Shown here: piece after piece, positions 1 to 64,000 of the stretch | How positions within the stretch are numbered: the stretch's first letter is position 1 | Layout: the number at the start of each line of letters is the position of its first letter | From: Eledone cirrhosa | Lineage: Eukaryota | Direction of reading: 5' to 3' | Length of the DNA stretch: 64,000 nt | NCBI GenBank assembly: GCA_964016885.1 | Contig: OZ024740.1 | Coordinates: forward strand, 419,430,001-419,494,000 | Made by a program: the position numbers and the translations under genes | The notes under the pieces: model-generated | Seen by the model: the letters and a program-made list of their open reading frames with translations, nothing else | Databases searched by the model: none | Told to the model about the DNA's origin: nothing

Positions 1-1972
1 AACAGTACTTTAATATAATTATGAGCAGCTGGTTTGAACAGAAAGAGGTGAGAGAATTCTGTCCAGATACGGCTGGTTTAAATGCTAAAGAGTTAAGAAA
101 CATTTTAGTAATTCTTTGTTCATATTAGGAGGGGGTACATCTTTTTTGTAATGTATTTTTTACCTTAAGGCTTTTTCAGTAGACGTGTTCAACATATTGA
201 ATCTGAGATTTTATGACCAGAATTGCAAAAGAAAAAAATAAGTGATAAACATATGATTAAATATCGCAGAAGTATTCATATTTTCATCACATTCCGAATA
301 CTGTGTGATGATTTAAAAGGTCTTGTATCTGGTTTATATATCAATCAATATTTATCTGAAGAAATGGATGTGTGACTTAACAACACAGGCTGTGTTAGCC
401 TGCTAATTTATTATTAATGCTACTTTTGATTTTAATATTCCAAGTAATTTAAATATAATTATCTTCTGTCTTTTATTTTTTTTATTCATTTTTCTTAGTT
501 GTTGATACATTTCTTTTTCTATTATGTTTTAAGAGCATTAACATGCTTAGAATTTTCTCTTAACACTAATCCAAATTATGTTTAAAATTGTAATCAATAT
601 TTTATTTCATTTTTAATTTTATGAAATTTACAAGGGAAACATATATAATTGTTTAAATATCAGCATCATTTTAAAGCTAAATTAACTGCAACAGATTGTA
701 CACAACTGACATTTTACAGAATAACAAAACATTTTACTGTAAATCTCCTTTCATTGCACTGTTGATCAATGGTAGGCTTCCTTTCTTCTAGTTCACTTAT
801 ATCAACCTATTAAATAAAGGTCAGCGTTCCTGTTTCATTACTGAAAATGTCTATTACACTGTATTTTTCTGCTGTAAGCCACAGCTAGAGGATGTCAGCA
901 TATTTATTGTAAGTTCTTTCATTTATCCTTTTTTCCATTCTTCTCTCGACTTTTAATGTGTTTATCTACAAAATGCCCAATTTCCTTCTAAATACTTGCT
1001 GTGAAAGTCTGATATTACATATCTTCTAGGAATAAGAACAATCACTAAAATATATTGCTACCGTTTGTCTCTGTCCCCTTTTTTCCATGACCTGTGTCAG
1101 TTTATTTTCCATGTGCAATACTTCAACAATTTCTTAAGTGCATTTCAAGGGTCAAATTTGAAAGTCCTCACTTCTTTAGTTAGTTTGAACCTTTGTGGGT
1201 TTTCATTGCCTTACATTTCTGATGTCAAAACTTGCCAGGATTGACTTTGACTTTCACCTTTCATCTTTCCCTGTCTAAGAAAATATTTATTTTTGTGCAC
1301 TTTACACACATTCTTGTGTATATCATTCTCACTGTGTGGTTATATGCATGTGTATATAAGTGTGACATCACTCACTTATATTGTCAAAAACATTTTTAAC
1401 AAACTATATTTCGTTACTAAATAAAACAAATCTTATGGTTTCTTAGTTTACAAAAAAATCATTTTTTCTTTTCAATCAAATTAGTTTGTTTTGCTATGTA
1501 GTAAGTTGCAGTGGGGAGTTTTTAAGTTTAAAGCAAGTTGGTTTTTAAAAAAAGCAATAACCACTTACAATGAAGAAATTATGTACATTCACACTCACTC
1601 ACACACACACACACGCGCACACTCACAGTCACTCACTCACACACACTCACGCAGTGATCATTGGGTATACAAAAGTGTAGGTATTGAATATTTGTGAAAG
1701 TTCACAATGTACATGTAATTGTTATAGTAACATAATTATGTAGTTCTTATTACTTACTTATTTTACAATTTTTGGCAGATGTGAACTTTAGTTTTCTCTC
1801 AGTTATTATCATCATCATCATCATCATCATCATACATCCATTTTTCCAATGTGGTATGGGTTAGTCTATCTATTTCTAAACCTAGTTTACAATGACTATC
1901 ATAGGAAGTTACATTGAGATGGCTTCCTGTTGCTTTCTCCAGGTAGATGTGAAACCTAAGAATTTTAGTTAA

Positions 1973-2202
1973 CCCTTTAGTTACCAACCTGGCCAAAACC
2001 AGCTCTGGTTCTATAAAATAAAGTCACCCATTTTAAAGGTTGCCAATTTAAATTTAAATCTTCCATCATAATTTTATATAAGAACCTTACATTAAGTTAC
2101 TATCGTAGTAATGAAATAATTAACTTTTAGTAAATCCCTCGGAATTTTTCATTAATTAATTAAAATAGAGTGTATTTCATTAGAAATGTGGTCATGAAAG
2201 GG
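1973..2202. mobile_element. MITE family 2, piggyBac-like ends
   Basis: ttaa|cccttt...aaaggg|ttaa. Opposite-orientation relatives at 20490-20721 and 21352-21579, and decayed ones at ~18620-18862 and ~25685-25936. Confidence 0.75.
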
Positions 2203-3778
2203 TTAAAGAGAAAATGAGTTTTGTGATGTTCATGCCTTTACCATAGCCATTAGCAAAATATGTGAAATATAACTACAACTAGGATTGGTTTGATAATGTC
2301 AACTTATGGACTGGACTTGATCTTTGCTCTTTAAACTCTGCTGCTGCTGATTGAACTTTTGGAGAAAAATATTTCATGTTGATGCACAGTCTGCAACGGG
2401 CAGAGTTTAGCATCACAGGAAGAATTGGGACTGTTACTGGTTTCTACTCTCTAGGGCTTGCTATATTCCTATCATATTTGGCATTAACCCTTAAACATTT
2501 GTGATATTATTGTAGTTAGATGTGTCAATGTTTTCATGTAAAAAGGATGAATAGAGGGAACTAAAAAAAGGAGGGAGAAATACAAGAATTTCTGTGTGTG
2601 TGTGTGTGTGTTATGGGCTTTGTTTGCCACCAAAGGTAATGCATTGACAGAGCCAGGTATATCCTGTTTGATCGAATAATAAAGCTAATGTTTTCTGAAG
2701 CACAATGATCCATAGGAATGGTGCTGGGCTTACTTACTTAGACTTAGAAGCTCCCACATATTGAGATGTATGAGACAGCCAAAGTGCTCCACTGACCATG
2801 ATCAGTTACATCTATCAAGACATCCCACACCTTGAGACAAATGAGACAGCCAAAATACTCCAATGACCACGGTCAGTTACATCTATCAATACATCTTTCC
2901 AACTTTTGTTGAGAAGTTTCAGGTCTCTGTTGATTGTCTGCCGCTTGTTCTGGACTATTGCATATAGCTTTTGCCACAGGAGGAATTGAACTTAAAACAG
3001 GGTTATTTCAAAAGTTTGTAGTATCTTTACTAGTGGACAAATTGTAGTGAAAATAGACTAAAGACTTCAGTTTTCAATGTGATGCAGTCATAGTGTTGTT
3101 TTGTACTTTTCATGAATGTCTTACTAATACAGTTTAATCCAGTACAGGATGTTAAGGGTTAAACTCATTTAACTAACGTCAACTAAATTTAACTGAAATC
3201 TCTGCTGAACTTATTTGATGGTTTTATCTAACTTTATATGTAGTTTTCTTGATTTCCTTGAGATTCTGTAATGGAAATATCTCTTCCATAATGTTATTTA
3301 TTTCCCATTATCACTTGACATATATATTTGACCAATCTCAACTGTGTACTCTCTTTTCTGTGATCTATTAAATTTTCCAATTTATTATATTATATACTTA
3401 TATTTAACTCTGGTGGATATTTGTAGATTGTATACTTACTTCTGAATACTATTCTCATTTTATATTGTTCACCAAATTGTAGAGTCATAAGGAATTTTGG
3501 TTTTGCTTTTCATAATAAATCCTTTTATTGAAGGTTATTATTGATTTTTCTTAAGGAGTTGACAGTACCAGCATTACATTAGTTGTGACTATTATGATAT
3601 CAAGCTAATTATACCAAGTTTTATCATTGTAATAAACGAAATAGTTATGACTAATATTAGCTGTATGAAATATTTAATGTGAAGATAGGGGTGCAAATTA
3701 AGATGATCAGCTGATCATTGGTTTTAGAGTTTAACATTTTGAAGCGAACCTTTAAGTGAGGTATTATGGATAATTTAA

Positions 3779-4007
3779 CCCTTTAGCATTTACATTACTC
3801 TATATATATATACTATTGTATTTTCACAGAAAAGCTTTACCACATAATTATCTCACATAATATCAAATCTATGATATTACTTATTTTGATATTACTTATT
3901 TTGAGAACAATACCTTAACATCAGTTTGAGTGGCCAGTTGCAGCCAGTTAGAACAGAAAGAGGTAAGAGAATTCTGGCCAGATATGGCTGGTTTAAATGC
4001 TAAAGGG
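3779..4007. mobile_element. MITE family 1, piggyBac-like ends (TTAA|CCC...GGG|TTAA)
   Basis: TIR ccctttagcattta / taaatgctaaaggg. Other copies at 1-95 (partial), 14384-14593, 26520-27067 (interrupted), 38063-38790 (interrupted), 48844-49064, 51798-52008. Confidence 0.85.
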
Positions 4008-4885
4008 TTAGAATGTCAGCTTTTGTGGTGGGGTTTTACCAATTTCCAACAAACATCATGGGCAAATGATGGGGCTTCTATGTAGTTGCTTAATCTGCTA
4101 AAAATGCCAGTTGAATTTCCCTCAAATCATACTCTACTATCTTAAAAGAGAAAATACAGAACAAATTAGATAATGTAATCTCCAATATATACAATGTCTG
4201 AAATAAACAGATTTGTGTAAAAAAATTACTTCAATAATTGGATAAAAAGAAATTTCCATTACAATAATTATTTCAGTAGTCCCATTTTTATTGCAAGCTT
4301 ACACCATTTAACGGAGCACAGCTCCTCTGTGTTTAAGATAAGTGAAGTGCTTTCTAATATTTTTCTGTTTTTCTGTTGGAAATAATGTGTGGAGTGTTTA
4401 ATAGTGCTATTTCCTCTCTATTATCAATATGTATACATGTAAGGACTGCTCTATATATATTTGTCTGCATATCTTTTAAGTTATTCTCAAGGTACAAATT
4501 ATATTAGCAGTTGTTTCAATCCCTATATCTGGTTATCTGTGTGTCTATAGTTTCTTGGTTTCTTTCAAATATATATTTTTTGTTAATTGTGAGAGTTGGG
4601 AAAGTTGTTTTTTTTTTGTTTCCTAATTGTCTCTGGGAATAATATCTTGGTACTTTACCATGATCTCTCCGCTTGTATGAATTGATATGTCTCATAGTAT
4701 GATTACTTTGTCATTCTCTACTATTTTGTGGAGTTTGTTTGTACCATCTTTTTTTTTGGATATTTCATAGCACCGCTATAGCTTTCAATGCATGACAGCT
4801 TCAACCCTGTCATCTATGTATATGTGTATGTGTGTCCTCATCATCATCGTTCTTATGCCTACTTTTACATGCTTGTATATATATG

Positions 4886-4962
<77 letters not shown>

Positions 4963-5000
4963 GTGTGTGTGTGTATGTATATATATATATATATATATAT

Positions 5001-5898
5001 GTAAATATCTTTAAGTCGTTTGGAAGCCTCGACAATGCAAATGGGTAAATCTCCGGGTAACAAGATCCGGTGGTGGAGAGAGAGATGTAAGTGGGTGTAC
5101 GTTGAGATGCGTGGTGTGTATAAGATGTGTAAGATGTGTAGAAGAATGAAGGGAAGAGTATAAAGGATAAAATAAAAATAACAACACAAGAGAGATTTAA
5201 TAGTCCCTATATATTTCGGATTCACATCCATCAACTGGGGGTTTTTTCCGGGGTGGGGGAAAGGTTGTCTGTCGGACAGGTGCGAAACGCGTCCTCCGCT
5301 GTTTGTTGTTTTGAATATCTGAGGTATTCGGCAGAGCGCGCGTGCACGTGAAATAGGGTCGGTCGGGCAGAGGTCAGCGGCCGAATGAGGGAGTGGGGTG
5401 GCGCTAGCTGTCAGTCCATTCTCTGCCTGTTTGTTAAATGTTACTGTGTGTGTGTGTGTGTGTGCGTGTGTTGTTGTCTCGCTTGAGTGTATGTGTGTGT
5501 GCGTGTGTTGTTGCCTTGTTCCTCTGTATTGGCAGTGTAGTATGTTCGTATGGTGGAATGCTACTGTGTGTGTGTGTAGTTGTCTCGTTTGTGTGTGTGT
5601 GCTTCCTTGATACGTAACGTGCCGACGTTTCTTTCAGTCGCTAGAATTGTGACAATGGGTCTTCCGTCTTTGTTTCCGCATTTGTCTATGTGTTTTTGGA
5701 AAGACGAGGCCCTGGTTTTAGTGTGTTCCTTGATCCGGATGTGCAAAGGTCGGATTGTGCTACCTATGTAGTATTGGTTGCACCTGTCACATTCTATCTT
5801 ATACACGACGTATGTGCGTAGGCAACAGTTCGCATGGCGTATCGGGCAGTCTCTGAGGGAGCATTGCCGAGGCTTCCAAACGACTTAAAGATATTTAC
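5001..5898 (-). mobile_element. Penelope-like element remnant: GIY-YIG endonuclease fragment with ~38-bp inverted ends
   Basis: Minus-strand VVYKIECDRCNQYYIGSTIRPLHIRIKEH...LRIKEA. 5001-5038 is the near-perfect reverse complement of 5861-5898. Flanked by TA/TG microsatellite. Confidence 0.85.
5205..5240 (-). ncRNA. Decayed minimal hammerhead ribozyme in the Penelope 3' repeat
   Basis: CCC-CAGUUGA-U-GGAU GUGA AUCC-GAAA-UAUA-UA-GGG. Stem II, GAAA, palindromic stem III and the AUA triplet are intact. The core has 2 mismatches to CUGAUGA. Confidence 0.55.
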
Positions 5899-7194
5899 TT
5901 ATTATTCCACAATGCTTCAAGCAAACTTCAATACTCTCATATATATATATATATAAAATCATCATCATTTAATGTCTATTTTTTCACACTTTCATGGGTT
6001 AGATTGGTCATCCATGTTATGAGACAAGTCAGGCCAGTTGGCCAGGCCATACCTTGCTCAAACAGAACTGTATTTTGGCTGTATTTCTTTACAGCTGGAT
6101 GTGACTTAGTGATTGGAGTGTTCAGCTCAAGATTTTAAGATGAATTTAAGACACTTTATTTCACATTACTCCAGTCCACTCAGCTGGCAAATAAGAGTTG
6201 TACTAGTAATTTAAAGAGCCAGTCTTGTCACAGTCTGTGTCTTGCTGAATCTCCCTGAGAACTCCATTAAGGATATATGTGTCTGTAGAATGCCAAGGCA
6301 CTTGCATATTAATTTCACAAGCTGGGTGTTCTGTTGATCAAATCAGCTGGAACACTTGTTGAAATCATCAGAGATGCAACAATTGTTGATGGTAATAGGT
6401 GGTGTTGGTGATGTTGATGTCTCCCTCTGTGGGTTTGTATTGATCCTACTATTGTTGGATTCATGTTGCTCCCTTGTTTTTTGTTATTTTTTTTTTTTTT
6501 TTCAGATCATTACCTATCCTCTTTAACATCAATAATCTATTCAAATTATGCTAAGATTGTCTTTCATCTTTCTGAGGTTAATAAAATATCTACCCAATAA
6601 CATACTATCAACATCATCATCATCGTTTTACGTTCAGTTTTCCAACTATGGTTGATTAAATCAAATCGCTCCATTCAAAATATTAGTGGCCTTCTGCCAA
6701 CATGAAAAATCATTATTATTCTTATTTGAAATGTAGTCCCCCCCAATGTAATGACTACAACAATAATCAATCATTATATATAATAGTCGAAAAAATCTGG
6801 TAAAGTACTCCTAGAGATGGAAAAAAGTGAACAGAGATGCCTGCAAGGAACCCTGCTGGATGAATGTGTTAACTATCATGTTTAGGAATCCCTGAATGCC
6901 AATTGGCATCTTTTAGAATTTAATTGTTTTTAGGCTGTGCTTGTTTATCTTCGTTTTCAATTAATTGTTCAAAATATTTATTATAATAAGTTTAAGGGTA
7001 ATTCTAAGTTATATCAGTGGTTGTTATAAGTCTTCCTTTCTCTTATGGTTTTATCTTATATTCTAAGAAAAATATTGAGGGGTGTAAATTGATACTAAAA
7101 AGAAAAAATAGTTTAATATCATATTTAATTCATCAACAGCATTGCTTATTTTACCTCCAGTTGGCCTTCTCTATTTATTTCAATTTTATTTTGT

Positions 7195-7390
7195 GTGGAT
7201 TGGCAGTATCAGCAGAGGGTCAAACGTCATGCTTTTCAGCAAAGAGTTACGGCCCTTTATGATCTGAGTTCAAATCCCGCCGAGGTTAACTTTGCCTTTC
7301 ATCCTTACGGGGTCGATAAAATAAAGTACCAGTAATGTACTGGGTAATTTCTGGCCTTGTGTCAAAAGTAGAAACAATTATTATTATTAT
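7195..7390 (+). mobile_element. tRNA-headed SINE family A (~190 bp, (ATT)n tail)
   Basis: A-box-like tggcagtatcgg, B-box gagttcaaatcc, conserved core ggttaactttgcctttcatccttacggggtcgataaaataaagtaccag. More than 20 copies in the window. Confidence 0.9.
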
Positions 7391-9511
7391 TTTTATATCC
7401 ACATATCTCTGTATATCTTGTTTGTTCGTTTTTTTTTCTTTGTTTCTCAACTATAAGTACTAGATACCTCCTCTAGTTTGTCATAGCTAACTAGCTCTAT
7501 ACGGACGTTTAAATTGATGTTTTATTTTTATATTCACATATCTCTGTATATCTATTTTTTTTTCTCAACTAAGAAGTACTAGATACTTCCCTTAGTATGT
7601 CATGGCTTACTAGCTCTATACGGATGTTTAAATCGATTAAATAAATGAATAAATAAATAGCAGTAACAAAAATACTTCCATGTGCATTTTTTCATCCTGC
7701 CATTACTTTAACAAAATTATAGATTGCTTCTCTTGGACAATTTGTTCATTCTAAAATCTCTCGACCAGCTAGATTCTATTTTCTTTACATTAAAGTATAG
7801 TTCTACTTCTATCTGCTATCCCTCTTAAGACCCAATGACTATACCAAATGACAATCACCTCTGTCTTGAGTGATTGCACTACAATCCAGGTTTTAGTCCA
7901 ATCTCAGATATATTACTGATCTCTGTATTATGCAAGTAGCTGGGAACCAACAGATTAAATTTATTACTTTTTCATTCACGTAGTGCCACATAGCATAAGT
8001 GTGTGTGTGTGTGTGTGTGTGCATGCATGCGTGTTGTTTTTAAACAACCAGAACCCGATAGAAAAGAATAAAGAATAAATCTTGCATAATAAAAAAGATA
8101 AAATGTGTTTAGATGGTTTTTTTTTGTCTTTTGAATGCAGAGTTGTTCAAGCTGAACATGTTACTTAAGTATGTTTTGTTTGTTTTTTTATTTTTGTTTC
8201 CTCTCATGACAAGCTAAAAGTAGACACATGTTACAAAAACTTGTGCAAACATCTGAATTTTCAAACTAACTCAGTCTATGTTAAGGTGGAAACAAAAATA
8301 GAGGAAAGAAAACAGTTCCAGAAACCAATTTTAACTTCAAATTTATCTCTTCCAAATTAAGACTAATTTTAATAAAGAATAAAGACAAATCTTAGCAGTG
8401 AGTAAAGTTGCAATTGTGTTGTATGATTATGAAATGCAATATTGTTTCCATAAAAAGACTTCGTCAAAATAGGGTTTTGGGATACACACAGACACACTGA
8501 TTAAATAATGTTGTTATCTTGGAAAGGGCAGTGGGTTGACTGTATCGAGAGAGTGTCTGACAACATACTTTGTGGCATAGTTACATACCTTTACGCTCTG
8601 AGTTCAAATCCCTCCAAAGTTAGCTATGCCTTTTATCCTTGCAGGGTTGATAAAATAAAGTCCCAGTAATGCACTGGGGCCAATTTAATCCCCCCCCCCC
8701 CCCCCAAAAAAAAGAATTGTTGGCCTTGTGCCCAAAAATTATAATTATTAATCCTGGGAGAGTTTCTGTGGGATTTTATTATGAATCATCTTCATTTACA
8801 TTTATTTAATATTTTTTAATGTTTTTTTAAAGGCTATAGGTGTTTACAATACAACACCTTTCCATTTGTCTTGGCCCCCTCCTCCTTCACTTCTCCTTTT
8901 CTAAGATCTACAACTATTTTTCAGATTTTCATCAGTTCATATCTTTCCCATCTAACATGTCACCCTTTACAATACTGCTTATACCAGTGGCATTATCTTT
9001 CTTGAATACTCAGTCATTATTTACAAATGGTTGGTGATAGTAACGGCATCCAGCTGTAGAAATCTTGTCGAACAAAAGGGTCAGGAGGACCTTCAGTTGT
9101 GTCAAAGACATGACAACCTCTCCTGTGCATTTGATGGAGTGTTGACCATACATAAAGCAAGACACAAATCCTTGGCCTCTCTGGGAGATCAGCGGCTCTG
9201 CTTCAGTATTGAGTGGGGGCTATGTAGATTCACCCCAACTCTTGCTAGCAGGGTAAGCAGGCCTTAAAACAATGATGACTGCTAGCAGGTAAAGTGGATG
9301 TTAAAAAGACGATGATGATGAGGGTACACTGAGACGTTTATAGGCTGACTATGAAGGAGTGATGCTAGAGCCATGAAATCTTGTATGCATTAATTTCAAC
9401 TCTTATAAATATTGCATTGTTTCTTTCCAGGGACTATATTAAAAAATAAGCTTCATTTGGTCATTTCAGGAGAGTATCTTGGTCAGCCTATGAACTTTTC
9501 AGCCAATCCTC

Positions 9512-9545
<34 letters not shown>

Positions 9546-9548
<3 letters not shown>

Positions 9549-12375
9549 GATTCAGATTTCTAGAATTCTGCGACGCCAATGACATGTCGATATGTAACAC
9601 AAACTTCAAAAAACCCGACAACCACCTGATCACCTATAGATCAGGGGAGCATTCTAGTCAGATAGATTTTATCCTCATCAGAGGACGTGACAGATGGACG
9701 GTCGTAAACACAGAAGCCTACCCTAGTGAGGAATGTACCTCCCAACATAGCTTAGTTGACACGGTCAGAACTAGACGAACATGGAAACAGAGGCCAACCT
9801 GGAGAAGAAAGATCTGGAAGCTGAAAGCCCCCTCAGCATGTAACAGATTTAAAGATATTTTACTCAACGCCTACGACAGTAAAGAAGAACAGATAGAGAC
9901 ATTCAATGTAGAAGAGCACTGGGAGTTCCTAAAAAATAACTTACTAGAGGCGACGGATGAGGTCTGTGGCTGGAGTAAGACCACAAGCAGGGGGAGAGTG
10001 GCTTGGTGGTGGAACAATAAGGTAGATGAGGCAGTTAAGGCCAAGAGACAGGCATGGAAAGAATGGAAGAACGGGGGGAGCAGGGTACATTACATAGAGA
10101 CCAAGAGGGAAGCTAGGCGACAAGTATACTTAGCTAGGAGGGAAGCAGAGGATAGAAAATTCAAGCATGTTTTGCAACGTGAGGACCAGAAACAGGAGGT
10201 GTTCAAGATTGCGAGTCAGTGTGTCAGAGAGAATTGTGATGTCATTGGAGAGAAGTGTATCCGGAATGATAAAGGTGAGCTTTCCCTCACAAGTGCTGAG
10301 AAGAAAGATGCATGGAAGAGCCATTATGATAGATTACTAAATGAGGAGAATGCATGGGAAGAAGAGACCCTACCACAAGTAACCCTATAGAGGGGCCAGC
10401 AGTACAAGTCAGCGGCAGCGTAGTAAGTAAAGCAATCAAAGATATGAAGATGGGGAAGGCAACCGGTCCATTGGCTATAGCTGCCGAGATGCTGAAGGCA
10501 TCTGGGTCTGTAGGTCACACTATAACCACACGTATTGTTAACCAGGTAATACTAGAAGGTGTCATACCAAAAGATTGGTGCAGTAGCATCATTGTCAACT
10601 GCTACAAAGGTAAAGGTGATGCACTAGATAGAGGAAACTATAGAGGTATAAAGCTGATGGACCAGGTCATGAAAATAACAGAAAGAGTTATAGCACAGTT
10701 GATTAGGCACCGGGTGAAACTAGATGAGATGCAATTTGGGCTTGTACCAGGAAGAGGCACCACTGATGCCCTCTTCCTTTGAGGCAATTACAGGAAAAGT
10801 ATCTAGCTAAAAGTAAGCCACTCTACTTGGCATTCGTCGATCTCGAGAAAGCCTTTGACAGAGTTCCACGTGCTGTATGTAATCTGGTGGGCTCTTAGAA
10901 AACTAGGAGTAGATGAATGGCTTGTGAAAGCTGTACAAGCCATGTATAGAGGAGCAGTCGGCAAAGTTAGGATTAGCAATGAGTATAGTGAGGAATTTAG
11001 CATACAGGTTGGTGTCCACCAGGGCTCTGTTCTTAGCCCTCTCCTGTTCATCATAGTCCTGCAGGCAATAACGGAGGAGTTTAAGACTGGATGCCCATGG
11101 GAACTCCTGTATGCTGATGACCTCGCACTTATAGCTGAATCTATGGTAGAACTAGAGAAGAAATTCCAAACTTGGAAGCAGGGACTAGAAAGAAAGGGTC
11201 TCAAAGTCAACATCACAAAGACTAAGGTCCTTGTAAGTAGACGAGAAAACAGAACCCAGACCCCCTCAGGGAAATGGCCTTGCTCAGTATGTAGGAAAGG
11301 TGTAGGTAGGAACTCCATTCTCTGCCCCAAATGCAAACAATAGGTACACAAGAGATGTAGCGGGATCTCAGGAAGCTTAATTTAGAATGTAGGCTTCACA
11401 TGCAGCAGCTGTGCTGGGACAGCAAGCAGCAAATAGCCACAGGAAACAAGTATCACCAATCTCTGGGAGGGCTCTGTAGAAACAGTAGACAGCTTCTGCT
11501 ACCTAGGTGACCGAATTAGCAGCGGAGGTGGGTGTTCAGAAAGTACAATAACTAGGGTAAGAATGGGATGGAAGAAGTTCAGGGAACTACTGCCACTGCT
11601 AGCTGCAAAAGGCTTCTCCCTCAAAATGAAAGGCAGACTGTATGATGCGTGTATCCGAACAGCAATGTTACATGGTAGTGAGACCTGGGTGCTGAAGGTG
11701 AAAGACTTACGTAGATTAGAGAGAAACGAAGCCTGCATGCTCCGATGGATGTGTAATAGTAATATACACGAATGACAAAGCATAAATGAATTGAGAGAGA
11801 GACTGAGCATAAGAGGAATCAAATGCTGTGTGCAGGAGAGGCGGTTGCGTTGGTATGGACATGTGATGCGTATGAAGGATGACAGCTGCATAAAAAGGTG
11901 CAGAGCACTAGAAGTTGATGGAAACCGCGGAGTGGGGAGACCCAAGAAGACCTGGGATGAGGTGATAAAAGTCGACCGTACCCAATTACACCTCTCAAAG
12001 GCGATGACACACGACCGTGACCTCTGGTGTCACGCAGTAATACAGAGTACCCGACCTCCCATGGGTACAAGCTGAAGCATATAGATAATATGCCCCCACA
12101 CCCTCCCACTGCAAGTGGTCGTGGAGGTGCTACAGCAAAAAAGCACCCAGCCCACACTGTAAAGTGGACGTGTAGGCGCCACGGAAAAAAAGCACCCAGC
12201 ACTCACTGTAAATGAGGTTTGTGTTAGGAAGGGCATCCAGCTGTAGAAATCAAGCCAAAATCAGTTCCTGTATGAGCAAGGCATGGTCAGCCGGCCAGAC
12301 ACTGCCCACAACAGGACAACCCGTCTAACCCATGCTAGCATGGAAGAACGGACGTAAAACGGTGATGATGATGAT
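9546..12375 (+). mobile_element. RTE-clade LINE, 5'-truncated and decayed (APE C-terminus, RT, 3' UTR, (GAT)n tail) inserted in (TA)n
   Basis: Frameshifted ORF pieces: TYRSGEHSSQIDFIL (APE), WWWNNKV, KGKGDALDRGNYRGIKL, QFGLVPGRGTTDA, GVHQGSVLSPLLF, LLYADDL (RT), RRLRWYGHVMR, GRPKKTW. Ends in gatgatgatgat. (TA)n on both sides. Confidence 0.95.
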
Positions 12376-12480
12376 ATATATATATATATATATGGAAAGA
12401 GGAAAAGAGTTAGGACTCCGACGGCTGATCTCCGGCCATTTTGACAGCTAGATATATATAAATGCGTGTTTGTAGATGTA

Positions 12481-12675
12481 TCATCATCATTTAATATCTA
12501 TCTTCCATGCTAGCATGGGTTAGACAGGTTTGTCCCATTTGAGGCACGTTGGGTCGGGTGACCATGTCTTGCTCGTATAGGACTGTTTCTGGCTGGTTTT
12601 CTACGGCTGGATGCCCTTCCTAACGCCAACCACATTTACAGTGTGGACTAGGACACCTACACGACCACTTTACAT
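12481..12675 (-). mobile_element. Short RTE 3' UTR copy (further copies at ~13001-13130, 21935-22097, 43975-44140, 57480-57640, 59061-59320, 63310-63460)
   Basis: Shared catcatcat-ttaacgtcca..ttccatgctagcatgggttagac...ctggatgcccttcctaac motif. Confidence 0.85.
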
Positions 12676-15600
12676 TTATTAATAACATCATTGTTTCTGT
12701 CCAGGGACGATGTTGAAAAATAAACCTCATTTGGTCAATCCATGAGAGTATCTTGGTCAGCCTATGAACTTTGCAGCATATGTACTTTTCAGCTGACCTC
12801 ATATACCTTGTCATAGTTAATTATACTATTCATAATTGATTTATTTCAATCCAATCTATCTCTGTTCTTATCTAACCCCCAACAAATTGTATTGAACTTT
12901 TTCTTTTACTGTCTTATCCTCTGACATTACTAACTTCCTCTGTTGTTTCTTGTGTATTATGTTGTATACCTTTTATTCAACAAGACAATCTTATGCTATT
13001 ATCATCATCATCGTCGTCATTTAACGTCCATTTTCCACATTTGCATGGGTTAGACAGGTCATATTATGAGACAAGTCAGGTCCAGAGACCACATTTTGCT
13101 CATATGGATCTGTATTTCAGCTTAGTTTCTACGACAGATGGTGGGGATGCAAAGGATAGTTGCAGGCTAATAGTGTCTCTCCTGCAGGTTTTCTTCACCT
13201 CCTCTCATGCTATCAATAGCTCTATCCCTTTCTCTGAACTAATTACTTTAGCTGGTTGAGTATATCTACAGATTCAAGTAATCACTTGATATTCTGGCAG
13301 CATGTGAATTATTTAAGAGCTAGCAAAGGAGCCTCTACATAGTCACTCTACCTGCTAGAAATAGCAGCCCCCCCTCAAATCTTACCTTTTTGTCTTTAAG
13401 AAATGGTATGTTTTTACAGCTGGGTGCCCTTCCTGACACCAACCACTTCATAAAGTGTATTTGGTGCATTTTATTAGGAGGTTGTTATATCTTGACACAC
13501 CTGAATGGTTTTCTCAACCTTGTTTTTTCTTTTTCTTTTGGCCTGTTTTCTATGACTAGATGCCCTTTCGAACACCAACCACTTTATAGAGTGTACTGGA
13601 TGCATTTTATAATGACAAACATAACTAGGGAGCTTGTCAGCCATCTACTTAATTGAAGTGCCCTTTCTACCCTTTGGGGAGAGAATGTTTTGTTTTAAGG
13701 CAGCAGCAGTTTTTCAGGTGTAGGAATAAGAGGGGGTAATATGAATGACAAGTATGTCACAGATGTATGACAAGTGTAGTGGGATTTAACAGGATGATGT
13801 GAAGGAGAAGGGTGGTGGGAGTAATATATGTAATTAAGAAATAATTATTACATCATTAAATTTCCCTTCAAATTTCAATTTTATATTATAACAGATATCC
13901 TCATCTTTATTTTCACATAGTAGCATGGGTTAAATAGGTCTATAAATATAGCAAATTGCCATTTATTTCAATCTGCGTGGTATTCATTTCAGCTCTCTGT
14001 TCTCTGAGTTCAAATCCCACTGAGGTCAACTTTGCCTTTCATCTGTTCAAGGTTGATAAAAAAAGTACCAGTTAAGTACTGGGGTCAATTCTTCCTCTAT
14101 ATCTCTTTCTCATTTCCATTCTCTCACTTTTTCTCTATCCTTCTCTGGAAGAAATCTACTGTATTCAGACCTGGAGAGGAGATGGTCACTGCCAGATTTA
14201 AAGATGACCTAGAAACGCTGTATGTCAATATGGTACCTCTATGACTCCATTAGGAGTTACAGGATCGTGCATGCATTTGTCATAGCAAAATAATGCCTTA
14301 CATTGGCTGGTCAAGGGAAATAACTGAAATCAAAAATGCTGGCTCAATTACCTCAAATAGGTTAATGTGAGGCAAATATTTAACCCTTTAATGTTCAAAC
14401 TGGCCAGAATTCTCTACCTTTTTCTGTTGAAACTGGCTGTAACTGATCACTCAAACTGATGCTAAGGTATTGTTCTCAAAATAAATACTTTCAAAATCTC
14501 ATAGATTCGATATTATGTGAGATTATTATGTGAGATAAAGCATTTACCATGAAAATATAATAGTATATATAGAGTAATGTGAATGCTAAATGGTTAAGTT
14601 CTATGTTGAAAAGAGCAATGTTTACCTGATAGTGTTGACATATTGAAATTGAGAGGTGGATAGATTAATGTCACACAGATTGTTATAAAAGATATCACCT
14701 TTTCATTTCTATAATTATTCCTTATTTAGGCATGGAAGATAAACTTATAAAGAAAGAATGCAAGATTTTTCACTTAATATATGAATCTATTTTCAATGTA
14801 CAATGAGAATTATATTCTAAATCATAAGTTAAGGGTTGAAACACTTGCTTCAGGCGGAGTTTCTTCTCTGAAGACCTTCTGATGTCCAGCTCTCCCGAGA
14901 TTTTCTTCTCTGAAGACCTTCCAATGTCCAGCTCTCCTGAGAGTTTCGTACCAATTAAAATTCAGTACTTTAATGTATCAGTTTCAGATAAATATTTTGT
15001 GTTAAAACATAAAATATCAAAAATTAGTCTTGTCATGGAAGACATTGCTGATGAAGAATAAATAATGAAAATATTTCCTTCTGTAAAATCAAGTCAATTT
15101 GTAGTGAAACAGAAATGATCTCTAATGGAAAAACGAAATCTTCATTAAAGTTTAGTGTTATAAATTTATAGATTTTTATAAAAATTAGCGATGTTTCCAT
15201 GAATAAAATAGAGAAAATTAAAACATTGAGAGGAGAAATAAGAGAGGTTATTTGGCAACTTATATAACTATGAATTAGAAGTGAATTTTCTTTTTTTATA
15301 TGACTTATCTTTTATTACAGCTTAGTTGTAAATAGATAATGGACAATAAGGTTTCACCTTTGTAAATCAAATTCATCCAGTACATCTGCTGCAACCAATT
15401 GAGTATTATTCTATTCAGTGATTCTGTATTGATAAAAATGATTCTTTTCTTGTATGTTATAGTATATTCTATTGTTACTAAGGTCAAAATTGAAGAGTTT
15501 CACAACAAATGAATAGCTTATAAATTTCTTCTTCACCATAATTGAAGTGTCATAAGATACAATTTCTTGTCTCTCTCTCCTCATCACATAGAAAACACTT

Positions 15601-16724
15601 CTGCTCACCTTGAGATTTTGTCATACCTTATTACATTTCCTGTAATTTCAACTTGCCATTTTCTAGAGGAAGTGGTTATGAGAAGGAAATGTAATTGCCC
15701 TTAGCCCAATCAAGTTTTAGAATAAAGAATTTAAAGATGTCCTATCTAATAGAGGTTAATAGATTAAAATGAAATAGTTATGAGGAATGGGTTCAGTAAT
15801 CTTTCAAATGAGATAGAATGAAATAAAAGAATTACTTGGGATCTGACTTACAAAAGCTATTAATTTACATTTATTTTTACATGAAATTGAATCTAAATAT
15901 GAAAATATAAAGAACTATTTATATTTCTAATATATTGTAACCAGATAATAAAGGTATCTTTACCATGGTACATACGTAGTGTGGGAAGATAGACATTAAA
16001 CAGTTATACGACGACGAGTTGTCCTGCCGCAAGTTTGGATGTCCATAAAAATTCACTGATACCCTCGAAAATTTTAAAATATAACAGGAAGCCAAACATA
16101 TTTTAGAATAAGAATAAAAAATGGTCCTATAATTGTAACATCTGTTTAAAAATAATGTTTTAGTTATGATAAATCTCGGGTCACCATATAGAGAGACTCG
16201 TTTGTTCAATTCCTGAGTCTGATTACAGATGTCATAAAGGTTAAAAGATTTGGTCTGATAGATCACATATGGTAAAGAGATCAAGTAGAGGCATTACACC
16301 AGTTATTGCCATGGGAAGCCACATAGGGTAGAACAACAAGAAGTTGGCCTCATGCTACGTTTCTGGAGTGAGTTTGTAAAGATATGAATCTTAGAAAGAA
16401 TGAACTCTCATAAGTCATGTTGGATAGGGACAAGTGGAGAAATATAATTATCAACACTGCCCGAGGAAACTTGGCATGGTGATGGTGATAGGATAAGTAT
16501 CTGGTGAATAATCTGGATATATTGACTAAAATGCATCTCTAATGATTTGTAGTGTTGTTAAGATGTAATAAAACGACATAAGAGCAGGTATTTCAAGAAT
16601 AATATAATCATATTAAGATAATAGAAGGTTAGATTGAGGGAACTAAGAAATTTAATCCAGTTAGCCTATCATCATCATCATTTTACGTCCGCTTTGTTTT
16701 TTATCACCAGCCCTGTATATATAT

Positions 16725-17008
16725 GGAGGCGTGTGGCCTAGTGGTAAGGTGTTGGACTTACGATCATAATGTTGTGGGTTTGAATCCTGGACTGGGTTGT
16801 GTGTTGTGTTCTTGAGCAAAACACTTCATTTCACATTGCTCCAGTATATTCAGCTGAAAATGAGTACCAGAAGTGGCTGGGGGTTTAACCCTGTGATGGA
16901 TAGGCATTCTGTCCTGGGGGGACTCTTGTATTTTCAGTCACATGCAATAGAAACCGGGATAAGCACCGGTCTGATAAGCCTCTGGGCTTGAGACAGACTT
17001 AAACTTTT
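16725..17008 (+). mobile_element. tRNA-headed SINE family C
   Basis: ggaggcgtgtggcctagtggtaagg (A box)...ggtttgaatcc (B box), then gtgttcttgagcaaaacacttcatttcacattgctccag. Relatives at ~6100-6360, 24808-25135 (-), 33275-33525 (-), 43325-43645 (-), 57695-57825 (-). Confidence 0.85.
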
Positions 17009-17394
17009 AATGTGTATACAGGGCAGGATTAGAGGCAGACTTAGCAAGCTGCATATCATAGAATGAAATGTTAGTTTAATACAGCTGGATATCCTTCTTA
17101 TTGTGACCTGCTCAAACTATGAACCATGAGTAGTAGCTGTTTGAATGAGGGGAAACTGAGGCAAGCAATATAATGATTTGTCTAGAAACCCAATGTAATC
17201 TCTTTAACAAGGTTTGATGCCATACAAGTAGTTAGGAGTGCAGGAAGATAATCAGTAATGCAACTCTTTAATCTGTCTCATTGCTTCTGAACTTCTATAG
17301 TGATGCTTTATCATGCTGAGAAATGTGACGATTGTTTAATATAAAGTGAACTGTGATTGTTTATTAGTATCACAACAGGTTTTATTTGTTTCAG

Positions 17395-17421
17395 ATTAAA
17401 ACAGGAAAAAGCTGCTTCAAG
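17395..17421 (+). CDS. Candidate 27-nt frame-preserving microexon of an unidentified host gene
   Basis: ttttatttgtttcAG|attaaaacaggaaaaagctgcttcaag|GTAAGA: strong acceptor and donor, length divisible by 3, open in two frames (LKQEKAAS or IKTGKSCFK). Confidence 0.45.
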
Positions 17422-17924
17422 GTAAGATAGCAGTCATTTATGAACAGTTGAGAGATAATTATATCAAGTATTGCTAATCAGTATTCATGAGTATAATTAT
17501 ACAAAAGCCAAATTTCTAGCTTGTGTAATTTGGGCTTATACCAAGTAATATAATAATTCCAGTGCACATATTTCTATACTAACTCAATTGTTTATGTTGA
17601 TAAGGCAAATAATATTGAAATTCACTACATCATTTATAGTTGTTGTTTTTATTCATAAAGCTATATCTGTATATTTTTCAAATTTAATTCATAATCTTCC
17701 TGACTTCTGATTTATCTACTAGAAAACCTAAAAGTATATTGTAAAATACTTTCATTATGAGATGTTTTAGTAGATTACTTGCTTAAATATCTTTGGAGTT
17801 AGCTCTTTTTATACTAAATGTTATTCCTTGATACACAAATTGCTTAAGAAATCTTCCAAACAATATAAATCATATTTTGTTCAGCTTGTGAACTTAGATT
17901 ATTTCTAAAGATTTTTTTAAAGAA

Positions 17925-18240
17925 TATGCGAAGCTCAGAGGGTCACTCCAGGTAGAACCGCTACTTCTCCAAATTAAGATACACCTCTGGTACTATGGGC
18001 ATGTGGTTAGAATGTCTCAGGAAAGAATCGCTGGGCAGATTTTATGAGCAAAAGCAATTGGCAGGAGATCCAGAGGTTGACCCTGAGCAATATGGTTAGA
18101 TAATATCCATGAGCTTGGCTGGTCTCACTTGGGGATCCAGCCGGATCAGTTGGAGACAGTTGCTTCTGACAGGACCCGCTGGAAGGAGTGTTTGAGGACT
18201 CTTCCCCCATGACCAACTCAGGAATAAGTAGATGAAGAAG
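17925..18240 (+). mobile_element. 3' fragment of a second RTE family
   Basis: Decayed peptide YYGHVVRMSQERIA...WLDNIHELGWSHLGIQPDQLETVASDR. Confidence 0.7.
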
Positions 18241-20162
18241 ATATACACTTGTGCTAATTATACCATTTTTAATGGGTTGGGTCATTTGATCAATTCTGAA
18301 GACTTTTTTTTTTGTTTGTTTCATTTAATGGAGAATACACAGGAGTTGTTTTATAAAGCCTGTTTCAGACTCTTATGTCAGAACCATAAGATGTTTAAAT
18401 TCAGTGCTGCAACTAATGAAGTGTATAAATGTTTAGATGGTATATATAGTTGTCAGCATTATTAACCCTTTCGTCTAAAGACTCCACTATACTCCTGCTC
18501 TAACAAAATACTTATTTCTACAGTGAAGTATCTTGTACCATTTTTTAATACATGTAAGATATCTGAGTTACTGAAAATTACTAGGGACACCACACAAGGT
18601 AGGTGATGAAGTACAAGATGTTAATCCTTCAGCCATTTTGTGATCATATTTCTAATGAAAATACAATCTATTTCAATATTTTAATGAAGAATTTTGAGGG
18701 ATTTTCTAAAATAATTATTTCATTACTAAGATAGTAACTTAACATATGAGTCATATAAAATCACATTGGAAAATTTTATTTTAAATAAGAACCTTTTAAA
18801 ATGTGTGGTTTTATTTCAAAGAACCAGGTGTGGTTTTGGATGGGTTAGTATCAAAAGGTTAATAGCAACATTCCGTGTTTTCAGACCAATTTAAGAGTGG
18901 TTTTCTAAGATTATCAACTTTTATAAATATCTATTTGTAGAATTAACATATTGAATACTAATGATATTTGTTTCCGTCATCAAATGTTTACAATTCAATG
19001 ACCTTTATAAAGTGAAATAAAAATAAAAAAAAGTGTAAAGGAAATCAAATCCCTCCTAATCAATATAGATATATACTCAAATATCTGCCAAAGAATATAT
19101 GACCAAATAATGGAAAGGAGAATTATATTCAGGGTCAATATTTTGACAATTTTCACCAACTTCAAATTCTACATAAATAAGGGTTAGATTTGTGCTCATT
19201 TCTCAGTCATAAAATAGTGGGGTCAGCTGATATCAGGTGAAGCTCACACATGTAGCTGGCCAATTTCACCCCAATAGTGAGTATGGATGTGGCCCAAGAT
19301 CACCAGAAGTCTCAATTGTTACAGGTTTGATGACAAACCTATTAGAGAAAAGCTGATATAGCATGGAAAATGGACGTTAAATGATGATGATGATGATGAT
19401 TTTTGGTTTTTGGGGCAACAAAGCCTGTTGAATACACCAGGTTGTCGCTAGAGAAGGTATCACTGCATGTTGGATCCCAGATTAGGGGCTTACCCCCATA
19501 GAATGGGATGAATGTGATGTCATCTGGTATTATGTTCTAAATCAGCAGCCTTTTTTATACTGACTTGCTCAGATCCCCTTTAATTCTATGTCACAAATTC
19601 TCTCATTTTAAAGTATTCATATTTCAGTTAAAACTTTGCATCATAATTATATTTAAGAACCTTTTAAGTTATTTTCCAAACACTAGCTTTATAAGAAATA
19701 AATTAACTTTATTACTATTGCCTTTCAAATTTTCTATTATTTTCAAAATTAACTAAAACATATAGACAGTGTATTTTATTAGAAATATAGACATGAAAGG
19801 GTTAATAAAGCAACAGACTTAATCAATTCATCTGATATGTAAACTTTCACATCCAATACTGTTAGAAATGTTGCAATGTTGCAACACTAAAATAAGCTGT
19901 TAGTATACATATTTGTATAAATATTCATTTATGTTTTACAATGTATTGACCGTTATAAACAAAGATTCTTTATTTCGTTTTGTTATTAACATAAAAACAT
20001 TATACTAAATAGATATAAATAATAAAACTATAAAAGTTATGATATGAAAAACAGTTTTAAAAACTTTCTAAAATGGAATAATTTACATATATATCTTTGG
20101 TTTCTGCTTTTTTCCAACTATTTCCATTTCTATTCTGTTTAAATGCTTTAAATTATTCACAT

Positions 20163-20378
20163 ATCATCATCATCATTTTGATGTCTGCTTCCCCTGCGTA
20201 CATCTTCTTTGCCCAGTGAATCCTGTCAGAGGCAGTTGTTTCCAATTGATCTAGCTGGATTCCCAAGTGAGACCAGCCGAGCTCATGGATGTTATCTAAC
20301 TATCTTCCTCAAGGTCTACCCCTGGGTTTCCTACCAGTTGGTTTTGCCCCTAAAATCTGTCCAGCAATTCTTTCCTAA
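20163..20378 (-). mobile_element. 3' fragment of the same second RTE family
   Basis: Diverged reverse complement of 18020-18240, with a (GAT)n tail. Confidence 0.7.
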
Positions 20379-21351
20379 TTTGTGTGAAAATATTTTTTCT
20401 GCTCATACATCTACAAAGAGTTCAATTTAACTGATAACAGTATAACCAACTAACCAAAACAGACATTCCAGCTCATTTTTTATTTTAAACCCTTCTATGA
20501 CCGCATTTATAACGAAATATGCTCCTTTTCAATTAATTGATGCAGTATTTTGAAGGGTTTACTCAAATGATTAATTATTTTGTTCCTAATATATTAACTT
20601 GAAATATGTTTCTTGTATAATATCATGCTGGAAGATATAAGTTTATTGAGGAATCATTTGAAATGGGTGGTTTTCTTTCATAGAACCAGAGTTAGTTTTG
20701 GCTGGATTGGTATCAAAAGGGTTAAAGTAATTTCAAATATAATCTTTAGATATTTAAACCTTATGTTGCAATATTTATTGAATGAAATAAAGCTATATTT
20801 CAAATTTAGAATGATGAACAGATATGAGTATTTCAAACAAAAAAAATGCTTTTCTAGTTCATTCACAAATTGCTAGTTTTAGTTTATGCATATAATTATT
20901 TTGTTATGATATATAAAACAGTTGACAAAGACAACATAGAGTAGAGAGGACTCACCAGCCATGTTGAGGACCTGACAACCTCTCTAGTGCTGGTGCTATG
21001 GTAAAATACACCCAGTATATACTCTGTAAATGTTGGCTCTACACATGATAATGCTTCTGGGATCGTTGGCTTAAGATGATCCCGGCCTCGCCGAGAAAGA
21101 GCAAGAAAAAGGAAGAAGATACTCTGTAGAAGGGGTTGGTATTAGAAATGTCCAGCTAAAGAAACTATGCAAAAGATTAGAACACATGTGTAATATGTCC
21201 TCCAACCTGTCAAGGAGAGCAATAACTCTGAAGAGGAACCAACTCATACCTGTCCATCCCATGCCAGCATGTAAAACCGGCCTAAAATGGTGATAATGAT
21301 GAATCGCATGGCATCCTAAATGACAGTGAAATATATTGAGGGCTAGCTTAA

Positions 21352-21579
21352 CCCTTTCATGACAGCATTTCTAAGGAAATACACTATATTTTGATCAATT
21401 AATGAAGAATTTTGCAGGGTTTACTAAAATTAATTATTTCATTACTAAGATAGTAACTTAATATAAGGTTCTTATATAAAATTATGTTGGAAGATTTTAA
21501 TTTAAATTGAAACCTTTAGAATGGGTGACTTTATTTCATAGAACCAGAATCTGTTTTGGCTGGATTGGTAACAAAAGGG
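21352..21579. mobile_element. MITE family 2 copy
   Basis: ttaa|ccctttcatgac...ggtaacaaaaggg|ttaa, a diverged reverse complement of 1973-2202. Confidence 0.75.
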
Positions 21580-22104
21580 TTAAAGAAATATAAGACTGAA
21601 TCGGAAACAGCTTGAAACAATCACCTGTGTGTGTGTATTATAAGGATTTTCAGCCCTATGGTTAAGCTTTTACCTGTAAAATTACCTGGTTCAACTCCCT
21701 CCCCATACACAATTCTGAAGTCACCACACCAGTAGGTAATATCTTCTCTACACTACTTATATACCCCCCCCTCCCCCCGCCCAACTGCAACAGTGTTATA
21801 AGATTTGGCTTTCAAAATGCTAAAAGCTTAACTGTAGGGCAGGAACTCTCTATAATATTTACACTCGACATTCTTTAAGCCTGGAATACTAAGTTGAATA
21901 ATGGTCTTACTAATCTTAACTAGTAACATCTTACCTCACACACGAGGTTGGTGTTAGGAAGGGCATCCAGCTGTAAAAACCAAGCCAAAATCATTTCTGT
22001 ATGAGCAAGACATGGTCCCCTGACCTGACATTGCCACAACAGGACAACTCATCTAACCCATGCTAGTGTGAAAGAATGGATGTAAAACGGTGATGATATA
22101 TATT

Positions 22105-22890
22105 ATCATCTTCGATTAACGTCTATCTTCCACGCTAGCATGGGTTAGACAGGTTTGTCCCATTTAGAGGCAAGTTTGGTCTCACTCTTATAGGAGTGTT
22201 TCTGGATAGTTTTCAACAACTGGATGCCTTTCCTAATGCCAACCATATTGACAGTGTGTGCTGGGTGCGTTTTGCCGTGTCTTTTACATGTCCACTTTAC
22301 AGTGTGGACTGGGTGCTTTTTGTCATGGCACGTACACGACCACTTTACAGTGTGGACTGGGTGCTTTTTGTCATGACACCTACACGACCACTTTACAGTG
22401 TGGACTGGGTGCTTTTTGTCATGGCACGTACACGACCACTTTACAGTGTGGACTGGGTGCTTTTTGTCATGACACCTACACGACCACTTTACAGTGTGGG
22501 CTGAGTGCTTTTGGGGCTGGTTTGATGATATCATCATCATCATCACTGTTTTACATCCATTCTTCCATGCTAGCATGGGTTAGACGGGTTGTCTTGTTGT
22601 GGGCAGTGCCCGGTCGGCTGATCTTGTCATGCTCATACGGGAACTGATTTTGGCTTTATTTCTACAGTTGGATGCCCTTCCTAACACCAACCTCACTTAC
22701 AGTGAGTGCTGGGTGCTTTTTTTCCATGGCGCCTACATGTCCACTTTACAGTGTGGGCTAGGTGCTTTTTTGCAGTGGGAGGAGGTGGACGCATATTGTC
22801 TATATGCTTCAGCTTCGACTTGTACCCATGGGAAGTAGAGTCTTCTGTATTACTGCGTGACACCAGAGGTCACAGTCTTGTGTCATTGCT
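22105..22890 (-). mobile_element. Two tandem 5'-truncated copies of the RTE 3' end
   Basis: Reverse-complement match to ~12000-12375. catcatcat tails at ~22105 and ~22530. Confidence 0.85.
22292..22500. repeat. 48-bp minisatellite expanded inside an RTE 3' UTR (~4.5-5 units)
   Basis: ccactttacagtgtggactgggtgctttttgtcatgRcacStacacga at 22292, 22340, 22388, 22436, 22484. Confidence 0.9.
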
Positions 22891-23076
22891 TTGATATAAA
22901 TATATATATATATTGTTATACTTTGGGAGGGTCATGTTGCCAATAAGAAACACACGCACCAGTTGCTTTCACTTCAATTTATTATATATTTATAAATTTA
23001 TAAATCTACAAACTTATAAATTATAAATTTCTGGTTGGTTGGTTGGTTCCACAACCAGATAGTTGTTTATATATAT

Positions 23077-23121
23077 AGTCATAGTCCTTTCGTCACACAC
23101 TCTGTGACCTCTTCAGTGACT
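23077..23121 (-). ncRNA. Minimal type I hammerhead ribozyme (mirror copy in the left palindrome arm)
   Basis: Exact reverse complement of 23226-23270. Confidence 0.75.
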
Positions 23122-23225
23122 GGGGATTTCTTCGTTTCTGTGCCTTTTCTTTCTTCTATCCTACGCCAGAAAAATGGCGTAGGATAGAAGAAAGAAAAGG
23201 CACAGAAACGAAGAAAGGAATCCCC

Positions 23226-23270
23226 AGTCACTGAAGAGGTCACAGAGTGTGTGACGAAAGGACTATGACT
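23226..23270 (+). ncRNA. Minimal type I hammerhead ribozyme
   Basis: AGUCA-CUGAAGA-G-GUCACA GAGUG UGUGAC-GAAA-G GA C-UA-UGACU. Stem I AGUCA/UGACU, 6-bp stem II, very short stem III, CUA cleavage triplet. Confidence 0.75.
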
Positions 23271-26200
23271 ATATATATAAACAACTATCTGGTTGTGGAA
23301 CCAACCAACCAACCAGAAATTTATAATTTATAAATATATAATAAATTGAAGTGAAAGCAACTGGTGCGTGTGTTTCTTATTGGCAACATGACCCTCCCAA
23401 AGTATAACAATATCGGTTTCAACACACGATTTCAGATAAAGAATCTTGCTAAACAAATTCAGAAACGAAATATATATATATATATATATATATATAGGAA
23501 ACATTATTTTTTAAAAAGCCCCAAAGCATATGTTTTTATTTTCTATACATGTCATGTGTGTAGTAAACAACAAAAACAAATCTTTTAACATCAAAAAGAA
23601 TAGTTTTCTACTTGACTGGTTTCACCTAAAATAACTTTTTGAAAGTTTTTTGTGCTTAATTTTCTTGGAAGCAAGGACAAACTAACATAACAATGGTGAT
23701 GTTATAGATATGATTTCATGTTCAAGGTTACAAACCTCAGTATATGAAAGAGAGTTTGTATAAATGGTGTTAATAATTCACAGACGTTAAACGATGATGA
23801 TATCAAATAACATATATGTCATATATCAAATGTAATATAGATTGTTGTTTTGGTATTTACATACTATATGTTAAAATTGCTATAAAATATGAGTCTAGTC
23901 TAAAGCTAGAATTGAACTACCCACTCCCCCATATAATTTATCTTTAGTATGGGCCATTTCTGTAACATCTGGACTACTAATGGTGTTATAAACATTGTTA
24001 TTTAAAGCTATATAATTCAGAATGTATATAGTTATTCTAAAACCATCATCATAAGAATGGCCTGAAGAATAGCTACTTTATAGATTTCATTACTCCTTAA
24101 AGCTTTTCCGATTGCAGAAACCTCATAAGTTTAAGGCCCAATTTGAAACAATTGACCTAATTGTCCCTGGATGTATTACAGTCATCTTATTGTTTAAAAT
24201 ATATCTAAATGCAAGCTGTCAGGTTTGGTAAATTTAAAACGCCATTTGCTTGTCACTTCAGAGTTTATTTAGGTGCCTAATTATGTCAATAAAGAGGGTA
24301 AGCAAAAACATAATTCATGGAATGGTTGGCTGTCTCCAACAAAAGGTTATAATTACATCAAAACAATGTACAAATCTTCTTATAATGTTGCTATTACTTA
24401 TCTCTTAAAATGCTATTTACCACTGTAAATATTGTCCATCTCAAAGCATGGCTGTGGAAAGAAATTTGTTTAACAACTTCATGGTTACAAGTTCAATCCC
24501 CCAGTCTTCGACAAAAGTCTTTTTACTGTAGCTCTGGCTTGGCCAATACCTTGTTATTGGAATTGGGTAGTTGTTAACTACACATATTCCTGTTTTGTAA
24601 ATATAAATATGTCTGTGTCCATATTTATGTTTAGAAGTGTAAAACTAATGTCAAAAAGTGTATCTTCACAATTTGATAAATTTACATTGATAAATTAAGT
24701 ATCACAGTAAAATGTGTACTAGGGTTGATATGATTGATTAGAAACTTTGAATGTAGTGCCCCAGTGTGGTTGCAGTTGAATGACTGAAACCAGTCAAACA
24801 ACTTTAGATCCCCTTCAGTCATGAATGACCATGGGATTTGCACCTGGAAAGTTCCCCTCTGAGGCACAGGTAGGGCAAGGTATTTTGTGGAAGACCAGCA
24901 GTCACCCATACCAGTCTCCCCTCTCCATGCCACTGATGTTGTCCAAGGGAAAGGCAATGGCCGATACAGGTTGGCACCAATGACGTCGCAACTCATTTCT
25001 ACAGTTGAGTGAACTGGAGCAACATGAAATAAAGTGTCTTGCTCAAGAACACAACGCACCACCTGGTCTGAGAATTAAACTCACAACCTTACGATTGTAA
25101 GTCCAATGTTCTAACCGCTAAGCCATATGACTTCATAGAGATTATATTCAAATATATAATACATACTTCCTAACTCTGCTAGACATTCTTTAAATTATCT
25201 GTGAATCAGAGAGGATAAGCAGCAAGATTCATTATTTTCACCAATTTATATTTATCACATAATTAAATTGTAAATTTGGAATTATTGTAGTTAGATAAGT
25301 GTTATATATTTGAATTATCTTTACAAAACTTTTGTTGTTTCCTCCCAAATGAATAGTACACCATCTGTTATAGAAAAAAATATTTTTCTTATAACAAACT
25401 CAATTCTTTAAATCTATTCATAGAAATATTTCATTTATCTTCCTTCTTCATAGTGGCATTGAGCAGTTTTAGTCAACCAAGATTCTCTCTCTTTTGCAGT
25501 ACTAAATCCTATTGTATCCTTGAATACAGTAGAGTACTGTCTTGCATTGATGGCTATTTTGTTAACACTTTTTGTTCATGTTCTATCATAGATTTATGTC
25601 TTTTATTCTGTTTACAATTTTCTTCATTTGATAAATTGATCTTCTGATATACTCATGGAGACTATCATTGACATGTTTCCCAAATTTAATCCTTTCATTA
25701 CCATATTTCTAATGAAATACACCACCTATGTTGGTTAATTCATTTTCTAAATAATCAATAGTTTGTAGGGATTTAGGATGATGATGATGATGATGAACTA
25801 ACCATATTATTAAACAGGTGTTTAGAATATAACTTAAAGTTATTCTTCCATAACATTATTTTATATTTAAATATGAATGGTTAGGTGTGTCATCTTAGAA
25901 TTGTTGTTTTGGGCATGTTGGTATCAAGGGGTTTAAATGGTTTTCAGTTTTTCAAAGCAATATTGTAACTGTCTCTTGCTATATTCAAGTTTACAAAACA
26001 TTTCTGTTGGTCTTGTACCTTAATATTATACTTTCAGTTGCTATACACGTTTTTTTTTTATGTTTTACAAAATATTTTAGAATAAATTGTGTATTACACA
26101 AAACAGAAATTGTTAAACAAATTCAATTTTGTAACGCTTGGAAGACTAAGATGATTAGACAAGTTTAGATTTTAAAACAGCTATACTGTCCTCAATGTAA

Positions 26201-26539
26201 CACCAATAGTATTGAATGCTTAGGACTGGTTTCATGACTTATCATAAATATTATCACACTAGAATGTTACCCATTATATGACTGGTGGTTTTGACAGTCT
26301 ACCTTTACTTTTGGGTGTAAATCAGTTTAAAAATGTATACATTCAACTATAAGCCGATCCCCTATTTTATGTCTAAGAAATAGACAGAAATTCAAATCCT
26401 GTGTATAAGCTGGGGCAGTTAATCAACACATTACATTTAGATGGTGACTGTTTTGAAATACTCATGAGTGGAGAATATATTAATAAAGTTTTAATATTTT
26501 GATATATAAAATGTTTTAACCCTTTAGCATTTACATTAC

Positions 26540-26882
26540 GGCTAGAGAGAAATGAAGCAAGCATGCTCCGTTGGATCTGTAATGTCAATGTACGTGAACG
26601 ACCTAGCATGGATAAGTTGTAGTGTGCAGGAGAGAAGACTGCGATGGCATGGACATGTGATGCACATGGGTAAAGAAGTGCTAAGAAATGCCAGTAGAAG
26701 GAAGACGCAGTAGAGGAAGACCACGAAAAACATGGGTGGAGGTGGTGAGAGCGGACCTCAGATCGCTGAAACTCACGGAGGAGATGGCAAAGGACCGTGA
26801 CTAGTGGAGATATGCTGTGCTGAATAGGACCTGTTCCACCTTTGCAAGCAAGGAAAAAAACGGATGAAAAATGATAATGATT
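26540..26882 (+). mobile_element. 5'-truncated RTE 3' fragment inserted into a TTAA-MITE
   Basis: RLERNEASMLRWICNV...VQERRLRWHGHVM, ends atgataatga. The host MITE resumes after a short (a)ttac duplication. Confidence 0.85.
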
Positions 26883-27208
26883 ACTCTATATTTACTATTT
26901 TATTTTCACAGTAAAAGCTTTACCTTACATTATATCGAATCTACAAGATTTTGATGTTATTTATTTTTAGAACCTTAACATTGGTATGAGTGGTCGATTA
27001 CAGCCGGTTTGAACAGAAAGAGGTAATAGAATTGTGGCTGGATATGGCTGGTTTAAATGCTAAAGGGTTAAGAGTTGTTTAGAGTATAGTTTTGTTTCAT
27101 AAATTAAAAAAAAAAAATTTTAAAACCAATTTCCGATTGTTTTGAAGGCCATTTTCATTAAAAACACATTAAATAGAAAAGGAAAAAAAAACAGTAGGAA
27201 AAAAAAAA

Positions 27209-27582
27209 TTTCACCTCCAAAGTGAAACTGGTGTGAAACCGGTGTAATATTCACCTCCAAAGTGAAACTGGTGTAATATTCACCTCCAAAGTGAAACCGG
27301 TGTAATATTCACCTCGAAAGTGAAACCGGTGTAATATTCACCTCCAAAGTGACACCGGTGTAATATTCACCTCCAAAGTGACACCGGTGTAATATTTACC
27401 TCCAAAGTGACACCGGTGTAATATTTACCTCCATAGTGACACCGGTGTAATATTCACCTCCAAAGTGACACCGATGTAATATTCACCTCCAAAGTGAAAC
27501 TAGTGTAATATTCACCTCCAAAGTGAAACTGGTGTAATATTCACCTCCAAAGTGAAACTGGTGTAATATTCACCTCCAAAGC
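27209..27582. repeat. 29-bp minisatellite, ~13 units
   Basis: Unit taatattcacctccaaagtgaMacYggtg, head-to-tail with no spacers. Confidence 0.95.
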
Positions 27583-28165
27583 AAAATTATTTTAGCACCC
27601 TATTTATGTAGATTTGAAGTTGATGAAAATCAGCAAATATAAGCTGATCCCCATTTTAACATTGGTTCTTTTCGTCACATATTTCTTAGCTTATATATAA
27701 GTTTATATGGTAATTCTAGTTTTTAAAGTTCATGGTGCTTATACAAAATAATTTAATGAATACTACTAATATTAAAAATAATTAACTTAAGATGAGATGA
27801 AATAAAACAATTGGGGAAAAAAAAAATGAAAAAATGTTACATAATTCACTACAGCTGCATTGGACTAAGATGATTCATATTTCTCACACTCAAACACTAT
27901 AAATATATTTTAAAAAGCTGTGGTTTGAGAGACAAGAAAAGTAATTGAGAAATTAAATGTATATTTTTTTTATGAAAGAAAAGAAAGTAAAATGTTAGTT
28001 ACTCAAGTCTACTCATAAATACTATAAGCATTGGTCCTTCATTCATAAGTTAATATTTAAAAACATATAAATATAACCATATATGTTCTCCTTCCTATGT
28101 CTTTCAATATATATCTCATCATCATTTTAACGTTTTCTTGCAAGTATATATATATACACACACAC

Positions 28166-28590
28166 ATGTATTTGAATTTCGTATTTCTAAAGAAATATGG
28201 TATGTTTGTAAATAAACATTTAGAAAGCCATAGCTATGAATAACACTATCAGCCAATGCCACTGAGTGGTGTTCAGCAGAAGCAAGGGGGACAATTGTCG
28301 ATGCATTTCAAACTCGACTGGTTCTCGTCAGGATGCTCCCTCCTGCTCTTGCAACTGCCAAATGTTGAAAACAGGTGAAAATATAGTTTTTTCGTCTGTG
28401 TAAATGAAGTGATTAATCTCATTTGCATATGAAGTTGTATAAGTTGGCTCAACTTAAAATAGAATAGAATTAGAATTTAGCTTTGAACATAGCTGTATAC
28501 AAATATGTATTTGAATTTTTATTTCTAAAGAAATACGGTATGTTTGTAAATAAACATTTATACAGCTATGTTCAAAGCTAAATTCTAATT
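28166..28590 (-). mobile_element. Small non-coding element with direct terminal repeats, an inverted terminal segment and a hammerhead (retrozyme/pLTR-like)
   Basis: 28166-28222 is repeated at 28505-28560. 28468-28499 is inverted at 28559-28590. TA/CA microsatellite flanks. Confidence 0.65.
28276..28352 (-). ncRNA. Type I hammerhead ribozyme with extended, internally looped stem I
   Basis: Minus strand gcaagagcaggagggagcauc-CUGACGA-GAAC CAGUCGA GUUU-GAAA-UGCA-UC-gacaauugucccccuugcuucugc. Intact core, palindromic stem III AUGCAU, AUC triplet. The proximal stem I is only 2 bp. Confidence 0.65.
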
Positions 28591-28659
28591 ACATATATAT
28601 ATACGTGTGTATATATATATATATAATCATCATCATCGTTTAACGTCCATCTTCCAAGC

Positions 28660-28850
28660 TTTTGTGGTATTTTTGACTAAAAAAACTTTTAGCTTGACAG
28701 TGGGGGTTGAAAACCCTCTAAAAAAATGAAAAGGATGAGTATTGATCTAAAAGAGTATGTACATTAATACTCACCCTTATCCATTTTTTTAGAGGGTTCG
28801 AAACCCCACTATCAGGCTAAAATTTCTTTAGTAAAAAAAAATACAGCAAA
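28660..28850. mobile_element. ~190-bp foldback/MITE-like imperfect palindrome
   Basis: ttttagcttgacagtggggg...aaccctctaaaaaaatg...tgagtatt / aatactca...cattttttttagagggtt...ccccactatcaggctaaaa. Confidence 0.8.
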
Positions 28851-29006
28851 TGCTTCTATTTCTACTATATAGTAAGATAGATATATATAGAGAGAATGTA
28901 TTATATATGGAACATATGAACAAGACTAACCTGCCTAGTCTCAGATCATAATTCCCTCTCCAACCCATGCCATATTATACACACACATATATATATGCAT
29001 GTATAT

Positions 29007-29037
<31 letters not shown>

Positions 29038-29039
<2 letters not shown>

Positions 29040-30350
29040 GTAATAATAATAAATTTGGAGACTAAAATCAAAAGAGGGCTCGATAAGGATAAATATATAT
29101 CAAATATATAAGAACCCTAGAGCAAATATTTATTAAAATAACAGATTAAAGTTTAAGCAAAGAATCGCTGCTTTTAATAAATGTATATATATATATAGTA
29201 ATAATTTGGCGGAATTTACATTTAATTTACAATTACATTTAACAAACAAACACCTATTGACTATAAACGACTCAAAATAATCCCATGGTTAATAGCTGTG
29301 AGTAACAAACAACACATACACATACATATGAACTACAACACAAAAACACTTAAATGAAAATCACATACCCAACTCTATCACGTGCTTTGCATTACACCTT
29401 ACATAACAAATACCTACATTATCACCACATGCCTCTCTAACAAACTGCACACTATCTTAAACATTTATAAAAATTATAACATGCTCTAACACCCCACACA
29501 AAATGTTTATTTCAACTGCATTATAACTCTTTCCTCATACATGCCTTATTGACTGTATTGACTCCTGCATTGTACACCAATTTTCCTTGCCTATAACTTT
29601 TTTGCCTGTATTTTTTGGCTTGTGCTTTTTACTTATACCCCTTACACTTCCAGCCAGTGCTGCCTGTAATTGTGTTCTTTCAAGCTGAACATCTTTTTAA
29701 CTCCTGACTCTCCACATGATGCTTTTGACACTAATAACACTTATGTACCCTAAATGTTCTAAATGACTAGGATTTTAGTAACATGTTTCGACATTCCTTA
29801 TGCTCCGATGATTCCAGACTTCCCTCTGGAAGAAACAATTGTCAGCAAATAAATGTTCTAAACTAAAATTTGATCGTTTTAACACTTTGCATTTATATAT
29901 ATATATATATATATATGACTTATTATCTTCGTTTTTTCGTTCATTGCCAGAGAACGTCTCTATGCACCACCTAAGAGAACATTAATCTACGACCTCTTTT
30001 ATACCATAAACGTGGTTTTGTCTTTGCGCGTAATTGTTTTTCACCGCTCCTATTAATGACGTATTATTCGTTTTTTCCCGTTCTTTGCCAGCGAACGTTA
30101 CCACGAACCAAAGTATCGTCTTCCTGTCTTCCTCCGGTTGCAACGTTTTTTGAAATATCCAGTTCTGCGTTTACAGATTGACTTTGTTAGTTTCAGAAGA
30201 TCCCGTTAAGGGTGAAAGCAGCGATTCTTTGCTTAAATTTTAATCTGTTATTTTAATAAATATTTGCTCTACGGTTCTTATATATTTGATATATATTTTC
30301 CTTATCGAGCCCTCTCTGGATTTTAGTCTTCAATTTTATTATTATTACTA
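29038..30350. mobile_element. Composite non-coding element with ~135-bp diverged inverted arms (29038-29175 / 30215-30350)
   Basis: aaatttggagactaaaatcaaaagagggctcgataagg...gcaaagaatcgctgcttt versus aaagcagcgattctttgc...ccttatcgagccctctctggattttagtcttcaattt. Internal (TA)n tracts delimit a nested ~700-bp piece. A further fragment of the arm lies at ~50039-50076. Confidence 0.75.
29801..29847 (+). ncRNA. Minimal type I hammerhead ribozyme with a U4C core change
   Basis: UGCU-CCGAUGA-UUCCAGA CUUCCC UCUGGAA-GAAAC AAUU GUC-AGCA. Perfect 7-bp stem II, palindromic stem III ACAAUUGU, GUC triplet. Confidence 0.75.
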
Positions 30351-33300
30351 CATATATATATATATAGTTTGGTATCTAATTCAGTGAGACTATTTTGAGT
30401 GTTGTGAAGGTGACAGGCTGAGATGACACACTGTAAATAATTGTTTCTACTTTTGGCACAAGGCCAGCAATTATCCCAGTGTATTACTGGTACTTTATTT
30501 TATCGACCCTGTAAGGATGAAAGGCAAAGTTAACCTCGGTATCCACACTGTAAATAATGCTAACAGATTAGGTCACCTAGCCTTCAAAAATATACTCAGC
30601 TATTCTCTGTTCCTCAGACAGTGACACTGTCATTTTGTTAATAGTATTATAGCATCACATTGAATTTTACAGATTATTCACTTGGCATTTAACTGTCTTT
30701 TTATTCAAATGAGACGCAGAAGGCATTTATATGTGTATCATTAGCATTGTCATGTCTGCTGTTTTGCTTTTCCATGCTGGCATAGATTGGAGAAAACCTT
30801 TACATGGCAGTTTTTCTACAGCCGGATGCTCTTCCTGGTACCGACCCATTATCTTTAAACGTGGTATATACCACTCATCATTGTTGAACTAGTTAGCTGG
30901 GTTGTATTTGATTGTTTATGTAGGACATAGACAAATATCACCACTTACTTTAAACTGTTATGAAGATATGCATGGAGACACACACACACAGGGCTTGATT
31001 TATCAGGTGGAGGGGATGAATGCCCTGGGTACCCCTTGTCAAACAGGGCTCTTTTTAGGAACAGCCATGGATGTCCTCCACCAAACCTGAATTGCCCTGG
31101 GTCCCCAATGTCTAAATATGGCCCTGAACACATACACACACATACATGATGGACTTTCTCACATTTTCCACATACCATGTTCACTCGCATTAATTTATCC
31201 AAGACTTACAGTCAAAACACTTGCTCAAGGTGTCATGCAGTAGGATCAAACCTGAAACTATGTGCTTACAAAGTAAACTTCTTAACATAGCTATGCCTCT
31301 GTGTGTCTATGCCTGTATGGTTGTATGAGTATATGTGTGTGGCAGTGTGTCTGTGGAGGGGGAGTATGTCTGTATGTGTGTCTGTGGAAGTGTGTATATG
31401 TGTGTATGTATGTAATTATACTCCAATTCTTTCAATGTTTTTAGTTCAAACTTGGCAATAATTTTCATTAACAGCAGTTTTATCCCTGTAATTTTAATAG
31501 AGTAGCATAGTTATTCAAATCATTGAATCAAGTATTGAAAATGCTATCAAAAGATTTCTCAAACATAAATCGTTTACTATTCTCTAAATGAAAAGCTGTC
31601 TTTTAAAATAGTATTTTTATCTTAGAAATTCATGAGAATTCATTTAATTTGACAGGAGTTAGTAATATAACTAACTTTCTCATTATTAATTTGGTGTTTG
31701 GAACATAGCTTAACAAAGATTCTTACAGAAAATCATAATGGAAGGCTTTTAGATAAATATAAACACTTTAAAAAGGACAGTTTTGTATTGTAGAAACAAG
31801 GGCAGTTTCATGTGGTTTGGTATTGAAAGAGTTAATAAAATGAGAAATCAAAGTGACGGCTCAGAAATGTAAAAGCTATTATGTTTACCTTTTCTTAAGC
31901 AATCTAATCAGTCTTCAATTCAACTGATGGTTTTCTGCTTGTGGTGGCACCAAAAATTCTTGTTGCTGCTCTTTTATCATACTTTCTAGTTTAATGTACC
32001 ACTTTCTAATAGTATATCTTGACCCCTCCCCTCACACACACACACCTGTTCTAGTTGTAGGTATTGAACATAAATGCATTTTTCAGTCTTAACATTATAC
32101 TTTTAGTATCTACAATTTTGTGATCTTTACTCATTATATTGTATGTATGTAAGGACTCATAATCCCCGGGGGAATCGAAGGGGTACCATATTGACATATG
32201 GCATTTCTAGGGCATTTTTAAAAACCCAGTGAAGCCCATCTCCTCTCCAGGTCTGAATACTGCAGATTTCTTCCAGAGAAGAATAGAGAGTGAGAAAGAG
32301 ATATAGAGGAAGAATTGATCCCAGTACTAAACTGGTACTTTTTTTTTATTGACCTTAAATGGATGAAAGGCAAAGTTGACCTCAGCAGGTTTTGAACTCA
32401 AAGAACAGAGAGTCGGAACAAATACAGCAAAGCATTCAATCCAACATTCTAACATCTCTGCCAATTCACCGCCCTACTTATTGTATTACACACTCCAAAT
32501 ACATTATCACAACTAATAATAAGCATGTATATATTTCAGTATACTCTGTTGGATGATGATGCTGCTGCTATTGAGCAAACAATACCGGAAATGAATCTCA
32601 GTGTTACTTTAAGTAAAAAGTCTAAGTTAAATGTGTTTGGTATGACAGAAATAGATAGTAGTATTAATAACAATAGAGAGACAGTTGCTGCTTAACTTCT
32701 CAGAGTTTGCCATTGTATGAAAGAAATCCAACTCCATACAATCAATGCAAACTTCTATAAGAATTCCTTCATTTGTTTGTCTTGTTTTTGTAGTTTTTTT
32801 TAATTAAGGTTCTTCAAGCAAAATTGAAGATAATATTGTCTGAGTAAATATATTCTAACATTGCTGGAGCTAAACAGAAGTATTCCTTATCTAGAGCAGT
32901 TGTTCCCTAACTTATTTTGTAAAGGAATCCTTCTATAACAATTGTAGAACCCACCACCTCTACCCTAATTTTATTAAGACATTAAATGTAATAATTGTTT
33001 AAAGAGAGAATTTGATCGTGTAAAAATGAAACATAAAATAAATGTTTTCTTCACTCTTATTAAAAGATATTCAGAATATGTGAACAGAACTCACTTTAGA
33101 GAACACTTATCTAGAATGCTCAGCAATTCTGGGAAACATTAACCTACATGTGGCTTCAGATTTACATGTAGGATGTTGAGCGGTTGGTATGAGGATGGTA
33201 CATGTTACATACCATTAAATATAATGAATAGTTTCAGTTACTGGTAGCATCTAAAGTGTGTCTGAGACTCATCAGGCCAGTGCTTATCCTGATTTCCATG

Positions 33301-33757
33301 GCATTAAGCGACTGAAAGTACAAGACTCCTCCTTGATATGTTGCTAGTCCATTGCAGGGTTAAACCCCCAGCTATTGTTGGTACTAATTTTCAGTTGAAT
33401 ATACTGGAACAGCATGAAATGAAGTGTTTTGCTCAAGAGCACAACACACAACCCAGTCCAGGAATCAAACCCACGACATTATGGCCATAAGTCCAACACC
33501 CTTACCACTAGGGCACATGCCTCCACTGGTAGCACCAGTAACTGAAAAATCCTTGAAGGGCTTTTGATAATATTCATTTAATCTAGAAAACTATATTAAA
33601 TATTATCTCATCAGAAACGATGCATAATTGATAGAGCGTTGCCAAGCTACATTGTGGTATTAACTTGCGTACTTTTACAGTGCGAGATAAAATCCAATGA
33701 AAGTTGATTTTGTCTTTCATAATTCCGGGTTGAATAGAATAAAGTACCAATGAAATA

Positions 33758-34095
33758 AGGCAGTGAATTGGCAGAGAACATTGGATAGAATGTTTTGTGG
33801 TATTCCTTTAGGCTCTCTACTCCCTGAATTCAAATCCTGCCGAGGTCAACTTTGCCTTTCATCCATTCAAGGGCAATAAAAAAAAAGTACCAGTCTAATA
33901 CTGAGGTAATTTCTTCTTCTATCTCTCTTTCTCTCTTCCATTCTCTCTCTCACTCTCTATCCTTCTCTTGAAGAAATCTGCTGTATTCAGACCTGGAGAG
34001 GAAATGGTCTCTGCCAGGTTTAAAAATGCTCTAGAAATGTTGTATATCAATATGGCGCCCCAACGACACCCTCAGGAGTTACGGGACCTTGCATG
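33758..34095 (+). mobile_element. SINE subfamily B: family A head and core with a different ~180-bp 3' module
   Basis: Core followed by a CT-rich tract and gaagaaatctgctgtattcagacctggagagg...caatatgg...ggagtta. Copies at ~13940-14270, 32150-32473 (-), 48450-48680, 62545-62865. Confidence 0.8.
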
Positions 34096-34119
34096 CACCA
34101 GTGAAATACCTGGCTCACT

Positions 34120-34308
34120 ATAATTGTTTCTACTTTTTGGCACAAGGCCAGCAATTACCCAGTACATTACTAGTACTTTATTTTATCGACCCCGTAAGGA
34201 TGAAAGGCAAAGTTAACCTCAGCGGGATTTGAACTCAGAGTGGCAAGGGCCGTAACTCTATGCGTCAAAGCATGGCGTCCGACCCTCTACCGATACTGCC
34301 AATCCACC
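34120..34308 (-). mobile_element. SINE family A copy (others at 30438-30540, 38213-38410, 47407-47600, 60343-60540 on -)
   Basis: Reverse complement of the family A consensus. Confidence 0.9.
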
Positions 34309-34449
34309 ATACCTGGCTCACTATAATCAGCTATAACCAGCCACAGAATTTGAGGCCATGTGCCAAAGTTAGAAATCAATATTATTTTTATCTAGAAACA
34401 CATCAATACACCGATGGATACATCAGTACTCTACTTTGTAAAGAAGATA

Positions 34450-34485
<36 letters not shown>

Positions 34486-35157
34486 ACATTGATCCCCCCC
34501 CCTCTCTCTCTCCCAAGAACAAACAAACCATAGAATGTGTTCATGTTTACATTGATATATTTAAAAATATAAACATTTCTAAATGTTCTTAAAAGGTGTT
34601 ACGACTAGTGATTGAGGGTTTTAACGGGGTAGAAGTGGTCATGGGTTGAGAGGGGATTGCTGGGGATATTGATTGTGGGTGTGGTAACATTTTATGCTGG
34701 TAGGCAGGTCTTCTTCAGTCCACCATATCCACAATCCTCGTCTTTTATTATCTCCATTGTGAGGTTCAGCTTTCTGGATGTTTCGTTTGACTACTTCATC
34801 CTATGTCCACCTTGGTGGAAGAACAAACTTGTACCATTTCAATAGAATAACTAATTGTAAATAGAGCAAGATGAGGTAAAAAAACGAACAGATGCAAGTA
34901 CAGGAATGGTGGGGGTTTGTATAAAGAGGGTTACATAAATAGGACAAAAACCTCCATCTGTCAGTAATGAACGTACGCAGTTTCAACCCCTAGCAATTGT
35001 GCTGCCTGTTGATTTGAGGACAGTGAGTAACACAATAGACACTGTCCTGAAGTATTTTAAAGTAAGGAGACAAGACTGTAGGGAAGAATGGTAAACAGAG
35101 ACAGGTGAGGACAGGTGAGTGCATGCACATCACACACACACGCGCACACATGCACAT

Positions 35158-35219
<62 letters not shown>

Positions 35220-35406
35220 ATTTAATAGAAAGTTAAAACCTTATTTAATTCACTTCTGCACATCTTATTTCATAAAGGTTGTTAATATTTAACTGCAATA
35301 AAAGACATTCCAGTTGTGGCTATCCCAACTTTTATCCATACACTGTATCTTGAACTACACTATTTCATGTGGGGTTTTTTTTTTTTTTTACCTATTTTAA
35401 AGACAA

Positions 35407-35835
35407 GGATGAGATTTGAAGGAGATGACTGCTATTTCTAGCAGGTAAAGTGACCATGTAGAGGTTCCATAGTTTTATCTTTGGGCTGAGATTTGAGGGT
35501 GATATCTGCTATTTCTAGCAGGTAAAGTGACCACGTAGAGGTTCCATACAGTGGGATGAGATTTGAGGGTGATATCTGCTATTTCTAGCAGGTAAAGTAA
35601 CCATGTAGAGGTTCCATACAGTGGGATGAGATTTGAGGGTGATATCTATTTCTAGCAGGTAAAGTAACCATGTAGAGGTTCCATACAGTGAGATGAAAGT
35701 TGAGGGAGATGACTGCTATTTCTAGCAGGTAAAGTGACCATGTAGAGGTGTCATAGTTTTATCTTTGGATTGAGATTTGAGGGAGATGTCTGCTATTTCT
35801 AGCAGGTAAAGTAACCACGTAGAAGTTCCATAGTA
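35407..35835. repeat. Tandem array of six ~67-78-bp units derived from a dispersed repeat
   Basis: gagatttgaggg...ctgctatttctagcaggtaaagtRaccaYgtagagg repeated. Single inverse relatives at ~4072-4135 and ~13329-13387. Confidence 0.9.
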
Positions 35836-36305
35836 GTATACAGTTGGATGAGATTAATGTTTTCTATTGTTCCAACATTTGGTGAAGGTAATTGTAGCAA
35901 TTAAAGAATTAATCTGGAATAATCTGTTTAAAATCTTTATTGGTGAGATTAAAGGTTTTACTATTCCCAGTTTCACCAATTAAACAAGTGTATACTAGAT
36001 TGCTTCATTTCTGCCTTTGTAAAATGTTGAAGGATTTTATCTGTGTATATCAATGCATGCATGTTCACACATACACAAACATATAGACACACATGCATGC
36101 ACACACATAAATACACACACATGTATAAATGCATACACACATAAATACGCACATGCATAAGTACTCACATAAATTCACACATACATCACACACATAAATG
36201 TACACACATGAATATATTCACACACACAAACATAAAAGCACATATTCATAAATACACACACACAAACATAAAAGCACATATTCATAAATACACACACATA
36301 CTGAT

Positions 36306-36362
<57 letters not shown>

Positions 36363-36847
36363 TAACAATCAAGAATATTTCTATGTGTGTGTGTATTGTG
36401 CCTGAAACTGATCCATACTAAAACTAGATTCTTGGTAATTGATTTAGAAGATGTATATAGTGATAGGGAAGTGATATCTAGTCTGTATCCAGCCCCTTCT
36501 CTACAAGCTATGTTTGTGTTATTTCGGTGTTGAGGGCAGCAGGGGTACAAGTGCCAAAAGGTGTATATGTGTCAAAACTGTAAAGTGTAGAAATATGAGA
36601 TGCTCTTCAAATTGCACTTGACAACATTGTCTTTGATGTTGGGAACAGTTTAAAAGACAGGTTTATAGTGTTGGGGTTGATGTACTTGGTGTTAAGACAA
36701 AACACAGACTGGTTTGATGACGATGCTGTAATCATATCCATGAATATATATACCACATCTTGATAGTTGTGGTGTCACAAGAGAGAGATACCAAGTTAAG
36801 TTGTTTAGTTTTATTTTGTTCTTATGTTCTTTTTATTTAGAGTACGT

Positions 36848-37087
36848 GTGATGTCCAAACAAGTATCCTCCACCTCCCTCTATCTTACTCTCTGCCTCTT
36901 GGTCCTCTGTGATGTCCAAACAAGTATCCTCCACCTCCCTCTATCTTACTCTCTGCCTCTTGGTCCTCTGTGATGTCCAAACAAGTATCCTCCACCTCCC
37001 TCTATCTTACTCTCTGCCTCTTGGTCCTCTGTGATGTCCAAACAAGTATCTTCCACCTCCCTCTATCTTACTCTCTGCCTCCTGGTC
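36848..37087. repeat. 61-bp tandem repeat, ~4 near-identical units
   Basis: gtgatgtccaaacaagtatcctccacctccctctatcttactctctgcctcttggtcctct at 36848, 36909, 36970, 37031. Confidence 0.95.
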
Positions 37088-38424
37088 TTGGCTGACCGAT
37101 ACAATGGAGAATATATTGCTCCAGAGAATGGAGAGACGCACTGGAAGAGCCACTCCACCTCGCAGGACTCATTCCTGTGGGCAGCCAACATCGCAGTGAG
37201 CAAGGGCGTGGTCCAGAGACCAGGAATGCTAAAAGTCTCCACTGCTAGAGACTACCACCTATGAGAGAGTGGTTCATACTTTAACAGTTTGCCCTTTTCA
37301 GCCTGGTGAGCAGCAGAGTTGTCCTATCAATTAATATATTGATATTTTATTATTCATAGCACATTTCTTTTACATAATAGAATAGTAAATAATTAATTCA
37401 TCTAAATCACAATCTTATATGAAAGTAAACATAAAATTCTTTTCAAAATTAATCATGATTTAGAATTGTTTTTTTTATTTTCATTATAAAGGAAGCTATA
37501 TTGTTTTATATCTGAATGGAAAAACAAATATTTAAGTGTTGATTTTACAAGTTTTATCATAGAATGTTTGTGTATAGACTGTAACATTATAGACAGCATA
37601 TCAATCAATCGCTTTCTATTTGACATGAACGTGAATAAGGTTTCATGGATATTTTCAATCCACTTAGAAATCTAAATATTGGATCTATTATTAAAATCGA
37701 TAAGATTAATTGATTGAATTAGGTATAATGGTTTCTTGGAGAATTGTTGAGCTTTTAACTTTAAAAACTCACTTCACATTCTATTGTTATTACTGTGCTT
37801 GGCTTGAAAATAGTTTTACTATTTGTTCTTATTATCTGGTTATTTGCTAGTGATATAATAAGACTACTGTTTGGGTTCATTGATTAAAAACTGCCATATA
37901 TATAAGTGTTTTTATATATAAGACAGTTTTCTTCAAATACCTTAGTCCCTGTTACTGAAAAGTGACAGGTGAAACTGTGTGGCTGTTTGTTTTTAAGTGC
38001 AAGATATTTTCTAGCTCATCTGACATCTCTCTCATCCCTACTTCAGGAGCAGAAATGTTTAGCCTTTTAGCATTTAAACCAGCTGTATCTGGCCAGAATT
38101 CTCTTACCCCTTTCTGTTCAAACTGGTCGTAAATGGTCACTGATGCTGATGTTAAGGCATTGTTCTCAAAATAAATAACATCAAAATCTTGTAGATTCGA
38201 TATTATGTGAGATAATAATAATTGTTTCTACTTTTCGCACAAGGCCAGCAAATACTCAGTACATTACTGGTACTTTACTTTATCAACCCCGTATGGATGA
38301 AAGGCAAAGTTAACCTCGGCAGGATTTGAACTCAGACCATAAAGGGGCGTAACTCTATGCTGCAAAGCATGACGGCCGACCCTCTACCGATACTGCCAAT
38401 CCCCTGCCCTTAATAATAATAATA

Positions 38425-38722
38425 ATGAAATTATTGTGTACAGTGCACTATAACTCATCAAAGGTGCATGTATAGTATGTAAAATAATGTACAAATGTCA
38501 GGAAAGTGACAGTATATGAGTCATGATATACATGTGTGCGTGTGTATGAAAGGGGGATATCAGGTGTAGTGTTGGCAAATTTCAGGAAGCATGGAGTTTT
38601 TAAAGGATGCAGTGTCTCGGCAGCTAACAACTGATGCAGGTAGTTTGTTCCATGCTTCAGCAACTCTGAGCGTGAAAAAATGTTTCCAAAAGTCATGGGA
38701 GCTGTGCTGTTTTCTGACTTTG
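38425..38722 (-). mobile_element. CR1/L2-type LINE 3' end (related 3' UTR copy at ~47886-47985, +)
   Basis: Minus-strand KHFFTLRVAEAWNKLPASVVSCRDTASFK, the typical CR1 ORF2 C-terminus, followed by a UTR and an (ATT)n tail. Confidence 0.75.
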
Positions 38723-39060
38723 CATTACACCCTAAAACCTTTACCACAAAAATACAATAGTAAATATAGAGTAATGTAAATGTTAAAGGGTTAAAATAAT
38801 GCTACAATGAGAAAAAAAAATTTTTTTCATTGATTATGATTCATTTTAAATGGGATTTGAGAAACATTAAATCTAGAAATCACACCCCACTCAAGCTTTA
38901 CAACTTCTAGAATCCTATTTGCTAATAAATCTACAAATTATCTCAGAATTATTTAATGCAGTTTAACTAAAATAAAACTGAAAACAAGTGTTACATCTGT
39001 GTTTGTTTAAATAATTGATTTTGCTGCAATTAATTATTATACCACTGCTGTAGATTGTTT

Positions 39061-39138
39061 CACATCCTTGTATAAACTACCATCAATGGAAGTTTGTTAT
39101 AACAAACTTCCATTGATGGTAGTTTATACAAGGATGTG
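39061..39138. repeat. Perfect 78-bp spacerless palindrome followed by a partial third copy (39146-39173)
   Basis: cacatccttgtataaactaccatcaatggaagtttgtta|taacaaacttccattgatggtagtttatacaaggatgtg. Confidence 0.95.
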
Positions 39139-41012
39139 TACTACCGATGGTAGTTTATACAAGGATGTGTACTTACCGTCATCTATTAGTAAAATAGTTT
39201 TAGGTTTATTGACTTATAATTCTCCAGACACTATCAGATTATCTATTTTATAAATTTTATCTACATTTCACAGACATTTCTGTTACCTACACTACAATAT
39301 TTGTAATTCAAAATAAGTTGCTGTTTAGAAAGTTATGCTGAACGTATGATCATTTTAAAACAATTTCGAACACCTGGCTCTGAAAATAAATGTTTTCTAG
39401 TATTATTTTTAGAGTAATTAGTTTTCCAACAAAATAATTTGTATTAAGCTATATTAAGCTGATTTAGACCACCAAATATCCAGCTTTTGTTTAAACCAGA
39501 GCTAAGAAAAGCTGATATGAAAGCTTCTTATATATTTATTAATTTGTATTTATTACAGTACAAAGGTAGATAGATTACTATATTTATTTGAGATAACACC
39601 GTATACAGAAATGTGATCATATCAATGTGAAGGTTGCCTTTAAATATTTCATTAGAAATATATGTCAAATCACACTCCAACTATTTCCTGGTTAAACTTA
39701 AAAGATGCCGTTTCATATATTAATGATGTATTCTGCATGAGTAATAAACTTTCAATACTTTATATGATTTTAGATTAAATTTAATACCGAGTGATTTTTA
39801 AAGAAGAATGCAGCACATGTGACATAAGAGAGGAAAGGGATATAAAAAGGGATATTTTTTTTAATGTAATATCTGAAACATGGAAATACATCTGAGGGGA
39901 AATACATATGACAGGGGTTATGTCATAATTCATAAACAGGGTAAGAGAATTGATAAAAAAATATTTGAAAAGAAGACCAATCCTATGTAATTACACAGGA
40001 ATATGAAGACAACACAATTAGAACAATTTGGAAAAGAACCAGTTCTTTGGATGTTACGTGTACCTACCTTTATCTGTATGTTATCAAATCTCTTTAATTT
40101 ATACCATTTTATAGAATACAAACCATTTAAATGACAGTATCTAATTGTATTTACCTATTTCAGTAACAGGTATGTTATGAAATAGATTCTGGAATCTTAT
40201 ATTTTGTTTTACCTGATCCATCCCCATACATTTATAGTAGAGTATACCATTATTTCCAAAGGGAAACTAAATACAGTTATTATTATTATTATTATTAATA
40301 ATTAATATATCAAATCCCACCGAGGTCAGTTTTACCTTTCATCCTTACGAGGTTGATAAAATGTAGCACCAGTAACACACTGGGGTTGATTTAATTGTCT
40401 CTCCCCTCCTGCAAAGTGCCTTAATCATAAATCATTGATTAATACAACAAATTATTGTTTTTTTTTTTGTTTTTGTTTTTTTGATAAAATATTTTCATTG
40501 AAAATGTTTTTGTACATAAAGATATAAACACATTTAAACTGAGATCAAAACATTTTTATCTTCCTACTTGGAGTTTTTAGTTGTCATACATGATTGTATG
40601 TGGTAGGGCTTAGTTGAAAATGGGATTAAAATATAAGAACACACACATACATCTTACACTATAAACACACACACACTTCTCACTCACAATATAAGAACAC
40701 ACACTATGAGAACACACACACACCTCACGCATTATAAGAACACCCAAACCTCTCACAATATAAGAACATACACACACTACATTTGATATTTGATTGAAAC
40801 AACTGGTCCCTCTCACATACAAATCTCTCTCTATTGAAGCAAGGAAAATATTTTAAGTTTGGAGGTAATAAAGATTGCTTCTGTCTCTATTATTTTAAAC
40901 ATACACACATCATGTAAAATAAACTGACCATGTCAGATAGATTGTATATCTGGCTTGGCACTTATTGGGCTGTTAAAAAAATATTCCTCTGTAGAGGGAA
41001 AAATTATTGGGG

Positions 41013-41065
41013 GAGTTATCTTCTGATGAGGAGACAATAATCTCTGAAATGCTTAAAGGTAATTT
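41013..41065 (+). ncRNA. Minimal type I hammerhead ribozyme (slightly decayed)
   Basis: GAGUUAUCUU-CUGAUGA-GGAGA CAAUAA UCUCU-GAAA-UGCU-UA-AAGGUAAUUU. 10-bp stem I with G-U pairs, intact core, stem III one change from AUGCAU. Confidence 0.7.
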
Positions 41066-41442
41066 GTTTTTCTGTGTTGTGAGGAATAGTTGAAAGTATT
41101 TATACTTCATTCTTTTCAAAACAAAGTTTTCTAATTAAAAAAACTAGCTATATCTATATTAAAATTACATAAAATCTTTTCATACATGCTGTGTTCTAGC
41201 ATAAATATTTATTATTTAATTAAATATGTCGCCAATCTTATGCAAATTTGACTGAATATTTTGAATATATTCTACATACTGCTTAAAGTAGATAGCTTTC
41301 TAAATTCTGTCTCAGGCCAGTGCTTATCTCAGTTTCTGTGGTATGAAGTGACTCAGAGTACAAGACTACCCCCTGAACAAGATGCCAGTCCATCGCAGAG
41401 TTAAACTCCCAGCTATTACTGGTACTCATTTTCTCTTAATTG

Positions 41443-41504
<62 letters not shown>

Positions 41505-41509
<5 letters not shown>

Positions 41510-41860
41510 CGCTACAAGCTGTGATTGAGGAAGAATAGAAGGGCCATTTCTATGAAGTCCTTTTACAGATTATCTCTAAAATGACCGACAGTCATCACAT
41601 TATCTGGGCTGACAGTTTTAATGGGCATTTTAGGCACCACCAGATGGATTTCATGGTGTCCATGGAGGCTATGGACTGGCATGAGAAATGATGAGGGATC
41701 AAGAGTCTTGACAATTTGCAACACTAAGTTCAGGAAATTGACCAGTCACCAGACTACACAAGCCAAATCCACCCTTTTCTCACCAGGAAATGAAATAGGT
41801 AAATGGTTGCCCAGGCTTTTTCTGGGGAAGAATGCACCAGCCAACATATGTAAATGATTA
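41505..41860 (+). mobile_element. Decayed RTE endonuclease-domain fragment
   Basis: Remnant peptides EEE*KGHFYEVLLQ, DSFNGH, MRNDEGSRVLTICNTKFRK, similar to the start of the 9546 element. Confidence 0.65.
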
Positions 41861-42139
41861 GAATGAGGAAAATGATTGGCGGGAAGAGGGTCTACCCAGG
41901 TTGATCCAGCTGAGAAACAAGCTGTAGTGCTGGTGATACAAGAAAATGCACCCAATACACTTTAAAGTGTCAGTGTTAGTGTCAGGAAAAAACAAAACGA
42001 AATGAAAGATACTCAGTACACACTGTAAGATAGTTGGCATTAGGAAGGGCATCTAGCTATAGGAACCATGCCATTAACAATTAAAAATCATTTCATACCT
42101 TAATAATAAAAAATACACTATCACTACAATAAACTATAT

Positions 42140-42508
42140 ATTGTTTCTATTTTTGGCACAAGGCCAGCAATTACCCAGTACATTACTGGTACTTTATTTT
42201 ATCGACCTCGTAAGGAGGAAAGGCAAAGTTAACCTCAGCAGGATTTGAACTCGGACCATAAAGGGCTGTAATTATGCTGCAAAGCATGGCGTCCGACCCT
42301 CTACTGCCAATATAATAATTGTTTCTACATTTGGCACAAGGCCAGCAATTACCCAGTACATTACTGGTACTTTATTTTATCGACCCCGTAAGGATGAAAG
42401 ACAAAGTTGACCTCGGCAGGATTTGAACTCAGAATGGAAAGGGCCGTAATTCTATGCGTCAAAGCATGACATCCGACCCTCTACCGATACTGCCAATCCA
42501 CCGCCCTT
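42140..42508 (-). mobile_element. Two tandem SINE family A copies
   Basis: 42140-42310 and 42313-42508. Confidence 0.9.
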
Positions 42509-42813
42509 AAATAATGTGCACAGAAAATACACCCCCAGTTATAATTACATTCAAAATTATAAACATACAGATACACTAGTTACACTGACTGAATAACAAA
42601 AGCACCTACTTTATACCCCCCCCCCCCAATCCCTGGCCTGAAAGTAAACACTAAGCAACAACTAGCGTAGATCATCTCTCCATAACCTATGCAGTGGTAA
42701 GCTTTGAAACTTTAGGTAGCAATCAACTGTGTTGAGTAACATATTATTTTAACTCTGTTTGTAATGTAGAGCACTCTTTTTCTTTTATCTATTCTATGAA
42801 AACCCATGACACT

Positions 42814-42844
<31 letters not shown>

Positions 42845-42861
42845 GATATTTGCTCTATGAG

Positions 42862-42893
<32 letters not shown>

Positions 42894-43705
42894 GGAAACC
42901 CACTCTACTACCCCAAGTATTGAGTACTTTGGTGCGTTATGGTCCACCTGGTTCCTTACCACATTTCCTTCGTTATATATATATATATATATATATAAAC
43001 TCTTATATTTATTATTATTACTACTACTGCACTTTGCAGCATATAGTTACGTCCCTTTACATTCTGAGTTATCTTGCCGAGGTTAGCTTTACCTTTCAAC
43101 CTTACGGAGGTCGATAAAATAAAGCCCCAGTAATTCACTGGGGTCGATTAAATCGCCCCCACCCCCCAAAAATTTTTTTAGGGATTTATGCCTAAATCAG
43201 CAACCATCGCCAAGGTTAACTTTGTCTTTCATCCTTACGGAGTCGATAAAATAAAGTACCAGTAATACACTGGGATAATTGCTGGCCTTGTGCCAAAAGT
43301 AGAAACAATTATTATTATTACTACTACTAGTAGTGGCACTCCATCAGTTATGACAACGTGTATTCCTATTGATACAATCAACCGAACAGCCTGCTAGTGA
43401 AATTAACATACAGGTGGCTGAGCATTCGACAAACATGCATAGCTTTAGCGTAGTTCTAAGAGAGACTCAGCGTAACAGGGCTGGCATTTCAAATTACAAA
43501 TGCAACTCATTTTTGCCAGCTGAGTGGACTATAGCAATGTGAAATAAAGTGTCTTGCTCAAGGACACAATGTGCCACCAGGAATTGAACTCACAACATTG
43601 TGATCGTGAGTTGAATACCCTACCCACAAACCCAGGCACCTTCACATTACTACTACTAAATATATATATCTAATGTATTTATTGATTATGGACCATAATG
43701 TTGTA

Positions 43706-43758
43706 CCTACGTACGACATTATGGCAGACCCGACCTGTTCATCACATTCACTTGCAAT
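43706..43758 (+). repeat. Isolated inverted copy of the Helitron Rep motif 1 coding segment
   Basis: Near-exact reverse complement of 44172-44225 (TYVRHYGRPDLFITFTCN). Confidence 0.85.
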
Positions 43759-44140
43759 GGATGATCAGATTGTCACAGGAGTCAGGTATCTCACATCCAT
43801 ATGGACCTTAAATCAATTATCTGTGAAGTGTACGTAACTGGTGGATAATCAATAAAAGTATTTATGTGAAACTTTGTCATTATACACTCTACTTTAGCAC
43901 AGGTGCTCTTATTTGTACTACCTCCAGTAATCCATAACATTACTAAGTAACCAAAACTATATATATATCTCACATCATCATCACCGGTTACCTCCATTTT
44001 TCCACGCTAGCATGGGTTCGACGGGTTGTCCTGTTGTGGGCAGTGTCCGGTCGGCTGACCATGTCTTGCTCATATGGGAACTGATTTTGACTTAATTTCT
44101 ACAGCTGGATGCCCTTCCTGGAACAAACCTCATTTACAGC

Positions 44141-46534
44141 AACAGTTCTGCCCCGATCTCCTCCACTTTGGATTGCAAGTGAATGTGATGAACAGATCGG
44201 GTCTGCCATAATGTTGTACGTAGGTCATAGCATCCTGCGTTCTCTCGTGCATGTAGCGCGGACTTCTGGTGAAGGTGGAGGGGAAAATGCAGACTTTTTC
44301 TACGCTGCTGGGAGCTGTGTCATTGTTGATGGCATCTCAGAGATGGATGCAGCTCTCGGACCGCAGTTGCCTTTGGTATGACCGTATGAAACACAGTCTC
44401 TCCGATTCCATTTTGCGCACATATCAACCACGAATTGCTGAAGTAGGTTTCTTGACTGGTGCAGGTGATTGAAGGAATCGTGGCGAACCATGAAGCGGTA
44501 GGAGTAGAAAGCCATGCATGAACTGGTTTTTTGACGGAGTGTTGAGGGTTTACTGGATTATGCTGGTGAATTCCGTACTGATAGCCGTCCTCACCATTTA
44601 CAAAGAGCAGTGGATACTGGAGCACATCGTAAGACGTATGTGTTTCGCTGAAGAGTGCTATCTCGACGCTTGAGGACAATGTTTCGTGGATTATGCTGAC
44701 TCCCATGCATAAGTACAGCGATTTCATTGCATGCAGGATAATTATACCGACCCGGATGCTCCCCAGATGGCATTTTCGAGGCATCAATTGCCACATTAAA
44801 ATTGGCTGTGATATCTGCTTCCAAGGCATACTTGAAGCTAATGACAACTGTTTTTTGTGTGCAGAATGTCTTGCAGTTTCCTTATAAGCTCGACGTTGGT
44901 ACCAGGTGAAATGGAGTTCCTCTTGGCTGCCTGCTCGTTGACATTCCCAACAAAGTACAGCTGAAGAAATTGAGGTTCTTGATTGGCGGCAGGTTGGAGG
45001 GATTCAATTCTATGGTACACCTGACCTTGCACCTTAAATGTGGGCATAAATCCGCCTTCCTTGACAATGTTCGCCCCGAAAGATGTCATTTGGAAAGCAC
45101 AGTTATACCTCCGGATGTAAGTCAGGAAATGCTGTGACTCCGCAGTACTGCCTGAATATAGGAGCTTCAACGGTTGTGGTGGATCCTCCAGGGGACGTAA
45201 TTTTACTTTTCCATTTGCGCAACAAGCCAGGTGTTTCTCTGGGCCACTTTTTTGCATTGCAGAAAGAGCACGTCTTTGACATACTCCCAATTCGCATGTC
45301 TGGATGGCCACTGTAATCAAAGTCAGGGTTGTACTCGAATGCTTTCAAGGACCATCGTGAGCAACACAACCTTGAAATACCCTGCCCAAAGGCCCTTCGT
45401 TGAGCATTACATTGTAGTCAAATGTCTCGTTCTTTCGAGGTCTGTGTAGCTCGCGCAGCAGCAGTATTCGCAACATCCGTACTCCGACGTCTTTTACGCT
45501 GGTCTTCCGCCTCGGCAGCTCGTGCAACAGAAGTTGATGCGGCATTAGCGGTTCGGCGAATGGTTCGTTGATTGTCTGTTTCAAGTGCACTTCTGGTGGC
45601 AGCACGTTTAGCATCTTGCGACTGTCAAATAGCAGATTCCACTGACGATTCGTTTGCCCGTCCTGTTCTTGTTGTTGCTGCTTTCACAGTTTTTTGGCCA
45701 ATGGAGTATCTCTTCCTTCGAGGCATGACCTAAAAGCAGGACAAAGTACACTAAAACTCACTGGTAGAGTAAGGAGTAAACTCGTCAGTAAATTAAAAAC
45801 CGATGCATGTGATTTCCGAACGGTTGACTATGTAATTGCTAAGCCATGAGTGCTGTCTTAACCAGGGTATGTATAGGGAGAGGGGTAACAGTAAGAGCAG
45901 CGGTTGGAATGAGTGTAAGTTAGTGAATATGTTGTCACTGAAAAAAATGGCGTAAGTGAAACGCCACACGCACATAGACACACACACTCATGCACAAACG
46001 CACGCAAACTCATGCATGCATGCATGTGTGCACGTACACACACACACGTTAATAGATTTAACTCTTAGTGGAACGCTGCACGAACACACATACACGCACA
46101 CATGTTAATTAGTTATAGCTTTCCTTCCCCTCTTCCACTGTCATGTATCAAACACAGCGTCACTCTCTCTCTCTCCCGCTATCCCCCTCTTTTAGTCTGT
46201 CTGTTTCTTTCACTCTCACTCTTTCTCTTTATAACTCACTACATTTCTCCCCTCTATCGAAAAATGCTGTGACTAATGGGGAGGAGTATAGAGCCACTTC
46301 TTCACTTCGCCTCTCCGTTTCTTTCTCTCCCCTCTCACTCCCTCATTATGTACAGACATTGGCCACTTCACTAATTCAATCCCTAGGACTAAATAATTTG
46401 AAATTTTTTTGGCTCAAAACCCTCACAGGGCCATACGGGTTACACGTGTAAAGTTTGAAAAAAAAACGGTTGGGTACTTCTCGAGTTTTAGGGAAACAGA
46501 TACACAGACATTCTTTATTTTATATATATATAGA
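44141..46534 (-). mobile_element. Helitron, 3'-truncated and decayed: 5' end plus N-terminal RepHel coding region (ATG at 45726)
   Basis: 5' TCTATATATATAAAATAAAG terminus. Frameshifted peptides MPRRKR..., CSFCNAKKWPRETPG, CCANGKVKL, IRRYNCAFQMTSFGA, FKVQGQVYHRI, GEHPGRYNYP, YDVLQYPLLF, LLQQFVVDM and Rep motif 1 YGRPDLFITFTCNPKW. Confidence 0.92.
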
Positions 46535-47075
46535 CTAGCAGAAAACCACCCGGTGGGCGGTTTTCTGCTAGCAAATCTAGTGTATATACTGATATTGTTG
46601 AGATTTGGATGAGAAATGTTTTCGGCACCACATGTTCACCGTCTCTCGGTGTGTCTTTTATGCATGTATAAATATATATGTTATCTATACGGGGAAATCT
46701 TTGAAATAAATATATGTTAAAACGAAAAAGGAGAAAAAGAGATTAGTGACGGAAATATAAACGTTATGATACATATACGTTATGATATAACGATGGAAAT
46801 ATATCTTCAAATGGTCCTTGGCATGGTGTCAAGTCAGAACCGCCTCGAACTGGTTACTTCTGGTTTGTGCAAGGTGTCTCTATAGCAACCAGCGATTCCC
46901 TCGGCCTCAGTGACCAAAGTCAGTGGAGAGGGGAAGGTAATGTTTCTATAGCGACAGTGTTTCTCTTGGTCGTACCAAAGTGGAGAAAGGAAGGGGAAGG
47001 TAATATTTCTGTAGCACCTACATTTGAGTTTTAGGGAAGGACAGACAGACAAACAGAGAAATGCCCATATATTTC
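46535..47075 (-). mobile_element. Non-autonomous Helitron with intact 3' hairpin and CTAG end
   Basis: Minus-strand 3' end ccgccc-acc-gggtgg ttttctg CTAG. The 5' part (ctgtttgtctgtctgtccttccctaaaactc) resembles the 5' end of the adjacent Helitron. Confidence 0.7.
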
Positions 47076-47110
<35 letters not shown>

Positions 47111-47288
47111 TACACACACAGAAATGTATATATATTTCTGTGTGTGTGTATATATATATATATATATTACACACACAGAAATGTATATATATTTCTGTGT
47201 GTATATATATATATTACACACACAGAAATGTATATATATTTCTGTGTATATATATATATTACACACACAGAAATGTATATATATTTCT
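47068..47288. repeat. Minisatellite of four self-complementary TG/TA/CA units
   Basis: atttct(gt)n(at)n t(ac)n agaaatgtatat repeated four times with shrinking length. Confidence 0.9.
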
Positions 47289-47600
47289 TAGAACAAAATT
47301 ATTATTAATGTTTTGCTGTTCATAACAATTGGAATTGAAAAATTACTTTTGAAATTATTAGTTATTTTACTAATGCTTAGATATGTAAAAATGAAGCAAT
47401 GTTTCTAATAATTGTTTCTACTTTTGGCACAAGGCCAGCAATTACTCAATACATTACTGGTACTTTATTTTATCGACCCCGTGAGGATGAAAGGCAAAGT
47501 TAACCTCGGCGGTATTTGAACTCAGACCGTAAAGGGACGTAACTCCATGCTATGAAGCATGGTGTCCGACTCTCTACAGATTCTGCCAATCCACCGCCCT

Positions 47601-47866
47601 AATGTCTGTACGTAATGAGGGAGTGAGAGGGGAGAGAAAGAAAGGCAGAGGTGAAGTGACGAAATGACTCTCTCCTCCTCCTCCATCTCCCCATTCGTCA
47701 CAGCGATAGAGGGGAGGAATGTTAGTGTGTTAGAAAGAGTGAGAGAAACAGACAGACTAAAAGAGAGGGATAGCTGGAGAGAGAGAGAGATAGCAACCAC
47801 GCGCGCACGTGTTTCCACTGTCGGACAGACAGACAGAGAAATTGCTGGTTATATATTATAAGGAGA
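47601..47866 (-). mobile_element. Third Helitron-derived fragment
   Basis: 47601-47790 is a diverged reverse complement of 46160-46360. 47820-47866 resembles a Helitron 5' end on the minus strand (A|TCTCCTTATAATATATAACC...TCTGTCTGTC). Confidence 0.6.
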
Positions 47867-48843
47867 TATACACACATACACACTTCACTTTCCTGACATT
47901 TGTACATTATTCTATGTACTATACATACACCTTTGATGAGTTGTAGTGCACCTGAGTACAGTGATCAATAATTTTCATTATTATTATTATCATCATCATC
48001 ATCATTATTTTACACCCCCTTTTTCATGTTTGCCTTGATTGTGTAGGTCCTGCCCTGCACAACATCCCCCCACTTGGAGTGTTCCTTCGTCATCTCTTCC
48101 ACGAGGTTCAATATTTTAAGCTCAGTTCCAGCCACCTCTGCCAAAGTTTTCCTTGGTCTTTCTGTATTGTAGCTTCATTCCACTGGCATCACTAACCAAA
48201 CCAATCTTCTTTCTTGTACACCACATCTGATTCCTCCTGTACCCAGCTTTTCATTCATGCCCTGTTGTTCTTGTACACATACATAAACAAACACAACACA
48301 CACACACAACTTAGATTTAATCACTTAGTCCTCTCTGGACTCTCACTCTCTCTCAAGTCAACTGAACCATTACGAAACTCTATGATCGAATGCCTGACCT
48401 CTGCTGTTGGAAATGGTGAACCTTTATTTTTCTGGGTCAGAGAAATTTAGAATTGTTAGAATGTCAGATAGAATGCTTTGAAGTATTCATTCCAACTCTC
48501 TGAGTTCAAATTCCATCAAGGTCAACTTTACCTTTCATTCTTTCACAGTCGATAAAAAAAGTACCAGTGTGGTACTGGGGTTGATTCTTCTCTTTACCAC
48601 TCTCTGTCTCTACAGCAGAATAAAAACTAAGAAATGTTGTATGTCACTACAGCACCTCTACAACTCCATCAGATGTTACATATTAAAAGATGTGGTTCAG
48701 GAGGTTTTGGTGGAAAACCAGCCATACAAAGTATGTAGCTAAACTATTTAAGTCTCATCCACTTTTTTACCTTGTACTGGAGTATATGGGGAACATTTCT
48801 TATGGAAGTATTTCTAAGTTTGTCTTGCAATGATATCACTTAA

Positions 48844-49064
48844 CCCTTAAGCATTCACATTACTCTATATTTACTATTGTATTTTCATGGTAAAGGCTTT
48901 ACTTCACATAATTATCTTACATAATATCGAATCTATGAGATTTTGATAATATTTGTTTTGAGAACAATACCTTAACATCAGTATGAGCGGCCAGTTACAG
49001 CTGGATTGAACAGAAAGAGTTGAGATAATTCTGTCCGTATATGGCCGGTATAAATGCTAAAGGG
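48844..49064. mobile_element. MITE family 1 copy
   Basis: ttaa|cccttaagcattca...taaatgctaaaggg|ttaa, with the same internal sequence as 3779-4007. Confidence 0.85.
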
Positions 49065-49269
49065 TTAATGAAAATATTTACTAATCAATGAGAGGAAGCA
49101 TGCCAAAAATAATTGGGTATGAAAATATATGTAGCAAAATACAAGATCTAGGAAGGAGATGATCACATTGGAGGGTTTTGAAGTAAAACACATCAGAAGT
49201 GACCTTACTGGGGCTTGATCTCAAAATGTAATAATTTAGGACAAATACTGTTAATATTTTGTTTGATTA

Positions 49270-49990
49270 ATAATAATTGTTTCTACTTTTGGCACAAGGC
49301 CAGCAATTACTCCAGTGCGTTACTGGTACTTTATTTTATCGACCCCGTAAGGATGAAAGGCAAAGTTAACCTCGGCGGGATTTGAACTCAGTCCATAAAG
49401 GGACGTAACTGTGCTGGAAAGCATGGCGTCTGACCCTCTACCGATACTGCCAATTCACCGCCATTTGTTTGATTAATAATAATAATTGTTTCTATATTTG
49501 GTGCAAGGCCAGCAATTTTAGAGTTTGCGAAAGTCAATTAAATCAACCCCAGTGCGTTACTGGTAGTTTATTTTATCGACCCTCATAAAGCTAACCTAAG
49601 TGGGATTTAAGCTGAGAATGTAAAGAGCTGTAATTCTATGCTGCAAAGTGGGGTGTTCAGCGCTCTACCGATACTGCCAATCCACCACCTTGTACCTGAT
49701 TTAAGCACAAGGCCAGAAATTTTGGGGAAGGAGGAAAGTTGATTAAATTGACCATAGTGCGTTACTGGTACTTTATTCTATCCACCTCGTAAGGATGAAA
49801 GGCAAAGCTAACCTTTGCGGGATTTGAACTCAGAATGTAAAGGGCTGTAACACTATGCCACAATAATAATGATTATAAGTTCAAATCCCACCGAGGTTAA
49901 CTTTGCCTTTCATCCTTACGGGGTCTATAGAATAAAGCACCAGTAATGTACTGGGTAATTGCTGGCCTTGTGCCAAAAGTAGAAACAATT
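49270..49990. mobile_element. Cluster of four SINE family A copies (three -, one +)
   Basis: ~49270-49463, 49475-49690, 49705-49860 (-) and 49878-49990 (+). Confidence 0.9.
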
Positions 49991-50074
49991 ATATATATAT
50001 ATAATTGAAACATATATATACATACATATACACACATATTCTTTGCTTAAACTTTAATCTGTTATTTTAATAAA

Positions 50075-50117
<43 letters not shown>

Positions 50118-50129
50118 TACATACATACA

Positions 50130-50605
50130 TAAGTTAACGGACCTAGGATGGGTTTCACTGCTCGGACCTGTTGCATCTCAGCGTACTCAATAGGTAATGT
50201 TAAATAAACTCCCAGAGTAGACACATAGTTATTCACTTCAATACAACGCCTGTAAATGGGTTCCTTCAATTATTCCCGTACTCAAGTTTTGGCCACACTT
50301 AATGCAGCAATGGAGTGCACAGCACCACTGTCCGCATATATTATGCAACAATGCACAATCGGCACATGTAGCTTCATCAGCGGGTTTCCCCTAATCAATA
50401 ACCAATCAATCGACAGAATTCGACTCCAGTCCATGTTGGCTATGACTGAATGTGATGGCCAACACAGTAAAACGTTAGCAACTGAAATCTCTGTGTCATC
50501 ACAATGCCGTCCCCCAATTGGCTACTGATTCAGAAATTTACGTGATGGCAGGAGACGAAATTCAAATAGTTCCGCACCCGCCATACTCGGCCAATGTATC
50601 TCAAA
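50130..50605 (+). mobile_element. Possible internally deleted mariner/Tc1 remnant
   Basis: EIQIVPHPPYSANV (50557-50598) resembles the mariner PHPPYSPDL motif. Boundaries uncertain. Confidence 0.5.
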
Positions 50606-51306
50606 CACAAATTAACAAGTTAGTGAAAAATTGGTTATTAGAAAAATTCATTCTCCAATCGCTGTACAATAAAATGGTAACATTCGGCTCCAGTCTCTCT
50701 CTATATAGTTGTTGAAAGGTGTTCTGTTTAAAGTGGAAAAGAACCACGATTAAAATAAGGTACTCAAAACATCAAGTAGAGAGGGTATGTGAATATATTA
50801 AAAACTTCCTCTTACATGACTAGACCTGTTTCCTTCAGATAATTCATTAGAAAATTATGAATTTTTGCCAATTTGTTACTGGTCTGGTAGGATGATGGTG
50901 GGGTATAGTATGGTATGGAGTGGTGTGGTAAGATGGTGTGGTGTGATGGTATGATGATTGTGTGGTGTGATGGTATGATGGTAGAGTGATGTGGTATTGT
51001 ATGGAGTGGTGTGGTGTGGTAATCAACAGTTGTAGGAGTGACCATAACCTGTCTTTTAGCCACACTTACAACTATCCACCAGTGCACTAATCTTGGCACC
51101 ACTTGACCAGTTACTTATATACAGAATTGGCAAAGTTCCATCACTTTCTCATCAATTCTTAACTGAAAGAAACAGAACTAATCCTGTAAGTTACTATATA
51201 TCATCATCATTTCATAGATCTTTTCCGTGCTGGACGGAACTTTTTGAGGTTTTTACTAGATAACCTTTCTGTCACCAAACTTCTAATCACTTCTTATGAC
51301 ACACAC

Positions 51307-51596
51307 GGGTATGGTGGGCCTATTCTAAATCAGATACACACAGCCTATAAATATACATACATGGATGAGAGTTGGGTTTTGCTTGAATAACATGTCTGAT
51401 GAACAGATCGGGCTAGAGTCTGGTCTATAGCATTTACATGGTTCCTGAGCCACCCATCTGTGAAACGGTCGTAACTGTGTATAATCAATACAGACCTTAA
51501 TGTGAAACCTTGCTTGGTTTTCAATATATGTGTATGTGTGTATATATATATGTAAAGGCCGTGTGCATCTGGTTTAGAATAGGTACGTCATATCCC
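51307..51596 (+). mobile_element. Old inverted-repeat-bounded element with a strongly decayed hammerhead-like motif (51435-51481)
   Basis: 51307-51345 is an imperfect inverse of 51557-51596. Internal UACAUGGU...CAC CCAUCU GUG AAAC GGUC GUA ACUGUGUA keeps stem I and GAAAC..GUA but lacks an intact CUGAnGA. Confidence 0.45.
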
Positions 51597-51797
51597 ATAC
51601 ATTTATTCTAAGCATACAGATAGTTAAGTGGATAGTGGGATAGTGTACCAAATAATCAACTAAAAGTTTTCTTTTCATTGGTACTGCATAGTCTATGGTA
51701 CTTAACTCTGAAATAACCCACACCGCTAAGCAGAAGCTGCTCTGTAAATCTAACAGTGGGTTCTTTAGGTTGCAATAGTGAATTCAAATCATCTTAA

Positions 51798-52008
51798 CCC
51801 TTTGGCATTTACATTATTCTATATTTACTATTGTATTTTCATAGTATAGGCTTTACCTCACATAATTATCTCACTTAATATTGAATCTATGAAATTTTGA
51901 TATTATTTATTTTGAGAACAATACCTTAACATCAGTATGAACGGGCGGTTACAGCCAGTTTGAAAAGAAAGAGGTGAGAGAATTCTGGCTGGTTTAAATG
52001 CTAAAGGG
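51798..52008. mobile_element. MITE family 1 copy
   Basis: ttaa|ccctttggcattta...taaatgctaaaggg|ttaa. Confidence 0.85.
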
Positions 52009-52308
52009 TTAAAGATCCTAAGATGCCACCCCAGTACTCACCCACTTAGCTCAGCCTAATTTTGATTCCAGATTGTGCCTGCAACATCCCTTTTCCGCAT
52101 TAATCTCCTCAGCATCCATCACCATTTAGATATCTTCTTCAGCTTCAAGGGATAGCCACTTTAAGTGTATCAGTGCTTGTGCTGTCTAGCTGTGTTTGTG
52201 TATGCATGCACATGCAGACGTATGCATATCTAAATGCAAATAAAAAAAAAAACAGGACCAAAAGATTTTAAAGAAAAACTATTAATTTTAAGAGACATCC
52301 AACAAATG

Positions 52309-52338
52309 CATATATATATATATATATATATATGCGTA

Positions 52339-52399
<61 letters not shown>

Positions 52400-52702
52400 G
52401 CATATATATATATATGGGTATATATATGCATATATATATATATATGGGTATATATATGCATATATATATATGGGTATATATATGCATATATATATGGGTA
52501 TATATATGCATATATATATGGGTATATATATGCATATGTATGGGTATGTATATATATATGCATATGTATGGGTATGTATGTATGTATATATATGTATGGG
52601 TATGTATATATATACATATGTATGGGTATGTATGTATATATATATATATATATATGCATATGTATGGGTATATATATTTATATATATATATATATATATA
52701 TA
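52309..52702. repeat. Compound TA/TG microsatellite and tatatgggtatatatatgca minisatellite
   Basis: Directly visible. Explains the overlapping spurious ORFs. Confidence 0.95.
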
Positions 52703-53530
52703 AGCTTTTAGTTTTACATTTTTAAACAGCTGATGTTTCTGAATTAAGATGAATTTAAAATGTATAGCTTTTCTATCAAGTTTGTCACTGTATAAATCAA
52801 TTTCTTGTGTTGATTTTTTCATTTTATTTTGATATATTTATTTTGTGTGTTGTCATAAAAGAAAAAGGTAAATACTTATAAATGTATTATCATAAACTTT
52901 ATTTCACTGAGCTTTTCTTATTTTTTTTACTGATAAAATTATTAGTAGTACTATTATTACTACTACGACAACTACTGCTGCTGCCACTGTAGAATCTGTT
53001 AGAATGCTACTGTGCAGACAAGCTGACAAGGAAGTGGTTGGTATATCTGCTGTTGATACCACTGTTGCTGCTCTTCTATCTAGCTACAAAAATCACTTAT
53101 ATATATATATCGTCATGCTTCAGTTCAAAATAACTGTTACATGCTTCAGTTTATTAATTTTAAATCCTTTAACTAAAATTTATAAAAGCATTAGGGTGTC
53201 ACATCTCACTTGTCTAGGTGTGTAGGAAAAAACAAACAAAAACAAAGTTAAATGTGATAAAGAATTTCTTTAACTGAGGTAGGCACATTATTATTTCTCT
53301 TTTAAAAATTAAATATATTATCTAATTCAACAATTTGTTATGAATTACTGAAATTTTATTTCATAAATCAGGTTTAAAAAAATAATAATAGCATGCCATG
53401 TGTTTGGTCTGATCTATTTTAATTACTATATTTTCATTGTTTTTGTGTGTGTGTGTGCGCGTGTGTGTGTGTGTGTGTGTTTTTAAAGATTAATATGCAT
53501 TTGCATTGTATTTTACTTATCTCTTCTAAT

Positions 53531-53560
53531 AGTTTTTCTTTCTTTCTATCTATTACAGGC
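53531..53560 (+). promoter_or_regulatory. Candidate 3' splice acceptor opening the exon that contains the GT92 ORF (exon would start at 53559)
   Basis: Polypyrimidine tract tttttctttctttctatctattacAG|gc, followed by ~770 bp of largely repeat-free sequence up to the ATG. Confidence 0.4.
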
Positions 53561-54327
53561 AATCGAATGCTTTTACTGTTAAGTTGGCAGATGCTGAGAA
53601 GTGAAAGTATTGAAAAACTAAGAAAGTGTATCATTTGATATAAATATCCAGCCTCCGATGAAATTTCTGCTGTCATCTTATAAAATTGCCTGTGATACAT
53701 TGATTGACTGACCGGAATATGACCCTCATCAGGCTGCATTTTTAATGGGATCATTATACAATTTCAAATTTTCCTTCAAATTACAACATGGAACTAATTG
53801 CACTGCGATACCACCTCTCAGCTCCATATATTTTCCACCGTTTTAAAACAGAATTCTTCCCCCTTGGATCATAAATCAACTAATCAGATTTCTAAATAGT
53901 TTCTTAATTTTTAACAATGAATACTTAAAGCATTTATTATAAATATTATTTACCAACTTTTCTTAAACATTGGTTTTCTGGGGTTTTTTTGTTCTCTTTT
54001 GTTTTTTTTTGTTTTTTTTGTTTATGCAAGAAAATGATCCCTAAGCTAAACCAACTAGAATACTGTTGGATAATCAATGGATTTAATGTGATCTCATTTT
54101 CTGCAAATATTTATATTTCTTGCAATCTTGCAATGTTTTCTGTTCCCTCCTCCTCCTCTATTCCTGCTAATTGTTACCTCAGGCATGAATAATCTTCACT
54201 GTATTAACTAAATTGATTTACAAGATTTACTAGTTTTCCTTCAGTTGTTCATTGGATCCAGTTCCTCTTTGATACTACTTAATTTATTTCATTAGCTCGA
54301 GTTTCAGATTTCGTCTCAGCTGGTACC

Positions 54328-55815
54328 ATGCCTTTCAATTTGTTACAAAGGTTACGGTCTGTTAATCGTAAACTGATAATTATTTCTGGTTTAATTTATT
54401 TATCACTTGTTTTTTTATTCCACGGTAGACTAGAATTTGAACAGCAACTTGATAACCGTTTTAAAACAGTTTTTTTCAAAAGAAACCCTGTTCATTTATA
54501 CTTAAGAAAAAACAGCTCTGCAACAAGTATTTCCCAATCATCACATTCCTCATTGAAAAATAAAATGGAATTACATGTTAGCAATATCACTATCAAACCA
54601 CATGTCCATGTTCAAGCAAACATCCTTAATTTAACTTTATCTGATAAAAATATAAACAGCACTGAAGCACCAAATTATAAAAACTGTTATCAGTCTTCTT
54701 CCAATGTTGGCAACAATACATTCCACCGGATATCAGATGGTATATTTATTTATTCTGCATATTTGGATGATCGTCACACCGCTCCATTTGTTCGTGTCAT
54801 GGCCATTATAGCACAGCGTAAATATAAACTTCGATATTTCTGTCATTTTCCTGGCAATTTTTGGACTGATGGTCTTGTATATCAAATGTGTGAAAACCAC
54901 AATAAACATTTTGGCGGTTATATAATATCTTGCCCTCTACCACTTTTAAAACCTGACCAACATAAATTATTCTGTTCTGTGGGTATATCTTTAAAAAAAA
55001 AAACTGACACAAATCACAATTCATTCATTCCAATTACAAAGATTCGTACAAATAGTCAACCTTTTAGCTACGGAATCTGCATTCCACCATTGTTTGGTAA
55101 TATATCCCAAGAACACTTAGTTGAGTATATTGAGTTGTCCAAATTATTAGGTGTGCAACACCTGTACTTTTACAGTTTTCGTTTGTCTGATGCTGCTACT
55201 CACGTTTTGGAGTATTATGAAAAGCAAAACACAGTAACTATAATTCCTTGGAAGCTGCCTGTTGAGATTCATGATAATACTATATGGTACAATGGTCAAC
55301 TGATTGCTCATAATGACTGTTTATATCGATCAATGAGTCAAGTGAAAATGGTAGCATTCAATGACCTTGATGAATTTATCATTCCACACAATAGTTCAAC
55401 ATGGACAGGTTTCGTTAATAAACTAAGTGGTGAAAATATTTGTGGCTTTTCATTTTGGAGTGCATTTTTTGATCCCTCCACAGGAAGACCACATCCTTCT
55501 GGATTGTTTACTATGAGTCAAACTGGCCGCTCAGCGAAGTTCAGTCAAGTGCGAACAAAAGTACTTGTTGAACCATTGAAAATATTTGAAGTTGGTATAC
55601 ATCATGTAAGTAAACCAAATGAAGAGTATTACAAGATGTTGAGAGTGGACACAAACATTGCATTCCTACATCATTATAGAAAATGTGTTTCAAATTATGG
55701 CATGAAATGTGATAAATTTATACCTGATAGGGCCATATACCGATATTTTGATGATTTGAAGACTGCTTTTGATTCACAGTTAAAAATAATACGCCAAATA
55801 AATTCCACTGCTTAA
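54328..55815 (+). CDS. Glycosyltransferase family 92 (DUF23) protein, beta-1,4-galactosyltransferase GALT-1-like; single coding exon
   Basis: Uninterrupted 495-aa ORF. N-terminal basic tail and hydrophobic signal-anchor (LIIISGLIYLSLVFLF), Ser-rich stem, then GT92-typical motifs IYSAYLDDR, CIPPLFG, EYIELSKLLGV, QLIAHNDCLYR, FNDLDEFIIP (DxD), RTKVLVEP, GIHHV, LHHYR. Confidence 0.9.
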   Translation: MPFNLLQRLRSVNRKLIIISGLIYLSLVFLFHGRLEFEQQLDNRFKTVFFKRNPVHLYLRKNSSATSISQSSHSSLKNKMELHVSNITIKPHVHVQANILNLTLSDKNINSTEAPNYKNCYQSSSNVGNNTFHRISDGIFIYSAYLDDRHTAPFVRVMAIIAQRKYKLRYFCHFPGNFWTDGLVYQMCENHNKHFGGYIISCPLPLLKPDQHKLFCSVGISLKKKTDTNHNSFIPITKIRTNSQPFSYGICIPPLFGNISQEHLVEYIELSKLLGVQHLYFYSFRLSDAATHVLEYYEKQNTVTIIPWKLPVEIHDNTIWYNGQLIAHNDCLYRSMSQVKMVAFNDLDEFIIPHNSSTWTGFVNKLSGENICGFSFWSAFFDPSTGRPHPSGLFTMSQTGRSAKFSQVRTKVLVEPLKIFEVGIHHVSKPNEEYYKMLRVDTNIAFLHHYRKCVSNYGMKCDKFIPDRAIYRYFDDLKTAFDSQLKIIRQINSTA

Positions 55816-56156
55816 GTTTTTATAGTTTTTTTCTTTTTATTGCAAATTTAACTCTTGAATGTCTAATATGTCTTTATGAAAGTTTTATATCATCTGCTTT
55901 TCTCATACACAAAACATTCAATTACTTATGAAGTAGCATGGTTTTTACTTCTGCAGATTATACAACTTTTCCATGTATAGACAAATATTTCTCAACTGCT
56001 CTGTATGTAGAAAATAACTCACTTCTCACATATAATGCACGTGTGTTTGTCTGTATTGGTGTAAGTATGTATGTGTATATGTATGTATGTGTGTGTATGC
56101 ATATGTGTGAGTATGTATGTATTTATGCATGTGTATGTATGTTCTGGTTTCATTTG

Positions 56157-56475
56157 TGGCAGTATCGGTAGAGAGTCGGATGCTATGCTTTGACGCACAG
56201 TTACGGCCCTTGCAATTCTGAGTTCGAATCCCGCTGAGGTTAACTTTGCTTTTCATCCTTACGGGGTCGATAAAATAAAGTACCAGTAATGCACTGGGTA
56301 TTTGCTGGCCTTGTGCCAAAAAGTAGAAACAATTATTTTATATACGGCTCTTGCCATTCTGAGTTCAAATCTCGCCGAGGTTAACTTTCTTTCATCCTTA
56401 CGGGGTCGATAAAATAAAGCACCAGTAATGCACTGGGGTAATTGCTGGCCTTGTGCCAAAAGTAGAAACAATTAT
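56157..56475 (+). mobile_element. Two tandem SINE family A copies downstream of the GT92 ORF
   Basis: 56157-56335 and 56345-56475. Confidence 0.9.
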
Positions 56476-56961
56476 TTTATAAATTTTTAACAATACAGAG
56501 AGTCGCTTTTTAACATAAACACAAGGCTCTTTCATAGGAATTTAGACATCAACTAGGTAAATATGTATGCATGCCTGCATGCATGTGTGTGTGCAGGTTT
56601 GGATGTTATTGTATGTGTGGATCTGTATGCTTTACTTTATATGTGTACACACGTTTATGTTTTGTATCTATATATGTATATATGCAGGTATGCATGTATG
56701 TGTGTATCATCATCATAATTGTTTAACGCCCATTTTCCATGCTAGCATGGTATGTGTGTGATGTATGTATTTATGCATATGTGTGTGTACGTATGTGTTT
56801 ATGTCTGTGTATATAGCGTGGAAGATAGACATTAAACGATGATGATGATATATAATTTTGAGTATGTGCTGGTTGTTTATTGACACCTCAGTATACAGGT
56901 TAGAGCACTTGTTTTTATATACACACACACACACACACACGCACACACATATATATGAAAA

Positions 56962-57353
56962 GATTCCGGACCCCGACGGCTGAGCTCTGGCCATTTCGAC
57001 AGCTATCGAACTAAGCCACTGGTATTAGAAAGGTGGAAATCTAGCTGAATTTATCAAGGGGTACAAGCACAAAAAGCAAAACAATCTAAACAAAAAATCT
57101 TAAAAGTTTGTTGTCTTTGTTCAATGATCTGGAATGTCGTAAACTATGTGCACAACATTCCAGGTCCCTGACCACTCCCCATCACAGTCAAGGAAGACAA
57201 CAAGCTTTTAAGATTTGTTTGCTTTTACTGCATGCCCATATATGGACTGTACCCCTTGATAAGTTCAGCTAGATTCCCTCCGTTCTAATACCGGTGGCTT
57301 AGTTTGGATCTAGTTGACGAAATGGCCGAAGCTCAGCCGTCAGGGTCCTGAAT
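56962..57353. mobile_element. ~390-bp foldback/MITE-like element with long imperfect inverted arms and two internal hairpins
   Basis: gattccggaccccgacggctgagct...tatcaaggggtaca versus tgtaccccttgata...agctcagccgtcagggtcctgaatc. Inner aaatcttaaaagtttgttgtctt/aagacaacaagcttttaagattt. A terminal fragment also lies at 12412-12452. Confidence 0.85.
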
Positions 57354-58000
57354 CATATTACCCACTCTACTATCCCAAGTACTCCAGAGTGTTATGGTCC
57401 ACCTGGTATCTTACATCTTTGTTATATATATATATATATATATACACACGCACACACACACGCACGTGTGTGCATATATATCATCATTTCATTTCATTTT
57501 ACGTCTGCTTTTCCCCTGCTTGCAAGGGTGGGACGGGAACTGATTCTGGCTTGATTTCTACAGCTGGATGCCCTTCCTAACACCAACCTCATTTACAGTG
57601 AGTGCTGGGTGCTTTTTTGCCGTGACACCTCCACGACAAAGCAGTGGAATGATATGGACCATCTCATTTCTAAATGATCATCTCATTTCTAAAGCTGAGT
57701 AAACTGGAACAATGTGAAATAAAGTGTCTTGCTCAAGGAAACAACACATCACCCGGTCTGAGAATTGAACTCACAACCTTTCGATTGCAAGGCCAATGCT
57801 CTAATCACTAAGCCATGTGCCTCCATATATATATGTATGCATGTGTTATATATATATATGTGTGCGTATGTCTGTATGTGTGGATATATATATATTGGAA
57901 AATGTGTGAGATCCTTGGTACAGTTAGGTATATTTGAAAAAAAGGAAAAGAATGACTTCACTTGTAGTTCTCAACAATTTGATTTAATTTTATAATCTTT

Positions 58001-58710
58001 CTTGGTTGTCCATCGTAAACGATGATGACGTCTTCTTTATTGTTGTTCCCGTCTGCCATGGGCACGAAGGTGGCTGTGGAGGCCGATCCTTGACTTGCAG
58101 GTCCGGGGACAGTGGGGGCAGGGGAAGAGACTGGAGTCAGACTGGCAACTCCCAGAGATTACCTCCACCTCTCGCCCATCTCCGCAGGGCTTTGGGAGTG
58201 CACGCTAAAGAAGAAACCTGTGCGGGAAAGGTTTATAGTGGGAGGGCCAGTACACAGTGACGGTCCCACTCACTCGGCCGCAGAAGCCAGAATCCGGTGG
58301 TACGGAGGACCGTCACGACTAGGGACTTCCTTGGCTGCAGTTGATGGCCACGATGTCTGTAGTCCCTTGCCGTGCCCTAGCGCTCCACATCACTTGCTGT
58401 TGCAGCCTTCGTGACTGTTGAGATGATGTTGTCCTCCTCCACTCACTCCGCCGGGTCCAGTCTCGCATGCAGGGGCAGGCATCCCCTATCTAACTAACCG
58501 GGGGGTTTCAGACCTATCCGGCTACCCTCAACCTGGTTCGGCCCGCCAGCCAAGGCGGTTTACCGGGGTGTGGCCGCTGTCGCATGCTACAGCTTCTTGG
58601 AGCCACAGGTGAGAGCTGAGTGTCAGGTGGGATCCAATGCAGGACGAGCTGTCCTGAAAAGGGCATGGCTAGCCCTCCCTACAGAGGTATATGCCCCTCC
58701 CTGACACCCC
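58001..58710 (-). mobile_element. Non-autonomous, internally deleted RTE (BovB-like) element: 5' UTR joined to the extreme 3' end
   Basis: GC-rich island. The minus strand ends with LFPCPHCPRTCKSRIGLHSHLRAHGRREQQ* (58129-58037, C2H2 motif typical of RTE ORF ends), then a catcgt-tt-acgatg stem-loop and a short caa-like tail. No EN or RT sequence lies between the ends. Confidence 0.8.
58527..58710 (-). ncRNA. HDV-like self-cleaving ribozyme at the element 5' end
   Basis: P1 GGGGUGU(58710-58704)/ACACCCC(58571-58565); P2 CUCACCUGU/ACCAGGUUGAG (bulged); P3 GGC/GCC; L3 starts UCC; GG directly after P1' (P1.1); P4 CCGCC/GGCGG; J4/2 G-C-C-G-A with putative catalytic C at 58541. Confidence 0.8.
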
Positions 58711-59606
58711 AAGCATATACACATGTATATACATACACATACATATGTACATGTGTATATACATATTTACACATTTGTGGATGGCCGTTGACTCTTACGA
58801 GTTCTTCCGCCCTTTGTCAGGTTTTGTTTTTTGTCCTGCAGGGTGTCCAAAATCACCCTCCTCACCAAGTAAACTTGGTGCGGTTGCCAGTTTAGTCGTC
58901 GACGACCCGACCATGCGACAGGTTGTACTGGTTTACATGTTACCAGTAGCACTCAAGAGTGACCTGACAAGAAATTTTATAATATAAAATTAAATCAAAT
59001 TGTTTAGAACTAGAAGTGAAGTCATTCTTTTCTTTTTTTTTCAAATATCTCTATATATATATCATCATCATCATCTTCGTTTAACGTCCATTTTCCACGC
59101 TAGATGGGTTAGACGGGAGTTGTTCCACTTGAGGCAAGGTTGGTCGGGTGACCATGTCTCGCTCATATAGGACTATCTGGCAGGTTTTCTACTGCTGGAT
59201 GCCCTTCCTAACACCAACCACATTTACAGTGTGGAACTGGGAACTTTTTACCGTGTTACCTACACAGCCACATTACAGTGTGGACTGTGTGTGTTTTTTG
59301 TCGTGACACCTACACGATCTCGATCTCATTTTCTTGTGCTGTTGGTGGGAGTGGGAGGATAGGGTAGGGGTAATATGTGTGTGTGTGTGTGTGTGTGTGT
59401 AAAATTATAGAAAAGATAGAAGGGAAGAGATAAGGATTTTGTCAATATGTTATTGTACATCATAACTCACATGCATTAAGATAAGTAATTCCAATTTATG
59501 CATCAACATTTATTTAAATAACTTTGTATATTTAAAGTTTATACTTTATTCAGTTCTAGTAGAGTTGTAGTTTATATAAAACATTGTATTAGAGTTAAGC
59601 TGTCAT

Positions 59607-60030
59607 GGATTGGCAGTATCTGTAGAGTGTCTGACACCATGCTTTGCAGCATGGAGTTATGGCCTTTTACATTCTGAGTTAAAATCCCACCGAGGTTAAC
59701 TTTGCCTTTCATCCTTATGGGGTTGATAAAATAAAGTACCAGTAATGCATTGGGATAATTGCTGGCTTTGTACCAAAAGTAGAAAGAATTATTATTATAC
59801 ATTACTATTCTGTAATATTGTATACCTAGAAAAGACCATGTTAGGCATTGACAGTAACGGTAGAGGGTCGGAAGTCATGCGTTGCAGCACAGAGTTACGC
59901 CACTTTACGGTCTGAGTTCAAATCCTGCCGACGTAAACTTTGCTTTTCCTCTTTACAGGGTCGATAAAATAAAGCACCAGTAATGCACTGGGGTAATTGC
60001 TAGCCTTGTACCAAAACAAGAAACAATTAT
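59607..60030 (+). mobile_element. Two SINE family A copies
   Basis: 59607-59795 and 59845-60030. Confidence 0.85.
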
Positions 60031-61483
60031 TTACTATATATTATAATGATGTCTAGAACAATATCATATATGGAGCCATGTGAATTAGTAGGAATGAAAG
60101 TTGCTATTTTCCACTCCTATGTCTAGAACGTTACTCACAAACTCTCATTCTTATTTGCATATATTATGTACTGTTTGGTAATGATGTATGTATAGAAAAA
60201 AACGTGTTTCTCGTCATTATTTGTCATCATGATTTCATCAAATTTGTGAATTTCTTATCTACCACCAGGTGTACACCTGCGTTCCTGAGGTGTGTGAAAC
60301 CCTGTAGAGTTGTGCTTTTATCATCATTATCATCACTATAATAATAATAATAATTGTTTCTACTTTTGGCACAAGGCCAGCAATTACCCAGTGTATTACT
60401 GGTACTTTATTTTATCGACCCCGTAAGGATGAAAGGCAAAGTTAACCTCGACGGGATTTGAACTCAGTCTGTAAAGGGACGTAACTATGCTAGAAAGCAT
60501 GGCATCCGACTCTCTACCGATACTGCCAATCCACTCCCCTTAATAATAATTAATAAATAATGATAATAATAATGGCCCAATCTGACTACACTTTTCTAAG
60601 TAGAAGGAAGGAAACTGAGAGAGGGCACTTTTAATGTCCATGAAGTAATAGAGTAATCTGGGCCTTTGTGTGGGGTTTCTCCCTGGGATAGCCCTAAAGT
60701 GTAGTCCCCACTATTCAGGGAACTTGTCTTTATTGACATTTATTGTTTTTTTCCTATTCTTATGTATATTTATTACAATATCTATTATTGTTATTCTGTG
60801 TTCACTTCAGTGATTTCCCCTTTCTTTTATTTAATGTAAACCTCACTTTCTGTTGTCTTTGCCCCCAATGTCCTGGACCCTTGTGGCTCACAAAAAAATA
60901 TTATTATTATTAGAGAAGTGGATTGGCAGAATCCAATGTGTTACAGTATTTAATTCTAGCTCTTTACATTGTGAGTTCAAATCTGGCCAAGGTCAACTTT
61001 GCTTTCACCCTTTCAAAGGGTCGATAAAATAAAGTACTAGTCAAATACTTAGGTCAATGTAACTGACTTACCCCCGTCCCCTCCTCATCACAACAAATTG
61101 CTAACCTGGTGCCGAAATTAGAAACCATTGTTAATGCCTGCATTATTTGTTTTCATTCTCTCTGTTCAAATCCCATCAGTCAACTTTACCTTCCATCCTG
61201 ATGTTCCCCTTCCCCTAAATTACTGAACTTGTGCTTATCTAAGAAATTATTATTCTGTGAAACTTCTTTTGAATTCTTCTTTCTCAAATCATGCCAAGGG
61301 TCAAGCTGACACCTTAGGCAAAATCACACATTTTACAATCGATTCTCATACAAGGGCACTAACAGTAAATGTCTTTGCAAGCTTTTAAATTGATAATGCC
61401 CTTCTTAGGCCATTGACAGTGCCAGTCAGCTTTATTTTCTGTATCTCTTGCAAAGAATGCTTTCCAGATTATTATCATTATTA

Positions 61484-62090
61484 AGGGCGGTTAATTGGCA
61501 GCATCGGTAGAGCGTTGGACACCATGCTTTACAGCATAGAGTTATGACCCTTTACGTTCTGTGTTCAAATCCCGCCATGGTTAACTTTGCCCTTCATCCT
61601 TACAGGGTCAATAAAATAAAGTACCAGTAATGCACTGGGATAATTGCTGGCCTTGTGCCAAAAGTAGAAACAATTATCATTATTATTATTATTATTAAAC
61701 ATCCTTGGACGGTGAATTGGCAGTATCAGTAGAGGGTCGGACACCATGCTTTGACGCATGGAGTTACGGCCCTTGCCATTCTGAGTTCAAATCCCGTCGA
61801 GGTTAACTTTGCTTTTCATCCTTACGGGGTCGATAAAATACCAGTAATGTACTGGGTAATTGCTGGCCTTGTGCCAATAGTAGAAACAATTATTAAACAT
61901 CCTTTGTGATATATAGTGACGTCCCTTTACATTGTGTTAAAATCCCGCAAAGGTTAGCTTTGCCTTTCATTCTTACAGGGGTCGATAAAATAAAGCACTA
62001 GTAATGCACTGGGGTCAATTTAATTGACTTTCCCCTCCTCCAAAATTGTTGGCCTTGTACCTAAATCTTAAACTATTATTATTATTATTA
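61484..62090 (+). mobile_element. Three tandem SINE family A copies
   Basis: 61484-61695, 61708-61893, 61915-62090. Confidence 0.9.
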
Positions 62091-64000
62091 TTTGCAAAAA
62101 ATATATATATTTTCAATTATTCAAAGAGTTGTCTAGTCAAGTGCCACAAGCCCTTCTTTGATATTAAAATTAAATTTCCGCTTCAGATCTATATTTTATA
62201 AAAAATATAAGTTTACATATCTGCATAGTGTCAACATTCGTCATATCGATTTTATGGATGGTATCTTTCATTATCATTCTGTCGTGTCAAACCAATTTTT
62301 CTAACAAAATTTCAAAATGAAAACAGGGGGGAAATTTATGTAAACTCACATAGACTTTTATTTTTAACATCAAAACATTCCTCTTGTTCAGAAACAGTCT
62401 TTCATCTATCTTCTGTATTTTGCATTTTATCATTTTATCATATTATTGTGATAATTGTACATTAATACATGAGGTAAATATTCCAATGATGAGTTACTTT
62501 CTCCATAATATAGTTTTTTCACCATTCTTAAATAAAGATGTAGCTGTGAATTGGTAGTCATTAGAATGTTGAATAGAGTGCTTTGCAGAATTATTTTCGG
62601 CTCTCTGCTTTTGATTCACAGTTCAAATTCTGTTGAGATCAACTTTGCCTTTCATCCATTTGAGGTCGATAAAGAACCAGTCTAGTACTGGGGTCAATTC
62701 TTCCTCTATATCGCTTTCTCAATTTAATTCTCTCACTTTCTATCCTTCTCTGTATTCAGACCAGGAGAGGGGATGGGCTCTGCCAGGTATATATATATAA
62801 AAAAGCCCTAAAATTACAATATGCCAATATGGTACCCCTATGATTCCCTTGGGAGTTAAGGGGCTTTTACTTAATTAAAAATTTTAATTCATACACGTGC
62901 ATACACACATACATGGGCAAATATACACATACACACACGTGTGTACATGCAGTGTGTATCAACACAGATTATAGGCAAAAGTGCCTGAGAGGAGTGTTCT
63001 ATCCATCAATTTGCCCCACCTTTTCTTTAGCCTTACCCCACTCCATAACATTTTGCTCCTACTCCCTTTTGTATTGAAGTTTTCCATATCTATCTACGAC
63101 CTCTTACCTAAATTTAGTTTCGGCTATATATTGTATAAGTTTCACCTGAACATCACTCTTTTGATAAGCAGGTAACTTTTCTCTTTTACTTACTAGGATC
63201 TTAGTCTTTGTTGGGTGACTTTAAGACCCCTGCTTTCCATGTTTGGAATTTCTCCCTCCCCCCCCCCCCATCTATCTTTCTCTCTAGAGAGAGAGATTAT
63301 ATATATATATTGGTGTTAGGAAGGACATCCAGCCGTAGAAAACCTGCAGACAGTCCTATACAAGCAAGACAACCAATCTTGCCTCACGTGGGACAATTCC
63401 CGTCTAAACCCATGCTAGCATGGAAGATAGACGTTAAACGATGTTGATGATGATGATGATATGTATATATTGGTATAACTTAACAGCTATAAGGATATGT
63501 GTGTGTTCCTTTATCTGCACTTATCTTATTAATGCTTACCATATATACTTGAATATAGCCAAGGAATATATGGCCAAAAGGTTAATGGCAAAATAGGTTT
63601 GGGTGGTCGGCTTATATTTGGGGTCAATATTTTACCAATTTTCACCAACTTCAAATTCTACATAAATAAGGTGCTAAGATATCTGGAGTGATTATTTTAC
63701 AAGGAAACATTGGTTTTCTACATTTACTACATCATCAATAGTGTTATTTATGCATTCCCTTGAAAATATTTTTAACAATTTTTTTATAATTTGAATGCTT
63801 TAATGCATAAATATCCCATACACATCCACTCATGTGCACACGCATCACACGTGCATATGTGAACACATACATGTTTTTCTCAGACTATATTTTCTTTCAA
63901 TCTTCTGATTTGATTTTATTGCTCTCACACTCTCCCCATGTTCTCGCATTGCCTCGCCTCTCCTACTCTATGAATTCCTTTACAAAGTTCTCTTATTCAA

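Follow-up and report, generated by a model that had tools for sequence, protein, structure and literature searches.

TA-associated hammerhead loci in Eledone cirrhosa DNA: one truncated Penelope-like element and the likely remains of others

Insertions of Penelope-like elements (PLEs) are known to include an inverted truncated copy and a tail of 30–40 bp, and they show a bias toward TA (Craig 2021 PMC8557442). Earlier work found that the pseudo-LTR (pLTR) and tail together span the first 12–22 codons, and also described head-to-head palindromes (Arkhipova 2013 PMC3846280), while later work showed that the tail is defined by two start sites of reverse transcription and that cleavage is AT-rich (Frangieh 2024 PMC11167929). 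Solo and opposite-strand pairs of minimal hammerhead ribozymes have been interpreted as truncated PLEs (Cervera and de la Pena 2014 PMC4209133). In Octopus, the PLE Hydra-1_Obim carries a hammerhead and has a (TA)n target (Craig 2021 PMC8557442, Files S1, S2). A truncated copy in inverted orientation, combined with a short tail, (TA)n and a minimal hammerhead, is a published PLE footprint, and the architecture considered below is not new.

The window analyzed here, 64,000 nt of Eledone cirrhosa DNA, had been described in an earlier note as containing five loci that share a plan of inverted ends, a minimal hammerhead and (TA)n. The geometry can be read directly at loci 1–3, and the plan fails at loci 4 and 5 and at a further motif, 41013. 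The note had also proposed a population of separate non-coding ribozyme elements, a reading that is mostly unneeded because the plan is the published anatomy of 5′-truncated PLE insertions; what survives of it is the geometry of locus 3. It is quite probable that locus 1 is a 5′-truncated, endonuclease-bearing PLE, that what remains at the other loci is likely 3′ ends left over from several more PLE families, and that locus 3 is probably a short non-autonomous unit copied by the same machinery.

The features of locus 1 are as follows.

5001..5860, minus strand: main copy, a 5′-truncated PLE with a remnant of the endonuclease, a 3′ region rich in CA, a decayed hammerhead and the pLTR
5597..5872, minus strand: GIY-YIG endonuclease remnant (Pfam PF01541, E 1.5e-4)
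5208..5237, minus strand: minimal hammerhead, decayed, with two changes in its core (CAGUUGA), 4 bp in stem II, 3 bp in stem I and AUAUAU as stem III
5861..5939, plus strand: inverted copy, comprising the main copy's last 38 nt and a 41-nt tail (5899-5939), then (TA)n at 5939-5955

The 3′ end of the main copy adjoins (TA)n at 4978-5000. The endonuclease retains a C-x4-C-x7-C linker along with the cysteines and histidines of the CCHH motif, and has lost approximately its last 25 residues. Its relatives (716 at E<=0.001, the best with 52–58% identity) are proteins that pair a reverse transcriptase (RT) with a GIY-YIG domain at the C terminus, and the RT present in them is absent here by truncation; the closest named proteins are from Octopus bimaculoides. 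The coding sequence resumes in the tail, where an ORF-start ATG at 5912 encodes MLQANFNTLI, the first in rank among 1611 ATG-open peptides of the window. Full-length relatives (two 859-aa ORFs) start with MLQANYKTLL and MLQANYNLLI, sharing 6 residues out of 9 and 7 out of 10, respectively, with the tail peptide. The earlier note was right that GIY-YIG coding sequence occurs at locus 1 only, and it missed these first 9–10 ORF codons. With a CCHH GIY-YIG domain, an inverted copy with a one-arm tail and an ORF start in the pLTR/tail, locus 1 is, to judge from its sequence, a 5′-truncated insertion of an endonuclease-bearing PLE, one that also carries an internal deletion. The note was right to propose a Penelope link and TA targeting, and at locus 1 the encoded protein shows it, by homology in the endonuclease as well as where the ORF starts.

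The locus 1 hammerhead taken alone is no more than chance, surfacing only under settings where shuffled sequences yield motifs as well (2 versus 0.60, 3/40; 4 versus 1.85, 4/40). A candidate antisense hammerhead at 5255-5305 was rejected, having no core. A control set was provided by 12 metagenome loci related to the endonuclease, of which 9 had at least 340 nt downstream and 3 were too short. A sense minimal hammerhead lies downstream in 7 of the 9 testable relatives, at the position where the decayed motif of locus 1 sits, and these seven hammerheads covary in their stems and in the 3-8 core pair (92% paired, 0/500 shuffles). A model built from them ranked the two hammerheads of locus 2 first (E 0.02), scored 41013 and locus 1 no better than noise (E 5-6), and did not list loci 3, 4 or 5. 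N- and C-terminal profiles from the same relatives matched none of the 145 peptides tested from the other loci, and protein homology was found for none of loci 2–5 or 41013. We infer that these, too, belong to PLEs.

Locus 2 is a head-to-head stump with two arms.

22914..23168, minus strand: inverted copy with hammerhead 23077-23121
23171..23469, plus strand: main copy, whose hammerhead at 23226-23270 keeps an intact core and has 5 bp in stem I and 6 bp in stem II

The arms are identical save for two indels, one is longer by ~56 nt (tail 23414-23469), and (TA)n flanks the insertion on both sides, so that locus 2 combines an inverted truncated copy and one-arm tail with an intact sense minimal hammerhead. 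An ATG at 23388 opens 27 codons, ranks 410 of 1611 among ATG peptides and gave no homologue in protein searches, which is a weak negative; the putative counterpart of a PLE ORF start in the pLTR/tail is here an open ATG frame. Directly observed is the continuation of other copies upstream of 23171, in 52,038 reads (a loose end, 0.88 agreement). The 30 letters visible there are CA-rich and look untranslated, and the idea that the stretch before the hammerhead is an ORF C-terminus was dropped for that reason. An exact search of viral contigs for the locus 2 hammerhead returned 0 matches.

Both loci fit endonuclease-bearing (EN+) PLE insertions point by point, in the head-to-head inverted copy, the tail on one arm, the ORF start in the pLTR/tail (a putative one at locus 2), the pLTR hammerhead and the AT-rich or (TA)n site. 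They differ in tails of 41 nt (locus 1) and ~56 nt (locus 2) rather than the usual 30–40, in target duplications that are unreadable within the TA runs, and in the internal deletion and dead hammerhead core of locus 1. Within the PLEs, locus 1 can tentatively be called Nematis-like on its sequence, by a linker comparison made by eye: it shares a short linker and the RPLH motif with the Nematis rows of Craig Fig. S2, but its linker is C-x4-C-x7-C and not CX2-5CxxC. Hydra-clade PLEs have an endonuclease without CCHH, a CxCX5C linker and a DKT motif, and since locus 1 has CCHH it would not belong to them. Hydra elements do resemble the locus 4 insert and locus 5 in their (TA)n target, their hammerhead ~100–200 nt from the consensus 3′ end and their 3-4-bp stem III, a likeness in format only; no Hydra endonuclease remnant was seen, and the inner part of locus 4 and locus 5 keep no coding sequence. 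Six short motifs compared with the Craig 2021 supplement matched no cephalopod family, and there was no sequence match to the Hydra-clade families listed.

Locus 3 has a different organization.

28157..28561, minus strand: 339-nt unit in ~1.2 head-to-tail copies (direct repeat 28166-28222 / 28505-28561)
28298-28333, minus strand: hammerhead (intact core, proximal stem I only 2 bp, stem III AUGCAU)
28561..28592, plus strand: inverted tail (copy of ~28468-28500), then (TA)n

The inversion here consists of the tail only. The locus is multicopy, with depths of 11,202 and 42,417 versus 13–21 in unique bins, and overlapping pieces across 28183-28518 occur in a second organism (organism B). No protein match was found, and the unit folds no better than its shuffles (z -1.2). 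As far as the available text of the two sources goes, non-LTR retrozymes (PMC7229834; bioRxiv 10.64898/2026.07.22.740005) resemble it in being multicopy, AT-rich, non-coding units with one type I hammerhead, present in more than one unit. Locus 3 departs from them in that the ~1.2 units hold one hammerhead instead of tandem units with one each, in having a minimal rather than a canonical motif, in being known from sequence alone, and in carrying a PLE-type inverted tail and TA target, features not described for retrozymes in the portions available. Of all the loci, locus 3 alone is laid out like a short non-coding unit, and it may be a candidate ribozyme passenger element, probably copied by PLE machinery. 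It is possible, although on balance we lean against it, that locus 3 is a cephalopod retrozyme (multicopy, cross-species and non-coding), reverse-transcribed from circular or tandem RNA and inserted in TA with the two-start-site signature of PLEs, and that several such families coexist in the genome.

At locus 4, the inverted ends and the hammerhead seem to belong to different elements.

29040..29174, minus strand: left arm of the outer element, 135 bp long, matching the right arm at 95% and with ends that are flush to within 3 nt
29198..29893, plus strand: inner insert of 696 nt, between TA runs 29184-29197 and 29894-29916
29801-29847, plus strand: hammerhead (one core change, CCGAUGA (U4C); 7-bp stem II; stem III ACAAUUGU)
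29917..30351, plus strand: body and right arm (30215-30348) of the outer element

The arms are flush and have no tail, and the hammerhead lies 46 nt from the end of an insert that has no inverted ends of its own and no ORF. Abundance was directly seen to be unequal: the summed contig depth, which is not a copy number, was 368,050 and 825,310 for arm and body in run X1 versus 8,692 and 32,903 for the hammerhead-bearing middle, and 22,779 and 6,071 versus 7.6 and 48 in organism B, the insert falling far below the arms in all 4 of 4 runs. From this we infer nesting, and locus 4 looks like two nested elements, although the depth step could instead be a gradient of 5′ truncation. Among the joints listed there was no empty site. 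A weak hammerhead-like stretch at 30194-30217 (CAGAAGA..GAAA), with no U at the cleavage triplet, marks where the right arm starts, and it is within the GAAA of this stretch that the left arm begins, as noticed post hoc. An antisense hammerhead considered at ~29770-29810 had no core and was rejected.

The remaining motifs, at locus 5 and 41013, do not follow the plan.

51307..51596, no strand assigned: outer imperfect inverted repeat of locus 5 (best match 51319-51359 / 51543-51583, 85%)
51387..51481, plus strand: hammerhead of locus 5, its core intact, with a bulge in stem I, a stem II region of 58 nt and ACGGUCGU as stem III
43760..43876, plus strand: sister to the hammerhead piece of locus 5, decayed, with a match of 78% across 58 nt (E 7e-8)
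41013..41065, plus strand: minimal hammerhead standing alone, with an intact core, 10 bp in stem I and 5 bp in stem II

The TA-rich tracts of locus 5 lie inside its inverted ends and not outside them. The locus has no ORF, and a protein search with an open antisense frame found nothing, again a weak negative. Its sister has a broken core, keeps the stem II arms and the 3′ flank, has diverged in the loop, and is located inside a TA-bounded segment (43670-43957) without the inverted ends of locus 5. Sixteen letters of the locus 5 core also occur, in antisense, in a Helitron Rep remnant; the match is real, but the remainder cannot be aligned, and the motif was not retained as Helitron coding sequence read backwards. 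The 41013 motif is isolated, as the note had said, with no inverted ends found within 2 kb and the nearest (TA)5+ run 1,783 nt away.

In their form, the motifs resemble the minimal type I hammerheads of metazoan PLEs (PMC4209133), which have an extra base before stem II and a short or palindromic stem III, and which occur as many unrelated families per genome, mostly solo and sometimes as opposite-strand pairs 100–700 bp apart. Departures from that format are the long stem II insertion of locus 5, U4C at locus 4 and the 2-bp stem I of locus 3. Among the stems III, which the note called mostly palindromic or nearly so, AUAUAU (locus 1), AUGCAU (locus 3) and that of locus 4 are exact palindromes, that of locus 5 self-pairs with two G-U, and AGGACU (locus 2) and AUGCUU (41013) each leave 2 positions unpaired. 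The named loci are unrelated in sequence (best pairwise E 0.03), as claimed, but locus 5 has its decayed sister at 43.8 kb.

A strict descriptor (intact CUGANGA/GAAA core, stem II at least 4 bp, stem I at least 2 bp, one bulge allowed) found five motifs at four loci of the window (23231+, 23116-, 28331-, 41023+, 51396+), 23231+ and 23116- being the two arms of the single insertion at locus 2. The shuffle comparison suggested in the earlier note supported an excess: block-wise dinucleotide shuffles gave a mean of 0.12 strict motifs, and 0/40 reached five. With both stems of at least 4 bp there were 3 motifs versus 0.05 in shuffles, whereas the bare core pattern without stems was barely enriched (7 versus 3.1, 3/100). 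A new match at 3647 under a covarying core was within shuffle range and was dropped. Within this one window the proposed density, roughly one per 10 kb, is borne out. An Rfam scan of the window gave no hammerhead family among the matches listed, which were mostly microsatellite hairpins, and narrow scans of loci 2, 3, 4 and 41013 (n=4) gave none either; minimum-free-energy folds did not single out the motifs, with z below -2 at locus 4 only. A (TA)5+ run lay within 250 nt of 4 of 5 strict or one-change loci versus 23% of background (p=0.012), and post hoc addition of two decayed motifs made this 6 of 7 (p=0.0009). Inverted ends occur at 5/5 named loci and are of differing kinds. In a census, inverted pairs, mostly high-copy repeats, covered 25% of the window; the census missed the pairs at loci 2, 3 and 5 and gives a rough background only, and no enrichment of inverted ends is claimed. 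The segment 57945-59032 also has inverted ends and TA flanks, with no hammerhead match.

It is very improbable that the pattern consists of chance hammerhead look-alikes among abundant microsatellites and repeats. The proportions of the window near TA runs or inside inverted pairs, the chance-level motif of locus 1, the Helitron match in the locus 5 core and the lack of an Rfam hammerhead among the matches listed would all suit such an origin, but the strict count so exceeds its shuffles, the relatives of locus 1 have covarying hammerheads at the same place, and the sister of locus 5 retains its stem arms while its loop diverges, and for loci 2, 4 and 41013 chance is largely refuted. We also consider it unlikely that most loci are independent, non-coding, non-autonomous retrozyme-like hammerhead elements mobilized in trans by PLE proteins. 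Locus 3 argues for this, since its period of 339 nt includes a single hammerhead, it has no coding match, its depth is multicopy and pieces of it occur in organism B, as do the 696-nt insert of locus 4 and locus 5 in having no ORF, and retrozyme units are given as 51–972 nt and PLE-derived in the available part of bioRxiv 10.64898/2026.07.22.740005. Against it, both ends of locus 1 are coding, other copies of locus 2 extend farther upstream, a missing ORF is to be expected after 5′ truncation, hammerheads in tandem pairs occur at no locus, and the locus 3 unit folds no better than its shuffles.

The inverted ends of loci 4 and 5 might have another source, namely TA-targeting MITEs whose internal TA runs later received the hammerhead pieces as unrelated insertions. 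This is a live alternative, which we put a little short of even, and it is compatible with truncated PLEs for the hammerhead pieces themselves, differing on the arms only. Target duplications are unreadable in TA here as well. The flush, tailless 135-bp arms of locus 4, which are abundant in organism B although the insert there is close to background, the armless sister of locus 5 and the existence of a TA-flanked, inverted-ended segment with no hammerhead match (57945-59032) all point this way. The hammerhead-like stretch at the right arm of locus 4, with the left arm starting in GAAA as a truncated inverted PLE copy might, points the other way, albeit post hoc and without a cleavage-site U.

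For the preferred reading, truncated PLE insertions, each enzymatic step can be proposed by analogy with other PLEs. The GIY-YIG endonuclease would cut both strands of AT-rich DNA, which here is (TA)n. Within an RNA longer than one unit, reverse transcription would begin at two positions separated by a few tens of bases and close to where the ORF of the next unit starts, and would run back through the hammerhead-bearing pLTR and stop early. The two copies would then join head to head, yielding inverted ends of which one has the extra tail. The hammerheads are predicted to be weak and dimer- or protein-dependent, and to be dead at locus 1 and in the 43.8-kb sister.

The significance is modest, the architecture being already in print. 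TA microsatellites in this genome likely collect the ends of several PLE families, which are sometimes nested, and PLE stumps mimic MITEs or orphan ribozymes, with confused repeat annotation as a consequence. The mobilization of animal retrozymes by PLEs has so far rested on co-occurrence and pLTR phylogeny; if locus 3 is indeed such a retrozyme, its structure would give direct evidence of their mobilization by PLE enzymes. A retrozyme-like locus 3 with a PLE footprint would thus offer a testable handle on the enzymes that move animal retrozymes and on the role of the hammerhead in their cycle.

The earlier note described five loci as a dense set of TA-targeting, Penelope-mobilised non-coding ribozyme elements, each with inverted ends, a hammerhead and (TA)n, together with one isolated hammerhead. 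The places concerned are:

5001-5898, locus 1
22910-23470, locus 2
28166-28590, locus 3
29038-30350, locus 4
51307-51596, locus 5
41013-41065, plus strand, isolated minimal hammerhead
43760-43876, plus strand, decayed sister of the locus 5 hammerhead piece

The presence of minimal hammerheads at these loci was borne out. Scanning the window with a pattern for minimal hammerheads of type I recovered five intact-core motifs at four loci, against 0.12 in 40 block shuffles of it; the locus 4 hammerhead has one core change (in a second scan that admits it, 4 against 0.125). That of locus 1 has two core changes, and its motif stands at chance level against the shuffles. None of these hammerheads is among the Rfam matches listed for the window or in narrow scans. 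Stem III, said to be mostly palindromic, pairs fully with itself in 4/6, but AGGACU and AUGCUU do not. Closeness to (TA)n holds for 4/5 hammerhead loci (p=0.012, a modest enrichment) rather than for every one, the 41013 motif having neither TA nor inverted ends. Pairwise comparison agreed that the five loci have no primary sequence in common.

Around these motifs the window is animal DNA with many microsatellites and interspersed repeats, and its common short repeats presumably resemble octopus SINEs; with the relatives of the locus 1 protein, this suggests an octopus or close kin as host. Its other features are:

57945-59032, segment between TA runs, inverted arms of 50 bp (96%), no hammerhead match
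~9500-12075, plus strand, broken non-LTR retrotransposon that begins at a (TA)n run and contains an RT domain (Pfam RVT_1, E 1.7e-15)
54286-55812, plus strand, glycosyltransferase family 92 protein, 509-codon frame without interruption (Pfam E 5e-43)
39061-39138, perfect 78-nt palindrome overlapping a 31-nt tandem duplication
27233-27581, 22251-22512, 35482-35832 and 36847-37087, minisatellite arrays (periods 29, 48, 70 and 61 nt)
44172 to ~45680, minus strand, broken Helitron Rep remnant (Pfam PF14214, E 1.3e-20 for 44172-44450)

A ribozyme cannot be assumed wherever inverted ends lie in TA, because 57945-59032 has both without a hammerhead match; by eye, that segment encloses an apparent LINE 3' end, and also an internal microsatellite. 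In two stretches, 25686-25722 and 22735-22770, numerous contigs and reads contain joints that step back by 36-37 nt, which may reflect short repeats or alignment artefacts, and loose ends pile up at 25686 and 25722.

Judged from its sequence, locus 1 is a Penelope-like element (PLE). A GIY-YIG domain (Pfam) is encoded on the minus strand, and the protein has 716 relatives at E<=0.001, the closest named being P0006 (58%) and P0008 (52%) of Octopus bimaculoides. An RT domain occurs in 7/8 scanned relatives, the remaining one being a chimeric gene model. In the gene model P0006, the endonuclease region of a PLE is fused with a host protein of the MAP7 family, probably a gene-prediction chimera. 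At locus 1 the endonuclease is followed 3' by a CA-rich stretch, the decayed hammerhead, ~200 nt and a TA run; at the opposite end, the final 38 nt are repeated inverted and followed by a 41-nt extension, whose ATG reads MLQANFNTLI. Among the window's 1611 ATG-open peptides this one ranked first by its score against the starts of 11 relatives, and two 859-aa full-length relatives obtained after scoring start MLQANYKTLL and MLQANYNLLI; the extension is thus the PLE tail, reaching the ORF of the next unit.

A control on 12 related loci, 3 of them too short for the test, found a sense hammerhead 3' of the endonuclease in 7/9, and several have a similar ORF start after it. The core 3-8 pair in these seven is C-G (four), G-C, U-A and A-U (one each), and a CUGANGA descriptor misses the last three, which occur in related loci L002, L007 and L009. 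U3-A8 is known in minimal hammerheads (PMC4209133), and natural G-C and A-U pairs were not found in the available text of that source.

Locus 2 consists of two head-to-head copies that differ by two indels only, one being ~56 nt longer. Its hammerheads are the top matches of a model built solely from locus 1 relatives (E 0.02). From 23171 on, locus 2 is matched by 52,038 raw reads labelled as the same species, in which the preceding sequence is common and unlike the window's (agreement 0.88); hence the family extends beyond what this copy retains. A frame of 27 codons opens with the ATG at 23388 and runs across the tail, the short extension on one inverted arm, and neither protein searches nor scoring against the relatives' ORF starts found a homologue of this frame. 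In rotifer PLEs the pseudo-LTR plus tail spans 12-22 codons (PMC3846280); by analogy, the locus 2 frame may be an ORF start.

Locus 4 looks composite, and at locus 5 the inverted ends enclose the TA-rich tracts. The locus 4 arms are flush (135 bp), and its hammerhead lies within a 696-nt segment that has its own TA runs on both sides and no inverted ends. Depth over this segment falls far below the arm and body bins in 4/4 runs, and in the organism B data set it is near background with the arms abundant, summed depth not being copy number. Nesting is the simplest reading, but the depth step may instead be a truncation gradient. A 38-nt micro-copy of the outer arm lies between microsatellites at 50038-50075, starting at the point right after the arm's hammerhead-like GAAA stretch. 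The decayed sister at 43.8 kb has the hammerhead region in common with locus 5 but not the arms, and is joined to a 54-nt inverted copy of the broken end of the Helitron Rep remnant (43705-43758). The hammerheads of loci 4 and 5 are alike in format to those of Hydra-clade PLEs, and a motif search of the available Craig supplement found no match to the listed families.

Other PLEs cut AT-rich DNA on both strands and start reverse transcription at two internal sites whose spacing equals the tail (PMC11167929). By analogy, the same two steps would take place here, and the inverted pair would arise from the two primed ends. Hammerhead cleavage in PLEs needs protein, and insertion in vitro proceeds without cleavage (PMC11167929). 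A published alternative, put forward for inverted PLE copies, derives the pair from self-priming on an antisense template (PMC3846280). One proposal is that the cysteine linker gives a preference for microsatellite targets (PMC8557442).

Every element of the plan is already in print: the inverted copy, tail and TA bias of PLE insertions (PMC8557442), truncated PLEs as the source of minimal hammerheads that stand alone or on opposite strands (PMC4209133), and, in Octopus, a PLE that combines a hammerhead with a (TA)n target (Craig Files S1, S2; PMC8557442). In O. vulgaris, 31 recently active Penelope-like families have been counted. Non-autonomous PLEs with pseudo-LTRs are known in Chlamydomonas (PMC8557442), and retrozymes have been proposed to be non-autonomous PLE derivatives (2026 preprint, bioRxiv 10.64898/2026.07.22.740005). 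The literature search turned up neither a description of these particular families nor one of a cephalopod retrozyme.

On its minus strand, locus 3 repeats a 57-nt block at a 339-nt period with a single hammerhead between, and ~33 nt after the first block reappear as an inverted copy at the end; described as a PLE, it would be a partial tandem in which only the tail is inverted, although the unit measures 339 nt against ~3 kb for a PLE. In run X1 it is covered far more deeply than the unique bins, and its depth is raised too in organism B, which also has two overlapping contigs (28183-28442 and 28291-28518, differing by 36 and 43 letters), so that the 339-nt spacing is probably a family trait. 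A protein search found no coding match. Although the single hammerhead, the proximal stem I of 2 bp, a fold that does not stand out and the lack of any multimer seen speak against a retrozyme-like reading, locus 3 is the strongest candidate for a unit that is non-autonomous and retrozyme-like.

Follow-up and report, generated by a model that had tools for sequence, protein, structure and literature searches.

A predicted HDV-like ribozyme with a hairpin in L3 at the 5′ end of an internally deleted RTE-type element of Eledone cirrhosa

Introduction

Does the GC-rich repeat near position 58,600 of this Eledone cirrhosa DNA begin with a self-cleaving ribozyme of the hepatitis delta virus (HDV) type, even though a hairpin sits in its L3, and what kind of element carries it? 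In the HDV active site, L3 counts as a short part of fixed form, and descriptors used for searching build on that: in HDV it is 7–8 nt long, and its trans G25–U20 wobble is crucial in the active site (10.1101/2022.09.22.508989). The original prediction, made from the letters of the sequence, placed here an HDV-like ribozyme with an extra hairpin in L3 and took it to define the 5′ end of a non-autonomous RTE element. Below, "the window" is the whole 64,000-nt stretch of DNA that was analysed, and the element and its ribozyme fold are read on the minus strand.

Results

Fold, chance and existing models

All parts of the HDV nested double pseudoknot (P1, P1.1, P2, P3 and P4) were found in order on the minus strand, where they had been predicted:

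58524..58710, minus: HDV-like ribozyme fold, whole
58704..58710, minus: P1 5′ strand, in a single copy in the window; if P1 forms, cleavage is predicted 5′ of G58710
58616..58703, minus: J1/2 domain (P1.2 stem-loop); in the predicted fold, 58623–58618 at its 3′ end forms Alt-P1 with the P1 5′ strand
58606..58615, minus: P2 5′ strand (extended P2, about 11 bp), pairing with 58535–58525 with one bulged U
58602..58604, minus: P3 5′ strand, GGC
58594..58601, minus: L3 5′ part, with U58601 (U20 equivalent), the P1.1 CC (58600–58599) and the invariant G58596 at canonical G25 spacing
58576..58593, minus: hairpin inserted in L3, 5 bp and an 8-nt loop; the invariant G58575 follows
58565..58574, minus: P3 3′ strand (58574–58572) and P1 3′ strand (58571–58565)
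58543..58564, minus: P1.1 GG (58564–58563), J1.1/4 UAAA and P4 hairpin (58558–58543)
58537..58542, minus: J4/2, with C58541 as the conserved C75 equivalent; all three relatives described below have other residues at 58540 and 58539
58524..58536, minus: unpaired conserved C58536 and P2 3′ strand

The GC-rich element also starts at 58710 as predicted, the GC fraction rising from 0.27 (58711–58780) to 0.61 (58527–58710). By topology and conserved residues, the fold is placed with the HDV-like ribozymes. Like both HDV ribozymes (genomic and antigenomic) and CPEB3, it has a G+1, a 7-bp P1, a 3-bp P3 ending in C–G, two C–G pairs in P1.1, the U..G residues in L3 and C-N-R-A in J4/2, but the L3 of this group is 26–29 nt long (27 nt in the window, 58601–58575) rather than 7–8 nt. 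A 7–8-nt L3 is typical of the class and used in descriptors, and is not part of a mechanistic definition; none of our four sequences has one.

A relaxed descriptor (L3 of 7–40 nt, J1/2 of up to 150 nt), written after the sequence had been seen, matches once in the 64-kb window and in none of 3000 dinucleotide shuffles of the element or 100 shuffles of the window. With L3 limited to 9 nt, it finds nothing in the window. Rfam gave 43 matches at E ≤ 10 across 54000–64000, none to a ribozyme family, HDV-type models included, and near the element only low-complexity, miRNA-type matches. The variant is thus overlooked by Rfam and by a short-L3 (≤9 nt) descriptor, as had been claimed for standard descriptors. 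The pseudoknot-free fold by itself has only modest stability (z −1.66; 10 of 200 shuffles equal or better), so that it is topology and covariation, rather than energy, that support it. When the insert is shuffled by mononucleotides, its hairpin alone appears in 0.6% of cases. A chance arrangement inside a GC-rich repeat would fit this weak z score and a descriptor drawn up after the fact, but it is opposed by the empty shuffles and by the covariation across independent families reported next, on which basis we reject it as having a negligible probability.

Relatives and covariation

The search for relatives used a pattern that fixed P3, UCC and GG-UAAAC and left the L3 interior free, admitting 9–39 nt. 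It found seven metagenome loci, four of which are homologs (L004, L005, L006 and L007); since L004 and L005 are one insertion (99.9% identical over 1310 nt), these represent three independent families. The pattern had 14 matches in prokaryote genomes and 1 and 3 in viral contigs, with no homolog in either, and a protein scan of the viral contigs was also empty. A 7-bp P1 partner lies upstream in all four homologs versus none of 18 non-homologous matches (metagenome, viral and prokaryote). The relaxed descriptor recovers three of the four homolog loci, missing L007, and Rfam has no match to L004, L006 or L007 at E ≤ 1. The ribozymes of L004 and L006 sit upstream of APE-endonuclease ORFs; no RTE-type ORF was found downstream in L007.

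Between families the core is 68–86% identical, versus 32–47% for J1/2. When the structure of the window copy is laid over the four distinct sequences (window, L004, L006 and L007; n = 4), 106 of 108 cells are paired, and 7 of 27 pairs show two-sided changes: three in P2, two in P4 and two in the L3 hairpin. No shuffle among 500 scored as high, and slid controls were 33–44% paired. P3, P1.1 and a portion of the P1 3′ strand, which the pattern fixed, carry no covariation signal. In the hairpin both two-sided changes come from L007, whose hairpin has one mismatch and is absent from the whole-molecule prediction (P = 0.0).

The hairpin is nonetheless a conserved feature, present in the window copy and in three independent relatives, at the same position within an L3 of 26–29 nt in all four sequences (inside the 9–39 nt admitted). 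Relatives with a normal 7–8-nt L3 were out of reach of a pattern with this lower bound. A U (58605) precedes P3 and AC (58536–58537) precedes the P2 3′ strand in the window copy and likewise in L004, L006 and L007, which suggests a closing U–A pair with a conserved bulged C in P2.

Catalytic core and placement of the hairpin

The predicted catalytic cytosine, C58541, is invariant in all four sequences; it is identified as the conserved cytosine because the relatives read G-CUAAA-C where the window reads G-CCGAA-C. All four contain C-N-R-A in J4/2 (CUAA in the relatives, CCGA in the window copy), and none contains the stricter C-R-R-A given in PMC6326823. C58540 offers a second C-N-R-A register in the window copy and could mask the effect of a C58541U mutation. 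G+1 pairs with a pyrimidine at the base of P1, as G–C in three sequences and G–U in L007. L3 starts with UCCAAG, except in L006, whose UCCACG fits the U-C-C-N-C-G pattern of the designed-ribozyme descriptor in PMC6326823, which fixes U, C and G at positions of the U20/G25 region.

U58601 and G58596 stand at the canonical U20..G25 spacing, and a second invariant G, G58575, is a competing partner. Because the spacing is kept, the descriptor residues fit and the G25–U20 pair is crucial, the hairpin is most likely inserted 3′ of G58596, the putative G25 equivalent. HDV has loosely held residues on that side of L3. Alternatively, the same ribozyme may have another geometry, in which G58575 partners U58601 while the hairpin replaces U23–C24, stacks coaxially under P3 and possibly touches P4/L4. 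Folding does pair U58601 with G58575 and stack the hairpin on P3 (P 0.53–0.86 in three families), G58575 is invariant in four of four sequences (though the search pattern fixed that G), and in all four the hairpin loop begins with AG and L4 contains CU, a weak hint of a loop contact that covariation does not support. However, G58596 is equally invariant, was left free by the pattern and lies at the canonical distance from U20, and the cis U–G wobble of the nearest-neighbour model differs from the trans G25–U20 pair of the active site (10.1101/2022.09.22.508989). We regard this second geometry as rather unlikely and retain the insertion 3′ of G58596.

Host element

The fold opens an element whose two ends are separated by an internal deletion:

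58005..58710, minus: bipartite non-autonomous RTE-type element, 706 nt (5′ UTR, C-terminal end of the ORF and short 3′ UTR; 3′ limit approximate)
58146..58523, minus: remaining 5′ UTR, which aligns colinearly with that of the intact L006 element
58037..58129, minus: final ~30 codons of an RTE-type ORF, with a C2H2-like motif, and the stop codon

About 380 nt of 5′ UTR follow the ribozyme fold before an abrupt switch to the last ~30 codons of the ORF, the deletion junction lying between 58146 and about 58129. Identity to the L006 5′ UTR is about 70% over 58622–58216 and 88% over 58170–58146, and the L006 C-terminus matches the window ORF piece. Since both ends match the L006 element, we read the window element as the two ends, 5′ and 3′, of an RTE-type LINE from which the coding region has been deleted; this agrees with the predicted pairing of an HDV-like fold with a non-autonomous RTE-type host. 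Among 27 candidate proteins, 24 match the window ORF piece and extend upstream into RT C-terminal sequence that the window element lacks. The L006 ORF (P0026) encodes a single 1090-aa protein with Exo_endo_phos (APE endonuclease), RVT_1 (RT) and a C-terminal C2H2 motif, and no separate ORF of at least 150 aa lies between the L006 ribozyme and this APE+RT ORF. The C2H2 motif is terminal in 73 of 84 relatives of at least 1000 aa. As in RTE-clade LINEs, the APE endonuclease and the RT of the parent type are encoded together in one ORF. The RTE label is a probable one, based on this architecture, on the hit name 'craniofacial development protein 2-like' and on motifs that we take to be of RTE type.

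This organization resembles that of Bov-A, RTESINE1/2, WALLSI3 and MAR4, which according to PMC5786205 join an RTE LINE 5′ end to its extreme 3′ end across an internal deletion, with no small-RNA head; the same source (Kojima 2018) describes bipartite non-autonomous RTE elements as keeping the original 5′ end and states that they may carry a ribozyme. No target-site duplication was found around the window element, and neither the repeat comparison nor a scan with model R1 found a second copy in the 64-kb window. Model R1 gave one marginal 17-bit match in L017, which we take as chance. In a search of sequencing runs, 20 of the 23 runs listed contain part of the element and none at least half of its words; no RNA run is among those listed, and our conclusions draw on none of these runs.

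The window is animal DNA, rich in AT and in microsatellites, with numerous short interspersed repeats whose tails may resemble octopus SINEs. A 66-bp inverted repeat (57930–57994 and 58983–59048, 94% identical, with no further copy in the window) flanks the element together with ~270 nt on its upstream side and may represent a fold-back or MITE-like element with the inner sequences inserted in its centre. Within the upstream part, 58781–58967 (minus) has 50% GC and no other copy in the window, and three or four hairpins are predicted in 58780–58880 (z −3.53; 2 of 200 shuffles as good). In the 5′ part of the segment lie a P2-like pair and a CUAA, with no fitting P3/L3, and the relaxed descriptor does not match the segment; it is possibly a second, decayed short retroelement. 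A single-exon ORF for a glycosyltransferase of family 92 (54283–55815, plus strand; PF01697, E 4.9e-43) has its end ~2.2 kb away from the element, which lies on the opposite strand. Two plus-strand segments (11626–12069 and 17943–18197) have weak tblastn matches (24–34% identity) to RT C-terminal regions and are, on these matches, assigned to old LINE fragments of other families.

Doubled P1 strand and state of the window copy

In two of the three independent families, L006 and L007, the P1 5′ strand occurs twice, 8–9 nt apart, with the second GGGGUGU upstream. These tandem doublings, with a 1–2-nt spacer, lie at 1380–1395 in L006 and 1657–1642 (minus) in L007. In all four sequences, folding predicts that the inner strand pairs with the 3′ end of J1/2, and freeing it would cost 12.4 kcal/mol in the window, 9.8 in L004, 8.4 in L006 and 8.3 in L007, while freeing the outer strand would cost 0.0 in L006 and 5.2 in L007; the P1 energy is −11.8 kcal/mol (−7.5 in L007), and all these folding energies ignore pseudoknots and Mg2+. 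As the inner copy closes the J1/2 stem in the relatives, the prediction is that the single strand of the window is sequestered too, which may make 58710 a secondary register. The proposal that G58710 is the G+1 of the family is not fully supported, given the second, upstream GGGGUGU in two of three relatives and the predicted pairing of the inner copy. The ORF of L004/L005 is open although the locus has one P1 strand, so that a second strand may be dispensable.

A second predicted trap results from the two J4/2 substitutions of the window copy, through which C58541 and C58540 pair with the P1.1 GG (4.4 kcal/mol). Pairing of the conserved C with the P1.1 GG has P = 0.93 in the window, versus 0.01 in L004, 0.01 in L006 and 0.33 in L007; the designs of PMC6326823 are made to avoid such mispairing between the J4/2 cytosine and P1.1. 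From these folding models, the window copy is probably a slow or dead relic. It may be a daughter of inner-strand cleavage by analogy with R2, for which cleavage at the inner duplicate, with the outer one lost in daughters, has been proposed (PMC3774820). Failure of this copy to cleave would not refute a family ribozyme, because it is predicted to misfold. A more doubtful view, though one with a sizeable minority chance, is that the window copy is active, G58710 is the true and sole cleavage site of the family, and the doubling in relatives arose as a by-product of the junction. In this copy every canonical pair is intact and Watson–Crick, the P1 energy (−11.8) comes near the cost of freeing its strand (12.4), L004/L005 combines a single strand with an open ORF, and R2 junctions produce duplicated P1 strands (PMC3774820). 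The two predicted traps, Alt-P1 and the conserved C paired with the P1.1 GG, speak against an active copy, as does doubling in two of three unrelated families with matching inner-strand pairing.

Discussion

The analysis documents an HDV-like fold, its conservation and covariation, and its 5′ position on RTE-type elements. The best explanation as a whole, to which we would give about three chances in four on sequence evidence, is the 5′ HDV-like ribozyme of an RTE-type LINE lineage with a hairpin in L3, here in an internally deleted copy. The position matches that of the R2, R4, RTE, Baggins and L1Tc ribozymes, which lie at the 5′ end of their elements (PMC3774820, PMC6765202). A close architecture is that of drz-Agam-2, which has a nested double pseudoknot, a large structured J1/2 (P1.2), a P2 of ~11–12 bp and short linkers, the last shared by our sequences if the doubled strand is used; short linkers, a long P1.2 and an extended P2 speed drz-Agam-2 up by as much as three orders of magnitude, and the parts of that report available to us mention neither an insertion in L3 nor a doubled P1 strand (PMC4908430). 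In R2, as far as the account in PMC3774820 goes, variation affects J1/2, P4 and P1, and in L3 consists of altered spacing in one wasp element. Duplicated P1 strands with two possible cleavage sites have also been proposed for R2; there the duplicated strand is derived from the 28S target and unconstrained, whereas here the inner copy pairs with J1/2 in four of four sequences (PMC3774820). A full-text literature search, with the main RTE-ribozyme papers and their supplements (R2 structures included) outside its scope, found no description of an L3 hairpin; its one match on the theme of L3 insertion, a paper on CPEB3 crystal dimers, has none in L3.

By analogy with known LINE ribozymes (PMC6765202), the ribozyme would cut the element RNA out of a read-through transcript. 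The cut would define the 5′ end of the template, and the protein of an autonomous partner would reverse-transcribe it through the retained 3′ end. The equivalent of C58541 would act as the general acid, as precedent from HDV and from R2/RTE suggests. A fixed 17–20-nt hairpin 3′ of G58596 would keep the U20-C21-C22-N-N-G25 core spacing normal, and the L3 helix, whose conservation is observed, may project off the end of P3 as a peripheral stabilizer that takes no part in the chemistry. The complete 5′ end is probably doubled, such that the outer strand would form P1 and the inner strand would close the J1/2 stem, holding P1 and P2 together through short linkers as in drz-Agam-2; with one strand and two J4/2 substitutions, the window copy is probably impaired. 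The drz-Agam-2 ribozyme belongs to an RTE element.

Alternatively, the hairpin may inactivate or switch off catalysis, leaving the fold only as a 5′ protective, translation-initiation or protein-binding structure. L3 belongs to the active site, where G25–U20 is crucial (10.1101/2022.09.22.508989); the HDV-like folds of R2 and L1Tc are reported to aid translation and protein binding (PMC6765202), and 5′ protection is reported for such folds (PMC13708176). However, families with a J1/2 only 32–47% identical have all retained the cytosine, the UAA after it, the P1.1 pairs and G+1, and the window element has its boundary at the P1 5′ strand, as cleavage would give. A purely non-catalytic role appears improbable to us, and we continue with the ribozyme reading. 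An extension of it is speculative and has, in our estimate, about one chance in four: a distinct HDV-like subclass across animal RTE-type LINEs, with the L3 hairpin as a required sixth helix under P3 that braces P4, and with the doubled P1 giving two registers, the outer yielding intact, refoldable RNA and the inner yielding self-inhibited daughters.

The chemistry and the accepted biological role of LINE 5′ ribozymes would be unchanged by a natural lineage with an L3 helix. Such a lineage would mean that many retrotransposon ribozymes have been missed, and it would add L3 to J1/2 and P4 as a third place where insertions can be studied structurally and used in engineering. The doubled P1 strand would offer a direct test of how the cleavage register sets the 5′ end of a LINE copy.
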